A stretch of DNA of 64,000 nucleotides from a virus: the IMG/VR virus record IMGVR_UViG_3300020182_000007; one strand, written 5' to 3'. The notes beneath the pieces are model-generated. The model worked only from the letters and a program-made list of their open reading frames with translations, ran no database searches and had not been told where the DNA came from. Positions 1-64,000 of the stretch are shown in pieces (positions within the stretch are counted from its first letter, which is position 1; each line of letters opens with the position of its first letter). The position numbers and the translations under genes were made by a program.

Positions 1-225
1 AGTTTTACCTGTTCCTGAAGGACCTGCAACAGAACAAGATCTGTTATTTGGCCATCCTTTAAAAAGAGAACCACCAACACACGCATTCAAGTGATAGTTT
101 CCCGTGTTAATCCATTCAGTAACTTCAGAAAAAGTGGACTGGTCCATAACAGATCCAAGGGGATTTAATTCTGCTAACTCTGCATTTAAATCTGCAAAGC
201 TAAATGTTTTATTATTTTTTGCCAT
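1..225 (-). CDS. uvsX: RecA/UvsX-family recombinase, N-terminal part (runs off the window edge)
   Basis: Not in the ORF track. Manual translation gives MAKNNKTFSFADLNAELAELNP...EWINTGNYHLNACVGGSLFKGWPNNRSCSVAGPSGTGKT, with the RecA-type 'I.TG.Y.LN...GG' segment and Walker A GPSGTGKT. Confidence 0.9.
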   Translation of the reverse strand, partial: MAKNNKTFSFADLNAELAELNPLGSVMDQSTFSEVTEWINTGNYHLNACVGGSLFKGWPNNRSCSVAGPSGTGKT

Positions 226-403
226 CGTTTTTTAATATATTTTTATCTAGTTCTCGAAGAGCCGTAAGCTCTTCTATTAATTTGTCAGCCTCTGCGCTTA
301 AGTTTGACATTTTGTCTTCAAGAAATAATAGTCTAGTATGTACCTTTTTATACTGTTCTACGATCTCATTTTGCTCGTCGCTAAGTTTAGTTGAATCTAT
401 CAT
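212..403 (-). CDS. hypothetical coiled-coil protein (63 aa)
   Basis: ORF tiles between neighbours on the coding strand; helical, charged composition. Confidence 0.7.
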   Translation of the reverse strand: MIDSTKLSDEQNEIVEQYKKVHTRLLFLEDKMSNLSAEADKLIEELTALRELDKNILKNDGKK

Positions 404-579
404 TTTTTAACTTTTTTAACCTCACCAAATATATTTATTTGACCCGGAAGCTGTTCATCATTAACTTTTTGGCTTTGAGCATCTTTCATACTCCGTATAA
501 GCTCTCTTATACATGCTCCAAATGCCATGTTATTTGGATTTTCTCCTTCTAGTTTGTATAGTATTTCTTTTAATTCCAT
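400..579 (-). CDS. hypothetical protein (59 aa, MELKEILYKLEGENPNNMAFG...)
   Basis: Not in the ORF track. Manual translation fills the gap exactly; its TGA overlaps the next ATG (ATGA) and it has an A-rich leader. Confidence 0.7.
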   Translation of the reverse strand: MELKEILYKLEGENPNNMAFGACIRELIRSMKDAQSQKVNDEQLPGQINIFGEVKKVKK

Positions 580-584
580 TTTTT

Positions 585-1787
585 TTAAAATAATGCAGAT
601 GCGTAAATTAAATTAGTATCTAGTGTTTGTAAACCGATTGCCTTTAATACTCTATTTAAAGGATCAATCATACATTTTTCAAATTGTGTATCGTAGTCAA
701 TTGGTGGAGCAAACTCATAAGGATGTTCGCTTGGCATGTATGCAAACACATCGCTAATGTTATCCTTAACGCTATAGAGTTTTAACTTTTCACCGTTACC
801 AATTAACTTGTACTTATTCTTATATTTTTGATTATTATTTAGTAAGTAATTATAGAAACCAGCAGCCTTTACATTAGGTGGACATTTAAGGCCAACTTCT
901 AATGAAATCTGATCATCAACGATATATTTTTCAATATTATTAGTTCTTTTATTAAAGGCTATATCGTCAATATCAGCGAGCACAAACTCTTTTTTAGTTT
1001 GCTTCATAAAGATAACTAGTTCTTCTAATTCTACAGCTGTTGGTTTTTTATTCTTTGTAAAAAGTAACTTAAGAGCATCTACTAATTTCTTTCTTGCGAA
1101 AGGAGGAGTAGATGATTGAATTGTATCGTATCCTATTGTTTTTACTTTCTTTAAAGAAGCATGCCTGTCAGTTACCTCTAGCTTATCATCCCATGCTATG
1201 TTTTGTATATACTTCTTTTTTGCTAACCATATACCAGAGTATGCTACTGTTTCAAGTTCAAATTGTAAGAAATTGTCAGTGTTTCTGATTACAGCATACC
1301 TCTCCATTGTCTTAGCAATATATTCCCTTAGTCTAAAGTTATAGATTTGAATAATAAAGGTATCGATTGTAAGCTCTTCTCCTAGCCACTCTATTGAGTT
1401 GTACATTTCTTCAAACTGTACATAGCAAGAATCCGTGTCTATGTAAATTACAGATGGTCTTTCAAGCTGATGCCTTACCTTAATATTAAAATGCTCATGA
1501 ACAATTGCGTCCTTGTGGAAAAAATCATGAAAATACTTATTTAATATATTTTCTGAGTAAAGAATAGCGTCCTGTCCCTGTAATGTAATAGATTCTGCTA
1601 TATCTATATTGAAGAAGTGAAACCACTTATTACCAAACGCACCATAAATAGAGTTCAAAGTAACTTTTACCGCTTGTTCATACGCTGTATATTTAGCAGA
1701 GAGTGCCTCATATTGTTTAATGAGGCTCTCTGCTTCTTCTTTAGTCAATTGATCAATTGGTTTGCTCTGTAACCCAGTCACGTCCAT
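585..1787 (-). CDS. polB: family B DNA polymerase, C-terminal subunit (fingers/palm/thumb)
   Basis: Motif B KVTLNSIYGAFG, motif C YIDTDS, KKKY motif, hydrophobic clamp-binding-like tail LIYASALF. Lacks the exonuclease domain and motif A. Confidence 0.95.
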   Translation of the reverse strand: MDVTGLQSKPIDQLTKEEAESLIKQYEALSAKYTAYEQAVKVTLNSIYGAFGNKWFHFFNIDIAESITLQGQDAILYSENILNKYFHDFFHKDAIVHEHFNIKVRHQLERPSVIYIDTDSCYVQFEEMYNSIEWLGEELTIDTFIIQIYNFRLREYIAKTMERYAVIRNTDNFLQFELETVAYSGIWLAKKKYIQNIAWDDKLEVTDRHASLKKVKTIGYDTIQSSTPPFARKKLVDALKLLFTKNKKPTAVELEELVIFMKQTKKEFVLADIDDIAFNKRTNNIEKYIVDDQISLEVGLKCPPNVKAAGFYNYLLNNNQKYKNKYKLIGNGEKLKLYSVKDNISDVFAYMPSEHPYEFAPPIDYDTQFEKCMIDPLNRVLKAIGLQTLDTNLIYASALF

Positions 1788-1788
1788 A

Positions 1789-2532
1789 TTATGCAGTTTG
1801 GCAGGTTGAAACTGTTAAAAGAGTTTCACTGTCTTTAGATGCAAATACTACCTTAGATGAAGAAATATAAACATTTTGTTCTTCTTTATCAAGAAGGTTT
1901 AAATACTTTTTGTATACTGTAACATTTCCATCTCCGTTGCTTTCTGGATTAATCACCACGTTAAATGATTTACCTTTAACGTTAACTCCATTAGCACCAG
2001 ATTTAATAGCAAACGTTTCGTCTTTATCAAGTGAAAATAAGTTTTTAACCTTTCCAATTGAATATGTGTCTAATTCAAAGTTAAACGAAGTATCATCTTT
2101 TGCAAAGATTACGTTAATTTGTTCTTGGGTAAGATCTTTAAATCCAAGAGATGGTTCTGAACATGAAAGAGTAATCTCTAGTTCGTCATTAAAAAGACGA
2201 AGTGTAGAAGCTACTAGATCTTCATCATTCTCAATAAATTCGATTTCACCTTTAATTGAATCATTGTCAAAATGCTTGATCGCATCAATAACTTTAGCTC
2301 CGTCAAAAAATGCTATTTTCATTTCTTTACTAGTTTCCGGTGAGTTAGCAAGTTTAAAAATAGTGTCAGTGTTTACCGCATGATATTTTACAGCGTCTCT
2401 TTGTGGAAGATACACTGCCGAAGTTATACGGTTTTCATCCATTTTCATGTAGATGAAAGAATCAATTAACTTTACACGGTTAATAAAGTCTGTTAGTGAG
2501 TTTTGGTCAACTCGATCAATTACTAATTTCAT
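1789..2532 (-). CDS. probable DNA polymerase sliding clamp (gp45-like)
   Basis: 247 aa, acidic, alternating beta/alpha pattern, directly upstream of the polymerase subunit. No diagnostic motif, so the call rests on size and context. Confidence 0.55.
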   Translation of the reverse strand: MKLVIDRVDQNSLTDFINRVKLIDSFIYMKMDENRITSAVYLPQRDAVKYHAVNTDTIFKLANSPETSKEMKIAFFDGAKVIDAIKHFDNDSIKGEIEFIENDEDLVASTLRLFNDELEITLSCSEPSLGFKDLTQEQINVIFAKDDTSFNFELDTYSIGKVKNLFSLDKDETFAIKSGANGVNVKGKSFNVVINPESNGDGNVTVYKKYLNLLDKEEQNVYISSSKVVFASKDSETLLTVSTCQTA

Positions 2533-2558
2533 ATTTTTTTATTTGTTTAAATTTAAAG

Positions 2559-2585
2559 TTATATGGGGATATATCGGTTTGTTTC
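2559..2585 (-). promoter_or_regulatory. putative promoter GAAAC-N16-ATATAA
   Basis: Minus strand TGAAACAAACCGATATATCCCCATATAAC upstream of the clamp gene; the same motif and spacing recur at 7860, 19769 and 19925. Confidence 0.7.
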
Positions 2586-2601
2586 ACTGGGAAGTAGACA
2601 T

Positions 2602-2632
2602 AAAAAAACCTGAACTAAAAGTCCAGGTTTTT
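2602..2632 (-). terminator. intrinsic terminator
   Basis: Minus strand AAAAACCTGGACTTTTAGTTCAGGTTTTTTT: stem-loop plus U-tract after the ORF ending at 2659. Confidence 0.75.
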
Positions 2633-2658
2633 AATAGTTTTTGTTATATTATAAATCT

Positions 2659-3105
2659 TTATGCTTGTTTCCAACCGTTTTTACCTACCTCTAAGTTTGA
2701 CATTGCTTTTATAACATCATCAATTGTAGCAACATTACCTTTTGTTACATACCAATTGCGTTTGGTACGACCTCCGCTGCCGTCTGTTGGTTGTGCGACT
2801 ATCTGCATTTCTTTTGGTGCCAATGGTTCATAATCGTCAGAGTTAAGAATTCTCCAAGTAAAACTATAATCCAAATCTTTTATTCCAAATATTTCAGTTC
2901 CGGTATTTCCTTTAGTCTTTGTATTCATGGTAAAAAAACCATGGCTATAGTCTACTTCCCATGTTGTAATCCCGGTTGCCTTAATTAATTTTTTTGTTAG
3001 TTCTGTACGTTCTTTTAGCCTTAACTTAGCATCTTGATTAGAAGTACTATCATCAGCGAATTGAGATTCATTGATAAACTGTTCAAATAATTTAATGTGT
3101 TTCAT
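2659..3105 (-). CDS. hypothetical protein with capsid-targeting-like N-terminal tag (MKHIKLFEQFINES)
   Basis: ORF track; the N-terminal motif is shared with many ORFs in the window. Confidence 0.75.
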   Translation of the reverse strand: MKHIKLFEQFINESQFADDSTSNQDAKLRLKERTELTKKLIKATGITTWEVDYSHGFFTMNTKTKGNTGTEIFGIKDLDYSFTWRILNSDDYEPLAPKEMQIVAQPTDGSGGRTKRNWYVTKGNVATIDDVIKAMSNLEVGKNGWKQA

Positions 3106-3121
3106 TTTATATTTTGTTTTA

Positions 3122-3382
3122 TTAAACTGAATAACCGGCGTCTGATAAGTACGATTGTACTACGTCAAGTGCATCATCAAATCCTTTGTTTTTTTCTACA
3201 CCCGCATTTGGTCCCCATTCTTCTTGCATCCAGTATTCTAATGACTCAAATCCTTCGTCTTCCCAATCTCTGTTTTTTGGAAATTGAGACTTAAATTCAT
3301 CTCCAATATTATAAGGATCTATATCATCCCATGATTTTCTACCTTCTGTGATAAACTGTTCGAATAATTTAATGTGTTTCAT
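3122..3382 (-). CDS. hypothetical protein with capsid-targeting-like tag (MKHIKLFEQFITEG); start probably 3382 rather than 3397
   Basis: The second ATG begins the shared motif; the GATATATA motif lies upstream at 3409-3416. Confidence 0.75.
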   Translation of the reverse strand: MKHIKLFEQFITEGRKSWDDIDPYNIGDEFKSQFPKNRDWEDEGFESLEYWMQEEWGPNAGVEKNKGFDDALDVVQSYLSDAGYSV

Positions 3383-3408
3383 AATGTTTATTTTCATTTT
3401 TTATAATC

Positions 3409-3416
3409 TATATATC
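3409..3416 (-). promoter_or_regulatory. putative late promoter GATATATA (one of about 11 copies)
   Basis: tatatatc on the + strand at 3409, 6398, 15572, 19926, 20102, 33506, 39903, 47201, 48544, 55970 and 61347, mostly at or near gene boundaries upstream of minus-strand genes. Confidence 0.65.
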
Positions 3417-3430
3417 TTTTATTTTTACAA

Positions 3431-3469
3431 ATAAAAAGGGCAGAGATAGTAGCGAACTTTTCTCTGCCC
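3431..3469 (-). terminator. intrinsic terminator after nrdA with an unusually long loop
   Basis: Minus strand GGGCAGAGA-AAAGTTCGCTACTA-TCTCTGCCC-TTTTTAT: perfect 9-bp GC-rich stem plus U-tract. Confidence 0.8.
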
Positions 3470-3516
3470 AAGCCGTAACTATTACGGTCCTAAAATCCGA
3501 TCGTATTTCAGATCGG
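3438..3516. ncRNA. three-hairpin structured element containing 23S rRNA helix-69-like sequence
   Basis: Three adjacent stems (GGGCAGAGA/TCTCTGCCC, CCGTAA/TTACGG, CCGATC/GATCGG). Positions 3472-3493 GCCGTAACTATTACGGTCCTAA match conserved 23S rRNA 21/22, and GTAGCGAA lies at 3449-3456. Confidence 0.55.
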
Positions 3517-3523
3517 CGTTTCT

Positions 3524-5149
3524 TTAAGCTCCGCAGCTATCACAATCAAGAATGTCTCTTGCAAATGACTGTGCTGAACTTTGACTAAATTGATAATATA
3601 GCGTCTTTACTCCCTCTTCGTGTGCATATAAATACAATTGATTAATATCCTTTGCTGCTACACTTGGGTGAATCATTAAATTTAAAGACTGTGATTGGTC
3701 AATAAATTTTTGTCTCTGTGCTGCCTGTAGAATTAATTCCTTTGGGCTAATTTCAATAAATGATTTAAATACTGCCTTTGTTGGAAAGTCTAAGTGTTGT
3801 ACACTTCCATCTTTCTTTAAGATGTCCTCCCATACCTGTGGAGTGTTTAATCCGTATTTCTCTAATTCAGTTATTAAGTGATTATTTTTGTATATTGTCT
3901 TGGATTTTGCTAAATCTTTTACGAAATAATTAGATTTAATTGGTTCTATTCCCATGCTTACTTGACCTAGAATAAATGAACTACTTTTTGTCGGTGCGAT
4001 TGCAAGCAAAGTTGAGTTTGCATATCCTGGTCTAATTGATTTAATATCTTTCTCATCATGTAGCCATCTTGAAGCCTTATCGCTTCTCTCTTTTAGCGTT
4101 GAAAATATATCATGGTTAATTGCCTTTGCTGCTAATGAATTAAATTCAATAAGTTTTGATTGAAATAGTGAATGATATCCAAGTACTCCTAATCCGATAG
4201 CTCTGTGCTCTTTTGCAAATCTATGAGCTCTTGCCATTCCTGGTAAGTTATATGATTTCTTAACAAATTCATCCATTACTGCGTTTAAGAACAGTACGTA
4301 TGTCTCAATTGCATCAGTTTCTTTAATTTCATCCCAGTGTAAAAGATTTAATGAACCTAAACAACAAACAAAAGAATTAAATGAATCTGTTGGTAATTGA
4401 ATTTCAGAACATAAATTTGAAGCTGTAATTTCAAGTCCTAATTCTTTATAGGGAGAATTATTATTAGAGTTGTCTTTAAACATGATATATGGAAAACCAA
4501 ACTCATTGCGCTTTTGAATAACTTTAGCCCATACTTTACGTTTATCTGCATCACCATCTTTCATTTCTTGAATCCATTTGTCAGTTACCGTAACTCCATA
4601 TTGTAGATTTTGAATAGGGTTTCCTTCAGTTCCAATATCTAAAAATTCTAAAATGTCATTATGTTCTATTGGCAGCCAAGCTGCGCATGCACCTCTTCTT
4701 GCTTCGGATTGTTTACATACATCGACAGTAGTATCATACATTCTAGCATAGTGTACTGGTCCGTCTGCTGTCCCTCCTGTAGAAATACTTGCACCTCGCT
4801 CTCTAATGTTTCCTAAATAAACTGAAGTTCCGCCTCCATATTTTGACATCATTCCAATCTCTCTTGAACCGTTTAAGATACTATCTAATGTGTCATCTAC
4901 GTTTGATCCATAACAACTGATTGGAAGTCCTTTATCTTTTCCAAAGTTAATCCAAACTGGAGTTGATAAACTATAAAAACCCCTGGTCATATAATCCTCA
5001 AACTTATGCGCAAATCCTTCTATCTTTAAATATCTTTCTGCCGTGTTTGCAATGTCCTTAATCCTCTGTTCCGGTGTTTCCGAAATGTAACCTCTAGATA
5101 GAAACGTCCTGCTATCCTCGTTTAACCAGTAATTTTTTTCGTATTTCAT
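3524..5149 (-). CDS. nrdA: class I ribonucleotide reductase alpha subunit (short, no ATP cone)
   Basis: PISCY, SNLCSEI (Asn/Cys/Glu active site), VCCLGSLNL, KTLYY radical-transfer tyrosines, C-terminal CDSC; 541 aa. Confidence 0.95.
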   Translation of the reverse strand: MKYEKNYWLNEDSRTFLSRGYISETPEQRIKDIANTAERYLKIEGFAHKFEDYMTRGFYSLSTPVWINFGKDKGLPISCYGSNVDDTLDSILNGSREIGMMSKYGGGTSVYLGNIRERGASISTGGTADGPVHYARMYDTTVDVCKQSEARRGACAAWLPIEHNDILEFLDIGTEGNPIQNLQYGVTVTDKWIQEMKDGDADKRKVWAKVIQKRNEFGFPYIMFKDNSNNNSPYKELGLEITASNLCSEIQLPTDSFNSFVCCLGSLNLLHWDEIKETDAIETYVLFLNAVMDEFVKKSYNLPGMARAHRFAKEHRAIGLGVLGYHSLFQSKLIEFNSLAAKAINHDIFSTLKERSDKASRWLHDEKDIKSIRPGYANSTLLAIAPTKSSSFILGQVSMGIEPIKSNYFVKDLAKSKTIYKNNHLITELEKYGLNTPQVWEDILKKDGSVQHLDFPTKAVFKSFIEISPKELILQAAQRQKFIDQSQSLNLMIHPSVAAKDINQLYLYAHEEGVKTLYYQFSQSSAQSFARDILDCDSCGA

Positions 5150-5161
5150 GTGTAATTTTAT

Positions 5162-5380
5162 TTAATTATTGTTATTTCCCCCTTCTGTTTCAATCCATAC
5201 ATGTGCTCCACAACTTAGGGGTTTATCAGGGCTATACACTACTTTGCTAGGACCTAATATTTTTACTTCATGTGCATATGTATTATCCTTGTATGTTTTA
5301 CAAGTTAATACAGGATCTTTAACATTGTTCTTTCTATTAGATTTTATTACGTGTTGGTTAACGTGAATAATTGTTTTCAT
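5162..5380 (-). CDS. phage hypothetical protein (72 aa) between nrdB and nrdA
   Basis: Tiles between the RNR genes; IHVNQH...YSPDKPLSCGAHVWIET resembles a small protein recalled from other phages (unverified). Confidence 0.75.
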   Translation of the reverse strand: MKTIIHVNQHVIKSNRKNNVKDPVLTCKTYKDNTYAHEVKILGPSKVVYSPDKPLSCGAHVWIETEGGNNNN

Positions 5381-5383
5381 AAT

Positions 5384-6364
5384 TTAAAACAAATCATCTT
5401 CAGTAATTGATTTGCTTTTCTTATTATAATCGGTACTTTTCTTGTAGAAGAAATCTCCTTCTTTAGTTGCTGTAATTTCTACATCAAACCATAATGTCTT
5501 TTCAATTTCAGTAAAATCAACATCAAATACAGGTTTCATACCGATGCGAGTTAATGAGTTATTGAATCTGTTTTTAATAAAGTTCTGTATAGTTTCTTTT
5601 GACAAAAATGAAAGTTCACCTTGCTCAAAGATCCAATCTAATATTTTACATTCAGCAACATAAGCCTTCTTGCATGCTGAATCTATTAGTTGTTCAAACT
5701 CCTCATCGAACCATTCTGGATTTTCTTCTTTAATAATATTAATAAGTTCTGATCCAAAGTTTCCGTGAATTTCTTCTTCTTTTGATGTTGCTTCAACTAC
5801 ATTTGAGATTCCTTTAAATAAGTTCTTCTCTTTGTTAAACGACATCATAATTAAGAACTGACTAAACAGACTTACATGTTCTATAAATAATGAGAACAGT
5901 AATACTGATTTAGTATACATTTTATCATCTCTACTTCTTGTACCGTCTAAGTATTTCTTTAAGTATGAAATTCTGTCTTTAATTGCAGGAATTTCAACTA
6001 CACTTTTAAAATCATCTTCTAATCCAAGGACTCTAAGTAATTGTGCGTAAGCATCTTTATGTCTTACTTCAGATTCTGCAAAAGTCATTCCAACATCACC
6101 AACTTCTGTAATAGGCATTCTTTTATAAAGATCTGCCCAAAAAGTTTTAACATTAACTTCAATTTGTGCGATCGCAAGCATTGCTCTCTTAATAACTTCT
6201 CTTTCAGAATCAGAAACCTTAGTTTTAAAATCGTCAATATCTGTAGTGAAGTTAAATTCGGTATGAATCCAATATGAGTGTCTAATTGCGTCTTTATACG
6301 CTAACAATTGTGGGTATTCATATGGTAATATATTTGTTCTCGGTTGAAAAATGTTTTTATTCAT
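5384..6364 (-). CDS. nrdB: class I ribonucleotide reductase beta subunit (class Id-like)
   Basis: Ferritin-like ligands E69, E99-x-x-H102, Y106, IEHVSLF and EEEIHG; Lys73 at first ligand +4; C-terminal DFFYKKSTDY. Confidence 0.95.
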   Translation of the reverse strand: MNKNIFQPRTNILPYEYPQLLAYKDAIRHSYWIHTEFNFTTDIDDFKTKVSDSEREVIKRAMLAIAQIEVNVKTFWADLYKRMPITEVGDVGMTFAESEVRHKDAYAQLLRVLGLEDDFKSVVEIPAIKDRISYLKKYLDGTRSRDDKMYTKSVLLFSLFIEHVSLFSQFLIMMSFNKEKNLFKGISNVVEATSKEEEIHGNFGSELINIIKEENPEWFDEEFEQLIDSACKKAYVAECKILDWIFEQGELSFLSKETIQNFIKNRFNNSLTRIGMKPVFDVDFTEIEKTLWFDVEITATKEGDFFYKKSTDYNKKSKSITEDDLF

Positions 6365-6438
6365 ATCTTATCGTAGCTGTGTTTTATTTAGTTAATCTAT
6401 ATATCATATAGATGGTATCATGGCTTATATCTATAAAA

Positions 6439-7842
6439 TTATTTTTCAAATCTTTTTTTGAGTTCGTGAGCCTTTTCGTAATACTGGTACGATAATTTCT
6501 TATAATCTTTTCGTTGCTCATACAAGTCTCCTAGTATGTTTTTAAGAACTGAATCTTCTTTCTTATATACAACACCATTCTCACAAACTATTTCTTCTGT
6601 ATTCTTCCTGCGTTGCTCTATTTGAGTCTTAGGTATTATATCTACATATGCTTCTGGTGATATATTAAACTGTCTCATTACTGAAGGATATAGTGAAGCA
6701 AAATCAAATGCGCTTACTCCAGAATAATATCCAACTATTGGTTGTTTTACAAATGCACCTGCGTATTTGCCATCTTTTTGATTATCTTTCTGATTATAAT
6801 CAACCCCAATCTTGTGATTTTGCTCAGCCATCTTACGAGCCATTAATGCTTCGGTTACTGCAACGGGGCTTGCTGCTTTGTATAAAGGCATTTGTGTAAT
6901 CGTTGCAAGAGTAAGTAAAACTTCCATTGATTTTAATTTTTCGTCAATATAATATACTAAAATAGAATCTACTACATTATAAAACACATACTTTTGAAAA
7001 TCATTTTCATAAAGATCTTGTAGAGAGCCCGTGTGCTTTATTTTAGCAACATCAAGAACTTGGCCAGCAACAAAATCAAGGCGATTTGATTCTTTTACCT
7101 TTACCGATCTGTCATATTTGTCATATAATTGCATATAATCTAAAATACCCATATGTAAAGGTCTACTATCGTTACTATCAAGAGCTCCTGTTACTGCAAT
7201 TTCAGTTAGATCTATCTGGAGTCTTTTACAACGATTTACAATATACTGCCAGTCATAGTTTATAAAATTCCATCCTGTCATCATTGGGAATTTAGGTAGG
7301 AATTTATGCAAGAACGTATATAACATGTTGTATTCATCCTTAAATTTATAGTAGCTAAACTCCCAATCTTGATCGTATTTCCTAAAGTGCTTTAGTGTGT
7401 CATCCTCAATCTTCTTGATTTGTTCGCTAGATAAATCATCAAGACCTAAGACGATAGCCTTGCGTTCAGGTGTAATAATGGAGAACGCTAATATTCTAGT
7501 TCTAGCCTCTTCCGCTTTTGGAAAACCATCTACTATTTCGGTTTCAATATCGACAAAATATGTTCTTGGCATATTAAACTCGAATATTTCTTTCCGATCA
7601 TTCTCAGGAAGAGAATCCATAAAATAGACTAGAGAAAACTTATTAAAGTTTCTAGAGCGCTGTCTTTTAAGAGGACGTCCATCCCAATTTGTATATGTTT
7701 GATCTTTCCACTTTTCATCTTCACCAGCAACTACCCAATTTTCAAATTGAGATACTGGATACCTTTTAAAGGCTACCTTGCCTTCTTTGTTGTAGTATGA
7801 AACAATGACTTCGTTGGCTTTTTGTTCAATATCTAATAGCAT
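6439..7842 (-). CDS. polB: family B DNA polymerase, N-terminal subunit (3'-5' exonuclease plus motif A)
   Basis: Exo I FVDIETE, Exo II GWNFINYDWQY, Exo III YNVVDS, motif A FDFASLYPSVMRQFNISPE. Ends in the first fingers helix (EQRKDYKK...). Confidence 0.95.
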   Translation of the reverse strand: MLLDIEQKANEVIVSYYNKEGKVAFKRYPVSQFENWVVAGEDEKWKDQTYTNWDGRPLKRQRSRNFNKFSLVYFMDSLPENDRKEIFEFNMPRTYFVDIETEIVDGFPKAEEARTRILAFSIITPERKAIVLGLDDLSSEQIKKIEDDTLKHFRKYDQDWEFSYYKFKDEYNMLYTFLHKFLPKFPMMTGWNFINYDWQYIVNRCKRLQIDLTEIAVTGALDSNDSRPLHMGILDYMQLYDKYDRSVKVKESNRLDFVAGQVLDVAKIKHTGSLQDLYENDFQKYVFYNVVDSILVYYIDEKLKSMEVLLTLATITQMPLYKAASPVAVTEALMARKMAEQNHKIGVDYNQKDNQKDGKYAGAFVKQPIVGYYSGVSAFDFASLYPSVMRQFNISPEAYVDIIPKTQIEQRRKNTEEIVCENGVVYKKEDSVLKNILGDLYEQRKDYKKLSYQYYEKAHELKKRFEK

Positions 7843-7859
7843 TCTAATTATTTTAGAAG

Positions 7860-7886
7860 TTATATTAGCTAAAGTTGTATTGTTTC
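7860..7886 (-). promoter_or_regulatory. putative promoter GAAAC-N16-ATATAA
   Basis: Minus strand AGAAACAATACAACTTTAGCTAATATAAC, 18 nt upstream of the polB N-subunit start. Confidence 0.7.
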
Positions 7887-7908
7887 TAACATATTTGCTA
7901 GATTACAT

Positions 7909-7940
7909 AAAAAAAGCCTAGATTTCTCTAGGCTTTATTT
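7909..7940 (-). terminator. intrinsic terminator (possibly bidirectional)
   Basis: AAAGCCTAGA-TTTC-TCTAGGCTTT perfect 10-bp stem flanked by A/T tracts. Confidence 0.8.
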
Positions 7941-7964
7941 TAATTCGATGATACTCAAATTATT

Positions 7965-8504
7965 TTAATATTCAAAAGGCGGGGTACCGTAATCCTTTCT
8001 CTTAACAGCGTACCATGTTCCCTTAGTTTCAAAGTACCACCATTGTGTAGTTTCTATAATCCATATTTTACCGTTAGGTGATACTTGTTTATAACCTCCT
8101 CTAGTAAAGTTCTTAGTTACTGGTACTCCATCTTCCCATGTCTTATTAGTAGATTGTGCATCCATTGATTTGCCAGAAAAATATCCTAAATAAACCCTTT
8201 CTTCTGCATTTTCATCTTTTGCAAATTGCATTAATGCAGTAGAAGGTTTAGCTGATTCGCTTAAATTAAATGATTCAAACGTGCTAACGTATTTCATCTT
8301 TTTCTTTTTCTTTTTCTTTTTAAATATTTCTTTAGCGTCTCCTTGTCCTGATGGTACATCTCCAGAACCTGTAGTTCCTCCTGATGGAAGTTGAAGCTTA
8401 CCCATACCTCCCATATTTCCTGGATGCGATCCAGAACCAGGACTAATACCGTCATATTCGTTTAATTCAGATTCTGAAAGTTTTTCATTTTTTGTGCTAG
8501 ACAT
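7965..8504 (-). CDS. hypothetical protein: Gly/Ser-rich N-part, poly-Lys, internal MKYVSTFESF tag; start probably 8504
   Basis: ORF track 7965..8549 overlaps the upstream stop; the ATG at 8504 avoids the overlap. Confidence 0.65.
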   Translation of the reverse strand: MSSTKNEKLSESELNEYDGISPGSGSHPGNMGGMGKLQLPSGGTTGSGDVPSGQGDAKEIFKKKKKKKKMKYVSTFESFNLSESAKPSTALMQFAKDENAEERVYLGYFSGKSMDAQSTNKTWEDGVPVTKNFTRGGYKQVSPNGKIWIIETTQWWYFETKGTWYAVKRKDYGTPPFEY

Positions 8505-8532
8505 ATTGTTTATAATTTTATTTTTTAAATTA

Positions 8533-10368
8533 TTACCAAATGTATCCAAAATCTTCTACTTGCTTTAATTTATCAGATACATCTTTAGCATATCTTTTAA
8601 TTTCTTGATCGTAGTAATTTCCAGAATATCCAGAATCTTTTTCTATTTTAGCTTGGTTAGAAGAACTTACATATCTTTGGAAATCATCAAGGATATATTG
8701 CATGTGCCTTGCTGCTTCTGATAGTTTTGCTTCGCTACCCTTTTTGTTTCTTCCTATTATAATATCTCCGTATTTTCCTTTTTCTCCTTTAACAAGACCG
8801 TCTTTAATTTGCTTAGTTATAGTATCGATAGCATCGGCAACCATTTTATCTAAAGGCATTTTTGAGGCTCTATCTGAAATAATAGTGTTGTATCTGTCTA
8901 AGTTAGCTTTCTTAAAATCTTTATCAGATTTAAAAGATATAGCGCCCGCTTTAGAGTCAGCTCTTTCATCTCTTTTTGCGGTTGTAGAATATCTTGCTTT
9001 AAGAATATCTAAATCTAAGCAATATGCTCTATCTGCTAATTCAGCAACTTTAGTTAAACTTGAAATACCACTTCCATAAGAATCATTAGAACTTGATTTG
9101 TCAAAACCAGAACTATCATCTCTTTTAGTCTTTTGTAAAGATTTTTTTCTATCTTTTGAATTGTATTTGTTTTGCCATTGCATATTCATCCATTCATTAG
9201 AACCATCTGTAATTGCTAATAAAGTATTTGCTGGAATAGTGCTAACGCCATAAGAACCACGAGCAGCGTATGGATTTTCTTTTTCGTTTGTTGTAAAGTA
9301 TAAATAAACTGCGTTTTGTCTCTTTTCTTTTCTTGCTGCTTGAGGATCTATTTCAATAATATCTACATCTTGAACTTTATCAAGTGCAATTTTAGACATG
9401 TTGTAAAATGCTTTAGGAAGATCCTTAGGCATTTTGTTACCTCCAGTTAAGATGCTTGCAAGTTTTACAGATGCAAACGCCTCATTAATTAAAGATTCAT
9501 TAGTCATTGAAACTAATTCTTGTGCAATTTTCTTTGCTTTAGCACCTTTATGTCCGTATGATTCTACCGTGTCTAGTGCATCATCAATTTCCATTCCATG
9601 CAATTCTCCCATGTCTCCGCCTCTTTCGTCTAAAAGATCAGCTAAGATTGATTCAGCCTCTGTAGCTTCTTTTGATTCAGTTAAAAAGTTTACAAAGTCT
9701 CTAAATGATTCATATATAAATTGTGATTTCTTTTCTTCCTTTATTTGTACTGGGAATTTCTTGCCTCCAAATTCGAATTCTTTTTTACCTTCGTCTTTTG
9801 CTTTTTTAGCGGCTGCAACGAATGCTCTACCCTCGTCGAGTTCTTCTTCATTTACTGTAATTTGTGAAAGTGCTTTTTTACCAAATTTTGAAAGTGAAAT
9901 ACCCTCTTCAGATATACTAAAGAATTTATTATTTCTTCGCATCCACCTAGGAGAATCGGTTGACATTTCTTTTAAGATACTATTAAACTCTTCTTGTGTA
10001 ATTTTACCATCAGAAATAGCCTCAAGCATTTTATTTCTAATTTTTGCGCTTTTACCAACAGTAACTGCGGGATAGCTTTCAGTATATCTTCTCTTGATAA
10101 CAATCTTAGATTCATTAGCAGAATTAGATTCTTCGATGTAATCGTTTAAACCAGCATCGTCCCATCCGTCTTCAGATGCTAATACTGCTTCAAGATCTTT
10201 TCTAGCTCCAGTTAGTTCAACTTCTGGAAAACCACTTGGTCCTTCGTTATTAACAATTTCCATTTTAACCTTATGTTTCTTAAGTAATTTTTTCAGTACT
10301 CTAGATTCTGGATCTGTTGCGTCCATTATAACCGATGCTTCAGTTATAAATTGTTTAAAATTTATCAT
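8533..10368 (-). CDS. putative internal head (virion cargo) polyprotein, 611 aa
   Basis: Starts MINFKQFITEA; internal NES/NEA/LTES linkers; charged composition. Confidence 0.6.
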   Translation of the reverse strand: MINFKQFITEASVIMDATDPESRVLKKLLKKHKVKMEIVNNEGPSGFPEVELTGARKDLEAVLASEDGWDDAGLNDYIEESNSANESKIVIKRRYTESYPAVTVGKSAKIRNKMLEAISDGKITQEEFNSILKEMSTDSPRWMRRNNKFFSISEEGISLSKFGKKALSQITVNEEELDEGRAFVAAAKKAKDEGKKEFEFGGKKFPVQIKEEKKSQFIYESFRDFVNFLTESKEATEAESILADLLDERGGDMGELHGMEIDDALDTVESYGHKGAKAKKIAQELVSMTNESLINEAFASVKLASILTGGNKMPKDLPKAFYNMSKIALDKVQDVDIIEIDPQAARKEKRQNAVYLYFTTNEKENPYAARGSYGVSTIPANTLLAITDGSNEWMNMQWQNKYNSKDRKKSLQKTKRDDSSGFDKSSSNDSYGSGISSLTKVAELADRAYCLDLDILKARYSTTAKRDERADSKAGAISFKSDKDFKKANLDRYNTIISDRASKMPLDKMVADAIDTITKQIKDGLVKGEKGKYGDIIIGRNKKGSEAKLSEAARHMQYILDDFQRYVSSSNQAKIEKDSGYSGNYYDQEIKRYAKDVSDKLKQVEDFGYIW

Positions 10369-10388
10369 ATTACTATTTTTTTGTTTTT

Positions 10389-12230
10389 TTATATATTCTT
10401 TAAAAATTGATTAAACGTTTGTAGTGTACTCTCATTAGTAGACATAGATGTTTCTAATTTTAATTTTAGTTCACTATACATTGAGTGTATTTGTTTAGGA
10501 GTTAATTTTTTAAATAGTTTTTCATCATCATCTAATAATGCATTTCTAACTTGAGTTGCTGATATATTATCATTATTTCTTGGAATTTCAAAAAGGCCAA
10601 AATCAGTCCTAACTCCTAAATCTTCTCTGTATTCTGGCTTATCTACCTGATATGAATATGTTTTAATTCTATCAGATCCTGTACCCCATAACACCGGCTC
10701 ATATCCATCTGCTCTCATTGTATTAAACATTAAATCTATAGCACCTCTGTCTATAACATATACCTTCTCTATTGGGTATTTCTTTTTAAGTTGCTTTAAC
10801 ATTTTAACTTGAGTATCTTCGTCATATGGTCTCTTAAAAGCATCTTCTTTTTTCTTATTCTTTGCCTTAACTAAAAAGATTACTACTGGATATCCATTTT
10901 GTTTATTAATTGTTTCAACAACTTTAGCATGTCCCATCGTAAACGGCTGGAATCTGCCAACAAACATGTTTACTGGTTTTTTACCCTGTTCTGGATATTT
11001 TACAGTTAATGCCTCAGTAATTGGGCTTACTTGATGCTTTAGATTTTCGTGGTTTAAGAATGTTTTAAAATTCATCATTGATAAATCTTCATTGTTTTGT
11101 AACATTACAACCGCTTCTATTTTTTTAACTATCTCATTGATTTGCTGTAGTAGATCTGCGTTAATAATATCAGTTTCTTTAATTCTTTTCTTATTAAAAG
11201 AACTCAGTGCTATTTTGTAAAGCTCAGAAAGTATAGGGTTTGAAACTAGTTCTATTGTTTTTTCATTTTTAATAAACGCAGTGTTTAGTGAAAATTCTGG
11301 AGAATCTGCAAAACCCGCTGATTCAAATTTAACTCCAATGTATTTTGATGCGTTCTTATCTATATATGCATTAAATAATTGTGAAGTTAATTCAATGTAC
11401 CTAAGGTCAGCTTTCTTTTCTACTAACTCTATTTTTTCAATATCGAATGCTGAAAAGAATTCAACAATTTGTAGTAGTGCTATTTGGTACATGTCAGATG
11501 GCTTTCTATTCTCTCTTGGAGATTCAGCTTCACAAATTTTAAAATTCTTAACGCTTTTTCCATTAAAGAAATTAATTACTAAAGAATCTATAGTACTATC
11601 TAAATCGTCGTTAAGTGCTGTAGAATTTAAAGAAGAATTAAAAATACTGTACATTTTTCTAGAAAACGAAATGTCTTTAAAGTTTTCAGAATACTCAGAC
11701 TCTGAAACTGACATTAGTTTAGTGAGTTCTTCTTTTTGAAGGTCGGTTAACTTACCTTGATGTAGAACCTGTGGCCTTTGTACTTCTAATATATCTGCCC
11801 ATTTGTTTAGAATTTTTGGATCTCTAATTACTTTTTTAATTAATGTTTCATCAACTGGGTTAAGAATCTGGATATGTGTTAACATTAAATTGTTCTTTGG
11901 TATTCTATCGTATTTAATGTTAACCGTTTTTGAATCAATCATATAGTCAAATCCAAATTTCCAATCTAATGGCATTTCTTTTTTACCAGCATCTTCTAGC
12001 GCATTAAAGTGAGAGATTGCATTCTCATAGTACCTCACGATTGTTCTATCAACAAGATTCATTGGATTCTTACCACCACTTTTGTAATGATTAAATCCAC
12101 TGTTTGTTTTTTGTACATGAAAATTTGATGCTTGTAATTTTTCAGTTACAACGCATGAATGTTCTAGCATTTGCTGAAAATCATTTATGCTCGATTCACT
12201 AAAGTAAGTTCTTAAATTCTGTAATGCCAT
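10389..12230 (-). CDS. two-domain protein: degenerate ligase-like N-domain plus HxGH-type nucleotidyltransferase (cytidylyltransferase/NMNAT-like)
   Basis: C-domain NMFVGRFQPFTMGH...GTGSDR...ISATQVR is the Rossmann-type nucleotidylyltransferase signature. N-domain VTEKLQASNF resembles ligase motif I. Confidence 0.75.
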   Translation of the reverse strand: MALQNLRTYFSESSINDFQQMLEHSCVVTEKLQASNFHVQKTNSGFNHYKSGGKNPMNLVDRTIVRYYENAISHFNALEDAGKKEMPLDWKFGFDYMIDSKTVNIKYDRIPKNNLMLTHIQILNPVDETLIKKVIRDPKILNKWADILEVQRPQVLHQGKLTDLQKEELTKLMSVSESEYSENFKDISFSRKMYSIFNSSLNSTALNDDLDSTIDSLVINFFNGKSVKNFKICEAESPRENRKPSDMYQIALLQIVEFFSAFDIEKIELVEKKADLRYIELTSQLFNAYIDKNASKYIGVKFESAGFADSPEFSLNTAFIKNEKTIELVSNPILSELYKIALSSFNKKRIKETDIINADLLQQINEIVKKIEAVVMLQNNEDLSMMNFKTFLNHENLKHQVSPITEALTVKYPEQGKKPVNMFVGRFQPFTMGHAKVVETINKQNGYPVVIFLVKAKNKKKEDAFKRPYDEDTQVKMLKQLKKKYPIEKVYVIDRGAIDLMFNTMRADGYEPVLWGTGSDRIKTYSYQVDKPEYREDLGVRTDFGLFEIPRNNDNISATQVRNALLDDDEKLFKKLTPKQIHSMYSELKLKLETSMSTNESTLQTFNQFLKNI

Positions 12231-12244
12231 GTTATATTATTTAG

Positions 12245-13531
12245 TTACCGTCCGTATTTTATTATACCCATAAGCTGGTTTATAGCAGCAAATGTACCTG
12301 TTAGTTTAAATGTCTTACCATTATATACGAACACAAGCCCTTCAGTTGGGATAATTGATTCTATTCCACCTATTCTATCTAGTCTTTTAAGTTCAGATTC
12401 AACCTTTTCTATTTGGTCAATACTTCCTCCTTTTTTAATAGCCTCGGCCTCAGTTCTAATTTGATTATGTAACCTTTGCATTTCAGCATCTGGGTTTGCA
12501 GCAACAAAGTTACTAGCATTCATTAAGATAACACTACCTAGTTCTAAGAATAAATCTTCAAATGGTCTAATGTTTTCTTTTTGCTTCTTCTTAACGTTTT
12601 CTTTATCAAATTTCTTAATCAATGCAGATTGATCCTTTCCAAGTTCTTTATCAAGACTTCTTATATTAAGAGTTTTCTTGTCATCATATGCCCATCTTAA
12701 TAATAAACCTTCTTTATAATCTTGTGTTAAATCCGGAAAGTTCTTATCAATAGTTTCTCTCCACCACATTTCATGGTATCTTGAAACCTCGTCAGCATCT
12801 GTTAAATTATAACGAGTTCTTAGGTCTTCAACTTTCTTAATGAATTTTGCTTTATTAGCCTCAAAATCAATGTCCTTACCAAGTTTAATGATTTGTGGGG
12901 GAATTATTGAAAATGTTTTACCCATATCAAGCTTAAGGTCTTTAAGAGCCTTTGCAATTGATGCAGCGTATTTTGTTTCCTCTCCTATTTCATTACCTTC
13001 ACCATCAGTATGTTTAATACCGTGAAACTGAATAATATCCCTGTCGTAATAGATTACATTTGGGTTCTTCGAGTAGATTAGCTCCATATTCATAAAACTC
13101 TTACCATTATTAAAAACCTCTAAGTCTTTTGCTGGTAGCTTATTTAATGAATTTGCTAAATCTTCTGCTGCGAATTGAAAAGTATCTCTTACTAATGTAC
13201 TTCCATGGTCTTTAAATTTATCTTTGAATTGTTGGAGAGTCATTGGATTCCTCATATCATTAATACCTCTGGCAAATTTAACCTCTCCATCCATTACGGT
13301 TGCAAATAAGTTTTGTCCGTCTGTTTTTTCAGTAGCCTCTTCTTCAAAGTTAAGTTCGCCTCTTAAGCCAAACTCAACGATCTTTTTAAAGTCACCAAAC
13401 GTTAAACTCTTTTCATCAAATGGATGTGACATATGTCCTGCTGCTCCACCTTCTAAGATTAGTTTAGATTCATAAATATTTCCGTTAGATCTCTCTACTA
13501 AGAATTCTCCGTATGATAATAATTTGTTCAT
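12245..13531 (-). CDS. covalent nucleotidyltransferase (RNA ligase/capping-enzyme fold) of unknown substrate
   Basis: Motif I ATEKTDGQN, III NMELIY, IIIa IQFHG, IV EGLVF and V FKLTG in the correct order; N-terminal tag LLSYGEFLVERS and EGGAAGHMSHPFD. Confidence 0.65.
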   Translation of the reverse strand: MNKLLSYGEFLVERSNGNIYESKLILEGGAAGHMSHPFDEKSLTFGDFKKIVEFGLRGELNFEEEATEKTDGQNLFATVMDGEVKFARGINDMRNPMTLQQFKDKFKDHGSTLVRDTFQFAAEDLANSLNKLPAKDLEVFNNGKSFMNMELIYSKNPNVIYYDRDIIQFHGIKHTDGEGNEIGEETKYAASIAKALKDLKLDMGKTFSIIPPQIIKLGKDIDFEANKAKFIKKVEDLRTRYNLTDADEVSRYHEMWWRETIDKNFPDLTQDYKEGLLLRWAYDDKKTLNIRSLDKELGKDQSALIKKFDKENVKKKQKENIRPFEDLFLELGSVILMNASNFVAANPDAEMQRLHNQIRTEAEAIKKGGSIDQIEKVESELKRLDRIGGIESIIPTEGLVFVYNGKTFKLTGTFAAINQLMGIIKYGR

Positions 13532-13558
13532 TTTATTTAGTTTTTATTTATAGTATGA

Positions 13559-15535
13559 TTATCCTAATGAACTTGTTAGCATTCCAACAGCAGCTCCATA
13601 GTCTCCATCAACTTTACCTAAAATACCATCAATAACTTCATTTGCCTTTGCTTCGTCAAAATCTTTTCCAAATGCCTTTTGTAAAACATTAGTCGCATAT
13701 TCTTTAAAGTCTTCATCAGAAGTAACTTCTGCTTCATTAACAATTGATTCTTCAACCTTTACTCCAAATCCATATTTAATAACTTCACCGGATTCAAATC
13801 TTATCTCTTGAACTCCTCCATTGTTTGTGATTGATATTACAGTGCCATATTCTGGGTAAGTTTCTCCGACGATCCATTCGCTAGATAACATTGTACTTTC
13901 AGTTACCTTATAAGTTTTTCCGTCAAAATCAAATTCTTTATCTCCAGCTTCTTTAGCTTTTCTAACTGCATCTCCGAAAGCGTTACCTTCTTCAATTTCA
14001 GCTTCAGTAACTATTGATTCATTGTATAAATGAACATAGTTGCTTCCTTTTTCAGAATAAACTGATTTAATTTCAAATTCTTTTTGTGCTTTAGTATAAT
14101 ATGCTTTAAAGAATAAGTTACCGTCTAATTCTCCAAAGAAATGATCTGATTTACCGATAAAGAATTCAGCGTTTGGATAAAGCTCTAAAACTTCTTCTTT
14201 TGTTTTAGCCTTTAAAACATCTCTGTTAAAGTCTTTTACAAATTTAGCTTCAGTAACTACTGATTCTTGAACGTTGTTTTCCCACCAGTCTTGGAGTTTT
14301 TCAAATTCTGAATCACCCATGTTTGAAATCATAAAATCTATAATATCTTCATAGTTATCTTTTTCATCTTGATAGAATCCAGGAGTATCGATATAATCTT
14401 TACCCATGATTTTCTTGATTTGAGCCTCTCCCATGCCATCAATTTCTTCTAAGAAGTCTTCAAAATCTTTGGTGTTTTTAAAACCTTTACCTTCAGTAAC
14501 TACTGATTCTTTAATTCCTAATTCTTTTAAGTTTTTAACGTATTTTCCAGCCTCTTCTTCGTTATCATCAGCAGCATGCGCCAATAAACCAGCTGCGATT
14601 AATCTTTTGTAGATTTCTCCTTTAACTAATTCAAAGTCTATTGAATCACTTGTATTTTCCCAAGTATCTGCTACAAATTCTGGATCAATCCAACCATAAC
14701 CTCTTTTAATATCTTTAATCATGTCATTAAGGTCCATCTCGAATCTTTTTACAGCGCCTTCGACAATCTTTTTAGATTCATTTAGTTTAGAACTAATATC
14801 TACTCTTACATCTTCTCCTTCAAACTGTGCCTGAAATAGATTTACTAAATCTTCTGCTATTTTAGGCTCTCCAATAGACTCTAAATAAAGAGCAGTACCT
14901 TCGACTATTCCAATTCCAGACCAGCCTGCTGCGTTCGATATTCTACCAGCAACTTGCGAGATAGCGAATGTTATTTTAGATCCTGGAATTTTAATTTCCA
15001 TGCCTTTGAGTTCAGCAAGCTTTACAACTACCTTTCCAATATTACCCTTAATCTTTTTCATAGTAGGGTACGCTTCTCTAGAAAAGTTAGCGTCTTCCAT
15101 TGCATCAAAGTATATTTGCTTCAATACTCCTAAAGCGTGTAACTTTGAGTTTTTATTAGAGAACGCAGAATATTCATTAAATATTTTAACATATTGGTTA
15201 AACACTTTTTTAGCGTCTCTTTTACCAGTAATAATAACAGCTTCATTAGCCATATAATCTTCGAATTCTGGTGCAATTTCTATGGATTCTAAAATGTTAG
15301 CTCCATTAAATGAGTATACTCCTGATTCGTTAACTTTAATTCCTTGAATTCTGTTAAAAAATTCTTCTCTGTTTTCTTCTTCAAGTTCAGAAACTTTAGT
15401 TACTCCGTACTCTTTTAAAAGATCTCTAAAAGATCTTGCAGATTCTTCTCTTACTACTGTGTTATTAGATTCTAATTCAGCTGCGATTTTAGTCGAGTTA
15501 GTTTTTGCAAATTGTTCAAATGATTGTAATGCCAT
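13559..15535 (-). CDS. putative internal head/core polyprotein, 658 aa, with repeated ES(V/I)V(T/N)E linkers
   Basis: Starts MALQSFEQF; four ES[VI]V[TN]E[AG] repeats; GATATATA motif upstream. Confidence 0.6.
   Translation of the reverse strand: MALQSFEQFAKTNSTKIAAELESNNTVVREESARSFRDLLKEYGVTKVSELEEENREEFFNRIQGIKVNESGVYSFNGANILESIEIAPEFEDYMANEAVIITGKRDAKKVFNQYVKIFNEYSAFSNKNSKLHALGVLKQIYFDAMEDANFSREAYPTMKKIKGNIGKVVVKLAELKGMEIKIPGSKITFAISQVAGRISNAAGWSGIGIVEGTALYLESIGEPKIAEDLVNLFQAQFEGEDVRVDISSKLNESKKIVEGAVKRFEMDLNDMIKDIKRGYGWIDPEFVADTWENTSDSIDFELVKGEIYKRLIAAGLLAHAADDNEEEAGKYVKNLKELGIKESVVTEGKGFKNTKDFEDFLEEIDGMGEAQIKKIMGKDYIDTPGFYQDEKDNYEDIIDFMISNMGDSEFEKLQDWWENNVQESVVTEAKFVKDFNRDVLKAKTKEEVLELYPNAEFFIGKSDHFFGELDGNLFFKAYYTKAQKEFEIKSVYSEKGSNYVHLYNESIVTEAEIEEGNAFGDAVRKAKEAGDKEFDFDGKTYKVTESTMLSSEWIVGETYPEYGTVISITNNGGVQEIRFESGEVIKYGFGVKVEESIVNEAEVTSDEDFKEYATNVLQKAFGKDFDEAKANEVIDGILGKVDGDYGAAVGMLTSSLG
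14002..14511. repeat. three dispersed direct repeats (cttcagtaactactgattctt) spaced 243-246 nt
   Basis: Identical 21-mers at 14248-14268 and 14491-14511; a 1-mismatch 19-mer at 14002-14020. They encode ES[VI]VTE. Confidence 0.9.
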
Positions 15536-15570
15536 TACCTTATTATTTTATTTTTATAGTATTTTACTCT

Positions 15571-17079
15571 TTATATATCTCCTTCAAATTTGACCTTTTT
15601 AACATCAAACTTAAACTTTTGTTCATTGTATATTTTTTGTCTAGCCTTCGAGTGTCTAATTAGATAATTATCCCAATCTGGACTTGATATATCGTCTACA
15701 AAATCTACGATAGTAACACTGTCTTTTGATGCATGTTGCCTAAGACCACGTCCAATTGATTGTCTAATAATAACTTCTGATTTAAACGATTCTGTGAAAA
15801 ATATATTATGCATTTTATTAATTGAAATACCGGTAGAAAAAGTTCCATAAGACGCTACGATAACTACTTCGTCTCCTAGCTCCATTTTCTTTTTATATTC
15901 TTCTCTAATATCCTTGTCAGTACCTCCATCAACATAGTATATGATCTTATCACCATCTTGTCTAAGTTTATCATATATTTTTTTACCATGTTCAATTCTG
16001 TGAAAAAGCACTAGGCTATTGCCACGTACTCTAGAAATAATATTACAAATAAAATTAAGACGTCCGGTTGAATTAATAATATAATTTTGCTCGAATTTAA
16101 ATACGTCTTTGCTTTCATATTTATTGAAAGCCATTTCTTTAAAAGCATCTTTTGCTCCTTGTGTCGCATAATCCATTTCAATTACTTTTACTCTACATCC
16201 AGCGATATACCCTTCATTTTGTAAAAAGTTTGCACTTACCTCAGTTATTAATGGCCCAGTATACGACATTAATGTTAATCTATCTAGCGTTCCTGTTTTA
16301 GGTATAGTACCAGATAGACCATATCTATATTCTGCGTTTTTGCATTTAGATAGAATAGTTTTAATTGACTGTGATTTTGCCTTATGCGTTTCATCAATTA
16401 TAACAGCTTCAAATTGGTCAAAGTATTCAGTTGGTTTTTTAATTAGCGATTGATATGTTCCTATCACTACATTCCTACCTGCTCTAATTTTTTGTCCAGA
16501 ATAAATTTGTTGTATTTTAATATTGACTTGATTTTTGTAGTTGTAATCAGTAAAGTCCTCGCTTGCTTGAATTACAAGAGAAACATTAGGTACTATAAAT
16601 AAAACCTTTTCTGCTTTTTGTTTTTCTAATATATATGCAACTGTTAAAAATGAAATTAAAGTCTTACCAGCAGATGTTGCTAATTCTGATAAACACTTTC
16701 TAAATTTTAATATATTAAACGCAGCGTCAATTTGATAGTCTCTTGGTTTAATTTCTGAATCATTAAAGAAGTCTGATGACCATTTTTGAAATGATTCTTG
16801 ATTAATTTCACGATCAAATAATTGAGTGATTCCATGGATCTTAAGATCTATTTTGTACTCTTTACATACGTCCATTACCTCTTTCCATAAGCCGGCAGGA
16901 ATCCACTTGTCGTCTTTTACATATGAAATATACCCGTCCCAAACACCTCTTTTGACAAGTGGATTAAATCTCCACGAGTCAATTCTCTTTGTTAAAGATA
17001 TATTTAATTGCTCGAGTTCTAGCGCAGTAGCACTATCTATTCTCAACAATTGTTTATTCTCTGTTAAACTGAGCTCCAT
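15571..17079 (-). CDS. uvsW: UvsW-like superfamily 2 DNA helicase
   Basis: PRDYQ, LATSAGKT, IIDETHK, GLSGT, ASYGTFSTGISI, QSIGRGLR; 502 aa, similar in size to T4 UvsW. Confidence 0.93.
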   Translation of the reverse strand: MELSLTENKQLLRIDSATALELEQLNISLTKRIDSWRFNPLVKRGVWDGYISYVKDDKWIPAGLWKEVMDVCKEYKIDLKIHGITQLFDREINQESFQKWSSDFFNDSEIKPRDYQIDAAFNILKFRKCLSELATSAGKTLISFLTVAYILEKQKAEKVLFIVPNVSLVIQASEDFTDYNYKNQVNIKIQQIYSGQKIRAGRNVVIGTYQSLIKKPTEYFDQFEAVIIDETHKAKSQSIKTILSKCKNAEYRYGLSGTIPKTGTLDRLTLMSYTGPLITEVSANFLQNEGYIAGCRVKVIEMDYATQGAKDAFKEMAFNKYESKDVFKFEQNYIINSTGRLNFICNIISRVRGNSLVLFHRIEHGKKIYDKLRQDGDKIIYYVDGGTDKDIREEYKKKMELGDEVVIVASYGTFSTGISINKMHNIFFTESFKSEVIIRQSIGRGLRQHASKDSVTIVDFVDDISSPDWDNYLIRHSKARQKIYNEQKFKFDVKKVKFEGDI

Positions 17080-17105
17080 TCATGGCGCAGTTTTTTTATT
17101 TACGT

Positions 17106-17531
17106 CTACAGGTCTTTTATTACTAACCTGTTTCGGATGGCAAATCCCATATTATCTAGGGTTTTTACCGATTCTTTAAAGAATTCTAATTGGTTCTCTA
17201 AATGAGAAAGAATGATTCCGTCATCCGCCAAATCGGCTTGTATGAACTGTTCTTTCTGTCTTTCTCCTAATTTATAATCAAAGTTATAGTATTCTAGATA
17301 CTTTTCACGATATCTATCAGCTAGTTTTCTTTTCTGTTCTTTTATCTTGACATTAATATATGCGATATGCTCTATTAAAATCTGACGATTTGAAAGTTGC
17401 ATTGCTATAGTGTCTTCAATTCCGTTGATATATCGTAAAGATTTGGCAAGGTCTCCTATTTTACCAGTCCAAACCGATCGTTGCTCACTTAGTTTTTTAT
17501 CTAGTGCTAAAATTTTATCGCTGTTTGACAT
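17106..17531 (-). CDS. uvsY: UvsY-like recombination mediator
   Basis: 141-aa helical protein next to uvsW with C-terminal LDNMGFAIRNRL, like the UvsY 'RGFxIKNAI' end. Confidence 0.7.
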   Translation of the reverse strand: MSNSDKILALDKKLSEQRSVWTGKIGDLAKSLRYINGIEDTIAMQLSNRQILIEHIAYINVKIKEQKRKLADRYREKYLEYYNFDYKLGERQKEQFIQADLADDGIILSHLENQLEFFKESVKTLDNMGFAIRNRLVIKDL

Positions 17532-17541
17532 TAATTGTATT

Positions 17542-17760
17542 TTAAAATAGTGAACTTCCTTTTTTACCCTTTACAAAGGTACTTGTCTTTAATTTCTTTT
17601 TAAACTTAGCCTTTCCTACTTCAAGTTCAGGAGCCTCTAAGTTATAATCATTAGCCTCAAAGCCTACCAGCAGCTTTAGTCCTTTAAACCTATCTCTGTC
17701 TTTGTAAAAGTCGTCTAAATCTTTTTCCACGGTTGCTGTTATATCTTCTAAATGTACCAT
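17542..17760 (-). CDS. hypothetical protein (72 aa)
   Basis: Tiles between primase and uvsY. Confidence 0.65.
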   Translation of the reverse strand: MVHLEDITATVEKDLDDFYKDRDRFKGLKLLVGFEANDYNLEAPELEVGKAKFKKKLKTSTFVKGKKGSSLF

Positions 17761-18824
17761 AGATCTAATTTGCTTGTAGTAAAATATTGGTCCATTTTGG
17801 CAAGAGCTGGATTTTTAAGCTCAAAACATTTGACTACTAACTCATTTAAATCTTTGATATGATATGTATCTAATTTATTTTCTTTTAAAAATTTAGACCA
17901 CATAAATACAGGACGACCTTTCTTAAGTTTTTGTATCATTTTGTTTATTCCAGTATCATCATTATCAAACAAGTACCGTACCGTTGCCATCTCATCAAAC
18001 TCTTCAGTGTTTCTTCCAGCAGTTGCGAGAGCAACCGAGTTAACCATAAACTTGGCATCAATAGGGCCTTCAAATAGGGTAACATTTCTTTGAAAGTTTA
18101 CTTGCATTATACCAAATAGCGTTGATATCTTAGTTATTTTTTCTAGATCTTCTTGTGAAAGTTCTAATTTTTTACCAAGTTCTTCGTATAGTTTAGGTAA
18201 ATCATATGTTAGGTATCTTGCTCCTTTTCCTTTCATACGACGACTTTGCGCAGATATAATCTTACCATCGTTTGTAAAGTTTAGAATCCAAAGTCTATTG
18301 TCTCTTGGGCTAAATAAGAATTCATCACTCTTTTTATGTAGTAATCTTCCTTTTAAATATAGCCAAATCCAATCTCCAGGTTCTATTTTATGAGCGCCAA
18401 ATCCTTTTTTAAATTCATCAACTTCAATTGCTAAATCGCTCACGCTTTGAAATACGGAGTGTTTTAGTGTATCAGCCTGTGTTGTAACTGATCTATTGTG
18501 TTTTATATAATCAATTATTGTAAATGAATCTTCTGAACTGGGAAGTCTAACCTCGTGATCTTTGAGAAGGTTTCTAATGTCTGTGTGATGTCCGCAATTA
18601 TAACAGTGGTATTGTAGAGTGTCCCAATACATGTTACCCCTCTTTTTTGTTTCATCGGTATAAGAATCACCACAGTAGGGGCATGCCATAGTAATCCTAC
18701 CATGCATGTCTTGTAGCATCTGCTTATTATGATTAGAATGCGCTGAAAGACATACATCCTTCAGCGCTTTCATAATCTTAAGTCTTAACTCTTCTGTTAA
18801 TTGTATCTTAGATGTCGAGGTCAT
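17748..18824 (-). CDS. DNA primase (gp61-like)
   Basis: Zn ribbon CPYCGD...HCYNCG; TOPRIM LFEGPIDA and FDNDDTG; KDLNE. Confidence 0.9.
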   Translation of the reverse strand: MTSTSKIQLTEELRLKIMKALKDVCLSAHSNHNKQMLQDMHGRITMACPYCGDSYTDETKKRGNMYWDTLQYHCYNCGHHTDIRNLLKDHEVRLPSSEDSFTIIDYIKHNRSVTTQADTLKHSVFQSVSDLAIEVDEFKKGFGAHKIEPGDWIWLYLKGRLLHKKSDEFLFSPRDNRLWILNFTNDGKIISAQSRRMKGKGARYLTYDLPKLYEELGKKLELSQEDLEKITKISTLFGIMQVNFQRNVTLFEGPIDAKFMVNSVALATAGRNTEEFDEMATVRYLFDNDDTGINKMIQKLKKGRPVFMWSKFLKENKLDTYHIKDLNELVVKCFELKNPALAKMDQYFTTSKLDLWYI

Positions 18825-19719
18825 TCAAGAAAGAGTCTAGATCATCATCCGTGTTTACACTAGGCGTTGATTCATTGGTTCCAGCTGCTTCTGCAACTTT
18901 TTCCTTTTTAGGTTCTGCTTTCTTTTCTGTATTTGTTCTTGAAGGCATAGCTACCTCAGAGATTGCATCTCCTGGGTTTAAATACATCTTCAATATGTTA
19001 TTTACAAACTCTCTAGTTTCTCCATCCCATGCCTTATAATCATAAGATGCTAGAGAAGGTGCTTCATCTAATTCGGCCTTTATAGCAACCATGGTTTCTT
19101 TGCTTCTTTCTGCAGGTTCTCCATCTAATACGATAGCTGAACGAGAAGAAGAGAATTTAGATTTATCATAGTTATTATAGTCTCCTTGTCGAGTAATAAT
19201 TAACTCGAAGTTTTTACCTTCAAAAAGGTCAAACACTTGAGTTGGCTCACCAAAATCTGGTTTTAACTCAGCATCAATCTTTTCTTTAATTTTGTAACCG
19301 AATTTAAATACTTTATAAGTACCATCTAGATCTGGGTTTTGTGGATCTTTGATAATCTTAATTAATGCATAATACTGTTGGCGACGCTTTAGTTTTTCAG
19401 AAGCCTTTCTATCAACTGCTGAATCACTATTACGAAGTTTCCAAAATACATCTGCAATAGGGCATTTTTCACCGATTGAAGATGGTGAATCTACCAATTT
19501 ACCGTTACCGTTCGAATCTGTTAACCAGTGAACGTATTTTTGAATAAGAGAATTTCTTGGATTCTCAGAATTTGGAACGAAGCGTATTAATGCTTTATAA
19601 GTTCCGTCTTTTCCATCATCTGCTGTTGGTTTGTAAACTACTGTTGCTGATGAGTTTGCTTGGGGCTGATGCGTCTCTACGTCTTCTACTCCCAGGTTAA
19701 AAATGTCAAAATCTGCCAT
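18808..19719 (-). CDS. ssb: single-stranded DNA-binding protein (gp32-like)
   Basis: ALIRFVP, KCPIAD, YKVFKFGYKI, FDLFEGKNF, NYDKSKF and acidic tail DDDLDSFLNDLDI. Confidence 0.9.
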   Translation of the reverse strand: MADFDIFNLGVEDVETHQPQANSSATVVYKPTADDGKDGTYKALIRFVPNSENPRNSLIQKYVHWLTDSNGNGKLVDSPSSIGEKCPIADVFWKLRNSDSAVDRKASEKLKRRQQYYALIKIIKDPQNPDLDGTYKVFKFGYKIKEKIDAELKPDFGEPTQVFDLFEGKNFELIITRQGDYNNYDKSKFSSSRSAIVLDGEPAERSKETMVAIKAELDEAPSLASYDYKAWDGETREFVNNILKMYLNPGDAISEVAMPSRTNTEKKAEPKKEKVAEAAGTNESTPSVNTDDDLDSFLNDLDI

Positions 19720-19768
19720 GTCTTTAATTTCCTTTAATTTGTTAAACTTTAAATGTTAATTGTTATTA

Positions 19769-19795
19769 TTATATAAGTATAAATGGTTTTGTTTC
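19769..19795 (-). promoter_or_regulatory. putative promoter GAAAC-N16-ATATAA (ssb proximal)
   Basis: Minus strand TGAAACAAAACCATTTATACTTATATAAT. Confidence 0.7.
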
Positions 19796-19924
19796 AAAAG
19801 TTAGTCCTACTGTAAAGATCTCTATTAGTGTTAATGCCTACGCGGCTTGCGATGCCATATCAATGGCCTTTTTTGTTATTAAATAGAGTCCGTAGATTAA
19901 AGAATATCTTCAAAACCATACATA

Positions 19925-19951
19925 TTATATATCTACTTATTAGTATGTTTC
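19925..19951 (-). promoter_or_regulatory. putative promoter GAAAC-N16-ATATAA (ssb distal)
   Basis: Minus strand TGAAACATACTAATAAGTAGATATATAAT; also contains GATATATA. Confidence 0.65.
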
Positions 19952-19983
19952 ACTAATATTTTACATATTTTTTTATTCATTTT

Positions 19984-20011
19984 GAAACAAAAGGAGAAAC
20001 GATGCATATAA
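19984..20011 (+). promoter_or_regulatory. putative plus-strand promoter GAAAC-N17-ATATAA
   Basis: TGAAACAAAAGGAGAAACGATGCATATAACTTTA; the only copy seen on the non-coding strand. Confidence 0.55.
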
Positions 20012-20108
20012 CTTTAGGTTTCCAAAGGAGAGATAAGGTTACAAGGTTTGGGGTTGGTCTTTAGGGCTAGAAATCATAGCTGCTAGGAAGAATGCGTCTA
20101 CTATATAT

Positions 20109-20753
20109 CTATGAAATACCTTCTTTTAATAAAGTAACAAGATAAAAAGAATCCACTAAATCATCAAGTGGCTTAGGAATCTTAGTTATATCCGGACCTA
20201 GCTCTGAATTACAATAAGAAATTAGTGCAGATTTTTTACAATATGTATTACTTAAGAAAAACGGCCAAATGTCAGATTTACTCATATTACCTTTATTAAT
20301 AAACTTTTTAATAGAGGTAGGAGCTATAGTTTGAAGATCTTCGGGTTTAAGAGTTTTTAAGAGCTTGAGTTTAAGAATAGCAGCTCCTGCTGCCATATCA
20401 ATCATATTATTAGTACCCATCTTTGAACCATAACTAGTACCTTCAAATGCAACAGTAAAAGAGTCTCCAGTAAAAGAATTCTGGAGAACTAAATTAATAA
20501 TATCGTCAGCCATTTTATCGTACCTCTTAATCTTTAAGAGTTCAGCACTAGAATATGATTCATCGTTGCTAAAATCTGGTTGATAAATTAAAGTAACGTC
20601 CTTAAGAAGAGATATTTCTTCTTGTAGTTTGCGCTCTTTTTTAGTTCCAGTACCTGGTTTAATATATGCTATAAAATGATATGTTTTACTTTTATCATTA
20701 TATAAACATACCCCTGGAGAATTAAGAGAAAAGTCTACTGCTAAAAAATTCAT
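20109..20753 (-). CDS. RuvC-like Holliday junction resolvase/nuclease
   Basis: LAVDFSLNSPG, VAFEGTSYG, APTSIKK and DDLVDSF carry the RNase H-fold acidic residues. Confidence 0.8.
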   Translation of the reverse strand: MNFLAVDFSLNSPGVCLYNDKSKTYHFIAYIKPGTGTKKERKLQEEISLLKDVTLIYQPDFSNDESYSSAELLKIKRYDKMADDIINLVLQNSFTGDSFTVAFEGTSYGSKMGTNNMIDMAAGAAILKLKLLKTLKPEDLQTIAPTSIKKFINKGNMSKSDIWPFFLSNTYCKKSALISYCNSELGPDITKIPKPLDDLVDSFYLVTLLKEGIS

Positions 20754-21131
20754 TTATCTACCTTTACCTAGAGAAGCACCTAATGCAGCACCTACAAGTC
20801 TAGAAGTTAATAAATCGTAGAATATTCCTTTTTCAATTCCTAAAACTTTGGCAATCATTTTACCAACTGATTTACCGAGAGCAAATCCAGCAAGTCCTCC
20901 AAAAATAGAACCTAAAATACCTTCGTTAGTTAACTCATTATTAAATTTATTAACGTCAAGCTTACCGTCTTCATCAGAGTATTCATTAACGAATTCATTA
21001 ATAGCTGCATCTACTTTAGCTTCTAATTCAGGAGTCCACTCTTCTTGTAGACCTTCGGTTAAAATTAATAAATCAGCATCAGTTATTTGCTGTTCTACTA
21101 AGTATTCTTTAAATGTTTTAATATCTTTCAT
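20754..21131 (-). CDS. tagged hypothetical protein with glycine-zipper hydrophobic C-terminus
   Basis: MKDIKTFKEYLVE start; GILGSIFGGLAGFALG and LVGAALGASLG segments. Confidence 0.7.
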   Translation of the reverse strand: MKDIKTFKEYLVEQQITDADLLILTEGLQEEWTPELEAKVDAAINEFVNEYSDEDGKLDVNKFNNELTNEGILGSIFGGLAGFALGKSVGKMIAKVLGIEKGIFYDLLTSRLVGAALGASLGKGR

Positions 21132-21143
21132 GATTTATATATT

Positions 21144-21695
21144 TTATTCTATTTCTAGTTTTAATTCTAACTTATTGTAATAGAAAGTAACTTCATATGT
21201 ACTAAAATCAGCAACGTTCTCACTCATATTTAACGTAAGTTCATTAATTGAATTCATTATTGGGCTATTAAACTTTAAATATGCAACACTAGCACCTTCT
21301 GCGTCTAATATTCTAAGGGTTAGATCTTCAGTAAAAGCCTTCTTAGTCGACCTTGCGTAATAATATAATAGAGTGTCTTGCATTATCCAATAATTAATAA
21401 AACCATCAAGTAACTGCATTGTTACCGTAAACTGTCTATCAATTGTATTTTGAATTGGTACAGCACCTCTATGATACCTAGTAGTACCATCGTTATCTGC
21501 TTGAGTAGTTGGATCAAAAGAAATTCCAGGTATATTTATACCCTGTACCGAATAATTAACAAAATCTATAGGTTCGGCCATTAAGTTGCCTGGAATCTTA
21601 TTAAGATATTTTCGATACTTATCAGCTACCTCCTCTGGTATAAAGTTTCTAGGAAACCTAAAATCATATAAATTATTTCTACTATTTAATATCAT
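21144..21695 (-). CDS. tail-tube-fold protein (gp3-like tail completion or gp19-like)
   Basis: VQGINIPGISF...FTVTMQLLDGFINY...LRILDAEG...ELTLN...YEVTFYY follows the tube-fold pattern of T4-like gp3/gp19. Confidence 0.55.
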   Translation of the reverse strand: MILNSRNNLYDFRFPRNFIPEEVADKYRKYLNKIPGNLMAEPIDFVNYSVQGINIPGISFDPTTQADNDGTTRYHRGAVPIQNTIDRQFTVTMQLLDGFINYWIMQDTLLYYYARSTKKAFTEDLTLRILDAEGASVAYLKFNSPIMNSINELTLNMSENVADFSTYEVTFYYNKLELKLEIE

Positions 21696-21711
21696 CTATT
21701 ATTATTTATAA

Positions 21712-23823
21712 TTATGAACCAAATTTATCGTAGAAACTACCACTAATAATCATAGTCTCTTCGCTACCGTTGTCGATAGCTATATAGAACACCTTATCCG
21801 ACATTCCTAAAATTTCGCTTATATTTCCTTTATCTATTTTAAATAAAACCTCTCCAGATCCCATAAATACGTCTTTATTAGGAATGTGATTAAACTTTTT
21901 TCTGACATCTCCGCTAATAAAGTTAAGGCTAAGGTTTTCAGAAGAACTAAAGTCCATTAAGCTTACCGCATCTCCTTCTAATTTTCCTATTTTAAATTTG
22001 TAGTAATTAGTAAATGGAGAAACATTAATTGTCAATTCGCGTTCGCTTACAAATTGAGAAGGATCAGTCTCAGATACCTCATCTAGGTTATCAGTAGTAC
22101 TTGTTGCTGCGAATGTAATTGGCGTAAACCCTGCAACTACGTTATGTCTCTCAATAAATGTAGAAACGTATTTTGTTGCTCTTGGTACAGATGCAGCAAT
22201 AACATCTCTAACGCTTCTGTTTTGTGAAAGATTAGGTAGTGTATTGAATACTTCAGTTACTGTATTATTTCCAGATATGTTTACTGATTGTATTCTATTG
22301 CCGTATTTTACAGCATTATTATATGTTAAACTAGCTCTTTTTACGATTTGAGTATTATCAGTCTCATTATAAATCCTCATAACAACATCTATTGAGAAGT
22401 TTACTGCAACATTACTATTTATAACAACTGGTCTATAAATAATAGGAGTATCAAAATCTTCAGATTGAGTAAACGTCGTATCGTAAGTCTTAATTTGATT
22501 AAGACCAACTTGCTCATATTGAGTAACATCATACATTACAATAATATCATCAGAAGATGTGTTAATTCTGTTTAGTATATATGACTCAAACGCGCTTGCC
22601 TCTCCGTCTCTTTCCCCATAAATATTAAAATAATCCCCAATGCTTGATTCTTCAATAACTGCGGTAAAATCTTGGAATTCGTCTTCTCTTGAAACCGTAA
22701 AAGAATTCTCTTCTCCTAAATGAATGTAATCATAGCCAGATTCGGTAGAAATTCTATCAATTAAACTAAACTTAATACCGTAGTTTGTAGTATCGCTTAT
22801 ATCAGAAGAACCAGGCGTGTTGTCACCATAGAAAAAATCATTAAATTCAGGATTTTGATTACCAAGAACTGTAGGAACTTTAATCTCAATAAACTTAGCA
22901 AATAAAGTTTCTCCTAGAATAAATGGATTAGGATTAGAAATTTCATAGTTCGACTGGTTTAAGTAAACAAGCTGCGTTAAATTGTTCTGTATTCCGGTTT
23001 CTCTATCCGCTAAAACTTGGAATAGAAATCCTTCATATCCTCTACTAGCAAAATTATACCCACTTCTTAAATGCAGCCTAATAGAATCATATCTAATAAA
23101 GTTAATATCTGCTGTAGCCAGACTCTGTGATGTTAATAGATTAGCCTCATTTCCACCGGACCATCCAGCATTATTGTTAATATAATTAAACACTTGATAC
23201 TCTCCGGTAGAATCATATCCTAAAAGCGCCCATTTTGTACTATCTCCAGATACCTGCACCGCATGGAATCTACCAATACCTTGGTTAATATCATTTCCAG
23301 TGTTTTCATCTGGATTAGCAAACAAAGGGTTTGCTTTTTCTGAAACATTAACAACCCCTCCCTTTAAAGAAATTGTGTTACTATCATAATAATATTCTAC
23401 GCTTCCTGTAGAACTTGGCTTGTATGTTAGAATAGTATTACCTCCAATTACTGAATATGAACTAGTACCTAATGTTCCGGTAATTTTAAAATCAGAACCT
23501 ATAGGAAGGGTACTTCCTGTCCCGTCTCCTATATTAAATTTGTAGGTTTTACCAACCTGCAGTAATAGTTTTCTTGCTGCAAAATTTTCAATTGCAATAT
23601 ATCCAGCAGAATAGGTAACATCAAAATTTACTACATCTCCTCCTAATTCTGAAATTAAATGTCTTTTTACAAAAGCGTTACCGTCAACCGTGTCAAGTAC
23701 TTTGATTTCGCTCCCGTTGTCGTCAACCTCAATATCGTAATTATTGGGGTTTGTTTGATCGTGGTAGATGAACTCTAAAAGTACATCATTATCAATCCTA
23801 AAGTATGTCGATGACTGTGCCAT
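21712..23823 (-). CDS. virion structural protein (703 aa)
   Basis: Beta-rich, acidic, lies within the structural operon. Confidence 0.55.
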   Translation of the reverse strand: MAQSSTYFRIDNDVLLEFIYHDQTNPNNYDIEVDDNGSEIKVLDTVDGNAFVKRHLISELGGDVVNFDVTYSAGYIAIENFAARKLLLQVGKTYKFNIGDGTGSTLPIGSDFKITGTLGTSSYSVIGGNTILTYKPSSTGSVEYYYDSNTISLKGGVVNVSEKANPLFANPDENTGNDINQGIGRFHAVQVSGDSTKWALLGYDSTGEYQVFNYINNNAGWSGGNEANLLTSQSLATADINFIRYDSIRLHLRSGYNFASRGYEGFLFQVLADRETGIQNNLTQLVYLNQSNYEISNPNPFILGETLFAKFIEIKVPTVLGNQNPEFNDFFYGDNTPGSSDISDTTNYGIKFSLIDRISTESGYDYIHLGEENSFTVSREDEFQDFTAVIEESSIGDYFNIYGERDGEASAFESYILNRINTSSDDIIVMYDVTQYEQVGLNQIKTYDTTFTQSEDFDTPIIYRPVVINSNVAVNFSIDVVMRIYNETDNTQIVKRASLTYNNAVKYGNRIQSVNISGNNTVTEVFNTLPNLSQNRSVRDVIAASVPRATKYVSTFIERHNVVAGFTPITFAATSTTDNLDEVSETDPSQFVSERELTINVSPFTNYYKFKIGKLEGDAVSLMDFSSSENLSLNFISGDVRKKFNHIPNKDVFMGSGEVLFKIDKGNISEILGMSDKVFYIAIDNGSEETMIISGSFYDKFGS

Positions 23824-23837
23824 TAATTATTTTTATT

Positions 23838-24644
23838 TTAAAATCTCAACCATTTTGGAGAATAGAATAAACCTATACCGATCGAAGGACCTGTACTAAT
23901 CACTTGATTGTTATTTAAATTTATTCCATATCCAATTCCTACACCTATCGACCATCCAGCCTTCTTCTTGTATTCTTGGTTTAACTTATTATTTATCAAG
24001 TTTATATTTTCAATGTCCGTGATTATTAATCCTGGATATTTAGTAGATATTTTAAGTTGATTTGATCCATTTACCTCCTCAACGGCAGCCATTAACTTCA
24101 TAGTTTGCGTTAAATTAATAATAGGGTCTCCATATTTGTAGAAGCTATCATTTTTTACAATGCTAATTTCACCGTTAATAGATCTAGTATTACCGTTACC
24201 AAAATCATCAATCTTCTCAAATGTTAGTTTACTATTTAAGCTATCTATTTTAACTATTGAAACATTTGCAATAATAGAATCTTTAAGTACTATATCAGCC
24301 GAGAGCAGAGAATTTACACGATTTAAGTCTTTATTAAGATTAAGAGACTTTTTGTATTTGTTTACCAAAATCCTTTGATCTTCCTTAAAATTGCTAATAT
24401 CAAATTCATAACTTCTAATTGATGAAATTAAGCTTCCATTATCAGCGATAGTAGTTCTAATACTGTCTTTTGTTGCTAGATAGTTATTAAAGTTTCTATC
24501 AGAATCTTGCCTAGTAACTTTTAGATCATTTTTTAACTGCGAGTTCTTATTACATTGTTGTAAAAAAAGAAGCATCATTAGCGCACCAACTATAAATGTT
24601 ATAGTTGTTCTATTCATCGTACTAAGTATTTTTAAAATTTTCAT
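23838..24644 (-). CDS. membrane-anchored coiled-coil protein, spanin-like
   Basis: N-terminal hydrophobic helix (ITFIVGALMMLLFL), coiled-coil, C-terminal alternating Gly/hydrophobic strands ending in F. Confidence 0.5.
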   Translation of the reverse strand: MKILKILSTMNRTTITFIVGALMMLLFLQQCNKNSQLKNDLKVTRQDSDRNFNNYLATKDSIRTTIADNGSLISSIRSYEFDISNFKEDQRILVNKYKKSLNLNKDLNRVNSLLSADIVLKDSIIANVSIVKIDSLNSKLTFEKIDDFGNGNTRSINGEISIVKNDSFYKYGDPIINLTQTMKLMAAVEEVNGSNQLKISTKYPGLIITDIENINLINNKLNQEYKKKAGWSIGVGIGYGINLNNNQVISTGPSIGIGLFYSPKWLRF

Positions 24645-24657
24645 AATCTATATAATT

Positions 24658-26580
24658 TTAAGCCGGTCCATCAAATCCAGGTGCGCCAACAGCTGCCACT
24701 GTGTATGAGTTTCTCCCAGTGTTAATAGTAGATGGCATTGTAAAATTAAACATGAATACAGTGTTGTTATACATGTATAACACCCTTGACGCTTTCACCG
24801 TAGTAATCGTATGGTTAGCTACGTGCGTTGTAGAATTATAAGATGATACTGGCGTGTAATATAGTTTAATATAGTTTTTACCTGGCTCAATTATACCATA
24901 TAATCCAGTCAATCCACTAGTGTTTGCTTGCATAAAGGTGCCACTACTATCAACACCGGTCTTGTCGTATCCAAGAAAGTATGCGCTAACATTTACATGT
25001 ATTGGCTGATCTCCATCATTTTTAAATGGAAACTGCGCTGGATCTGACGTAGTTCCACTTGGTTCTCCAAGACCGATTATTAAATCATTATTCGAATTAG
25101 TAGGTGTAGCAATTCCACTCCAGCTTCCTGATAATTGAAATTTATAGTGTCCATTTACCATAACCTGATTTCCTATTTTGGTCCAAGTTACTTTTGATTC
25201 AGCACTCTTAGTGTATTTAGTGATACCGCTTACAATACTCGGAATCCATGTAATAGCTCCATTAGAGGCCTGTCTTCCGAGAAAGTAAGTACCGGGGTGA
25301 TGCACCGCGCTTGCTGCTTGCTTTGTTTCTGGAAAATATGATTGTTGATAAAAATAATCGTTTAAGTTTCTAAGTGACGTAGACGTGCCGTTGCTTGGTG
25401 AAGAATACGTAATTGTGTTTGCTGGAACGTTAAGGTTACTAGCTGGCTTTAGGCCTCCCGCAGGATATATAATACCTTCATCTCCTCCTAATATGTGTAC
25501 ATTTTTTGTATTCGCTATCTTTAAATCTTGCGTTACATTTACTACAGTTGTATTTAGGTCCATTATAGTTGATCCTCCTACAACGATGTTAACTTTATTA
25601 TCTGCCGCCTCAGCATACGCAGCATTAGCTTGAACTGAAACATACGTAGTCTTTGTATTATTAGAAAGTTTAGTTAGATCTTTCCAAGAAGTACCCTCGT
25701 ACCCTTCAAAAAGACCAGATCCATTATTGTATCTAACCATACCAATTTGAGGTGACACGGGTCTCTGTGCTGTTGTCCCAACAGGTACCTTAATAAACCC
25801 ATTACCTCCAAAGTAAGAATTTGCAGAAGACGTTAAATCTCCAGATATGTTAACGGTACCAGATACCGTTATATTATCACTAAAAGTTACTGCCTTTGTA
25901 AAAGTAGATAATGGGTTAATCGTAATATCTCCTCCATCTAGAAATTCAATTCCATTTGTGTTTAGAATATCAATCTTGTTATACCCTTTAAGCTCTAATA
26001 CATCGGATTCTATAGAAAGTTTAGTACTTGCGTTAACGTTATTTTCGGGCTGTATAAAAAAATGAGTACCTGCATTGTTGTTTCCGTCAAAGTTAGTAGT
26101 ACCCGATCCTCTAATTGTAAGGTTATCATCTCCAATTAACCCGGTCATACCTGCGCCATCAGGCATCCATTTTTGAGAATATGCAAAACCAGTACTATTT
26201 TTAACAGTAAGCTGTGAGTTTGGGTTTAATGCACCGGTGGTTGTTCCCTCTACGTAATCTGTATCTCCTATAAAAACAGCAGTTTCGCTCGATTTTGTAC
26301 CATCCTTTGGTTTAATAACGAATGCATTTCCGTTAGTGTGAGTTTCTCTATCCCAGAAATTAGTAGAAGTACCTGTTGGTCCTGTATCTCCTTTGACTCC
26401 AGGGTCTCCAGTGTCTCCCTTAACTCCAGTAGCTCCAATATTACCAGTGCTTCCTTTTTCACCAGTCGGTCCTTGCTTCCCGCCGTTTGCTTGTACTTGA
26501 TCAAAATTATAATTGATCTTACCCCATTTAATTTGATCTGTATCTCCTGGGTAAAATATTTCTTTAATGTTAATTGGCAT
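24658..26580 (-). CDS. tail fibre protein with collagen-like segment
   Basis: 13 Gly-X-Y triplets; KVPVGTTAQRP...MVRYN...EGY.G..W fibre-type motif; beta-rich C-terminus. Confidence 0.7.
   Translation of the reverse strand: MPINIKEIFYPGDTDQIKWGKINYNFDQVQANGGKQGPTGEKGSTGNIGATGVKGDTGDPGVKGDTGPTGTSTNFWDRETHTNGNAFVIKPKDGTKSSETAVFIGDTDYVEGTTTGALNPNSQLTVKNSTGFAYSQKWMPDGAGMTGLIGDDNLTIRGSGTTNFDGNNNAGTHFFIQPENNVNASTKLSIESDVLELKGYNKIDILNTNGIEFLDGGDITINPLSTFTKAVTFSDNITVSGTVNISGDLTSSANSYFGGNGFIKVPVGTTAQRPVSPQIGMVRYNNGSGLFEGYEGTSWKDLTKLSNNTKTTYVSVQANAAYAEAADNKVNIVVGGSTIMDLNTTVVNVTQDLKIANTKNVHILGGDEGIIYPAGGLKPASNLNVPANTITYSSPSNGTSTSLRNLNDYFYQQSYFPETKQAASAVHHPGTYFLGRQASNGAITWIPSIVSGITKYTKSAESKVTWTKIGNQVMVNGHYKFQLSGSWSGIATPTNSNNDLIIGLGEPSGTTSDPAQFPFKNDGDQPIHVNVSAYFLGYDKTGVDSSGTFMQANTSGLTGLYGIIEPGKNYIKLYYTPVSSYNSTTHVANHTITTVKASRVLYMYNNTVFMFNFTMPSTINTGRNSYTVAAVGAPGFDGPA
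26365..26481 (-). repeat. collagen-like (Gly-X-Y)13 coding repeat
   Basis: GKQGPTGEKGSTGNIGATGVKGDTGDPGVKGDTGPTGTS. Confidence 0.9.
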
Positions 26581-26581
26581 G

Positions 26582-29500
26582 TTATGCTTGTATTTTTATC
26601 AAAGTTCTGATGCTATATGAATAGCCTAGTTCTTTATTATATATTAGTCTAAAATTAAGTGGCTTTTGTCCGTGCGCATTATACGTAAAATTTTGATCAG
26701 CAACATATCCGTTATCAATCAATTCTATTGAATCAGTAGATATAAACTCAGAAGGGTTGCCTTTATATTTTTTAGTATAAAGTTGTATATTTTCCATAAC
26801 ATATAATCCTACTATATTGTTAAGTGCGTACTTTTTAATGTCATCTTCAACAGTGGTCTTATCTCCTTCAGAATTCTCTGGAGAAACAAATAGGTTAATT
26901 GTTTGTCTAAGACCATCATCTCCTATAACACCAGCTATTAAATCTGAAAGATAGAAATCTGCAATAATACTATTGTTATCTTCAAAGAATACAACATTAG
27001 TTTTACTAGAATCATTAACTAATATTAAATCTAACTCAGATTCACTGGTTACAGAAGAAGTCGTAAACTCTAATATAGAGTATGATGGTCTATATTTAAC
27101 AAGAGCAGATGCTAAATAAGACTTTTCTTCGATTGTAGAAACAGTGCCTGGTAGATAATCTATGTTGCCTCCTGCCTTCGATCTAACATAATAGTTATCC
27201 TCCCATGCAGATTTAAAAACATTTCTGTCTTTTTTATCAATTGCAATTTCATTAATTAATGGATATTGAGGTAAATGCTCACTACTCTCAGAAAGTTTAG
27301 TAACTCCGGCAGTATTGATTTCATTTACTTTATGATAAAAATGATTCTTAATAATTCCCCAATCATTATCATATCTACCGTTGTCTGATATAAATCCAAC
27401 ATTAAATGAGGTACCAAGTCTATTATACTTATTATAATAAGCGATTGACTTGTTGATTTCGTAATTAGTTGAAAGATTTAATTTATAATAAGGTTCTTTA
27501 AGAGCCTTGATATCATAATCATAACTTCTCTGATCTCTAATAATTTTATTAAATCCGTATACATCAGTAAACTCGACGACTGGCGTTGTTGAAATAGTAT
27601 AGTTTCCGTTATGTCTAATTAAAAACGGATAATATACATGCTCGTTAGTTAGTTCGTGACCTATTGTTTCTTTTTTTAACTTAAAACTTTTTGGAGTATC
27701 TTTGTCTATCTCCGTGACTAAAGTTGAATGTTTTACTACCTCATTGCCATTTTCAATAACTACCGTAAATTGATTTGCAGTTTCAGCACCGCTATCATCT
27801 ATAGTTGTAAACTTAATCTCTCCAGTATTATCTTTAAGCTTGTTATAAACTGTATTAGCAGATAAGTCTCTAAGCAGTGTTGAATGAGCGTTTACTCCTC
27901 CTTCTAAATAAGTGTAGCTAGCAGAAATTTGCGATTGCCCTGGTACCATGTATGGATTTATATTTTGTCTAGTTCCAGTAGGATGTTCTCCGACAGTGTA
28001 ATAATAAGGAGGTCCATCAACTTGAATCTTATTACTAGATATCACTTTAACGATATCTATAAAATATTCAACTGAGGATGTGTTTGATGGATCATAGTCT
28101 ATTTTAATAGTGCCATATGTACCGTCAAATGTTGGCGATATCTGAGTATCAAAGTTAGGTAAATTTCCATCAATATCGCTTACTCCATTAACAATGTATG
28201 GACCAGCTGCCCAGTTCGTTGATGTTATATCAAGTGATCCGTCAACACTAACATCAGCATACTTATAATAGTTACCTCCACTTAAAGGATCAAACCCAGT
28301 TACTATTTTGTGTTGTAGTTCATATAGATACTTCCTGTTCATGTAATTACCAACAAAAACATCTTGAATACTCAACTTAATAAAAAATATAATAAATTCA
28401 AATTTATCATTTTTAATAAATTCATACTCTATATTATTTGAAGAAGCATTAGTATCAACTGTCACTAGCGTTGAGAATTTGTAACCGTTAAATTCAGAAT
28501 CTTTAAAGAACTCTCCATTAATTAACGATTGTCCATCTTTTCTCTTCTTAAAAACAAATTTAAGTCCTTTAAAAATAGTACTCGCAAAATCTAAACTGTT
28601 TCCTCCTCTTGCTATAGTATATTTTTTATTTAATTTGGTCTTAGTATAGAACGATGTTTCTTTCACAGTAGAGTTATCTAACGAATCAATTAAAGCAACT
28701 GGAACCTCATGTCCTTCCGACACCATATACATATCGAAATAATCAACAGAAGTGTCAGTAAATATAGATCTTTCTATATCAACGCCATTTACAAAATTAA
28801 CATAACTAAAGCCATCGTTATACATGTCATATTTCATATAATCTGGCCATTTGTCTAAGTAGAACCATTCATGAGAAAACGCTTCTCTATTTCTTCCTTC
28901 TATAGTAACATCAGGAGAAAAGTTGGTTCTTCCAAATGCCTCATTTGTGTTTAGATAATAAGGCTCTTCTCTAACGTTTGTTGTATCTTTAAGAGCCCAC
29001 TTATTAATATCTGGAACAACTCTAGAGTTAGTAGAGTACTCTTTTAAAGAATTCTCATTTAATCTATCATATTCCGATTTGATGTCAACCTGGGTCACCT
29101 CAGTCGAATCCTCTCCATTTAGTAGAGGTTGTAGATTCGCAAAATATTTAATAGGATCGATGATAAAATCAGGATTAATTGTATTATCAGCCCCTAGATT
29201 ACCCAACGACGCATCTTCATATGGCTGGTAGTTCATGTTTGATCTGGTCTCATATTCTAATTCTTTTAAATTAGAATTAGAAGTGTCATACGTATCAAAA
29301 TTCATATCATGAATATCATATGCAGAGAACATACCAAGTGTCATCTTATTCTTAACGTATATTTCGTAGTTAGATGACGGCAATACATTCTTCTGTTGTA
29401 ATATCACCTTATGATTTAAACTATTTTGAATATCAGTGTCTTCTACGACATCAAGTACTAAATTATATGAATCCTTATAATTAGTAGGGATATAATCTCC

Positions 29501-32500
29501 TTTTTTAATTTCAGAAACAATAGATGAATCAACATACATTGAATTTCCTCCAGAATGTCCGCCATTGAAGTAGTATGATTTGTTGTTATTAATAATATCT
29601 TGACTTAATAAAAGATTATTTTCTAAATCTACACTATCTCCTACAATACTTGAGTTAATTATTGGAATTATCACAGCGCAGTTCATTAGGCGATATCCTT
29701 GAACACCGCTTATGATATACACATAATCATTCACACTGAAAGCGTTAAACCCTGTGTTGTTCCTAATGGCACCTGCAAAGGCAAAAGCTACATCACTTGT
29801 ACTTCCAAGCGCTGAAAATCTAGAAGAATTAAATCGACCCTTATCAAGAAGTCCAGTGTCATCGGCCATAAAGGTACCAATCTCTTGGTCAACATTAGTA
29901 TAAATTTCTCTTATAGCAACAACCGAAGTTGTTGTGCTTACTGAAATACCGTTGTCTATTAAATTAGAACTTCTCTCTTTAAAAACTACGCTATTAATTT
30001 GATTAGAATCTGCCTCGACGCTTAATTCATATCTATCATAAAAGTTTATTTCAGCAGATGTGTAATTTCCAGGGTTTATCTTAATGTCGGACCAAACAGA
30101 TTCAAGTGCTGTCCAAGATGTGCTAGAATCTATACCCATTGCAAACTGAACAAAATTCCCGAAATTATCAGTAACATTTACAACATCTCCGTTAACATTA
30201 CTGATAATTTTAAGCCTAACTGACTCTTTTTTTACTGGGGTAACCCTAAACAAATCATTGTTTATTGGGTTGTTAGTAAATTGCATTTTTATAAAGTCTC
30301 CTCCAGAACTAGAATTAGAAACCAATTGAACTGATTTGTCTTTTTTAATAATACCAAGCTTACTATTAATATCTTCACTATCTGCTTTTACAGAAACATT
30401 ATATCGTATAGCATCATATGTATTAGAACCATCTAAATTATAAAAAGAATCTCCAATTCTCGCGTATCCCAACGACCCTGTATTTCTCAGTAGTGCAAAT
30501 TCGGGAATAGCATATGTTGGGTCAGCTCCTTCTAAATAAGATTCTAAGTTTTTAAACTTAACGACGCCATTTGTAACATAAGAAATCTCTCCAGTACCTG
30601 ACTCAATATCATCAACATAAAGTCCAAAATATCTGTTAACAGAGTATCCTTCAGTAGAATCATCATCAAACATAAATTCTAGATTCACTAGATTGGCACA
30701 AGCCACCTTGTTTCTTCTAAAACCGTCAGTTATAAAATCATTAGAATCAATAACTGTTAAATCTTTTTTAACATAATCATCATATAAATACTCGCTCTTA
30801 CGCGTGAATCCGCCCTTTTGTAAATCAATACCATTAAACGTAGAGTTTTTATCTTTCTCCATTGTGATTGTTGTTGGAGATTCAGGAAAAAACTCATCCT
30901 GTACGTGATTTCTAATATACTTACCAATTGAAGATTGTTTCGACAAATCAAACACCTTAACAATTGTAGAATTACTAGTCATCTTTACAATTCTAGAAAG
31001 CTTATCTTCTGAACTATTTTCAAAACTAGAATCTGGCTTCGGGTTATCTACTCTATAGATCACAAACTTTTTAGGAATATTAACATCTAACCAGATGGGA
31101 GCAGTGATTCTATAATCTTCAGAATACATCTTAGACGTATTTAGTTTAGCGCCATATTGGTAATCTTCTTCGTATTGTTTATCGTACTCATCAAGTACTG
31201 AAAAATCAGAATAGTTTCTTTTAGTAGTAAATGCTGAGTCTATTGGCGTACTATTAACTAAATAATATCTTGCTAAATCTTCAGAGTATCTTGAATCTGC
31301 ACTAAGCTCCCATTTTTTATAATTAGAATCAGATAAATCTTGAGTTGCATTTATAGAATCAAAGTAGATTCTATTAGAAGTATCAGCTACTAATTTAACG
31401 TTAGTACTAAGTTTTGGATTTGTTCTAAGTAGAGGTATCGATACGTTATCTAATTTGTAATTCTTTTCAGTATTTGTATTAGGCCCTATTTGAATAGGCT
31501 GTGCAGCTTCTATAAACGGAAAAGTATAAGATGTTTCATTATTTTCGTTAGAACAATCGGAACAGCTAGGATATATGTTTACGCTATTTTCACTGTATAT
31601 TCCAAGTAGAGAGGCTTCGCTAAATTCTGCAGCAGTATAATATGAATCAAGTAAAAGTTTTGCCTCACTTTCAGTGTTTGCTAAAATAGTGTGAACGTAC
31701 TGTACACAATCGCAAACTCCAGTTGAAAAAATAAGCTTATTTTCTAACTTTAATAAATCAACAAAATCAGTAACGTAGCTAGTACCTCCACTATTATGTC
31801 CAGAGTCTATAATATAGATTGGATGTGAATTTGTACCGCTAGCAATAGTTACTGGAGAGCACTTATAAAAAGCATAGAATACTCTAGATCCTCCAGTGTT
31901 TAGTAATTCAGTTCCATAGATTGAAGGTCTTGTAACAGTTGGGCATGTAGTACCCTGTGTTATTGCATAAGGCGTATTGACTGAATTGTGAACGTTGCCT
32001 AACGCATCTCTTCCTATAAATCTATCACCAGTCCATATAAAATACTGGTTAGCAGGAATACTATTGTCCGATGTACTAAAATATTGATATCTTATTAAAT
32101 TATTATAATTGGAAGATGCTGCGCTCGCGGCATCATTATACAAGTATATATTATTTTGAACTATTTGTAGTAAATTTGCATCTTGTGATGCATAATAATA
32201 TGCAGTTATCGATTCTGTAGGATAATGACATACTCCAACATTATCTCCATAATCATCGCAAATTGGAATGTTAATGGTGATAGCTCTAGATGATAAAGGC
32301 CCAACTAAAATACATGATAGTACGTAGTCCTCCCAACCACTAAGCTGTCCGTACTCGTATCCATATCCAGTAACGTGTGAATATGTACCCTTTGGTGCAA
32401 TATTAGTAATATGCGTAGGGTTGCTAAAGAACGCAATAGCATCATACTCGGTGGTAAAAATAACTGTATTGTAAAGTGCTAAATCTTCAATAGTTGTATA

Positions 32501-33466
32501 CACCGTACCTCCGGGTCCATTGTAGTAGTAATATGTACCAGTTACTGGATTAGTACAGAAATCATTAGGGGTTGAAGCAAAATTTAAACTAATAGATTCT
32601 GCTCCTACACCAACACACCAATACGGATTCCATCCATTTAATACTGCACTTGCTGTATCATCTCCAGGATCAACTGTAGGTACAGCAGTACTTTGTGTGT
32701 AATCCGTTATATTAGTCCCTACTGCGTTGTACCATCTATCAACACCCTGATTATAATTATAAAAAGTACTTAGAAAAGATCCATAGGATCCTTGTTTAAA
32801 TTCTTCTAAACCAAATAGCCTAAAAGCATTAGGGTCGGTTAAATCAGAAAGAGTAAACCCTGAAAGAGAAGGATCTGGAGCACCTAGTGCCTGGTAAAAA
32901 CCAACAATATTTATATTTCCTAGGTTATACTCATGAATGATCTTCTCAATTGTAGGTAGAGAATTACCTCCATCGTAATAAATAGTTACTGCTCCATTCT
33001 GTGCGCAATACGAACCATTTACGATATCTACTGTGTAAAAAACGTTAAGAGCAAATATAGTTTGAGGAGCAGGAGGATTACCGCCGGCAGCACATGTTAC
33101 TGATGGTGAAATCCACGATCCCGGATTTCCATCTGCTGGATTAACCCATCGAGTTACTGTAGTATCTGTAGCTTGAGTACCATCAAACACTGTACTAGAA
33201 TACCAACCACTAGGCGACAGACTAAAAGCGTCTTCTGCATCCGCAGTTGCATTCTCGAGGTAAATATTTAAGCCTGCGATTGCTATATCACCAATACTAG
33301 CTCCGTCAGAAATACCAGCAGTAAGTGCATTATTTTCGTTGTAATATATTAGGTAGCTACCACCTGCAACAGGTATTGCTCCGGGCAAAATAGTGTGCCC
33401 TCCATTACAAACAGTTGCTTGTGTTTTTAGTTCGTCTTTATAATATATGATCGTAGAGTATGCCAT
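26582..33466 (-). CDS. very large virion structural protein (2294 aa; baseplate/tail appendage)
   Basis: Long ORF in the structural cluster with GATATATA upstream (33506-33513); the N-terminal third is Cys/Tyr-rich and modular. Confidence 0.65.
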   Translation of the reverse strand: MAYSTIIYYKDELKTQATVCNGGHTILPGAIPVAGGSYLIYYNENNALTAGISDGASIGDIAIAGLNIYLENATADAEDAFSLSPSGWYSSTVFDGTQATDTTVTRWVNPADGNPGSWISPSVTCAAGGNPPAPQTIFALNVFYTVDIVNGSYCAQNGAVTIYYDGGNSLPTIEKIIHEYNLGNINIVGFYQALGAPDPSLSGFTLSDLTDPNAFRLFGLEEFKQGSYGSFLSTFYNYNQGVDRWYNAVGTNITDYTQSTAVPTVDPGDDTASAVLNGWNPYWCVGVGAESISLNFASTPNDFCTNPVTGTYYYYNGPGGTVYTTIEDLALYNTVIFTTEYDAIAFFSNPTHITNIAPKGTYSHVTGYGYEYGQLSGWEDYVLSCILVGPLSSRAITINIPICDDYGDNVGVCHYPTESITAYYYASQDANLLQIVQNNIYLYNDAASAASSNYNNLIRYQYFSTSDNSIPANQYFIWTGDRFIGRDALGNVHNSVNTPYAITQGTTCPTVTRPSIYGTELLNTGGSRVFYAFYKCSPVTIASGTNSHPIYIIDSGHNSGGTSYVTDFVDLLKLENKLIFSTGVCDCVQYVHTILANTESEAKLLLDSYYTAAEFSEASLLGIYSENSVNIYPSCSDCSNENNETSYTFPFIEAAQPIQIGPNTNTEKNYKLDNVSIPLLRTNPKLSTNVKLVADTSNRIYFDSINATQDLSDSNYKKWELSADSRYSEDLARYYLVNSTPIDSAFTTKRNYSDFSVLDEYDKQYEEDYQYGAKLNTSKMYSEDYRITAPIWLDVNIPKKFVIYRVDNPKPDSSFENSSEDKLSRIVKMTSNSTIVKVFDLSKQSSIGKYIRNHVQDEFFPESPTTITMEKDKNSTFNGIDLQKGGFTRKSEYLYDDYVKKDLTVIDSNDFITDGFRRNKVACANLVNLEFMFDDDSTEGYSVNRYFGLYVDDIESGTGEISYVTNGVVKFKNLESYLEGADPTYAIPEFALLRNTGSLGYARIGDSFYNLDGSNTYDAIRYNVSVKADSEDINSKLGIIKKDKSVQLVSNSSSGGDFIKMQFTNNPINNDLFRVTPVKKESVRLKIISNVNGDVVNVTDNFGNFVQFAMGIDSSTSWTALESVWSDIKINPGNYTSAEINFYDRYELSVEADSNQINSVVFKERSSNLIDNGISVSTTTSVVAIREIYTNVDQEIGTFMADDTGLLDKGRFNSSRFSALGSTSDVAFAFAGAIRNNTGFNAFSVNDYVYIISGVQGYRLMNCAVIIPIINSSIVGDSVDLENNLLLSQDIINNNKSYYFNGGHSGGNSMYVDSSIVSEIKKGDYIPTNYKDSYNLVLDVVEDTDIQNSLNHKVILQQKNVLPSSNYEIYVKNKMTLGMFSAYDIHDMNFDTYDTSNSNLKELEYETRSNMNYQPYEDASLGNLGADNTINPDFIIDPIKYFANLQPLLNGEDSTEVTQVDIKSEYDRLNENSLKEYSTNSRVVPDINKWALKDTTNVREEPYYLNTNEAFGRTNFSPDVTIEGRNREAFSHEWFYLDKWPDYMKYDMYNDGFSYVNFVNGVDIERSIFTDTSVDYFDMYMVSEGHEVPVALIDSLDNSTVKETSFYTKTKLNKKYTIARGGNSLDFASTIFKGLKFVFKKRKDGQSLINGEFFKDSEFNGYKFSTLVTVDTNASSNNIEYEFIKNDKFEFIIFFIKLSIQDVFVGNYMNRKYLYELQHKIVTGFDPLSGGNYYKYADVSVDGSLDITSTNWAAGPYIVNGVSDIDGNLPNFDTQISPTFDGTYGTIKIDYDPSNTSSVEYFIDIVKVISSNKIQVDGPPYYYTVGEHPTGTRQNINPYMVPGQSQISASYTYLEGGVNAHSTLLRDLSANTVYNKLKDNTGEIKFTTIDDSGAETANQFTVVIENGNEVVKHSTLVTEIDKDTPKSFKLKKETIGHELTNEHVYYPFLIRHNGNYTISTTPVVEFTDVYGFNKIIRDQRSYDYDIKALKEPYYKLNLSTNYEINKSIAYYNKYNRLGTSFNVGFISDNGRYDNDWGIIKNHFYHKVNEINTAGVTKLSESSEHLPQYPLINEIAIDKKDRNVFKSAWEDNYYVRSKAGGNIDYLPGTVSTIEEKSYLASALVKYRPSYSILEFTTSSVTSESELDLILVNDSSKTNVVFFEDNNSIIADFYLSDLIAGVIGDDGLRQTINLFVSPENSEGDKTTVEDDIKKYALNNIVGLYVMENIQLYTKKYKGNPSEFISTDSIELIDNGYVADQNFTYNAHGQKPLNFRLIYNKELGYSYSIRTLIKIQA

Positions 33467-33540
33467 CTAATGTAATTGTCTTTTTATAGAAATATTCCTA
33501 TACTCTATATATCAATTACATTAGGGTTAGCGTAAGTCCA

Positions 33541-36500
33541 CTAGATAGAAAGCTGCGCAGCCTTTACTGAATTCTTATTAGAACCAGCAGCTTTATACTT
33601 TGCAAAAACCTCAATATCAAAAGAGAATTGTTCTCCATCTGCGTCAAACGTATCAATACCTACTCTTTTTGAATATGTCAGATTAGTAAGCGTGTTGCTT
33701 ATAATACCTCCAACTCTACCAAGATCGTTAGTGTTATCGTTACCTGCATAATCAGTCATTCTGTATTGAAATACTAAATCTATAGATACTGCGTTAGTTT
33801 CGCCAGTAGTTACATATTTACGTCCAAACTTGTTATCACCATCAACTAATAAAGAATCTGGGTTAATTGGCGCAATAAATAAATAAGAACCACACGATTT
33901 ACCTCCTAGTAAATATTGATCGTTAGCATCGAAAGACATTTTAAATGTTCTATCGTAATTTGTTATTGTATTGTTACTGTGTCTATACCCTAATTGTAAC
34001 TTACCATTAGTATCTTCAGACTCTATAGTTGCTGGAATAGACATCGTACCAATTAATGCAGAATCTATTTGAGCCTGTAGAACTGCTGTAAGCTCTGCAC
34101 TTGTCATTGCTGAATTAGTAGCGGCAGCTCCCTGATATGAAGTATATAGATTATCTAAGTCTGGGTGTTCTTTGTGTAAATAAATTCCACTATCATATAA
34201 AGCAGATGTTATGTTAGAAACTCCGGTAACGTTAACCTGAGTTGGACTAAACGCCGGAGTTAAGTCATATGTGGTTGAAAATGTACCAAAGCTACCATTC
34301 CAGATATAATCAGAACCTGTGCCTACTCCAGTTATTGTAGAGATGACAGCGGTATCATACGACATTAAATACTCATAGTCAGAAATTTTACCTGATGGTA
34401 TTGCAACTAATGGAGAGTCTGCGTATAACTTATTCTCATTTGATATATCCATAAATCTGGAGTATATGAATTGACCTCTTCTCTGAGCAGACTGATATGG
34501 AGCAGTAAAGTTATATTCTAGGTTACTATCACCAAACTTTAATGCAGTTGAGGTTGAATCAACGTTCTGATATTGCAATGGCACTAAGTCATACTTAGCT
34601 TCTGTAGTATAGTATGAATCGTTTATTACTTTTTCAGGAACGCCACTAGAGGCAGCATTAATACCGAATCCGTTAGTAAGTGCATCAGATCCTACCGTAG
34701 AAGATCTAAAAACAGGAAGAGATCTATCACCAGCAATTCTAGCAATTAATTCAAGTTGAGTTGCGTTTGTGTTTTCAAGAAGAAGCTTAAACGCTTTAGT
34801 AACTATATGTCCCTTTTTAACAGTAAGGTCAGCAACTTCGTCCGTATAATACCCAGCGAACACCTTGTTGTTTGTGTTCTTGTTGATATTAATTACAGTA
34901 CCCTCTTCAGTTACTAATTTAACAGTAAGTTCTCCTTTAATTCCAGATATAGTTTCTTGAAGAGAAGTTACTTCGTTTTGTAATTGAGTAAGTTTGTCAA
35001 ATAGCGTAATTGGAGTCTGTTCAGGTGATAAAAATCCAGAAGCAATAGAAGTTGCAGTATGTGCAAAATATTTTTCGTTTGCTGCAAATGAATCAGCAAC
35101 GTGATCATATACTCCTCTAGATTCTAATTCTTCATTTACTTTAACTACAGCAGATTCAGTTTGGTTATCAGTAACTATAGTTGTAATGTTAGTAGTATCT
35201 AATTCTCCTTCTGGGAATTCGATCCTAACTACATCACTCCAATCACTTAGTATCGGATTAGAAGGATATCCAGCTTCTGAAACTGATTTAACCCTAACGT
35301 CAATTACCTCTCCTTTTTGAATTGAAATATCTAATTGATTAAAATTAATTTCTTGGCCGTCTTCTATTAATGGATCTCCCCAATAGAATTTGCCAGTTGT
35401 TTCATCCTTTACTCTAGGTCTAACAGTTGTTTTAATCTCATTCCAGTTAGAAAATACACCAGTCTTTTCCTTTCCATTCTCAACAAAAGGAATTTGAGCA
35501 ACGTCTGAAGATTTACCGTTTGTTGATAAATATCTATATTGAACAATAAATTGAACGACTTGTTGCGGAATAGTTTCAGCTACAATTTTAGGATCTGGAA
35601 TACTCCAAAATCCTCTAACTCTAAACTTAGGAGTAACGGCAATAATATTAGTGTCTTTTGCAACAGCTTGTATTTGGTTAACAAGTGAAGCATATAATTT
35701 AGTCTCTGAACCTCTAACATTCATAAGAGCACTTAACTCGTTACGGTCCCGGTCTCTTTCAATAATAGAAGAATACTTTTTAGTAGCAACGCTAGCTCTT
35801 TTTAATACAATTGTATCATCTAGTTTTTTAATATTAGACTCTGATTTACCTTTTTCTAGAGTAAACTTTTTAACCTTTTGAGCGCCGTCGTTTTCAGTTA
35901 GGTGCTTATTAATTTGAACTATTGTAAAGTTATCACCATTAAGAGAAGGTGCGTCAGGTGTTTTACCTAATGTTGCCGGAGGAATTGCGTCTTCTTTAAG
36001 TGCTTTTATAAATTGACCAAAATCAGCAACGCCTTCTTTGTAATAATCCGCTAATGTTTGAACCTGTCCACTTTCTAGCGTAATTTTTAATTCGTTAGAA
36101 TAAATTGCAGTACCTGGCGACCAGTTTTCAGCAAGTATATTAGAATCTGGGTCGATTGCCTTAAAGAAAACAACAAGGCTTTCATTAAAACCAAGATTGA
36201 TATCAATGTTTAACGAAATATTATTTGCTTTGTAAATCCTTAACGAATCTGAACCAATTCTTATAGGTTCATATCCTTGTACTAAATCAAGAGTAACTTG
36301 TCTTGTAGAACTATCAACACTTGTAATTTTATACTTAGTACTTCTTTTACCAGTGTTAACCATTAATTCATCGTTAACCTTTAAATTCTCAGTACTCTTT
36401 AAAGCCTTATCAGAATCAGTGTATGTTAACTGATCAATTGTATATAATTGTATGTTTCTCTTTACTTGTTCTCCATCTAAGATTACTGTCTTTTCTACAG

Positions 36501-37158
36501 TATCAATAGAAGTAACGTCAAACGTACCATAATACTGAGTGCTTCTGTATGGAAGATCTCTTACTTCTTCATCAACATAATGCGGTATATTATTAGAAGC
36601 TAGTCCGGTAATAACTTCGCTATATTCTAATCCATCCTTTCCTTTTAATTCAGTATCAAAATATTCACTAGCAAAATCAAAAGTAGTGTCGATTATTAAT
36701 CGCTTAATTAAAACCCTTTCGGTATCTGAACTAATTTGATTTGTAACATCAAACGAAGTTGTTAATAGTGGAGTTAAAAAATCTTCGAAAAAATAATTAG
36801 ACTTAACACCAAATTCAGTAGGTCTATTTATATTTTCTATATCGTTTGCAGGACTTTTAAGAGTTCCTGTATAAATTCTTTGGTATGTTCCGTCTGCTAG
36901 CTTAACCTTAGAAGTACCATCAGTCAAATCAGTAAGAGCCTTAAGATTAATATCTAATCTTTCTAGTTCTTTCTTCATAAAACCAAATGACGGAACATAT
37001 GTTGTAGTTGTAGTTCCTTCCGCATTTAGTATTTCTAGGGGAATGCTTTTCTTTTCGGTAGTAATAGCCTCATTTATTCTCTCAAATGCACTAAGAGAGT
37101 TTACATTAATTTCAAGCAATTGCTTGACTACGGATGATATGGAGTTGTTTGTGTTCAT
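33541..37158 (-). CDS. virion structural protein (1205 aa)
   Basis: Long ORF in the structural cluster with coiled-coil and beta-rich regions. Confidence 0.6.
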   Translation of the reverse strand: MNTNNSISSVVKQLLEINVNSLSAFERINEAITTEKKSIPLEILNAEGTTTTTYVPSFGFMKKELERLDINLKALTDLTDGTSKVKLADGTYQRIYTGTLKSPANDIENINRPTEFGVKSNYFFEDFLTPLLTTSFDVTNQISSDTERVLIKRLIIDTTFDFASEYFDTELKGKDGLEYSEVITGLASNNIPHYVDEEVRDLPYRSTQYYGTFDVTSIDTVEKTVILDGEQVKRNIQLYTIDQLTYTDSDKALKSTENLKVNDELMVNTGKRSTKYKITSVDSSTRQVTLDLVQGYEPIRIGSDSLRIYKANNISLNIDINLGFNESLVVFFKAIDPDSNILAENWSPGTAIYSNELKITLESGQVQTLADYYKEGVADFGQFIKALKEDAIPPATLGKTPDAPSLNGDNFTIVQINKHLTENDGAQKVKKFTLEKGKSESNIKKLDDTIVLKRASVATKKYSSIIERDRDRNELSALMNVRGSETKLYASLVNQIQAVAKDTNIIAVTPKFRVRGFWSIPDPKIVAETIPQQVVQFIVQYRYLSTNGKSSDVAQIPFVENGKEKTGVFSNWNEIKTTVRPRVKDETTGKFYWGDPLIEDGQEINFNQLDISIQKGEVIDVRVKSVSEAGYPSNPILSDWSDVVRIEFPEGELDTTNITTIVTDNQTESAVVKVNEELESRGVYDHVADSFAANEKYFAHTATSIASGFLSPEQTPITLFDKLTQLQNEVTSLQETISGIKGELTVKLVTEEGTVININKNTNNKVFAGYYTDEVADLTVKKGHIVTKAFKLLLENTNATQLELIARIAGDRSLPVFRSSTVGSDALTNGFGINAASSGVPEKVINDSYYTTEAKYDLVPLQYQNVDSTSTALKFGDSNLEYNFTAPYQSAQRRGQFIYSRFMDISNENKLYADSPLVAIPSGKISDYEYLMSYDTAVISTITGVGTGSDYIWNGSFGTFSTTYDLTPAFSPTQVNVTGVSNITSALYDSGIYLHKEHPDLDNLYTSYQGAAATNSAMTSAELTAVLQAQIDSALIGTMSIPATIESEDTNGKLQLGYRHSNNTITNYDRTFKMSFDANDQYLLGGKSCGSYLFIAPINPDSLLVDGDNKFGRKYVTTGETNAVSIDLVFQYRMTDYAGNDNTNDLGRVGGIISNTLTNLTYSKRVGIDTFDADGEQFSFDIEVFAKYKAAGSNKNSVKAAQLSI

Positions 37159-37159
37159 G

Positions 37160-39106
37160 TTATCTTAAAATATCTACTTCAAATTGATACGTTACTGGAT
37201 CAATACAAATAATCTCAATGTATGGTTTATTAGTAATTAAACTAGCAGGTGAAATATCTGCAATCAATTGATTAAAACTACTATTCGCTTTAGTATAAAT
37301 TTTGATGTTATTTCCATCCATATTTATAGTTTCAAATGTTATTTTAACTATTTGACCAGCTCTCCACGAGTTAGTTTGATCATCTATGTATATATTAAGA
37401 TTATCGTTCGCAGTACTGGTTAAAAACTTATTAATAAAACTAATTCTATTAGTAAAAGGTCTAAGCTTACACCATATTCCATATTGGCTTAAACCACTTC
37501 CTCCCGCTTGAATATCAAATGGGTTTGCTGTTGTTATTGCTGTTGAAACTGACAAAGCTGATAAATCCCATGCGTATATCTTAAGATTCTCATAACCCTT
37601 AACAACATTGTTTATCTTAATCTTATCAGTTACTGATTTATCAATCTCAGTACCTAGTCCATCATATACAACATTTGTGTTGTATTGTAACGATACTGGT
37701 ATAGTTCCATCTATTAGCGAATTAAGTTTGTCATGTGCTTTAGTTATTAATTTAAGCAAAGAATCTGAATCTTGTAGCTGCGTTGATGTATTTTGAAAAT
37801 CTAGTTCTAATTGGTCTAATCTAGCATCTAAATCTTCAGTAGTCTCAGAAGCTAGAACTATTTTTTCGATGTCATCTAATCTATTAATAATATTTAAGTT
37901 TCTGTCGTTTGATTTAATTAAAAGATCTGCTGCATTTTCTAAAAGAGTGGTCGTATCCATGAATAGATCCATAGAAAATGTAGTAAAATCATTTATGTTA
38001 GTTTCTACACCTACATTATCTAAAGAAGTATTAAACTTTAGATTTAGTTTTAATGAAAAAGCATTACCGTTAAGTCCTGTTATTTCGTTAGGCTTGTACT
38101 TTATTTGTTCATTAATTTTATAACCTACGCCTCCTAGGCTCTTAACGTCATCTAGTATTAAGATTCCATACAAATTAGTAGATCTATTTGCAGGAACTGA
38201 AGTACTATATAAATCATAGTATACTAGAATTGCATTAAATCTAAAATCAGAACCTTTTTTAGCATAATCTCCTAGACTAGAAACCGTACTATCATTAGTT
38301 ACACCATAGTATGATTGTGGATTCCAGTCAATCTCAACACCATTTGATACGTTAGTGTCAATATCATAAAATGGTCCATTCACAACATCATAAGAATCTG
38401 TAATTGGTGATAAATCTAAATTAGAATCGGGGTGTGTTTGATTATCTCTACCCTCAATCCAAGTAGGATCTGCAAACAACCGAGTAGCCGTTGTATTGTA
38501 TTTCGATGGCTCAAATAATACTTCTGGCGTTGTTCCTACCGAAGAAGGTACATTAATGTATACTTCATGGTACGCGTTACCTTTATATGCTATATCGTTT
38601 TCGGCATCAATAGTTCCTAAATATTTAACGACTCTATTGTAAACAGTACCTATTTGTTCAGAATTAGGATCTTCGGTGTAATTACCAACATTACTAACAT
38701 TTGAATCAGCTCCATTAAATCTAATTGCTCCAGTATTTGAAAGCCATTTAAAAAATAATTTTTCAGAGTCCGAACCTAAGAGAATAGGATCGAAATCGTC
38801 ATCTTGTAATAGTATCTCTTCTGAATTTAATACTGAATTTTGAAAAGTAAGCGCAAAATCAACACCAGCTCCATTTGCTGAAGGGGTATAACTAACGCCA
38901 GATGTTTCTAATAACGAAGTATAGTCTATTGTATTAGATCCATTAACAGGTGTTGTAAAATCTGGTAAATCTAATAATGCGTATCTACTGAACTCAAATT
39001 TGAGATCTGCATTGTTAAAAGCACGTGTAATATCTCTTGCAGAAGATGCAAAAGCATACATAGTACCTCCTTGAGGCTGTGGTATTCTAACTAACGGTGT
39101 TGCCAT
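37160..39106 (-). CDS. virion structural protein (648 aa)
   Basis: Structural cluster; central coiled-coil (LDARLDQLELDFQ). Confidence 0.6.
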   Translation of the reverse strand: MATPLVRIPQPQGGTMYAFASSARDITRAFNNADLKFEFSRYALLDLPDFTTPVNGSNTIDYTSLLETSGVSYTPSANGAGVDFALTFQNSVLNSEEILLQDDDFDPILLGSDSEKLFFKWLSNTGAIRFNGADSNVSNVGNYTEDPNSEQIGTVYNRVVKYLGTIDAENDIAYKGNAYHEVYINVPSSVGTTPEVLFEPSKYNTTATRLFADPTWIEGRDNQTHPDSNLDLSPITDSYDVVNGPFYDIDTNVSNGVEIDWNPQSYYGVTNDSTVSSLGDYAKKGSDFRFNAILVYYDLYSTSVPANRSTNLYGILILDDVKSLGGVGYKINEQIKYKPNEITGLNGNAFSLKLNLKFNTSLDNVGVETNINDFTTFSMDLFMDTTTLLENAADLLIKSNDRNLNIINRLDDIEKIVLASETTEDLDARLDQLELDFQNTSTQLQDSDSLLKLITKAHDKLNSLIDGTIPVSLQYNTNVVYDGLGTEIDKSVTDKIKINNVVKGYENLKIYAWDLSALSVSTAITTANPFDIQAGGSGLSQYGIWCKLRPFTNRISFINKFLTSTANDNLNIYIDDQTNSWRAGQIVKITFETINMDGNNIKIYTKANSSFNQLIADISPASLITNKPYIEIICIDPVTYQFEVDILR

Positions 39107-39144
39107 TTATTGTGTTCTTTTTTAAAATTTTAGATAATAGTTAC

Positions 39145-39771
39145 TTATAAACCTATTATTCCCGGTGATCCTCCTGGTGATGCTCCTCCAGTAGTAACCG
39201 TTGTTGCGTGTGATCCAATTATATACCAAGTTGAACTACTACTAATATACCTTAGAGTAATAGATGAATTTTGTGAATCTAAACTAATAGTACTCGCAGC
39301 AATGTTAGTAGTACTTAATGTAACCGCAGAATTTAGAGTGTTAATCACCGTAATCTCTTGTCCATCTACTCCTCCTGGTAAATTAAGAGGTGCTGTCGAT
39401 GCTGTAAATAATGTAGTTACGTCGATAGTCGAAGGTGAGGATGCTACTGATCCTGCAGCTGGGCTTCCTAGCTTTCCAGTTTTTGAAACCTTTTTCTGAA
39501 AAATAACATCTTCTCCGAAATCAGAAGCAACGCTAAAGGTTGCTCCATTAGAATTAAAAGATACTATATTTAATGTACTCCCTCCAGATATTGTTGAGAG
39601 GTTAATTGACTCTGCAGATATAGTATCAATATTTGAGATAGTAGAAGTTACTGGATCTATTAGATTAGTAATATCAGCTATCTCATCATTTACTGCTGTA
39701 AAGTTAGAGTTTAATGTTAGTCTAGAAGAAGAAATTGAATCTGTTCCTAGAATTTCTGTAATGTTTGCCAT
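39145..39771 (-). CDS. structural protein (208 aa, Ser/Thr-rich, fibre-like)
   Basis: ITEILGTDSISSSRLTLNSNF N-terminus; beta-rich C-domain. Confidence 0.55.
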   Translation of the reverse strand: MANITEILGTDSISSSRLTLNSNFTAVNDEIADITNLIDPVTSTISNIDTISAESINLSTISGGSTLNIVSFNSNGATFSVASDFGEDVIFQKKVSKTGKLGSPAAGSVASSPSTIDVTTLFTASTAPLNLPGGVDGQEITVINTLNSAVTLSTTNIAASTISLDSQNSSITLRYISSSSTWYIIGSHATTVTTGGASPGGSPGIIGL

Positions 39772-39778
39772 CTTGTTT

Positions 39779-42517
39779 TTATTTTACTTTTAATATGTTT
39801 CTTTGTGATGTGTTTATATTTCCATTAGTATCCTCGGTTTCTAGTGTGATTGTATAGTCTCCTGGATACTTAAAAAGATATGTTAACACAATATCATCAT
39901 AATATATATCACTGTTATCTGAGTATGTATTATTTGTAATCTTCCATCTTACCAATTTCATTCCTGGCATTTTAGAGTTATCGGTGCAAAACGTAACATG
40001 AGTTGACCTATTAACCTCTCTCCAATCGCTAAAAATATCTATTTCATCAAATGTCGGATTGTATGTTACTTGATTGAACTCTCCTCCTACCTCTCCATCT
40101 GTAATAGTTATGCTTTCAAAGTCATATGTTTTTGAGTATTGTTTTCCAACAGCTAAAATATAAGAAACCACATCAGCTTGGTCGCCTGGTAGGTTGTTTC
40201 CATCAATATCTCGCTCTACTATATTATAGTTAAATTTACTAATAATAGGATCTGTTGAATTATTAAGCTCATCTGTTATTAACCTCCATCCTGCAAGATC
40301 ATTAATTGAAGTAGGTGTATTACTACTAATAGTAATATTTCCAGTTTGTATTATATTTAGAGTAGGGTTTAAATGATTAATTGTCAGTACTGATCCGTTT
40401 TCAATGTCTTTAATTAAAAAAGAAGCAGTTAAGTCATTTCCAATTCTAGTAGCTTCCCACCAAATATCGTTTGTCCAATTCCAAGCAAAGTCGCAGTTGT
40501 CCCAATAGTATGGCCCTGGAGTTTCAGAATATCCTATATCTGAATAAATATCATCATATCTAGAAACGGTAGAAAAGTTTTCGTCACCCGGACTTACATT
40601 ATCATGTACATAGTTTGCCCTATCTAAAGCAAGATACCAACTGGCGTCAGCCTCTTGTATTATTTTTTCATTATGTGCAGGTAGATCCCAGTATCCTCCA
40701 ATTTGATTCCACTTTAACGAATCCCTGTCTTCCCATTTATTTAAACCAAGTGTTTTGTAGAATCCGTATATCTCAACTTCCTTTAGATTTACGCTAATCA
40801 TATCCTTTTTAAAGTCATATGATCTATGTCCAAAAAGATCATAAGTTCTCATCTCTACTGAATACTCTCCATTGTATGGAAGAAAAATTGGGAACTTTAA
40901 GTAATCGTCAATATTACCTCTAAATGAATGGTTCCAATCATTAGGTCCAGATATTATCCATTCAATCTCATATACCCATCTTTTCCACCAGTTATTCCAA
41001 GTTACTTGAGGATCAATTGAATCATTCCATGTAAATTTTCCAGAATCCCATATTGTATCAAACGTCTTTTCTCCGTCAAGAATAACCGGACATCCAACTT
41101 GAATATCTTCATTTAAAGTTTCGAGAGAATCATCATAATACGTTGAATAAAAAGAATTAATAGCGGTTCTTAAGTCTGCTAATTGAGAAGAACTAAGAGT
41201 TTCATAGTCCTCAAATTTTGTATTTAATATCGCGTTAAAGTCATTATTACCGGTTCCAACTATATCGTTTGGGTCATAAACTTTTCTTAATACTAATGAT
41301 ACGTCTTCAATATATAGGTTTCTATTATTTGGAAAACTCGTATAGTTAATATCAATGCCTTCAGTAAAAAAAGCAATTGCATTCTGATTATTCCAAACGT
41401 TTAAATTCTTTTGAGCAAAGTAATCTCCTTCTCCAGTAATATCAACTATTTTTGCGTTTAGTGGTAGGTACTCTCGTTGAAGTTTATTTTTAAGACCATA
41501 TAGCTTAATTAATACTTCTTCAGGAGTAAAATCAAAAACCTCATCTACTGTTGGGATATCCCACTCGTCTACACCACCGTTAGCAGTGTTAATCTTATAT
41601 ACTAGACTAAACCTACTAGTCTTTTTAAGGTTACTATTTGGAACCTTAATAGTCATAGCCTTTCTAACTGCGTCACCGTGTTTGCTAGAATTAGGAACTG
41701 GAACTGCATGTAGCTTTCCAAACGAGTTGCTACCGGTATTAATGTTTAACCAATATTCCTTTAGTGTCAAATTATTATAACCAAAGAAATCGATAGCATT
41801 TAAGATTGCCTTATATGTCCCAATAAATGGTCTAATATTAGAAAGTTCTAATAAGAGTTCTCTTCTTTTTTGATTTAATAAAATATAGTCAGGAGACATT
41901 TCTGTTATGTCATGTTCTTTAAATAGAATAAAGTCTCCTTCATCAAGAGTAGATCCTAAGTTTTGAAGAAGAACTCTTAATCTATCATCTTCACCCTCTA
42001 CTTCACCGTAGAATAGTATCCTAGCAACTAGTATTCTATCAACACTGTCGTTTGAATACACCAGAAGTGTTCGATGATGCCTTCCTTCAGTTTCTGAATT
42101 AAGAGCTACATTTACTTGAATAGCTTCACTATTTAAAGTAGTTACGATTTTTAAATTATCAGAATTAACACCGGTTGAAGTAGTACTATCTAGTACTTTA
42201 AATGAATCAGTAGATTTAACTTGAATCTTAGTAATACCACTCTCTATTTTAGCGCCGTACATTATTAAGTCGGCTGACTCATAAATATCATCTTTCCATT
42301 CAAACTCAAATTTAGTTTGTAATGCAGAATTAGATATTGGCTTACTAAGATATATTGAATCATTATATTCTACAGCCTCTAAAAAAAAGATAGTAGAAGA
42401 CTCATATAGTCCTGTAGAAACCTCATCTAAATAGACAGAAGCTTCTAGAACTCCATCTGTATCTAATGTAGCATTGAGATTATAATCGTTTCCTCTAAAT
42501 ATTTTTAAGTTTTCCAT
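39779..42517 (-). CDS. baseplate-associated structural protein (912 aa)
   Basis: Follows the wedge genes; GTYKAILNAIDFFGY resembles baseplate wedge 'KGT...I...' segments; C-terminal PKD/Ig-like YTITLETEDTNG. Confidence 0.55.
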   Translation of the reverse strand: MENLKIFRGNDYNLNATLDTDGVLEASVYLDEVSTGLYESSTIFFLEAVEYNDSIYLSKPISNSALQTKFEFEWKDDIYESADLIMYGAKIESGITKIQVKSTDSFKVLDSTTSTGVNSDNLKIVTTLNSEAIQVNVALNSETEGRHHRTLLVYSNDSVDRILVARILFYGEVEGEDDRLRVLLQNLGSTLDEGDFILFKEHDITEMSPDYILLNQKRRELLLELSNIRPFIGTYKAILNAIDFFGYNNLTLKEYWLNINTGSNSFGKLHAVPVPNSSKHGDAVRKAMTIKVPNSNLKKTSRFSLVYKINTANGGVDEWDIPTVDEVFDFTPEEVLIKLYGLKNKLQREYLPLNAKIVDITGEGDYFAQKNLNVWNNQNAIAFFTEGIDINYTSFPNNRNLYIEDVSLVLRKVYDPNDIVGTGNNDFNAILNTKFEDYETLSSSQLADLRTAINSFYSTYYDDSLETLNEDIQVGCPVILDGEKTFDTIWDSGKFTWNDSIDPQVTWNNWWKRWVYEIEWIISGPNDWNHSFRGNIDDYLKFPIFLPYNGEYSVEMRTYDLFGHRSYDFKKDMISVNLKEVEIYGFYKTLGLNKWEDRDSLKWNQIGGYWDLPAHNEKIIQEADASWYLALDRANYVHDNVSPGDENFSTVSRYDDIYSDIGYSETPGPYYWDNCDFAWNWTNDIWWEATRIGNDLTASFLIKDIENGSVLTINHLNPTLNIIQTGNITISSNTPTSINDLAGWRLITDELNNSTDPIISKFNYNIVERDIDGNNLPGDQADVVSYILAVGKQYSKTYDFESITITDGEVGGEFNQVTYNPTFDEIDIFSDWREVNRSTHVTFCTDNSKMPGMKLVRWKITNNTYSDNSDIYYDDIVLTYLFKYPGDYTITLETEDTNGNINTSQRNILKVK

Positions 42518-42789
42518 TATGTAATATTTCTATCGTCTTTTTTAACAGTGTAGTTTTTAAACTGTTGTAGACTTTTAATTCCTCCAATTAAATTAAACAG
42601 ATAATCGTTTAAAAAGCCAACAAAATCAAGCATTGTTTGATTTCTTAAAATATGACCAGATAGATTTCTTTGCATTAATTTATCTGAGTAATCAAATCCT
42701 AGATGTAGCCTATTATCCTTTCTAGTTTTAGTAGATGAATATAGTTTTACTAATTTATATCTTAAAAGATCTTTAAATAATGATTCCAT
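42517..42789 (-). CDS. small hypothetical protein in baseplate cluster (90 aa)
   Basis: Tiles between baseplate genes. Confidence 0.6.
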   Translation of the reverse strand: MESLFKDLLRYKLVKLYSSTKTRKDNRLHLGFDYSDKLMQRNLSGHILRNQTMLDFVGFLNDYLFNLIGGIKSLQQFKNYTVKKDDRNIT

Positions 42790-42791
42790 TG

Positions 42792-44627
42792 TTATGATTT
42801 TCTATTTCCTGCCTGAACTCTAGTGTAAATTGTTCTAGGTACTGGCGTTTCATCAAAGGTTACTGAAAGACTAGCTTCTTCATTTATAGCAGGAGTATCT
42901 TTAATGACATCACCATCCCTATCTATCCAGCCTCCTCTAAACACAGCAACCTCTTCTTTTTCCATGATAATATCTCCCCATTTATCTAGACCAGCAATAT
43001 CGTATGGTATTGAACCTCCTGGAGCAACCACAACTTTTTTAACATCCTGTATTTTCTTAAAGAAAACGTATTTTTGTTTTCCATTTCCAATATCTTCTAG
43101 AGTTACGGGTTCTTGTGGGGCAATTGTAGTAGTTACTGATTCGTAATACCCTTTTCTCCTAGCAGTCTCTTCAGTCTCGCTTCTAAATTGAACATTAACT
43201 GAATCAACCCCTTCAACTCCTTCTAAAATATAGATAATATCACTTTTGGGTAATTTATCTCTACGAGTAATATTTAATAGATAGTCGGAAACAGCAGTTC
43301 TAATATCATTAAAGATATTATCTTTAGTAAAACCTTCGAAATACCTAATTGATATATCCATAGCATATTTACGGACTTTAGGAACTATAAATTTAACTTC
43401 AGTAGTAACCATCATTTGACCACTCTGTTGTAGAACTTCGGTCATTTTATCATATTCAGTTTGATCGAAGAACATCTCTTGTTGTGGCATGTCAAAATAA
43501 TCTTGATTCTTTGCTAATTTCTTTCTAGCATCAGGAACAGCGAATATGTAAATAACATTATCATCATCAATGTATCCGTCATCAGTAGTGTTATACGCAT
43601 CTATATATGAAAATAATCCATATCTTGATAAGAAATACTCATAATTATCAGGAGTAGCCAAAACAAATGACTTACTAGCAAGTGGAGCTATTAATTTAGT
43701 AAATTCAGTAGACTCTGGATCAGCTCCCATTTTTGGAGCTGAAGTAACGTTAACCGTTAACAGTTCGTTTAAATCGAAGAAATTTCCAGATCCATCTTGC
43801 CCTTCGTCAATCCATTTAATTGTAAGATCACTTGAATCTTCAATGTTTCCTAACGCTCCATCGTGTATTATATACTCAATATCGATAGTAGAACCTAAAG
43901 CAGGAGGATATCCAAAGTTATTAGTACCAAAATAAATATCTAAACCTCCTGAAATACCAGTTTTAACAATAAACCCCTTGTCTCCACCATTCATCTCATA
44001 TATTGAGTTAAATTTAGTCCACTGTTCACCATTAACAGAAACTTTAATTAAATTATGATCTGTTTTACCAGGAGCTTGTATGTTAAATGATTGAAAAGAA
44101 GTTCCTCCTCCGGTAACTGTTTGAGTTTCATTTTTTCCTTGAACAACAATTGCTTTAAAACTATTTTTTTGATTCTTGCTAATTCTAAAAGCATCTCTCG
44201 AAGTTCTTAACATGTATGAAAGTCCGTTTACGTCAAATTTAATTTCAGCGTTAGCTGGAATTGTGATACCGTCACCTGCTATTTTTTGCATCTTTGCAGC
44301 TGCTCCAGAAGTTTGATCTATTGAGATACTTATTTCTCCAGTTGCAGCAAATCCACGAGTTACGTCATGTCCCGCAATTCTAGCAAGGCCATAAATAGAT
44401 TCCGGCTGCTGTGCTGTATAAATATTTTGCTCTACTGTTGAATCTTCAATATAGAACATTAATAGTTCAGTCATTTCAGAAAGAACTTTTAAAATCTGAG
44501 CAAACGGTGAAGCACTAGTAAATAGAGCACTTGATCTCTGATATGTTCGCGAAATATAAGTTCTAGTATCGCTAAAAATTTGAGTAGCGACCGTTCTAGT
44601 TTTATTTAAAAATTTTAATTCAGCCAT
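42792..44627 (-). CDS. baseplate wedge subunit (gp6/baseplate J-like)
   Basis: SIYGLARIAGHDVTRGFAATG, IYFGTNNFGYPP, GADPES, VLATPDNYEYFL; adjacent to the gp25-like gene. Confidence 0.8.
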   Translation of the reverse strand: MAELKFLNKTRTVATQIFSDTRTYISRTYQRSSALFTSASPFAQILKVLSEMTELLMFYIEDSTVEQNIYTAQQPESIYGLARIAGHDVTRGFAATGEISISIDQTSGAAAKMQKIAGDGITIPANAEIKFDVNGLSYMLRTSRDAFRISKNQKNSFKAIVVQGKNETQTVTGGGTSFQSFNIQAPGKTDHNLIKVSVNGEQWTKFNSIYEMNGGDKGFIVKTGISGGLDIYFGTNNFGYPPALGSTIDIEYIIHDGALGNIEDSSDLTIKWIDEGQDGSGNFFDLNELLTVNVTSAPKMGADPESTEFTKLIAPLASKSFVLATPDNYEYFLSRYGLFSYIDAYNTTDDGYIDDDNVIYIFAVPDARKKLAKNQDYFDMPQQEMFFDQTEYDKMTEVLQQSGQMMVTTEVKFIVPKVRKYAMDISIRYFEGFTKDNIFNDIRTAVSDYLLNITRRDKLPKSDIIYILEGVEGVDSVNVQFRSETEETARRKGYYESVTTTIAPQEPVTLEDIGNGKQKYVFFKKIQDVKKVVVAPGGSIPYDIAGLDKWGDIIMEKEEVAVFRGGWIDRDGDVIKDTPAINEEASLSVTFDETPVPRTIYTRVQAGNRKS

Positions 44628-44642
44628 TTATATTTTTTTATT

Positions 44643-44999
44643 TTATACTGTTGAAACAGTCACTGTGTATTTGTTGTTTATTGTTATATCTATAAAAGCC
44701 TCGTCTCTAACTTCTCCTCTAACAAATGTTATATTTGCCTCTACTCTATATTTTGCAGCTAACGGACAGTGTGCTGTTAATTGACGATCAATCTCGTTTT
44801 TAATAGTAAACTCGTTTGCGTTTAGAGAGTATAGCATGTCATTTAAACTACATCCAAAGTCAGAATTACCTAATACTTCACCTTTGTTTGTGAAAAGTAT
44901 TGTTTCTATCTGAGTAATCAATTGCTTAACCTCATCTCTAGTGTGAACCTCAACTGAATCAAAATTAGGATCGCCTGTAGTTTTAATGTATAATTCCAT
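44643..44999 (-). CDS. baseplate wedge subunit (gp25-like)
   Basis: IETILFTNKGEVLGNSDFGCSLNDMLY is the gp25-family pattern; 118 aa. Confidence 0.85.
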   Translation of the reverse strand: MELYIKTTGDPNFDSVEVHTRDEVKQLITQIETILFTNKGEVLGNSDFGCSLNDMLYSLNANEFTIKNEIDRQLTAHCPLAAKYRVEANITFVRGEVRDEAFIDITINNKYTVTVSTV

Positions 45000-45015
45000 A
45001 TTCTATTTATTATAA

Positions 45016-45867
45016 TTAACTATGGAACATCCAGTCTACGCCTTCATCACCTTTGATTTCTTCTTTAATCTCAGCAAGTTCTTCATCACCCATTGATTTT
45101 ATAGCGTCATAATCAAACTCAACATTACCAGGAAGAGAAAACTTAAAGATCCCTAGTTTAGCACCAAGAGATTGTTTAATTCTTGCACTAACATACCTAA
45201 AAAATATCTCGTCATTATAAATTGCACAATCCGGTATTGTTTCATATACTTGAAGAATAACATCTCCTTTAGGAGTGTCTCCCATGAACTTTAATTCTCC
45301 AGTTAATTGAGTATACGCAAAAGATATTGGGTTCTCTAGAATCTGTCTAGATAAGTCCATTAACGATTGATTAACTACATAGTATTGTAGTTCTTCAGCA
45401 AATTGAGCAGCTCCAGATCCTTGGTATGCATTTCTAAATAACATTCTATCAATTGAGAAATCTCCTTCGGCTGTAAATCTAACATCCATTCCTCCACCTT
45501 GTCCTTGCCATCCACTAGAAAGATCCCATAAACCATAAACCGAAAATACCTCTCCAGAGCCGTCGGTACCGGCTCCTGGTAAATGAAGTGATCTATTAAC
45601 TGAAAAATAATCTGATGAAAAAGTCTTGTACGGAATATGGTAATAATTTTCACGCATCGAATATTCATAGTTCTTATAGAACCATTTTTTAGATCTTTTA
45701 ATTATATTGATAATTTCACGAGTTGGTAGGTTTATAGGAACCATACATGCTCCAGTAATATCATCACCGATCTCATCTAAAAAAGAGTTTAGGCAATCAT
45801 TGCCAAAATCCCTAGGTGTCGTTATACCTGAAGTACTACCTATATTTCCACTTCTAATTTCACTCAT
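45016..45867 (-). CDS. neck protein (gp13-like)
   Basis: VNLP..EI..II....KWFY, FRYVSARIKQSLGAKLGIFKFSLPGNVEFDYDAI...G.EE, matching the gp13 C-terminal pattern. Confidence 0.65.
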   Translation of the reverse strand: MSEIRSGNIGSTSGITTPRDFGNDCLNSFLDEIGDDITGACMVPINLPTREIINIIKRSKKWFYKNYEYSMRENYYHIPYKTFSSDYFSVNRSLHLPGAGTDGSGEVFSVYGLWDLSSGWQGQGGGMDVRFTAEGDFSIDRMLFRNAYQGSGAAQFAEELQYYVVNQSLMDLSRQILENPISFAYTQLTGELKFMGDTPKGDVILQVYETIPDCAIYNDEIFFRYVSARIKQSLGAKLGIFKFSLPGNVEFDYDAIKSMGDEELAEIKEEIKGDEGVDWMFHS

Positions 45868-45871
45868 TATA

Positions 45872-47173
45872 TTAATTTATTTTTTTACTGACAACAATTT
45901 CAGTGTCGTCAAATCTAGCATTTTTATCTATCATCCCTTCTCTAAAGATACCACCAGTAGCCTTACCTTTAAATATTCCATCCTTTCCATAAATGTAACA
46001 GTTTACTGCATTACAGCTGCCATGTACATAAGATGATTTAATTTTAGAGTTATTTACAGTAGTACCTTTAAATAGATTACAAAACTCAAGATACGATTTT
46101 TCTAAAGTACATCCATACAGATCAGATTCAAAAACGCTACCAACAATACTACAGTCTACTAAATCTACTTTTTTTAATTCATAGCAAACTGGAAATTCTC
46201 CATCTTTTATTTGGATCACTCCTAAATCAGAATCATAGTTGATAACTCCTTTTTTCAAACCACTAGTTGACATCAAAGAAACTACTTTATCTTTAATTCT
46301 ACCCCAGTGAAGTTCAATAACGGTATCCGATTCTTGTAAATCTACCATTATTTCTATTTTTGGAAAATACTCTTTTATTTTTTTATGATTTTTTAAGATT
46401 TCTCTAAATGGAAGATTAATTTGCATTATCTTTTTAAGCTCTATCTTATTTATATCTGTAAAACTAGATTCGATACATGACTTCCAAGTTTGTAATATAA
46501 ATCTATCAATGAGATATAAAATACCATCTTGTCTATCTTCGTAATCTTTTCCTCCAATATACTTAAATTCTAGATAATTTTCATTTTTTTTATTAAAGTT
46601 AACACCATAATACTCTGTATTTGGAAAGTTAAAATTTAATTCAGACATTGACGTTTCACCAAAGTGGAATGATTCCTGCTTTGGCATAACCCATTTAATA
46701 GACTTAGAATATATTGAATCCTTTCTACTAGGGAATAATTTATAAACTTGCTCCTCATTAAATTCAAGAATAAATTTAAGAGTACTCATCTTAGAGACAA
46801 TATTATTATCTTCTAGTCTGTCTTTTTGAAATGAAATGTTTAATTGTATTGAAGATCTTTCAGTAGTATAGCCATTTTCACGAATCCATCCTAATACTCG
46901 AATCATCATAATTCTAGCATTTCTGTATGAAATATCTCCAGTAATAAGCCTTATAAGACCTTTACCTCCTGATAGGTTTGACTCTATTTTAAAAGATTTA
47001 TCATCCGGTTGAAAATCTGAATTTGATTCTCCATAGATTTCACGGCCTAATAGTTTTTTAAGCTGTGCACGAGTTTCTTCCATCTCGTGATTTGAATAGA
47101 ATTCAAACTCAACGCCAATAAGTGAGGCGTTGAGTATTGAATCTTTATTAGAATGTTTATTTAAAATCTGCAT
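45872..47173 (-). CDS. amidoligase-like (COOH-NH2 ligase) protein, possibly catalytically altered
   Basis: LIGVEFEF, GYTTERSSIQLNISF, KSIYSKSIK, YYGVNF and YLEFKYIGG follow the phage amidoligase layout. Confidence 0.6.
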   Translation of the reverse strand: MQILNKHSNKDSILNASLIGVEFEFYSNHEMEETRAQLKKLLGREIYGESNSDFQPDDKSFKIESNLSGGKGLIRLITGDISYRNARIMMIRVLGWIRENGYTTERSSIQLNISFQKDRLEDNNIVSKMSTLKFILEFNEEQVYKLFPSRKDSIYSKSIKWVMPKQESFHFGETSMSELNFNFPNTEYYGVNFNKKNENYLEFKYIGGKDYEDRQDGILYLIDRFILQTWKSCIESSFTDINKIELKKIMQINLPFREILKNHKKIKEYFPKIEIMVDLQESDTVIELHWGRIKDKVVSLMSTSGLKKGVINYDSDLGVIQIKDGEFPVCYELKKVDLVDCSIVGSVFESDLYGCTLEKSYLEFCNLFKGTTVNNSKIKSSYVHGSCNAVNCYIYGKDGIFKGKATGGIFREGMIDKNARFDDTEIVVSKKIN

Positions 47174-47226
47174 CGACTATGATATTATACTCTTATTTAG
47201 TATATATCATATTTAATCGAACTCTA

Positions 47227-48507
47227 TTATAGAGGAAACTTTAAGAAAATCTTTTGAGATTCTTTATCGATTCTATTTACTTGTACAACTATTTTATCTC
47301 CAGGGTTAAACGTATCTATAATACCTTCTGGGAATTCGCTAACGTGTAATAGTCCTACCAATCCTTCTTCAATCGATATAAATAATCCGTACTCCTTTTT
47401 AGTCTTTACTATAGCTTCAACATTACATGGTATTTTATATCTTTTATCAATATCTTTCCATGGATTATTAATGTTTTCTGCTTTTTGACTTAACGTAATT
47501 TTAGAGTTAGTTACGATATCTTTAACCCAGAATTCAATTGAATCTCCTGGTTTAATTTCACGCGACTTGAACTTAACCATTGTATCTTCATCTATGTCGT
47601 TTGCATGTATCATACCCGTTAGACAATCGTTAAATTCACAGAATATTCCGAACTTAGCAGTTCCAGTAACAGTTCCAGTAATCTTTTCATCGACTACTGC
47701 TTTAAGATTTTCAATCTCAGAAGGAATCAAAGCCTTTAAGTATTTTCTATGTGAAACTACTATCGTACCTCTTTCTTGTGAATGTGAAACAGGAACTACA
47801 TATAATTCTGTTCCTATTATTGATTCAAAGTCGTTGAGTTTATTAATACCAGCAAGTGATCCAGGCATAAAGCACTCAATTCCTTGTACTTCGACAATAT
47901 AACCTCCATTTTGTATCATGTGACTAACCTTACCAATCCATGCTGTATTTCCAGTTTCTATTCCAGATATTAAATCACCAAATGTCTTGTGCTTTATTCC
48001 TCCAGAAATAGATCCAGTAATATTGCCATCCATCTTAGCTCCAATTTCTGAAGTAATTAATACGGATACATCGTCTCCTGGCTTGTAATCTTCGACAATA
48101 GAAACCGGCTCCTTCGAAGTCTTTATGTATATAAGTTCTCTAAAGTTAGCATCTACTGTGATCCATTCGCTAGTGATTCCATAAATTTTACCTTCTACAA
48201 GTTCTCCTGGAGTTGCAGTTGCTTTAATGTTTTGAACGCTTGGGTGATCAGTATATAAGTTATACAATTCTTGAGCATATGATTCTCGAGAGTATACTCT
48301 GTCCTTACCCTTAGTTTTAATGTGAGGGTTAGGCTTTCTTTGCTTTGTTATACAAGTAGCTTCATATCCTTCCCAATCGAATTCACCATTATCACTAAAC
48401 CAATTTTTTTCTTTGGCTTTTGGTTTTTCTAACACAGCTTCCTGTGTTTCTTTTTGTACTGGTAATCCTATATTAGGTACCATTCGTTGTCTTTTGTTTT
48501 CTGACAT
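47227..48507 (-). CDS. rpsA: ribosomal protein bS1-like protein with four S1 domains
   Basis: Four OB/S1 repeats: GELVEGKIYGIT, GKVSHMIQNGGYIVEVQGIECFMPGS, GTVTGTAKFGIFCEF...GMIHANDI and AIVKTKKEYGLFISIEEGLVGLLHVSEF. Confidence 0.85.
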   Translation of the reverse strand: MSENKRQRMVPNIGLPVQKETQEAVLEKPKAKEKNWFSDNGEFDWEGYEATCITKQRKPNPHIKTKGKDRVYSRESYAQELYNLYTDHPSVQNIKATATPGELVEGKIYGITSEWITVDANFRELIYIKTSKEPVSIVEDYKPGDDVSVLITSEIGAKMDGNITGSISGGIKHKTFGDLISGIETGNTAWIGKVSHMIQNGGYIVEVQGIECFMPGSLAGINKLNDFESIIGTELYVVPVSHSQERGTIVVSHRKYLKALIPSEIENLKAVVDEKITGTVTGTAKFGIFCEFNDCLTGMIHANDIDEDTMVKFKSREIKPGDSIEFWVKDIVTNSKITLSQKAENINNPWKDIDKRYKIPCNVEAIVKTKKEYGLFISIEEGLVGLLHVSEFPEGIIDTFNPGDKIVVQVNRIDKESQKIFLKFPL

Positions 48508-48554
48508 TTATTTTTAATTTAAAAGTGTTAAAGTGTAACATGTTATATATCTAA

Positions 48555-49169
48555 TTAAACAGGGATTAATCCAACCCATGGAATTACAACAGGTGCTGGA
48601 ACAGGTGTTGTACCTATATACTGTCCCGCCATTGAACTCATATGATCTTTGAATCCCTTTGTAATATCTCCTGCTGCCTTTCTAAGAGAAACATTAAAAT
48701 CAGTTTCATTATCATAACTAGTGTATGCTTTCTTAAACCCTTGTGCAACTAGCACTGGATTTCCAGTAAACGTAACGATAGACCCTGGAGATGGAGTAAC
48801 TGCAGGAAGTTGAGGAGGTAACGGATTAATTATACCTGGTGAAATAGCAGGAACCCAATATGTAGATACTGCTAATCCAATTGGCATTAAAGTTGCTACG
48901 CTCGCTTTAAGATTTAAATTATACATCATGTTTAATGATGCAAAAATAGCAGACTGAATTGCTATTTTACCAGGCTCTAGAGCAGTTGGAACTAATATAT
49001 TCCTTTGTGAGGTCTCTTTCGCGCTTATTGCAGTATTGTGATATAAGTCAGTAATATCCTTTGCTAGCTCTGTTAAGTCTTGAACTCTACTTGCAGCAGG
49101 TTCTTCAGTAGAAGTTACCCTAGCTATTAGCAAGTCATATAGTTTATCTTCAAATTGAGTCCAAGTCAT
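48555..49169 (-). CDS. hypothetical protein (204 aa, Pro-rich), probably structural
   Basis: ORF track; lies downstream of baseplate hub genes. Confidence 0.6.
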   Translation of the reverse strand: MTWTQFEDKLYDLLIARVTSTEEPAASRVQDLTELAKDITDLYHNTAISAKETSQRNILVPTALEPGKIAIQSAIFASLNMMYNLNLKASVATLMPIGLAVSTYWVPAISPGIINPLPPQLPAVTPSPGSIVTFTGNPVLVAQGFKKAYTSYDNETDFNVSLRKAAGDITKGFKDHMSSMAGQYIGTTPVPAPVVIPWVGLIPV

Positions 49170-49180
49170 TTTCTATAAGG

Positions 49181-50194
49181 TTAATTTAAAGTTTCGGTAT
49201 TGTTACTAGAAGTTGGAGATTCAACAAATAGGCTAGGTTTTATTATTTCTAAGATATTAAAATTCTTATCATAATATCTAGCACCTCGATATGGAGTTGT
49301 TGTAAATTTGTAGTTGTTGTTGTTTTCTTCCATAACCTTAGATTCTTTAAGAATATCACCAATATGCGGATCGCTCTGTAATTTTATATCTTCTATTATT
49401 GGAGTTAAGTCCTCTTTTTTCACAGGAACCTCAATACCTCCTATTAGATCTTCAGTAAGAGTATTTCCAATTATTAGTTCAGTACCTACTATATTTACTG
49501 TTAACGCTCTAATATTATCTTTAAGAGCTTTTTCTAATATTCTAAGTTTAAATATGTATTGATGAATAGTGGCATATCTTCCTTCTTGATAATATTCAAT
49601 ACCTCCAGGGACATAGTTATTGACCCTAGATAGTTGAACGTTATACAAAATCTGCTTACTACCTGGTAATATCCAATCATATTTCTTGTAAAAGTATACT
49701 GGATTTTTAAACTCAGCAGAATCCGGGTCTATTGGAACAATGTAAGATTTTAATCTTAGATCAGAACCTGCCGATAATGATTCTTCAACAAACTCTCCCT
49801 TAAATGAACCATTATTAATCTTTTTAACAGGAAGTTTCCAAATTAAAGAACTTCTTAATTCAGTACCAGCATCGATCAAATAACTATTCATATTCCTTAT
49901 TGGAATTGTTGAAGCTGTGCTACTGTTGCTATTTACTAAGTCAAACACTAGATTCCAGTTAAAATAATATGATCCAATAAATGGCAATGTTTTCTTAACA
50001 TTGCTGCCAACATTAATTATAGCGCTTCCTAAATAATATTCTTGTAAAACAACCTTAAGGTCTTCTATAAATTCATTCTCTTCTAATTTTACTCTTTCTA
50101 GATATCCAGAAGCGTATCTATAATCGATATCCTTTATTTTAGTTTCAATAATATAGTTTTCGCCCCACTTTTCTATTAATTCGGAAATTGTCAT
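49181..50194 (-). CDS. hypothetical protein (337 aa)
   Basis: ORF track; tiles in the operon. Confidence 0.6.
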   Translation of the reverse strand: MTISELIEKWGENYIIETKIKDIDYRYASGYLERVKLEENEFIEDLKVVLQEYYLGSAIINVGSNVKKTLPFIGSYYFNWNLVFDLVNSNSSTASTIPIRNMNSYLIDAGTELRSSLIWKLPVKKINNGSFKGEFVEESLSAGSDLRLKSYIVPIDPDSAEFKNPVYFYKKYDWILPGSKQILYNVQLSRVNNYVPGGIEYYQEGRYATIHQYIFKLRILEKALKDNIRALTVNIVGTELIIGNTLTEDLIGGIEVPVKKEDLTPIIEDIKLQSDPHIGDILKESKVMEENNNNYKFTTTPYRGARYYDKNFNILEIIKPSLFVESPTSSNNTETLN

Positions 50195-50892
50195 TATTTA
50201 TCTTTTTGTAAAAACGAATTGCTTGTTAAATCAGCCTTTAATCCTGGAACTGCGGTTGCAGATGTAGGAGGAAGTGGAGGACCACTAGGCCCTACTCCAG
50301 TCGGGTGAGTATGCGCTAAGTAATCATCTAGTAGTGTATCTAGCCAAGTTTGTAGATCTACTCCTCTAACGGCAGGTTGCGTTGCATCTCCTCCATCATT
50401 AGTCGCGATGAATATATCACCTGAATTTAAAAATATTTGGCCTTCTGGACTAAATCTGATCATCGGAGCCTCTGTATTAGTAGCGCCAGTAGTCATTACT
50501 AGCCCATCTTCTGGTGAATAATAAACTCTTAAATTTCTTTTGGCGTCGTATACTATTGATATAACGTCCTGTGGATATTCGGAAATTTCTAAAACATCAC
50601 TCTTCAGATCACTATTCTGATCCACCTGGAACCAATATTCTGGGTGGTATATATTACCATTGTCGAATCTGATCGCAACAACATCACCAACCCTAGGAAC
50701 CGAGTGTGCACCTGGTAAATTACGATTCATTGGGCTAGCCCATGGAATAGCATCTGGTGGAAGTTTATCGAATTTACCAAATACCATAACTTTGCATCTT
50801 CCATTTAGTAACGGATCTTCGTTATCCACTACTTCACCGATCCAGTGAGTTTCCCTAGTATTATCAGAGTTTAATTCTTTAATTGTTGACAT
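50194..50892 (-). CDS. baseplate central spike protein (gp5/gpV-like OB fold)
   Basis: WIGEVVDNEDPLLNGRCKVMVFG...WASP...VPRVGDVVAIRFDNGNIYHPEY; C-terminal HTHPTGVGPSGPP metal-binding spike tip. Confidence 0.85.
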   Translation of the reverse strand: MSTIKELNSDNTRETHWIGEVVDNEDPLLNGRCKVMVFGKFDKLPPDAIPWASPMNRNLPGAHSVPRVGDVVAIRFDNGNIYHPEYWFQVDQNSDLKSDVLEISEYPQDVISIVYDAKRNLRVYYSPEDGLVMTTGATNTEAPMIRFSPEGQIFLNSGDIFIATNDGGDATQPAVRGVDLQTWLDTLLDDYLAHTHPTGVGPSGPPLPPTSATAVPGLKADLTSNSFLQKDK

Positions 50893-52043
50893 TAATCGTA
50901 TATGTTTTCGTTAATAGGTCCTTCTTCATCAGTTGGAACTGGACCTCCATGTACATTGGAGCTAATAAAATCAGTACCTCCAGAAACTATAGTACCGTGT
51001 ATATTTGAATTAATTGGTGAATCTCCTCCAGGTGAAATTTGATCATATACTTCTCCTAGGTTTCCTGCTGGGGTGTTTGTAGGACTACTATTAGATCCTC
51101 TCACCATATTTGCTAGTCCATTAATAGACCCTGCAGATATAGCATCTTGTATAGAAGAAAGTGTGTTAACCCCATACACGTTTCCAAGTAATAAGTTTGC
51201 AAGTACTTTGTCTTTTAATCTACTTGCAGCTCCATCAACAACGGATCCTAGTTTTTCAGCAGCTATAGAACCAATCATTTCACCAATTGTCTTATCTTCT
51301 TTTATAGCGTTGTTTGCATATTCTCCATCAAAGGAAACGCTATTGTAAAAGAATTTAATAGTTGGTGCGATCGCTGTATCCGGATTTCTAGTAAGGCTCG
51401 CGAAAACATTACTCGTAGAATCAATATCCCATAAACAATCTGATAGAGATACTTTAAAGAAAGGTCTAGCGTTCTTAACGCTGCTATCTTTTAAAAATTC
51501 AGGAGTTGTAGCTCCAGTAACTGCGCTAATTTTATTAATAGCATTTTTAGAGAAAGAAGAACCAAAGTCTCTAACTTCTGAAACCCAAATATGTATTGTA
51601 AAATATCTATAGTTTTTTGGTATTACTTCAACCCATCTGCTCAAATCATAAGCTGCCTTTTTGTATAGATCAAACATTCCAGAAACTGTTAATTCTACAG
51701 TTTCTAAACATGTGATTTCAATTGCTTTATCGCCAGCACCGTACCAAGGCTCTTCCATTTTTCCATACTGCTTAGTAGCTTCTAATCCTGAAACACTTTG
51801 CCAAAACCATGGAAACTCACTATTTACTCTCTTTAAAATTTTAATAAAGTTTTCTAAATGTACTGCCTTTTCCTCGTCTTGTGCAACATTCCTAAGATAT
51901 GATGTAGCCTGTCCATTCAACAATGGTGATTTCTCCGTATAGTAATCGAACATAAAAAAAAACGACAAGTATGTAGGATCCTCAGCCATTTTGCTGTATT
52001 TGTATCCTTTTCTAAAGTCCTTTACGGTTCTATAATCTTGCAT
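50892..52043 (-). CDS. baseplate/tail-tube initiator-like structural protein (383 aa)
   Basis: Context between hub and spike; tube-like pattern in the N-half. Confidence 0.45.
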   Translation of the reverse strand: MQDYRTVKDFRKGYKYSKMAEDPTYLSFFFMFDYYTEKSPLLNGQATSYLRNVAQDEEKAVHLENFIKILKRVNSEFPWFWQSVSGLEATKQYGKMEEPWYGAGDKAIEITCLETVELTVSGMFDLYKKAAYDLSRWVEVIPKNYRYFTIHIWVSEVRDFGSSFSKNAINKISAVTGATTPEFLKDSSVKNARPFFKVSLSDCLWDIDSTSNVFASLTRNPDTAIAPTIKFFYNSVSFDGEYANNAIKEDKTIGEMIGSIAAEKLGSVVDGAASRLKDKVLANLLLGNVYGVNTLSSIQDAISAGSINGLANMVRGSNSSPTNTPAGNLGEVYDQISPGGDSPINSNIHGTIVSGGTDFISSNVHGGPVPTDEEGPINENIYD

Positions 52044-52051
52044 ATCTTTAT

Positions 52052-53557
52052 CTATGTATTTGGTTCAATAGCGCCCATTCTAGCAGGCCAATCTCTTCTA
52101 ATTAACGTTACCTTTTGTGTAAATCTACCAACGCTTTGTTTGTATATTATATCGATTGATTCTACAAGATAATATCCAGTGACAAATTCTTCAAGTGCCT
52201 GATCTGGTTCTTCGTTGTCGTCTGATGGTACTTCAATAGTAGATTCAGTAAATCCTAATTCTTTTTTTTGCTTCTTTAAATCTACAGTGTTACCAACAAC
52301 GGTTTTGTCATAGCTGTACCATAGAACTGGAACTTTTTGATATCTATATAACGAAGGATTAAATGACTCTAAGGTAAGAGTAATCTTTATCTTTTGAGTT
52401 TCATCAAAATTTCGTATATTATTTAGTTGCGTAAACACATGGTTTTGGTGTACATTTCCTAATCCGTCTTCTCCAACGTCTTGTCTTCCTATATATTTAT
52501 GCTTAACTAGATCAACATAACCTTCACTTTCTCTATTTCCTTTCAAAGGCTCGGTAATATCTGTTATATTTTCTGGGTTAGTAGAAAGGGCTTCAATTGT
52601 AAATTCCTCTTTCCTTGCATCTGGCTCAGCGTTATTGTCATATACTAGAGCTTCTCTAAAATGACCATGTAATTCAGTTATTGAATTTGACTGGTTTTCA
52701 ATATCAATTTGATTTACATATTGATTACTTTGCTTGAATTGTCTGTTATTTGTTAAAAATAACTTTGTAGGAATAGAATCATCATCTTCATCAACACCTT
52801 CGCCTTCTGCGAAAGAAACAGCTCCTGAAGAAACTAAGTCTTCAAACTCATCAAGTGGTGGATTTTTAGTATTAAAGATCTTATTAATGTCTACGAAGTT
52901 TAAATAATAATACGGATCAATAAAAAAGTTTTGAAAAGATTCATCACTAACATATGAAGAGGATACTATCTCCTTTATAAAATCAATATAATTTATAAAG
53001 GCTTGAATTCTTACCTGATCGTCCGTAGTAACATCTATGTTTGATGCTAAACCAAGCCCTAATTCTTGTGCAACCTCTGTCAAATGATCAAGTGAACTAC
53101 CTACCTCTAAATGTCGACAATTCTCAGCAAACAGTTTAGGTATACTTACTCTTCCTGAAATAGAAACTTTTTTAGGGTCTCCTTCTTCACCAGGATCTGT
53201 AGAAATATTAAGAATTTCTACATCTATGTGAATAGACTTAAATGTGCTTTGATTTTTAGAACCAATATATACTGTAAAAACATCTCCATCTCTAGGAAAT
53301 GCATCAATACCAAATGCTTTTTTAGAATCTAACAAAGTAACGTCAACAAATGGTATTATACCCTCGTTTGAAATTTCGAAATCTAAAACATCACCTCTTT
53401 CAAACGAGTATCCATTGATCGTAATAACAGGAGTATCAATACCAAAGGTTTTAGTAACTTTCGGTCCTCCATTATCCTCTCCATCAGCAACTGTTTTTAA
53501 TTCTTTTGGTCGAATTGATGGCTCTACGAGAGCTAATATGTTATTTCCTAACTCCAT
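52052..53557 (-). CDS. baseplate hub protein (gp27-like), putative
   Basis: About 500 aa, upstream of the spike gene; TGYYLVESIDIIY...FTQKVTLIRRDW hub-type C-terminus. Confidence 0.55.
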   Translation of the reverse strand: MELGNNILALVEPSIRPKELKTVADGEDNGGPKVTKTFGIDTPVITINGYSFERGDVLDFEISNEGIIPFVDVTLLDSKKAFGIDAFPRDGDVFTVYIGSKNQSTFKSIHIDVEILNISTDPGEEGDPKKVSISGRVSIPKLFAENCRHLEVGSSLDHLTEVAQELGLGLASNIDVTTDDQVRIQAFINYIDFIKEIVSSSYVSDESFQNFFIDPYYYLNFVDINKIFNTKNPPLDEFEDLVSSGAVSFAEGEGVDEDDDSIPTKLFLTNNRQFKQSNQYVNQIDIENQSNSITELHGHFREALVYDNNAEPDARKEEFTIEALSTNPENITDITEPLKGNRESEGYVDLVKHKYIGRQDVGEDGLGNVHQNHVFTQLNNIRNFDETQKIKITLTLESFNPSLYRYQKVPVLWYSYDKTVVGNTVDLKKQKKELGFTESTIEVPSDDNEEPDQALEEFVTGYYLVESIDIIYKQSVGRFTQKVTLIRRDWPARMGAIEPNT

Positions 53558-53559
53558 AT

Positions 53560-54117
53560 TTAAGTATTACCTAATCTATTTGGTTTAGTGTCTTTTATTA
53601 CTGCATCAGTAACAGGATCTGACTGTGCCTGTACTCCGAAAGTAATAGCACCTTTTTCAATCTTGTATGTTTTCTTTCCAACCGGAATAACATTTGGCGG
53701 AAGTAAATTTTCTTTGTTGTACTTTTTCTTAAGAGCGATAATTCTCTTTTGATCCTGTTTAGTCAACCTCTTAGTGTCAATAAACTTTTGCTTTACTATA
53801 TCCTCACTTACTTCTTTAGGTCTATTATATTTCTTAATAGGAATATCAACACTTGGTATTTCAATAATATCTCCTTTCTTAACCGCAAACGGATCAGAAA
53901 TACCATTGTATTTCAAAATTAAATCAAGAGTGTCTGTATTACCATGCCACTTCGATGCAATTAGATCTGGCCTGCCTTCTTCAAAGTCAGTCACCAAATG
54001 TTCTGCAACAAAAAATTCAGGATTATTAACATCCATAAATAGAAGAGTAGGTGCCGTCAATATTAATTTAACACCGTCATTTATTTTATTAACTATAGTC
54101 TTTAGATTCATATCCAA
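53560..54117 (-). CDS. LysM-like baseplate wedge protein (gp53-like)
   Basis: GRPDLIASKWHGNTDTLDLILKYNGISDPFAVKKGDIIEIP. Confidence 0.7.
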   Translation of the reverse strand: MDMNLKTIVNKINDGVKLILTAPTLLFMDVNNPEFFVAEHLVTDFEEGRPDLIASKWHGNTDTLDLILKYNGISDPFAVKKGDIIEIPSVDIPIKKYNRPKEVSEDIVKQKFIDTKRLTKQDQKRIIALKKKYNKENLLPPNVIPVGKKTYKIEKGAITFGVQAQSDPVTDAVIKDTKPNRLGNT

Positions 54118-54125
54118 TTTTAATT

Positions 54126-55949
54126 TTATCCAGCACCTAAGTCTGAAATTCTAGTTTGCATTCCAGTAGGTATTTTCTTACCATAAGCATCAACCTGACC
54201 TTCTCTTGGAGAAGTAGGTAGCCCGTCATCTGGTTGAAGATACATTCTACCTCGACCTGCGTTAAACATACTTTCTATTTCACCTTTATCTCTAGCCCTA
54301 CCTGGCTTAAGAGTTATTGTAACTTTTAATTTAGAAGGAAAATCTTCATATCCAAGAGGACCTTCAAACTCATATTGCGTGTCATGTAGACATAGATTAC
54401 CTATTACCATCATAGGTGCCATAGGATTTCCGACAGTTAAATGCCAGTTTCCAGTTGGATCTCCAGATATAAATGCGGCGGCAACTTGACCACCTGCAGG
54501 TCCTCCAAACAACTTCATTAAACCACCTCCAATAATATTGTCTAATATTTTACTGTTACCTAATGAGTTTAGCATTTCAGATCCACTTCCATTTTTTGCT
54601 CCAGATTTTAATCCTTCCCATGCAGATGCAAGTCCTCCACCGGCTGCTCCAGCGCCTCCCATTATTTGTTGACCCATTCCTGATAAAAATCCAGCGTAAT
54701 CACCGCTCCTAAGCTTGTCCATATCTCCAAACGGCTTTCCTACTCTTCCACTACCTCCAGTGTATCTTGTAGCGCCTCCCCAAAATGGTGCATTGTTATA
54801 TGTAAGGGATAGTATATTAGCCATAGTGTCCATAAATGCAGCCTTTGGTGAAGTATTACCATATCCTTTTAAATCGTAATGAAACACTAAAGTAAAATTA
54901 TGGTCAAAAGAAAGACCCTGCTCTCTAGCTAATACCTCTTTAATAACATTATATGGACCAAATACCTTATTTGGATAAGTCTCTTTAGTGGCATCAAATC
55001 CAGCGCCTCTTGCTCTTCTGTTCGCTGCATCTACCGAACCAAGTCCATTATATCCCGCCTCAACAGCAGACATTAACGGACTCTTGTCAATCGCATCGCC
55101 AACAAGTCCTCTTTTTCTTCCTTCAGTAGCTATTGTTTGTATTTCAGAAGTGATTTTTTTCCAAGCATATGACGTTTTAAAATTTAAAATACTCTTAAGA
55201 TCGTTTCCAAGTGCCGGAGACATCCATGTTATTGCTCTCGCTAAATCTGGAGTATGTGAATCTTTAACTTCTCCAGAATTTGTAATTATTTTAGGACTTA
55301 TAATATCATCATTTACGGGATATGGAAATCTACGCAAAGTAACTAAGTGATTGTTACTAATTTGTCCATAATTGGCACATTGCGCAAAATCAATTAAATC
55401 ATAATCAAATCCAAGACTAACAGAATTAGATTCTTTCGCATAAGATACTATGTTTTTCGCAGTTGGTTCTACAGCCTTACCATACATCGATGTTGACATT
55501 TCTTCAGAATTACTACCCTTCCCGTCGGCAGTAGCTCCTTTAATATTGCTAGTTTTAAATAGATTCCATCTATTCATTGCAGAGTTAACTGCAACTCCAG
55601 CATCAATTGTAGTACCGGGATCTGTAACCTTTTGCTTATCTCCAGTACCCGAAGTTTCCTGATCTACTACATATTTTGCAGCATCTCTTGCTACCTTTCC
55701 TTTATATAGTCCTCCTGAACCTGCAGAAATATTCTGCAGCGTTGTTTTACCACTATTTCCATTAGTAGTTGCGTCTGATGTAGGATTTCCTTTAGCACCA
55801 TCAATAATATTAGGTGACGTAAATTCGTTTCCTGTAAAACTTTCTCGATATCTAAAGCTATCTCCATCCATCCCAACGAACTGTAGAGAAGAAGAAGCCT
55901 TACTAATAACATCATTTGCTATAGCCTTTATTGAGTCTTTTAGCGACAT
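54126..55949 (-). CDS. structural protein (607 aa; tube-cap/baseplate-like, Gly-rich region)
   Basis: First gene after the GATATATA motif (55970-55977); C-terminal GNLCLHDTQYEFEGPLGYEDFPSKLKVTITLKP resembles gp48/gp54 tube-initiator ends. Confidence 0.5.
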   Translation of the reverse strand: MSLKDSIKAIANDVISKASSSLQFVGMDGDSFRYRESFTGNEFTSPNIIDGAKGNPTSDATTNGNSGKTTLQNISAGSGGLYKGKVARDAAKYVVDQETSGTGDKQKVTDPGTTIDAGVAVNSAMNRWNLFKTSNIKGATADGKGSNSEEMSTSMYGKAVEPTAKNIVSYAKESNSVSLGFDYDLIDFAQCANYGQISNNHLVTLRRFPYPVNDDIISPKIITNSGEVKDSHTPDLARAITWMSPALGNDLKSILNFKTSYAWKKITSEIQTIATEGRKRGLVGDAIDKSPLMSAVEAGYNGLGSVDAANRRARGAGFDATKETYPNKVFGPYNVIKEVLAREQGLSFDHNFTLVFHYDLKGYGNTSPKAAFMDTMANILSLTYNNAPFWGGATRYTGGSGRVGKPFGDMDKLRSGDYAGFLSGMGQQIMGGAGAAGGGLASAWEGLKSGAKNGSGSEMLNSLGNSKILDNIIGGGLMKLFGGPAGGQVAAAFISGDPTGNWHLTVGNPMAPMMVIGNLCLHDTQYEFEGPLGYEDFPSKLKVTITLKPGRARDKGEIESMFNAGRGRMYLQPDDGLPTSPREGQVDAYGKKIPTGMQTRISDLGAG

Positions 55950-55995
55950 ATATAGAATGTATTTTTCTTTATATATCCCTTAAATAATATAGGTA

Positions 55996-56607
55996 CTATA
56001 CCCATTCTCCCATGTCCATCTCTTTTGAACTGGGATTGTAGAACATATTATCGATCCAAGAAGGATCTGTTGGCATTCTTTCTCCTAAAAACTTTTTAAG
56101 AGATGCTATAAACTCTCCTTTAGAATTAAAAGCGAATTCTCCTTTTGCCTTTCGGTATGGATATCTTGTAGACATTTCATAGACCTCTTTTATTTTTTGT
56201 TCGATCATGAATGTTTGTAGATTATTAAAAAGATTATTTTGCTCATTAAGGGTCTTAACACAAAATACAGAATCTACAACTATTAAATACTTTTTCCAAG
56301 CTTCTCCATTAAATAACTCATCAGTAAGATGCTCTATATTTTTATAGTTTGTTCTTTTTGCATTTATTCGAGTCTCCCTGCCCTCAAAATCTCTAATAAA
56401 TCTACCTCCAAATAGATTTTGTTTTAAAAAGTACATGTTATCGTAGAACTTTTTGATTCTAATTTGGTATTGTGGATTAATATCATCGAACTTAACATCA
56501 TAAATAAGCCCCCTTACAGGGATCAAAACGTTAGGTTGCTGAGTAGTAGAAATAAGAGCTTGTACATATTCTCCTTTAGAAAAAAGTTTATGCTTAATCA
56601 TTTTCAA
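55996..56607 (-). CDS. hypothetical protein (203 aa)
   Basis: ORF track; tiles on the coding strand. Confidence 0.65.
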   Translation of the reverse strand: MKMIKHKLFSKGEYVQALISTTQQPNVLIPVRGLIYDVKFDDINPQYQIRIKKFYDNMYFLKQNLFGGRFIRDFEGRETRINAKRTNYKNIEHLTDELFNGEAWKKYLIVVDSVFCVKTLNEQNNLFNNLQTFMIEQKIKEVYEMSTRYPYRKAKGEFAFNSKGEFIASLKKFLGERMPTDPSWIDNMFYNPSSKEMDMGEWV

Positions 56608-56992
56608 TAAATCTTACATTATCAAACTTGCTAAGTATATGGTTTTTAGGATAATCAGATCTATTTATAACTATTAAATCAAGCTGTACCTCATTAAAGA
56701 TTGAGCTAATAAATTCTTTAAAGGTATCGATAGTTTCCGTGTCTAAGTTTTTAAATAGAAATGCAACGTTAACTTCTTCTTCTTCTTCAAACTTATTAGG
56801 AATGTTTCGGAATAATTTTTGAATGTATAGAGAGATAATAACATCGGATGGCGCGTTGTCTCCTGGGTCGCTTTTCAGTAGGCGGTTGAAAATTTCGCTA
56901 TATGAAATTATAGCATTAAAATCTTCTTTCCTGCAATACTTATCAAAATGCGACTTAGTGTTACACCATACTCCTGCTATTTTTATTATCAT
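56594..56992 (-). CDS. hypothetical protein (132 aa)
   Basis: ORF track; tiles on the coding strand. Confidence 0.65.
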   Translation of the reverse strand: MIIKIAGVWCNTKSHFDKYCRKEDFNAIISYSEIFNRLLKSDPGDNAPSDVIISLYIQKLFRNIPNKFEEEEEVNVAFLFKNLDTETIDTFKEFISSIFNEVQLDLIVINRSDYPKNHILSKFDNVRFIEND

Positions 56993-57316
56993 TTATTTTA
57001 AGTAAGTCTCAAGAACTTTAATTTCGTTTTTTAAATCCTTGATTTTTTTTTTAATATTAGTAGGGTCTTGTTTTTGAATGCTACCCCACTCTTTACTAAC
57101 AACAACCTTGTATTTATCAAGGTTGTTACCTGTCGCTATTCCTAGGTCAAGTGTTAAATCTGATAGAAAGCTTACTATGGAATCCTTGTTTTCGTCGTCT
57201 CTATCAAAATCATACACTATCCTAGAAAGATGTTCTTCTCCAGCTCCGTTAATTGAATCATCAAATATTATTTTAACAACCCCATTATCCGCGGGTTCTA
57301 GTGTAATACTAACCAT
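56993..57316 (-). CDS. hypothetical protein (107 aa)
   Basis: ORF track; tiles on the coding strand. Confidence 0.65.
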   Translation of the reverse strand: MVSITLEPADNGVVKIIFDDSINGAGEEHLSRIVYDFDRDDENKDSIVSFLSDLTLDLGIATGNNLDKYKVVVSKEWGSIQKQDPTNIKKKIKDLKNEIKVLETYLK

Positions 57317-57317
57317 A

Positions 57318-57710
57318 TTATTTTCTATTAGCCTTAGAATCTTCAGCCTGTTTTTTAAGTCGTCTAGATTCTTTTTTATCAGATCTATATGTTTCTTTAT
57401 TTTTAATCACACTAAGTGACCATGCTTCTTCTAGCATTTTAATTTCGTCAGCATTATAACCATAATCGCTCCAACTTTTTTTAGCTACTTCTAATTTTTC
57501 CTCAAGAATTTGCGCATTTTTAGCATCAATTTTATCAACATGTTGTTGATGTAACTTGCGGCCATTTTCCATGTTCTGCGCTCTTATCTGAGATTTTTGA
57601 AGGCTTAAAAAGCTCATTTTAGAAATCAATTTAAGAATTCCTCTTTCTTTTAGCATTTGTCTTCTTTGTCTTCTATTAAGAAGCATTGGCTGTTGTGTTT
57701 GTTCAATCAT
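57318..57710 (-). CDS. hypothetical basic helical protein (130 aa)
   Basis: ORF track; NRRQRRQML basic motif. Confidence 0.65.
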   Translation of the reverse strand: MIEQTQQPMLLNRRQRRQMLKERGILKLISKMSFLSLQKSQIRAQNMENGRKLHQQHVDKIDAKNAQILEEKLEVAKKSWSDYGYNADEIKMLEEAWSLSVIKNKETYRSDKKESRRLKKQAEDSKANRK

Positions 57711-58309
57711 TTTTCGTAATATTTAGTAATGAAACTTTTAATTTGAGACCTTAGTTGGTCTTGCAAGTTATTTATCTGATTTTCTATAAGTAGTCCGATC
57801 TGCTCGTTTAGATCTTCAGTTTCTAAATCCATTTGATCTTGTAACATTTCATAAACTATAGGTGATGGTATATTAACAAAAACCTGCATCTCAGCTTGAT
57901 TCTTCTTACTCATCTTTTTTAGCATCTCTATCATTACGTTAAACTCAGGTTCAGACTTTTTGTCTTGTACCTGCTGTGGATCTGGTTGAACTTTAACCGT
58001 AGTTTCATTAGTAACTGCACCAATTCCTAAAACATTACCGAATGATTCAGCTAGATTCTTAGCATCTTCTTCATCCCTTGCTTCCATTAAATATTCTTTA
58101 ATAAGAGTTGGGTTAATTCTAGTCTTATCTTCAAAGTATAGCCATTTTTTATCTGGCTGCTCTTCTGAAACTCTAACTATAGTTCCAGCCTTTTCAGTTT
58201 TAGTCCAAACGTAAATTTTATGTACGTGTTTTACTTTTGTAGTCATTTTATTTCTTTTAATTGTTAGTATTTTAATTGTAGATTCAATTAGATTTATTAA
58301 AATCCCCAT
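57707..58309 (-). CDS. hypothetical protein (about 200 aa; true start may be the downstream MTTKVK)
   Basis: ORF track; tiles on the coding strand. Confidence 0.65.
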   Translation of the reverse strand: MGILINLIESTIKILTIKRNKMTTKVKHVHKIYVWTKTEKAGTIVRVSEEQPDKKWLYFEDKTRINPTLIKEYLMEARDEEDAKNLAESFGNVLGIGAVTNETTVKVQPDPQQVQDKKSEPEFNVMIEMLKKMSKKNQAEMQVFVNIPSPIVYEMLQDQMDLETEDLNEQIGLLIENQINNLQDQLRSQIKSFITKYYEK

Positions 58310-58481
58310 ATTCTTTTAAAATAAATTGATCAATAAGCTCCATTGATTCAACAGAACCCATCGTGGCATCAGTTTTATAAAATCTATTTTTCCAATATCT
58401 TGTAAACTCTAACTCTCCGACCTCACTTAGTTGTTCTTTTAGTTTTTCTACTTCAGGTAGAATTATTTTATTAAATCCCAT
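58284..58481 (-). CDS. hypothetical protein (65 aa)
   Basis: Start overlaps the helicase stop (TAATG). Confidence 0.6.
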   Translation of the reverse strand: MGFNKIILPEVEKLKEQLSEVGELEFTRYWKNRFYKTDATMGSVESMELIDQFILKEYGDFNKSN

Positions 58482-60226
58482 TATTTTATAATTTTAATAC
58501 GTTCATTGAATGATGGTGGAAACAGTTCTGGTTTATTTATCAACGAAAGAAAGCATGCATCCAGGATATAAGTAACAGCCCAGTCATCTTTACTTCTAAC
58601 ACTCCTACCAACTCCCTGTTGAATAACGATAGAAGTTTTCCAATCGTACCAGCCAGGCATTGAATTCATTTTAGCCTTAATTAAAGGATCTCCAATATTT
58701 GGATACGGAACTTTAAAAAATACTTGAAACCTACTAATATCGTCCTTTAGATCAAGACCTTCTAGTAAAGAGGGTCCCATAAAAACTGCATCTTCTTTTT
58801 GTTTGAATAGTTCTAATAGATCTGACTTCTCTCTTGAGTTCTCGTAATCCATTAGCCTGTATGTGTGTTTACTATTGCTTTTAATGTAGTTAGTAAACTG
58901 GTAAGACCCTGTGTGAATGATACCACGCTGTCCTTTATGCTTATCAATAATCCTATCCAGTATTTTAACAACCTTTGGTAAACTAGCTTCTTTTTCCCTA
59001 TAAGATAGCTTATGTTTGTTTATAAAAACAACAGGAGACTTATCATAATTAAATGCGTTATCCATTCTAATAATCTTTGCACTTTTAATTCCCATGACCC
59101 TAGCATAGTCTCTTGGGTTACCAATAGTAGCACTCATAAATACCTTAAACCCAGCTTGATTGTGCAGATAATTTTGAATCATTGTAGATTCTTTAGTACA
59201 CATAAACTTAGCTTCTCCTTCTCGCTGGTCCCACACCATAGTGTCCATTCCAATTTCACTAATTAATTTAGTATAATCTTCAATCTTACAATGAACATCT
59301 TTAATTCTATCAAATCTACCAAAGGCAGTTTTCCAAGTTGGAGTGAGAGTCTTTTCATTATACGCGCCAAACATTTTTCTAGTCATTTTTTCGGCTGCGC
59401 TTTTTACTGCATTAAATTGCAATAAAACTTTTTCAAGTTCCTTTAATTTAGCAAATAATACCTTACGATCTTGTATTCTGATCAAATCAGATACTAAGTC
59501 ACTTAGATATGCCTTACTAATATTAGGTGCTGGAAGACCCTGTCTAATTAAAAACTTAGATTGATTATTTAACAATTCAGGAATATTTTCGTCAATTTTT
59601 GGTGAAAAGTGATTCTGTACGATGTCATCTATTTTATGTGCTTCGTCAAAAATTGTAAACTTTCTCTTTTTAAACGGAATCTTTTTTTCAGACTCTGCCA
59701 TTTTTGGAGCAACGTAGTTTCTTTGTAATAACCAAAATGCATAATTAAGAACAGTAATTGGAGAATCAATAGCCCGTAATCTTAATTGAATATAATCACA
59801 TGTCTTTGCACAATCTAATTTAGCAATTGCTTGATCATACCCCATATTCCTCATGCGACATTCTCCTAATGAGAACTTAAGTCCATTTACATGACAGTCG
59901 TAATTATCGGCTCCTTTGACAGATGGCCATCGAAGTTTTAGTTTATAAATATCGGATTCATATTGGTCTTGTAATGATAGATCAGAAGTAATAAGGTATC
60001 CGTTGTTTCCCATTTCTTTTAGAATCCAAGAAACCCACATTCCTATAATAGACTTTCCAGTTCCAGTAGGAGCATCAAGTATTATTGTCTGTTCTGGATC
60101 TTCAACATATGCGTTTACTATTGCTTCTATAGTATCTCTTTGCCCTTTTCTAAAAGCAAAACCATCACCAAAAACTCCAGTCTTAATAGCATCTTCTATA
60201 ATCTTTTTTATATTTCGTTCCAGCAT
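58481..60226 (-). CDS. dinG: DinG/XPD-family SF2 helicase with putative Fe-S cluster
   Basis: FRKGQ (Q motif), DAPTGTGKS, FDEAHK, SATIG, EGLDL, KVPYP, QQGVGRSVRSKDD; four Cys after motif Ia. Confidence 0.85.
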   Translation of the reverse strand: MLERNIKKIIEDAIKTGVFGDGFAFRKGQRDTIEAIVNAYVEDPEQTIILDAPTGTGKSIIGMWVSWILKEMGNNGYLITSDLSLQDQYESDIYKLKLRWPSVKGADNYDCHVNGLKFSLGECRMRNMGYDQAIAKLDCAKTCDYIQLRLRAIDSPITVLNYAFWLLQRNYVAPKMAESEKKIPFKKRKFTIFDEAHKIDDIVQNHFSPKIDENIPELLNNQSKFLIRQGLPAPNISKAYLSDLVSDLIRIQDRKVLFAKLKELEKVLLQFNAVKSAAEKMTRKMFGAYNEKTLTPTWKTAFGRFDRIKDVHCKIEDYTKLISEIGMDTMVWDQREGEAKFMCTKESTMIQNYLHNQAGFKVFMSATIGNPRDYARVMGIKSAKIIRMDNAFNYDKSPVVFINKHKLSYREKEASLPKVVKILDRIIDKHKGQRGIIHTGSYQFTNYIKSNSKHTYRLMDYENSREKSDLLELFKQKEDAVFMGPSLLEGLDLKDDISRFQVFFKVPYPNIGDPLIKAKMNSMPGWYDWKTSIVIQQGVGRSVRSKDDWAVTYILDACFLSLINKPELFPPSFNERIKIIK

Positions 60227-60729
60227 ATAACTTTTTCTACATCAATATTAGCTTGTGTTAATAATTCTATACCACCCATATCGCGGTAATCTTCTGAATA
60301 GTAGACTTTAGTTATTCCAGCCTGAATAATTAGCTTTGCGCAATCAAAGCAAGGGCATGTTGTTGTATAAAGCTCTGCTCCTCTACAGCTCATTGTTGAT
60401 TTAGCAACTTTCATAATTGCATTAGACTCTGCATGTAAGACTTCTCTTTTTGTACTAGTAGTTTCTATAGTACAGCATCCATCTTCACATTCATATCCGT
60501 GTTCTTCTACTAAATCAAGTGCGGCGTCTGGATTTTCATAATATACAGTTTCTGTTTTAATTGTTTCACAAGTGTTGTCAAATCCATGTGGCATTCCATT
60601 ATATCCAAATGAAATTAATTGTTGATCTTTAACAATAACGCAACCAACCTTACGCCTCTTAGCATAGCTAAGTTTGGCAAATTGATATGCGGTTTGCATG
60701 TATATTTTTTCTATTGCTATTCTGGGCAT
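60208..60729 (-). CDS. dCMP deaminase
   Basis: KVGCVIV, GYNGMP, HAESNA and PCFDCAK zinc-deaminase motifs. Confidence 0.92.
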   Translation of the reverse strand: MPRIAIEKIYMQTAYQFAKLSYAKRRKVGCVIVKDQQLISFGYNGMPHGFDNTCETIKTETVYYENPDAALDLVEEHGYECEDGCCTIETTSTKREVLHAESNAIMKVAKSTMSCRGAELYTTTCPCFDCAKLIIQAGITKVYYSEDYRDMGGIELLTQANIDVEKVICWNEI

Positions 60730-60736
60730 ATTACAT

Positions 60737-60771
60737 AAAAAAAGTCGTTCACAGTTTATATGAACGACTTT
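60737..60771 (-). terminator. intrinsic terminator (possibly bidirectional)
   Basis: AAAGTCGTTCA/TGAACGACTTT 11-bp stem with flanking A tracts, after the ORF ending at 60793. Confidence 0.75.
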
Positions 60772-60792
60772 AAAAAAGTTTATTACTTTTAA

Positions 60793-61317
60793 TTACATTG
60801 GGATGTTGTTGCCTTCGACACCATCACCGCTTGTAAAAGATTCTTTCATTTCATCAATTTTCTTAGAATAAGATTCTTTCATAGATTCACACATCGCTTC
60901 ATAAGTCTCATTAGATATTTCAGAGTCACTTACTTTTTCATATGATTCTTTCATAGCGTTTGCTGCAACTGCCGCAACTAATGCAGCGTTTTCAGACATA
61001 TATGACTCTACTGTGTGGTCTTCGTATTCATCTCCTTCATAAGAGCATGCTTCGTCAACTACTTGTTTATAACTATCAGCAATCATTTCGGAAACCGCCT
61101 TAACTACAGCTTCTTCATGAGAGGTCTCGTTTGCTTCTTCTTCTTCTTCAGCTTCTTCTTCAGCTTCTTCTTCAGCTTCTTCAGCAACAGGAACTTCTTC
61201 CTCTTTTTCATCGTCTAGATCTTTAGGTTCTCCTAGATCTACGATATCTTTTTCTATTTCTTCAGAACGATCTGCTTCTTGAACGTACTGCTCGAAAGAT
61301 AAAATTCTTTTTGACAT
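60793..61317 (-). CDS. very acidic tagged protein (scaffold/internal-head-like)
   Basis: MSKRILSFEQYVQEA start, EEEA tandem repeats, GATATATA upstream. Confidence 0.65.
   Translation of the reverse strand: MSKRILSFEQYVQEADRSEEIEKDIVDLGEPKDLDDEKEEEVPVAEEAEEEAEEEAEEEEEANETSHEEAVVKAVSEMIADSYKQVVDEACSYEGDEYEDHTVESYMSENAALVAAVAANAMKESYEKVSDSEISNETYEAMCESMKESYSKKIDEMKESFTSGDGVEGNNIPM
61133..61185. repeat. 12-nt tandem coding repeat (ttcttcttcagc)n encoding AEEE
   Basis: Directly visible tandem array. Confidence 0.85.
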
Positions 61318-61363
61318 AATATTTGGTTTGTTTTTAAATGTTTAGTTATATATCTACTTAATC

Positions 61364-61663
61364 TTATATTATTTTTAGACTAAGCGCTGTAGTGCCTTTA
61401 ATGATACGATGTATCACTCCTTTAGGTATTTCAATATCAACTCCAACGATCATATTTATTGGAAGTTCATTATCATATTGAAATCTCCAGTCTGAATCAT
61501 TTAGTACTTTAACTAATCTATCTTCGTTATCCCAGTGCCATTTAAAAAGATGTTCTGGATATTTTTGATCAAAATGTCTTATAATATAACCATCAAATCT
61601 CTCCTCAGTGAAAGGTTTACGTTGGTCATTTATCATATCAATCATTTCTTTATGTGTTACCAT
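61364..61663 (-). CDS. cupin-fold protein
   Basis: FKWHWDNEDRLV...WRFQYDNELP...IEIPKGVIHRIIKG two-motif cupin pattern. Confidence 0.7.
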   Translation of the reverse strand: MVTHKEMIDMINDQRKPFTEERFDGYIIRHFDQKYPEHLFKWHWDNEDRLVKVLNDSDWRFQYDNELPINMIVGVDIEIPKGVIHRIIKGTTALSLKII

Positions 61664-62196
61664 GGTTGATCACTTTTAAGACCAAGCTGTTTGGCAAAAA
61701 ATACACTTGAATAGCATGCCCAAAATCCAGCTTTATCCGGATCCATTTTCTTTTGAAGATCACATTGGTGCCTAGCCCAAAAACTTGCAGCTCTTGCTGG
61801 ATCATCATTCTTAACAGTAGTTGAAGGATCTCCCCATTCAAGTTTTTTTGCAATTATATTTCCATCTTTGTCGGTTCTACCACTGTTTCTATAAACTATA
61901 AACTTAGCCTTACCTCCTCTATCAGGAGAATCTAGTTTAACGTTGATTTGGTTACCGCCTCTAGGTTTATAAATAGCTTTCTTTCCAACTTCTAGATTTT
62001 TAGCCATCCAGCCAGAAGGTCCTTTAAGAATAATATTGTCTTTCGCCCAATATTGTTTTACTTCTTCAAATAGTTCACCATATTTATCGCTACCGAGTCT
62101 AAAGAAAGAATTGGTTAAATCAAGGCCTTCGTCAATATGCGCCTTTAATTCAGGAGATATGTGATTCCAATCTTCAAATGTCTTTACAAATTTCAT
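61657..62196 (-). CDS. tagged hypothetical protein with FWARHQC...AGFWAC motif
   Basis: MKFVKTFEDW start; His/Cys motif, possible metal site. Confidence 0.7.
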   Translation of the reverse strand: MKFVKTFEDWNHISPELKAHIDEGLDLTNSFFRLGSDKYGELFEEVKQYWAKDNIILKGPSGWMAKNLEVGKKAIYKPRGGNQINVKLDSPDRGGKAKFIVYRNSGRTDKDGNIIAKKLEWGDPSTTVKNDDPARAASFWARHQCDLQKKMDPDKAGFWACYSSVFFAKQLGLKSDQPW

Positions 62197-62201
62197 GTTC
62201 G

Positions 62202-62801
62202 TTATTTTTTATAGATTCTTTTTACAAAAGATTCAATATCCTTTTTATCGTATCCTAGTAGATTGCCAACATATCTTGCCTCATCAGGTGTAGAATCGCT
62301 TAGATATCCACCATGATCTGCCGCATAATCAGCAAGTTTTTGTGCCATTTTTTTATCAGTCTTATATAATACCCAAGCGTTTCCTTCCTTCTTATTCTTA
62401 ACCTCAATTAATTTTAAGCCGTTCTCAATACCATGATTCATTGCCTTAATTTCTTTTTTATTATTAGGAGCATAAATAGGCTTATCCATTGTTGATATAA
62501 ATACAAGTTCTCTCTTACCATCAATTACAGTCTGTACTCCATTTATAGTATCATGCGCTTCGGCTGCCCTAATGTTCTCGGTAATAGCTCCTTTCTGATT
62601 AAACATACTTAAATTAACTCTAAATACTTTACCGCTATCAATTGATTTTAGAGTAACTATAAAACCATCTGAATCAGTAACAGTACACCTACTTCCTAGA
62701 TATAGAACTTCTTTTCCATTTTCTAAAGCGAAGAAAGTTTTCTTATCTATTTTTTGACCGTACTTCTTAACAAAATCCTCAAATAACTGTATGTGCTTCA
62801 T
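62202..62801 (-). CDS. tagged hypothetical protein (199 aa)
   Basis: MKHIQLFEDFVKK start. Confidence 0.7.
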   Translation of the reverse strand: MKHIQLFEDFVKKYGQKIDKKTFFALENGKEVLYLGSRCTVTDSDGFIVTLKSIDSGKVFRVNLSMFNQKGAITENIRAAEAHDTINGVQTVIDGKRELVFISTMDKPIYAPNNKKEIKAMNHGIENGLKLIEVKNKKEGNAWVLYKTDKKMAQKLADYAADHGGYLSDSTPDEARYVGNLLGYDKKDIESFVKRIYKK

Positions 62802-62805
62802 ATCC

Positions 62806-63063
62806 TTAATCGTTTTCTATAGTTGCGAGTTTTGTATAATATTTAGGATCCTCAAAAAGGTGATCTCTTGCTATTTCCATCGCTACTTTTTTATCATTAG
62901 TATGTTCCATCTCAACTACAATGCCTCTTTCATACTCAGCGTCTAGTCCTTCTAGATCTACTTTATGTTTTTTAGCAATATCCGCTAATGACATATCTCC
63001 AGATATTCCTCCTGGAATTACTTCCTCATTAATAAATTCTTCAAATAGTTTTATATGCTTCAT
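62806..63063 (-). CDS. tagged DUF5661-like protein
   Basis: MKHIKLFEEFINEE start; GIVVEMEHT...AMEIARDHLFEDPKYYTKL recalled as the DUF5661 pattern. Confidence 0.7.
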   Translation of the reverse strand: MKHIKLFEEFINEEVIPGGISGDMSLADIAKKHKVDLEGLDAEYERGIVVEMEHTNDKKVAMEIARDHLFEDPKYYTKLATIEND

Positions 63064-63069
63064 TTTTTA

Positions 63070-63369
63070 TTATATTTTATTTATTAGATCCTGTCTGTCT
63101 AATTGTTTATAAACTTCTTTACGAACCTTTTCCATCTTCTCAGCATACTTTGGATCGTCATTGCGATTAAATACAATTTGTTGAGTTAGTGAACCACTGA
63201 TCTTCTTAACATCACCTTTACGAGTCTTAATTAACCATGCTGCTAAATCTTTAATTCCTAAGTCTTTAAATCTACCTTCAGCTTCAGGTGCATCTGACTT
63301 ATTAAAGTCTGGAGCTCCTGCTGGTTTTTTCTCTGTAATGAATTGTTCGAATAATTTTATATGCTTCAT
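63070..63369 (-). CDS. tagged hypothetical protein (99 aa)
   Basis: MKHIKLFEQFITEK start. Confidence 0.7.
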   Translation of the reverse strand: MKHIKLFEQFITEKKPAGAPDFNKSDAPEAEGRFKDLGIKDLAAWLIKTRKGDVKKISGSLTQQIVFNRNDDPKYAEKMEKVRKEVYKQLDRQDLINKI

Positions 63370-63370
63370 A

Positions 63371-63718
63371 TTAATCAGGGTATTTTACCATTGTATTTCT
63401 TGTTAGACTCTTATCAGTATTTTTTACAAATCCTAAATCTTTATAAAAACTAGCAAGTCTACTAATCGAAGTGGCTCCAAAATCTTTAGATGGTGTTAAA
63501 AATATAGGCTTGCCTTCTTTGTTTGCAAAATCTATAATTAACTTCATTACTTTAGTTCCGATGCCTTCTCCTCTTTTTTCTTTGGGTATTTCAATTCTAG
63601 ATAATTCTAAATATCTTTCAGTATTATATAAGTCTAATACAACTCCAAATTCATCTTCTAAATGTTGGAGTGCCATTTCTTCATTTAAAAATTCCTCGAA
63701 TAATTTAACCCTTTTCAC
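63371..63718 (-). CDS. tagged GNAT-family acetyltransferase; start GTG at 63718
   Basis: GTG directly after the upstream stop gives MKRVKLFEEFLNEE; acetyl-CoA motif A IEIPKEKRGEGIGTKVM and FYKDLGF. Confidence 0.8.
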   Translation of the reverse strand: MKRVKLFEEFLNEEMALQHLEDEFGVVLDLYNTERYLELSRIEIPKEKRGEGIGTKVMKLIIDFANKEGKPIFLTPSKDFGATSISRLASFYKDLGFVKNTDKSLTRNTMVKYPD

Positions 63719-63719
63719 G

Positions 63720-64000
63720 TTAATCTTCTTTTGATTTAAATGGTAGTTTTTTATCATGACCACCGTCTCTTACCTCCTTCGCAACATCAGCATCAGCGCC
63801 TCCCCAAGTTCCTTTACCTTTTTCTAAGAATGCATTTATTCTAGCGTATCCCCATCCTTCTTGCGTCATACCTGGATGGTGTCCACTGTTCCAAGCGTCC
63901 ATTCCACGTCTCATTATAATTCTAAGAATAGGTAAAGGTACTCCACTTTCTTTTGATTTATTCTTGAGTCCAGTTTCTACAGCTTTTCCTTTAAGCGGAC
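63720..64000 (-). CDS. hypothetical phage protein, C-terminal part (open to the window edge)
   Basis: Frame stays open upstream of 63914 to the edge (PLKGKAVETGLKNKSKESGVPLPILRIIMRRGMDAWNSGHHPG...GYARINAFL). Confidence 0.75.
   Translation of the reverse strand, partial: PLKGKAVETGLKNKSKESGVPLPILRIIMRRGMDAWNSGHHPGMTQEGWGYARINAFLEKGKGTWGGADADVAKEVRDGGHDKKLPFKSKED

Follow-up and report, generated by a model that had tools for sequence, protein, structure and literature searches.

Why should a dozen unrelated proteins of one virus begin with the same few residues? This question is raised by the window, a stretch of 64,000 nucleotides from the IMG/VR record IMGVR_UViG_3300020182_000007. Judged from its sequence, the window belongs to a large uncultured marine phage related to T4, in which a dozen unrelated proteins carry the same 13-residue leader, with the consensus M-K-H-[IV]-K-L-F-E-[QE]-F-[ILV]-[NT]-E. 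A sequence-only reading of this DNA had quoted twelve such N-termini, and all of them were recovered on the minus strand at the starts that it gave. The strict tag motif was defined as [FYW][EKDNQ][EQDK][FWY][ILV].E, i.e. aromatic-x-x-aromatic-[ILV]-x-E. A motif search over the 20,518 aa of the window located it at residues 4-8 in 8 of 57 proteins; nine copies were found in total, only one of which is not N-terminal. Looser variants of the tag begin 4-5 further proteins. The degenerate DNA form of the tag gave four matches in the window and none in 100 shuffles. BLASTP showed no relationship among the bodies behind the tags, apart from a 36-aa module that the two polyproteins have in common and a marginal match between genes 10368 and 3382 (E 0.009; single numbers denote gene starts). 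The claim that many unrelated proteins share the tag is therefore upheld. It had also been claimed that no replication or tail protein is tagged, and none in the window starts with the tag.

A weight matrix of 14 columns was trained on two relatives only, with the Met column omitted. Five window N-termini (3105, 3382, 63063, 63369, and 63718) scored 31-44 bits and three others (62801, 61317, and 21131) scored 9-20 bits; the top score over 20 shuffles was 8.3. Eight window N-termini were thus above the shuffle maximum. The N-termini at 13531, 62196, 8297, and 15535 did not exceed this maximum, and they were assigned to the set because their orthologues in the relatives are tagged. Gene 10368 has a T4-length tag of 10 residues, which does not fit the 14-column matrix. 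The I-x-E part is absent in several members (62196, 62801, and the N-terminus of 15535).

The tagged genes of the window are all on the minus strand. Near the start, gene 2659..3105 encodes 148 aa with the leader MKHIKLFEQFINE/S (slashes mark the predicted cut), a body without known family, and a matrix score of 44.0. Gene 3122..3382 (86 aa, MKHIKLFEQFITE/G) scored 41.5, and is preceded by a GATATATA box at 3409-3416. Gene 7965..8297 carries MKYVSTFESFNLSE at Met 8297. Its frame is open upstream to 8549, via a Gly/Ser-rich stretch and eight consecutive Lys residues, so that the tag is either N-terminal or internal. The body has 58% identity to a free-standing tagged protein of 113 aa in the relative G004, and 8297 may therefore be the true start. 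The tag that had been read as an internal copy in 7965..8504 is indeed present, but it may instead be an N-terminus. Gene 20754..21131 (125 aa) starts with MKDIKTFKEYLVE/Q, and its orthologue in the relative G010 begins MSNTIKTFNEYLTE.

Three longer proteins in this region seem to be built from modules. The 611-aa protein (8533..10368; ATATATAA box at 10389-10396) begins with the T4-length tag MINFKQFITE/A, has an internal tag-like FRDFVNFLTE/S at about residues 222-231, and a linker ESLINE/A at 291-297; its orthologues begin MNFQDFLNE and MNFQNFLNE. The 613-aa protein (10389..12230) has an internal tag-like segment, MMNFKTFLNHE..SPITE/A (about residues 385-406), followed by a cytidylyltransferase-family domain at 422-563 (Pfam PF01467, 36.8 bits against a cut-off of 21). 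A G010 gene starts with MKHIKLFEQFINE/A, followed by a GRFQP motif similar to that of 10389..12230. The acidic polyprotein of 658 aa (13559..15535; net charge -47; GATATATA box at 15572-15579) starts MALQSFEQF and contains an internal strict tag at residue 358, with the linkers ESVVTE/G, ESVVTE/A, ESIVTE/A, and ESIVNE/A. The linker form E-S-[VIL]-[VI]-[TN]-E was found five times in tagged proteins, versus none in 13,922 aa of untagged proteins.

Gene 12245..13531 encodes a tagged protein of 428 aa with the leader MNKLLSYGEFLVE/R. No Pfam match was found for this protein, and a PDB sequence search gave chance-level matches only. K69-T-D-G72 is invariant in 14 sequences, as in the KxDG lysine motif. 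The AF2 model has a pLDDT of 79; residues 1-33, which are below pLDDT 50, are not part of the fold. When the model was compared with known structures, the 50 best matches were all ATP-dependent ligases, the best with Z 9.0 and an rmsd of 3.9 over 187 residues; Foldseek E-values are only about 5e-3, none being 0.001 or lower. The model thus places the protein, at the level of the fold only, in the ATP-dependent RNA ligase superfamily. Among the best 120 of 1,218 matches, all close marine relatives, no untagged distant homologue was found.

Near the window end, gene 60793..61317 encodes a very acidic protein (174 aa, net charge -42) that starts with MSKRILSFEQYVQE/A; its orthologues are tagged in G010, L001, and G004, and a GATATATA box lies at 61347-61354. 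Gene 61657..62196 (179 aa) has the partial tag MKFVKTFEDW without I-x-E, and a matrix score of -0.4; the same start is kept in G010 and L001. Gene 62202..62801 (199 aa) encodes a two-module protein: the tag MKHIQLFEDFV, module A to about residue 62, a degenerate junction MFNQKGAITE/N, and module B. In G010, module B directly follows an N-terminal MKHIKLFEQFINE/R (68% identity); in L001, module A precedes a kinase. The modules are swapped at exactly I-x-E. Gene 62806..63063 (85 aa, MKHIKLFEEFINE/E) contains the Pfam domain DUF5661 from residue 28 (PF18905, 60.3 bits against a cut-off of 27), and gene 63070..63369 encodes a basic protein of 99 aa with MKHIKLFEQFITE/K. Gene 63371..63718 (115 aa) encodes a GNAT-like protein that starts at a GTG codon with (M)KRVKLFEEFLNE/E; this start is supported by its orthologues, which have Met at the tag. 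The GNAT matches are weak, since two of three Pfam cut-offs were not reached (Acetyltransf_1 passes with 22.3 against 20.7; PF13508 gave 23.5 against 27). Pfam, PHROGs, and NCBIfam gave a name to almost none of the tagged proteins. The cargo had been said to include enzymes, and the RNA-ligase-like fold, the cytidylyltransferase-family domain, and the weaker GNAT match are in line with this.

In T4, the capsid targeting sequence (CTS) is the leader of the internal proteins IPI, IPII, and IPIII and of Alt, and is removed by the protease gp21. In the T4 genome (NC_000866), ipII and ipIII read MKTYQEFIAE/A, and ipI reads MKTFKEF...ITE/A. The T4 CTS is likewise a short N-terminal leader on otherwise unrelated proteins, in which two aromatic residues with a spacing of three precede [IL]-x-E. 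The DNA pattern derived from the tag matched the T4 genome at the ipII and ipIII starts only, with no match in the control. Mutational work on the T4 CTS, as reviewed, mapped targeting to residues 4 and 7, and processing to residues 8 and 10 (PMC9026906). The conserved tag positions F7, F10, I11, and E13 correspond to these four positions with the same spacing, so that the likeness to T4 capsid targeting noted in the sequence-only reading is borne out. However, at 13 residues the leader is longer than the T4 CTS (10 residues), and its consensus is a different one. Here 64 kb contain at least 12 tagged genes, whereas three internal-protein genes were read in T4. The putative cargo here also takes in large enzyme-like proteins, and the polyproteins are joined by a dedicated E-S-V-V-T-E linker, both unlike T4.

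The head module was analyzed in the relatives of the phage. The window and G010 are collinear, with a nucleotide identity of 63-77%. The head genes of G010 are ordered portal, tagged 134-aa gene, protease-scaffold, and capsid protein, which is the T4 order 20-67-68-21-22-23. The tagged small gene follows the portal in 78 of 80 marine metagenome loci, with 40 variants of the tag; by megablast, these loci do not include the window's own contig. The 134-aa protein resembles T4 gp67/gp68 in its position between portal and protease and in its acidic tail. PHROGs gave it no family and hence no sequence link to gp67/gp68, and gp67 and gp68 themselves start without an IP-type CTS. The protease of G010 is of the T4 type (Peptidase_S77), but unlike that of T4 it is fused to a scaffold-like region. 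His85 and Ser140 of T4 gp21 align with His and Ser of a relative's protease. The relatives' capsid protein starts MANL[IL]NE/A, and their protease has the motif LLI[VL]E/. Thus hydrophobic-[ILV]-x-E is common to the tags, the polyprotein linkers, and the N-termini of the relatives' capsid protein and protease. In T4, too, the motif occurs on the capsid protein and protease, where the cleavage sites are LLIE9 in gp21 and FLTE65/A in gp23, with a similar site in gp24.

Peptidase_S77 is present in the relatives G010, G004 (complete), and LR756500.1, and from the collinear G010 the phage of the window is expected to have such a protease and head genes of its own. It exceeded the cut-off in 14 of 20 large IMG/VR contigs, all sampled as tag-bearing, and in all three tag-bearing contigs that are at least 90% complete. 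LR756500.1 has nine tags but lacks the small gene between portal and protease; a complete relative of 256 kb has 18 strict tags. Large Bacteroidota-type phages (Lak, PTm1, and LR756500.1), and not the T-even phages, are the nearest to this lineage. With 12 kb of the window as the query, megablast gave no match among cultured phages. By capsid protein, the nearest cultured relative is Tenacibaculum phage PTm1. It has a related protease-scaffold, but the tag pattern was not found in its genome. The protease therefore does not imply the tag, and the virion data of PTm1 are uninformative on it.

The tag is found only in viruses. No match to the tag pattern was found in 596 Gb of prokaryote genomes, which rules out a general bacterial N-terminal motif, whereas it was found in more than 117 IMG/VR stretches, on at least 59 unrelated body families. 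The repertoire of tagged genes differs among close relatives, as gene content also does for the T4 internal proteins. The terms portable and swappable, used earlier for the signal and its cargo, therefore suit these data. Literature searches turned up neither this leader nor CTS families from marine or huge phages. A [GA]ATATATA box lies 27-47 nt upstream of the portal, protease, sheath, tube, and fibre genes, and also upstream of the heads of the tag-gene arrays. The box may be a late-type promoter, the timing being inferred from its position; it is also found before nrdB.

Taken together, these comparisons suggest that the 13-residue leader likely serves for capsid targeting as the T4 CTS does, in an expanded system. 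The tagged genes would be expressed late, from the [GA]ATATATA-type promoter that the structural genes also have. F7 and F10, the counterparts of T4 CTS Y4 and F7, would dock the leader on the scaffolding core of the assembling prohead. Once the shell is closed, the T4-type serine prohead protease would cut after the Glu of [ILV]-x-E, and the mature protein would be freed inside the head. The same protease would cut the N-termini of the capsid protein and of itself, as well as the polyprotein linkers of the form E-S-[VIL]-[VI]-[TN]-E, so that several modules could be loaded with a single leader. The freed proteins would remain in the DNA-filled head and exit at infection together with the DNA. 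The motif, its restriction to N-termini, its likeness to the T4 CTS, its joint occurrence with the protease, and its presence on a gene of the head module are read from the sequences, whereas docking, cutting, retention, and injection are inferred.

The fate of the tagged proteins might be different. Prohead targeting could be real, with most of the tagged proteins being parts of the core or scaffold that are degraded or expelled and not delivered as effectors. The best-conserved tagged gene is in the gp67/gp68 position; several tagged proteins are very acidic (net charges -42, -47, and -11), like the acidic C-terminal half of T4 gp67; and cutting at the polyprotein linkers would yield small pieces. 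However, this does not suit the neutral or basic enzyme-like members, which include the RNA-ligase-like, DUF5661, and GNAT-like proteins and a kinase in the relatives. Moreover, at least 59 families with a repertoire that varies among close relatives would be unusual for structural parts. This explanation is unlikely for the tagged proteins at large, and it probably applies to some of them only. The acidic members, for which retention beside packed DNA is unlikely, probably belong to the core or scaffold and are degraded, whereas the neutral and basic members that resemble enzymes are better candidates for cargo. Of the earlier proposal, a packaging signal that loads effectors, the packaging signal is backed by all of the computational tests, but the acidic members and the tagged gene in the gp67/gp68 position look more like core or scaffold than effectors.

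The leader might also act outside the head, as a docking or regulatory peptide: a degron or recognition site for a protease or chaperone of phage or host, an amphipathic membrane helix, or a pro-sequence for timed enzyme activation in the cytoplasm. From its sequence it can be drawn as an amphipathic helix in which I4, F7, F10, and I11 face the same way, and the infected cell could just as well be the place where the tagged enzymes work. Such a role is improbable, as it leaves unexplained why the tag agrees with the T4 CTS at the mapped positions, why a tagged gene lies between portal and protease, why the motif recurs on the N-termini of the capsid protein and protease, and why the promoter box is common with structural genes.

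The DNA 5' of the tagged genes shows no similarity among them, and the synonymous codons in 42 tags follow genome-wide usage. Unconserved upstream DNA, unrelated bodies, and free synonymous codons together indicate selection on the peptide. A shared start without peptide function (a repeated DNA cassette, one paralogous family, or chance) might be proposed for an AT-rich genome without Shine-Dalgarno sites, in which A-rich first codons might help initiation, and mobile regulatory cassettes of T4-type phages are a precedent (PMC2839356), but it is highly improbable, because the upstream DNA and codon use rule out a DNA-level cassette, the unrelated bodies rule out one paralogous family, the motif occurs in eight N-terminal copies versus one internal copy and in no shuffle, and the tag persists among phages with a helicase identity of only 48-54%.

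The proposed capsid targeting by the leader may also be compared with the giant phages phiKZ, 201phi2-1, and SPN3US, in whose large heads a related prohead protease trims many internal proteins after Glu; ejection into the host follows for some inner-head proteins (PMC5694885). Their sites are A/S/G-x-E, behind propeptides mostly longer than 100 residues and without a common short leader, whereas here hydrophobic-[ILV]-x-E stands behind a uniform leader of 13 residues. If this leader functions like that of T4, every head-loaded protein of these abundant uncultured ocean phages would be marked by one short motif, and metagenomes could be mined for a list of the injected proteome. This would offer dozens of candidate counter-defence or host-takeover proteins, enzymes among them, as well as a second, longer targeting tag for loading foreign proteins into phage heads. 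It would also mean that cargo can be enlarged by modules strung on protease-cut linkers. More tentatively, the tagged proteins of a widespread group of large marine phages might form an injected toolkit readable from the leader, large and quickly changing, comprising at least 59 families as single proteins or polyproteins, in which RNA-repair-type enzymes could counter host defences that cut tRNA or RNA before phage expression begins. The enzymes of this type would be the RNA-ligase-like protein in the window and a P-loop kinase in the relatives.

The tag proposed in the sequence-only reading was confirmed as a whole, and all of the N-termini quoted there were found in the window. It is a 13-residue leader resembling the T4 capsid targeting sequence (CTS). 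The strict motif [FYW][EKDNQ][EQDK][FWY][ILV].E occurs nine times in the 57 window proteins (20,518 residues), and eight of the nine copies lie at residues 4-8. A weight matrix was trained on only two tag-bearing relatives (G010 and G004), with Met ignored. Five window N-termini scored 31-44 bits and three further ones 9-20 bits; the maximum over 20 shuffles was 8.3 bits. The minus-strand genes starting at 13531, 62196, and 8297, and the N-terminus of the one at 15535, are looser members, and the tag of the gene at 10368 is a 10-residue form; their membership rests on tagged orthologues. At 8297-8549, the frame of the tag Met (candidate start at 8297) remains open for a further 84 codons in the upstream direction; this part includes a stretch rich in Gly and Ser and eight consecutive Lys encoded by an A-rich tract.

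The N-termini of T4 ipII and ipIII, read directly from NC_000866, are MKTYQEFIAE/A, and that of ipI is MKTFKEF...ITE/A (a slash marks the proposed cut after Glu by a T4-type prohead protease). In the CTS, residues 4 and 7 act in targeting and residues 8 and 10 in processing, according to a review of amber-suppression work, which also states that an Asp at position 10 prevents cleavage while leaving targeting intact (PMC9026906). The four best-conserved positions of the tag (F7, F10, I11, and E13) have exactly the same spacing as these mapped positions, and the start of gene 10368, MINFKQFITE/A, also matches the CTS in length. A degenerate DNA pattern derived from the tag was run on the 169-kb T4 genome with two mismatches allowed; its only matches were the ipII and ipIII starts, and the reversed pattern used as control gave 0 matches.

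The upstream DNA of the tagged genes showed no conservation, and codon choice within 42 tags equals the genome-wide usage. Therefore, the conserved object is the peptide, and a conserved DNA cassette was ruled out on these two grounds. The tag pattern had 0 matches in 596 Gb of prokaryote genomes; the tag is therefore no general feature of bacterial N-termini.

The 462-kb record LR756500.1 contains nine tags and a Peptidase_S77 match. This family exceeded its Pfam cut-off in 14 of 20 large tag-bearing IMG/VR contigs, including all three that are at least 90% complete; each of the six contigs with no match is at most 54% complete. The protease of a relative aligns with T4 gp21 across His85 and Ser140, the catalytic pair. 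In G010, the gp4-like, gp2-like, and portal genes are followed by a tagged 134-aa gene, a 642-aa protease-scaffold fusion, and the capsid protein, an order that mirrors T4 genes 20-67-68-21-22-23. A small gene downstream of the portal is present in 78 of 80 marine metagenome loci that have the portal gene at their centre; its N-terminus has 40 variants, with the motif kept in nearly all. In the marine loci, the capsid protein starts with MANL[IL]NE/A and the protease contains ...LLI[VL]E/; the T4 counterparts are gp24 MAKINE.., gp21 LLIE9, and gp23 FLTE65/A. The polyprotein linker form [EN][ST][ILV][ILV]xE[AGE] was found five times in tagged window proteins and 0 times in 13,922 untagged residues. 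The capsid and protease starts, the tags, and the linkers are alike; thus one hydrophobic-[ILV]-x-E motif is common to all of them. A packaging signal is the best explanation of the tag, and we consider it fairly likely. The principle is already known from T4; the scale, the polyprotein linkers, the putative enzyme cargo, and the lineage are new relative to it. No description of this leader was found in a literature search.

The G010 protease (L132:3482-5410, 642 aa) is joined to an acidic scaffold-like region that is long and rich in repeats and has an internal ESLVVE site; this fusion is also annotated in the PTm1 record (ORF-300, L152). Directly after the G010 capsid gene, L132:257-1798 encodes a 513-aa protein whose start is tag-like (MKLSKKLMLFEEF) and which has an ESVLITE/A site. 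This protein also contains a hydrophobic segment and an extended helical region rich in Lys and Glu, and may be a membrane-anchored scaffold or internal head protein.

The window protein at 62202-62801 (minus strand) consists of the tag, module A, a degenerate junction (..GAITE/N), and module B. In G010, module B (68% identity) lies directly behind an N-terminal tag (..FINE/R). In another tagged relative, L001, module A is followed by ..SEINE/G and a P-loop kinase (Pfam AAA_33); the same kinase (52% identity) stands directly behind ..FINE/G in G004. The junction is conserved while its neighbours change. The set of tagged genes differs among the window, G010, L001, and G004, and the IMG/VR matches listed include at least 105 unique tagged proteins (74-349 aa) in at least 59 families. 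The earlier claim that the bodies behind the tag are unrelated held in general, except for one marginal match (E 0.009) and a 36-residue module common to the two polyproteins. This module lies at residues ~170-205 of 8533-10368 (611 aa) and ~507-542 of 13559-15535 (658 aa), with 53% identity; therefore, modules pass from one polyprotein to another inside a single genome.

No known family was found for most tagged bodies. The Pfam matches over cut-off were DUF5661 and a cytidylyltransferase-family domain; a GNAT-like match was weak, with Acetyltransf_1 alone passing (22.3 vs 20.7) and the other GNAT models below their cut-offs. The predicted model of the 428-aa protein (pLDDT 79) matched ATP-dependent ligases in all of the top 50 structural hits (best Z 9.0, rmsd 3.9 over 187 residues). 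Its KTDG is invariant, and residues 1-33 are low-confidence and outside the fold. The net charge of the tagged proteins ranges from -47 to +7, and for the acidic members a role as core or scaffold material is more likely. A putative effector and injection role is plausible, and probably holds for some of the tagged proteins only.

The window has a GC content of about 32% and no Shine-Dalgarno sequences, and all of its credible genes are encoded on the minus strand. PHROGs identified a split family-B DNA polymerase, ribonucleotide reductase (RNR), helicases, a primase, a single-strand-binding protein, and a T4 gp6-type baseplate wedge. The polymerase is split into two genes, 585-1787 and 6439-7842, and between them lie a clamp-like gene, two tagged genes, and the genes of both RNR subunits; G010 is collinear across this region. 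The closest records are uncultured huge phages, and cultured Bacteroidota phages are more distant. The Rad3-type helicase is 47.7% identical to that of LR756500.1, and about 31% to those of Tenacibaculum PTm1, Chryseobacterium MA9V-2, and Lak phages. Window 2-62212 is collinear with the 166.6-kb IMG/VR contig G010 (63-77% nucleotide identity). G004, a 256-kb relative whose sequence is complete and has terminal repeats, carries a helicase 54% identical to that of the window. The RNA-ligase-like 428-aa protein (12245-13531) has 1,218 homologues, the best 120 of which are 77-100% identical and from marine metagenomes, including Tara; therefore, the phage lineage is common in the sea.

Excluding plain A/T runs, GATATATA was the most enriched upstream 8-mer, with 11 copies on the coding strand (one on the other), eight of the copies lying 28-47 nt upstream of a start codon. 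The [GA]ATATATA box of the relatives lies upstream of portal, protease, sheath-like, tube-like, and fibre genes, and of the genes that open tag-gene arrays; its position in L001 is directly 3' of terminator-like hairpins. This placement fits late expression, a timing that we infer from it. GATATATA also occurs at 6398-6405, 41 nt upstream of nrdB (5384-6364), and the structural-gene promoter box likewise lies before the nrdB gene of G004 (gene at 69148-70125); nrdB is thus an exception to the pattern of late genes being structural. Other enriched upstream 8-mers included TATATTTG and GTATATTT (G010 and G004 upstream regions; L001 plus strand). They fit TAnnTTTG, the Bacteroidota housekeeping -7 element, and hint at a Bacteroidota host whose polymerase would read the early genes.

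Follow-up and report, generated by a model that had tools for sequence, protein, structure and literature searches.

A predicted family of folded phage RNAs with loops complementary to 23S rRNA

Behind the gene for the large chain of ribonucleotide reductase (nrdA), the stretch of viral DNA analysed here (64,000 nucleotides, referred to below as the window) carries bases that also occur in bacterial 23S rRNA, and the question is whether this likeness is accidental, a relic of ribosomal DNA or part of an RNA made by the phage. The rRNA reference used is E. coli rrlH from the rrnH operon (L394). On the plus strand, positions 3472–3493 read GCCGTAACTATTACGGTCCTAA, which is identical with 23S 1907–1928 at 21 of 22 bases, the sole mismatch being A1918; positions 3449–3456 read GTAGCGAA, identical with 23S 1930–1937. 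The second segment comes next in the rRNA and lies upstream of the first here, in the loop closed by a perfect 9-bp stem. Both matches had been claimed in an initial annotation of the locus, together with a third stem (CCGATC, 3497–3502, with GATCGG, 3511–3516), and all three are borne out by direct reading of the sequence and, for the matches, comparison with rrlH. When up to three mismatches are allowed, the 22-mer occurs once in the window and in none of 100 shuffles. The 8-mer by itself is found three times against 0.74 expected, which is not significant, so that its weight comes from its position in the element and its invariance across the family rather than from the window count.

The element behind nrdA

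All genes of the window lie on the minus strand, and there is no plus-strand ORF of at least 150 aa that is free of a longer minus-strand ORF; the transcript is therefore the antisense of the rRNA. The same had been proposed from the direction of nrdB-nrdA, with which the Pfam assignments agree; the small chain of ribonucleotide reductase is encoded at 5384–6364(−), upstream of nrdA. A gap of 8 nt separates the nrdA stop codon from the element, which, read as RNA from the minus strand, is made up of H1, UUUUAGGACCG, H2, H3 with UUCGCUAC in its loop, and UUUUUAUUU (Table 1). Within block 1, UUAGGACCG is the Watson–Crick complement of 23S 1920–1928, the two leading U could form wobble pairs with G1929–G1930, and the final CCG doubles as the start of H2. 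The conserved UAGUU of H2 is complementary to the loop of helix 69 (H69), 23S 1912–1916. The stem of H3 is perfect (3438–3446 with 3461–3469) and contains six G-C pairs.

Table 1. Features at the 3' end of nrdA in the window.
Feature	Position	Strand	Basis
nrdA, ribonucleotide reductase large chain, 541 aa	3524..5149	−	ORF list; Pfam PF02867, E 2.7e-96
H1, 6-bp hairpin CCGAUC/GAUCGG, loop UGAAAUAC	3497..3516	−	sequence, fold
Block 1, UUUUAGGACCG	3485..3495	−	invariance in relatives, complementarity to rrlH
H2, hairpin CCGUAA-UAG-UUACGG	3473..3487	−	fold, covariation, complementarity
H3, 9-bp GC-rich stem with 14-nt loop holding block 2	3438..3469	−	sequence, covariation
Block 2, UUCGCUAC, in the H3 loop	3449..3456	−	complement of 23S 1930–1937
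U-run UUUUUAUUU, directly after H3	3429..3437	−	sequence
AT-rich box GAUAUAUAGAUUAUAAAAA	3398..3420	−	recurs in relatives

H3 and the U-run together resemble an intrinsic terminator, at which the RNA would end. Amongst the usual features of such terminators, a GC-rich stem followed by a U-run is present and a loop of 3–8 nt is absent (14 nt here); a consensus terminator scanner made no call at H3, the loop being longer than 8 nt. By its position and its U-run, the element shares the 3' end of the nrdA mRNA, which is a trait of small RNAs derived from 3' UTRs. The AT-rich box is likely to be a separate promoter for the cargo genes, outside the RNA; the ORF that follows it has its start codon at 3397. 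Many relatives (L001–L037) have a conserved GATATATAAT or GATATATAAATA box after the U-run, which is like a T4-type late promoter or −10 box. Contigs from RNA libraries (four runs) cover 2600–5600 patchily and come mostly from relatives; such contigs carry no strand, end or level information.

Distribution of the element and the strand that folds

It had been suggested that a chance palindrome could be recognised by comparing the 3' regions of nrdA in related phages. The nrdA protein has at least 584 relatives in viral contigs. Of the 77 loci where the sequence reaches far enough downstream, 37 have the three-hairpin element behind the nrdA stop codon, with a T-run after every one of these copies (37/37). 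The rRNA-matching bases are invariant in these regions and the stems covary. The other 40 nrdA relatives are without the two conserved blocks at this place, and several of them have a simple GC-rich hairpin and U-run. Amongst the aligned copies, UUAGGACC and UUCGCUAC are found in 41 of 41. The H2 stem varies in relatives (CCGGGA/UCACGG, CCGAAA/UUUCGG, CCGUUA/UAACGG) and the UAGUU stays, so that the conserved parts of the element are UUAGGACC, the loop UAGUU and UUCGCUAC. The exact H69-like 22-mer is present in one other viral contig only and, since H2 covaries as well, the 21/22 match is a trait of this copy's H2 stem. The likeness to H69 had thus been counted correctly and its importance overstated, in that the stem carrying much of it covaries freely.

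The family extends well beyond nrdA. A scan for the two blocks finds them together in at least 120 further viral contigs, with the hairpin architecture in all of those listed; among the contigs listed, which are up to 353 kb long, 52 upstream and 51 downstream protein clusters adjoin the element. In relatives, it lies in gene-sense orientation, 5–36 nt from the upstream stop codon, and block 1, which precedes the last hairpin, has the core CCUUAGG or UUUUAGG. There is a single copy in the window and exactly one in each of five records of 150–353 kb, two of which are complete with terminal repeats; contig L003, with two copies approximately 0.8 kb apart (1627–1732 and 2412–2515), is an exception to this pattern. 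Amongst cultured phages, the Pseudomonas phage PA5oct, accession MK797984, has one copy at 115,477–115,542(+), which begins at the stop codon of gp189 (115,471–115,473) and has a terminator behind it. This copy is common to PA5oct and ten close isolates, and phage Paride also carries the element. The four ncRNAs listed for PA5oct all lie away from it. No copy was found by a strict pattern in 121Q, RaK2, GAP32, KVP40 and HTVC008M, or by a looser pattern in phiKZ; divergent copies could escape both.

In bacteria, a stricter 19-base pattern had no match in 802 sampled genomes from two phyla. This pattern was used because a looser scan with two 8-mers, in 596 Gb of genome contigs, was swamped by chance matches, approximately 10^4 of which are expected; the rows of that scan that were inspected are either random hits or genuine 23S genes read in antisense. 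The element looks virus-specific and, as far as can be judged from sequence, behaves like a single-copy gene. A BLASTN search of 3300–3700 against 50,697 phage records gave no match; Rfam 15 has no relevant match at E up to 10 for the window copy and one pseudoknotted copy, and nothing at gathering score in 12 loci. The literature searched contains no description of such an element. These results agree with the original view that none had been described. On the strength of these comparisons, we consider that the element is a member of a widespread, undescribed family of folded RNAs of large aquatic phages and not a chance palindrome.

Amongst the evidence for a fold is that, when 41 relatives are analysed with RNAalifold, nine of the ten pairs in H1 and H2 have compensatory changes on both sides, including all six pairs of H1. 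The last hairpin (H3, or P3 in the second architecture described below) was assessed with 75 distinct hairpins that present the same invariant 9-nt loop: 77% of the cells pair, and the covariation score is 0.825, as against 0.235 in shuffles, none of 500 of which reaches the observed value. The score falls to 0.12–0.20 when the partner is slid. Minimum free energy, compared between sense and antisense in 139 copies, did not tell the strands apart, and for this reason G·U pairs and A·C mismatches were counted on the defined helices. Folding the gene-sense strand of 93 distinct H3/P3 hairpins gives 85 G·U pairs and eight A·C mismatches; the opposite strand would give the reverse, and the gene-sense strand is thus the one that folds.

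Many copies have a second architecture, in which three hairpins (P1, P2 and P3) are joined by a pseudoknot. P1 has CCUUAGGACC in its loop and in some copies encloses H2, the loop of P2 (GGCUGCU) pairs with the 3' tail GAGC, and P3 has the loop AUUCGCUAC. The pseudoknot also varies by matched changes (GGGUGCU/GACC, GGCCACU/GUGGC and GGCUACU/GUAGC). In this class, the element lies 5–14 nt after the stop codon and the next ORF is often 13–50 nt behind. It should be noted that the P2 hairpin of L082–L201 and L325–L393, (C)GGCUGCUG(G), is the complement of 16S 517–526, the 530 loop. The P2 loop pairs with the element's own 3' tail, and covarying variants lose the 16S match; this match may be a coincidence, the chance of which we put at approximately 2% per 9-mer.

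Complementarity to domain IV of 23S rRNA

With rrlH as reference, CCUUAGGACCG complements 23S 1920–1930 (in this copy through nine Watson–Crick and two possible U·G pairs), AUAGUU complements 1912–1917, and AUUCGCUACC complements 1929–1937. The two invariant blocks abut on the 23S rRNA, where they span 1920–1937; we estimate the probability that two invariant 8-mers would by accident be complementary to adjoining 23S segments at approximately 5e-6. A further set of 107 elements was obtained via the loop of P2 and the tail, neither of which is complementary to 23S; a search anchored on P2 involves no selection on the rRNA-complementary blocks. CCUUAGG is at least 96% conserved in these elements. 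Among the first eight positions, the one that varies most (A 95, G 9, U 3 in the 107 elements) faces U1923. Within 1906–1944, the Rfam bacterial consensus gives just two bases in lower case (less conserved), U1923 and its partner G1907.

In some subfamilies, the last loop is a different one. CGCCAUUC, on three different stems, complements 23S 1968–1975/76, and UACGCCAG, on at least six stems, complements 23S 1971–1977/79. Loops that have been replaced and are still complementary to a neighbouring strand of domain IV appear hard to explain without selection for complementarity. In the mature ribosome, most of 1920–1937 is structured or buried. According to the Rfam consensus structure, 1930–1934 and 1963–1971 are unpaired and form junction strands around helices 67–71. 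These helices are highly flexible in late 45S precursors (PMC3737534).

Several features bear on how such pairing might be made. Both loops contain a YUNR sequence (UUCG and UUAG), of the kind that characterises the recognition loops of antisense RNAs. A scan of the rRNA operon for duplexes, based on energy alone, picks 23S 1920–1930 as the site for block 1; for the long H3 loop of this copy, the same scan did not pick 1930–1937. The loop variants GGAGUCGUGCC and CCGGGAAU, two common ones, have no long match in E. coli rRNA. These variants are seen as the P3 loop in subfamilies that include L325, L330, L334, L337, L351 and others, and another subfamily has a conserved AGGCGUC ahead of P2. The loop of the UACGCCAG subfamily might instead pair with a GGCGUC that lies upstream of it, and in some relatives, including PA5oct, block 1 is paired internally to CCUAAGG-like bases. 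The window copy has fewer free bases, since the CCG of block 1 is paired in H2 and RNAfold closes three more pairs within the H3 loop. Read 5' to 3', block 1 also precedes block 2 just as its target precedes that of block 2 in the rRNA; a plain antisense strand would have them the other way round, and a junction-like pairing geometry would thus be required. Recognition of exons by group II introns provides a parallel: EBS1/EBS2 pair with IBS1/IBS2 through two loops with adjacent targets in the same 5'-to-3' order, which indicates that the permuted geometry is workable. Unlike those introns, the element (approximately 90 nt) has no ribozyme core, no reverse transcriptase and no match to an Rfam intron.

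Two bacterial 23S genes present a separate observation. In the antisense reading of L245 (a Minisyncoccia MAG) and L318, conservation breaks at approximately G1930/U1931, between the two phage blocks, and unrelated sequence lies beyond the break; these breaks are presumably rRNA introns at a known insertion site.

Candidate roles and the systems they resemble

It appears about evenly balanced whether the RNA base-pairs with 23S domain IV. If it does, the RNA would be transcribed with nrdA from the minus strand and would end at its own hairpin and U-run; it would be either the 3' UTR itself or a small RNA released from that UTR by processing. UUAGGA(CCG), the UAGUU of the H2 loop and UUCGCUAC in the H3 loop would be displayed so as to be placed for pairing; the three segments together would form the complement of 23S 1912–1916 and 1920–1937, that is, of helix 69 and of the strand at its junction with helices 70–71. 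Kissing complexes in which a 9-nt loop pairs through 8 of its bases are achievable. Pairing would occur when this region of 23S is not locked into the ribosome, be it in nascent 23S, in late pre-50S particles with helices 67–71 still mobile or in free 50S subunits, and the consequence would be that large subunits are held or blocked during infection. The comparisons establish the family, its fold, the strand and the complementarity; pairing inside the cell, the state of the rRNA that would be bound and the consequence are inferred. The full statement, that an RNA found in many phage lineages pairs with the universally conserved helix 69–71 junction in nascent or free 23S and either stops the maturation of subunits or captures them, has in our judgement somewhat less than an even prospect of being correct. 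Possible purposes would be host shut-off, nucleotide economy or another; the window copy sits in a cluster of nucleotide-metabolism genes. The initial annotation had offered, as the first of three alternatives, an RNA derived from the 3' UTR that pairs with H69 of the host 50S subunit and modulates subunit joining. The antisense 3'-end RNA is favoured by the strand, the hairpin with its U-run, the G·U excess in the 93 hairpins and the invariance of the complementary bases; the binding to 50S and the effect on joining are retained as inferred.

The known systems closest to pairing with domain IV are antisense RNAs that present loops. CopA/CopT of plasmid R1 and RNA I/RNA II of ColE1 have, like the element, short conserved YUNR sequences in loops on stems that are free to vary, and pairing would be expected to start as loop contacts here too. 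CopA and RNA I differ in being encoded opposite their targets, to which they are fully complementary; the proposed target of the element is host rRNA in trans, addressed through two or three blocks of 8–11 nt each. The small RNAs CpxQ, SroC and DapZ likewise come from the end of a protein gene, the terminator of which they share. They use a single-stranded seed, usually with Hfq, against mRNA targets; for the element, no link to Hfq or mRNA target is evident and no partner sequence is found in the window. Guide RNAs (snoRNAs and the archaeal sRNAs) are also small RNAs that target the H69 region before the subunit matures. Their antisense order is kept around an inserted helix, in contrast to that of the element, and we know of no counterpart of their partner proteins in bacteria or phages.

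Phages manipulate translation via proteins, tRNAs and features of mRNAs, and to our knowledge no phage RNA addresses rRNA itself. If the proposal is correct, the element would be the first known case of a natural RNA directed at the RNA core of the ribosome for host takeover; pairing, if real, would add a new layer to phage–host conflict and would yield both a natural antisense ligand of bridge B2a, between the subunits, and a means of probing late 50S assembly. This bridge is a validated antibiotic-target region. The RNA, which looks single-copy, spans phage lineages and habitats, and the stretch that it would target is among the most conserved and functionally central in 23S; the presence of the element in PA5oct, a cultured phage of P. 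aeruginosa, and in its ten close isolates makes the question directly testable.

Alternatively, the element might be a structured 3' end (a terminator, an mRNA stabiliser or a processing site) with conserved loops that bind a protein or another RNA, the likeness to rRNA being the leftover of captured antisense rDNA or a coincidence without a role. We regard this as the most serious of the rival explanations, albeit an unlikely one. It accords with the position of this copy at a gene end with a hairpin and U-run, and with the plain GC-rich hairpin and U-run that several of the 40 nrdA relatives without the blocks have in its place. The internal pairing of block 1 in some variants and the two loop variants without an rRNA match are also what might be expected of such an element, and H2 is located where an antisense copy of H69 would be. 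Against this, a terminator requires no invariant loop, and here 75 distinct stems keep one and the same 9-nt loop; nor would generic terminators be expected to occur as a single copy across unrelated gene contexts. Descent from rDNA, for its part, leaves unexplained why the unpaired bases alone are rRNA-like when the stems have drifted, why the pieces are in permuted order and why other subfamilies have a loop for a second nearby 23S strand. PeSL (promoter-early stem-loop) cassettes of T4-type phages are comparable in that an intergenic hairpin and promoter mark the border of a variable region. A genome holds many PeSLs, the loops of which are not invariant; the element is present once in each of the five large records.

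Pairing with 23S could also act in cis, by tethering the large subunit after the upstream gene and so aiding translation of the next gene or protecting the mRNA end, loosely in the manner of TURBS. The evidence from complementarity serves this explanation as well as it serves pairing in trans, and the spacing of the pseudoknotted class (close behind one stop codon, with the next ORF often close behind the element) is in its favour. TURBS of caliciviruses and influenza B, and the 3' translation elements of plant viruses, are likewise structured viral RNAs near a gene end with actual or proposed pairing to rRNA. They differ in being eukaryotic, in having the 18S rRNA of the small subunit as target and in acting in cis on reinitiation or cap-independent initiation. 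A TURBS-like stop–start junction within a single mRNA is absent from the window, where the hairpin with its U-run and the AT-rich promoter-like box part the element from the next gene. One copy in each of the five large records, with unrelated neighbours in the family, is a poor fit to a general coupling device, and we know of no bacterial precedent for the tethering of a 50S subunit. A cis-acting tether is considered improbable.

The two other alternatives of the initial annotation fare much worse. A plus-strand mimic of H69, serving as decoy for an rRNA-directed nuclease or for RluD, RlmH or RRF, would account for the 21/22 sense identity; the plus strand of the window copy folds no less well than the minus strand (z −6.4 versus −4.1), and there is a weak terminator-like site at 3497–3516 on the plus strand. 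However, no plus-strand ORF of at least 150 aa is free of a longer minus-strand ORF, the G·U pairs (85 versus 8) arise only when minus-strand RNA is folded, the H69-like stem is not conserved in relatives, and the rRNA pieces, being permuted, rebuild no contiguous rRNA surface; we think the mimic very improbable. The least probable explanation, to which we give almost no weight, is a feature of the DNA itself (either a relic or decoy of a target for an I-CeuI-type homing endonuclease, or a hotspot of recombination where the cargo begins), for which the border position between conserved nrdA and variable cargo genes and the matched rRNA segment, which is the I-CeuI site, might be cited, and against which stand the split and permuted site (such a target is contiguous over approximately 19–26 bp, and the plus strand has no contiguous 18-mer within five mismatches), the compensatory changes in three stems and a pseudoknot of relatives, which imply selection on a single-stranded fold, and the lack of a Pfam match to an endonuclease family in the eight neighbouring ORFs scanned (0/8).

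Three further candidates were rejected. ARAGORN finds no tRNA-like fold, and the loop is without the T-loop A58; a self-cleaving ribozyme has no Rfam match and the two loops are without an internal partner; a partner site for the element was searched for in the 64-kb window and none was found.

The surroundings of the element have some features of their own. A family B DNA polymerase is encoded in two parts on the minus strand. The N part (6439–7842) comprises the exonuclease domain and the beginning of the polymerase domain; the C part lies at 585–1787. The 4.6 kb between them hold nrdB, a 72-aa ORF, nrdA, the RNA element, two small cargo ORFs and a conserved 247-aa ORF, and the order PolB-N, nrdB, nrdA, variable cargo, orf247, PolB-C is kept in about 30 relatives. 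The two cargo ORFs (3122–3397 and 2659–3105, minus strand) have a common N-terminal peptide, MKHIKLFEQFI, encoded by near-identical DNA, and many of the RNA-library contigs of relatives match the window at these short stretches (3072–3105 and 3349–3382) alone.
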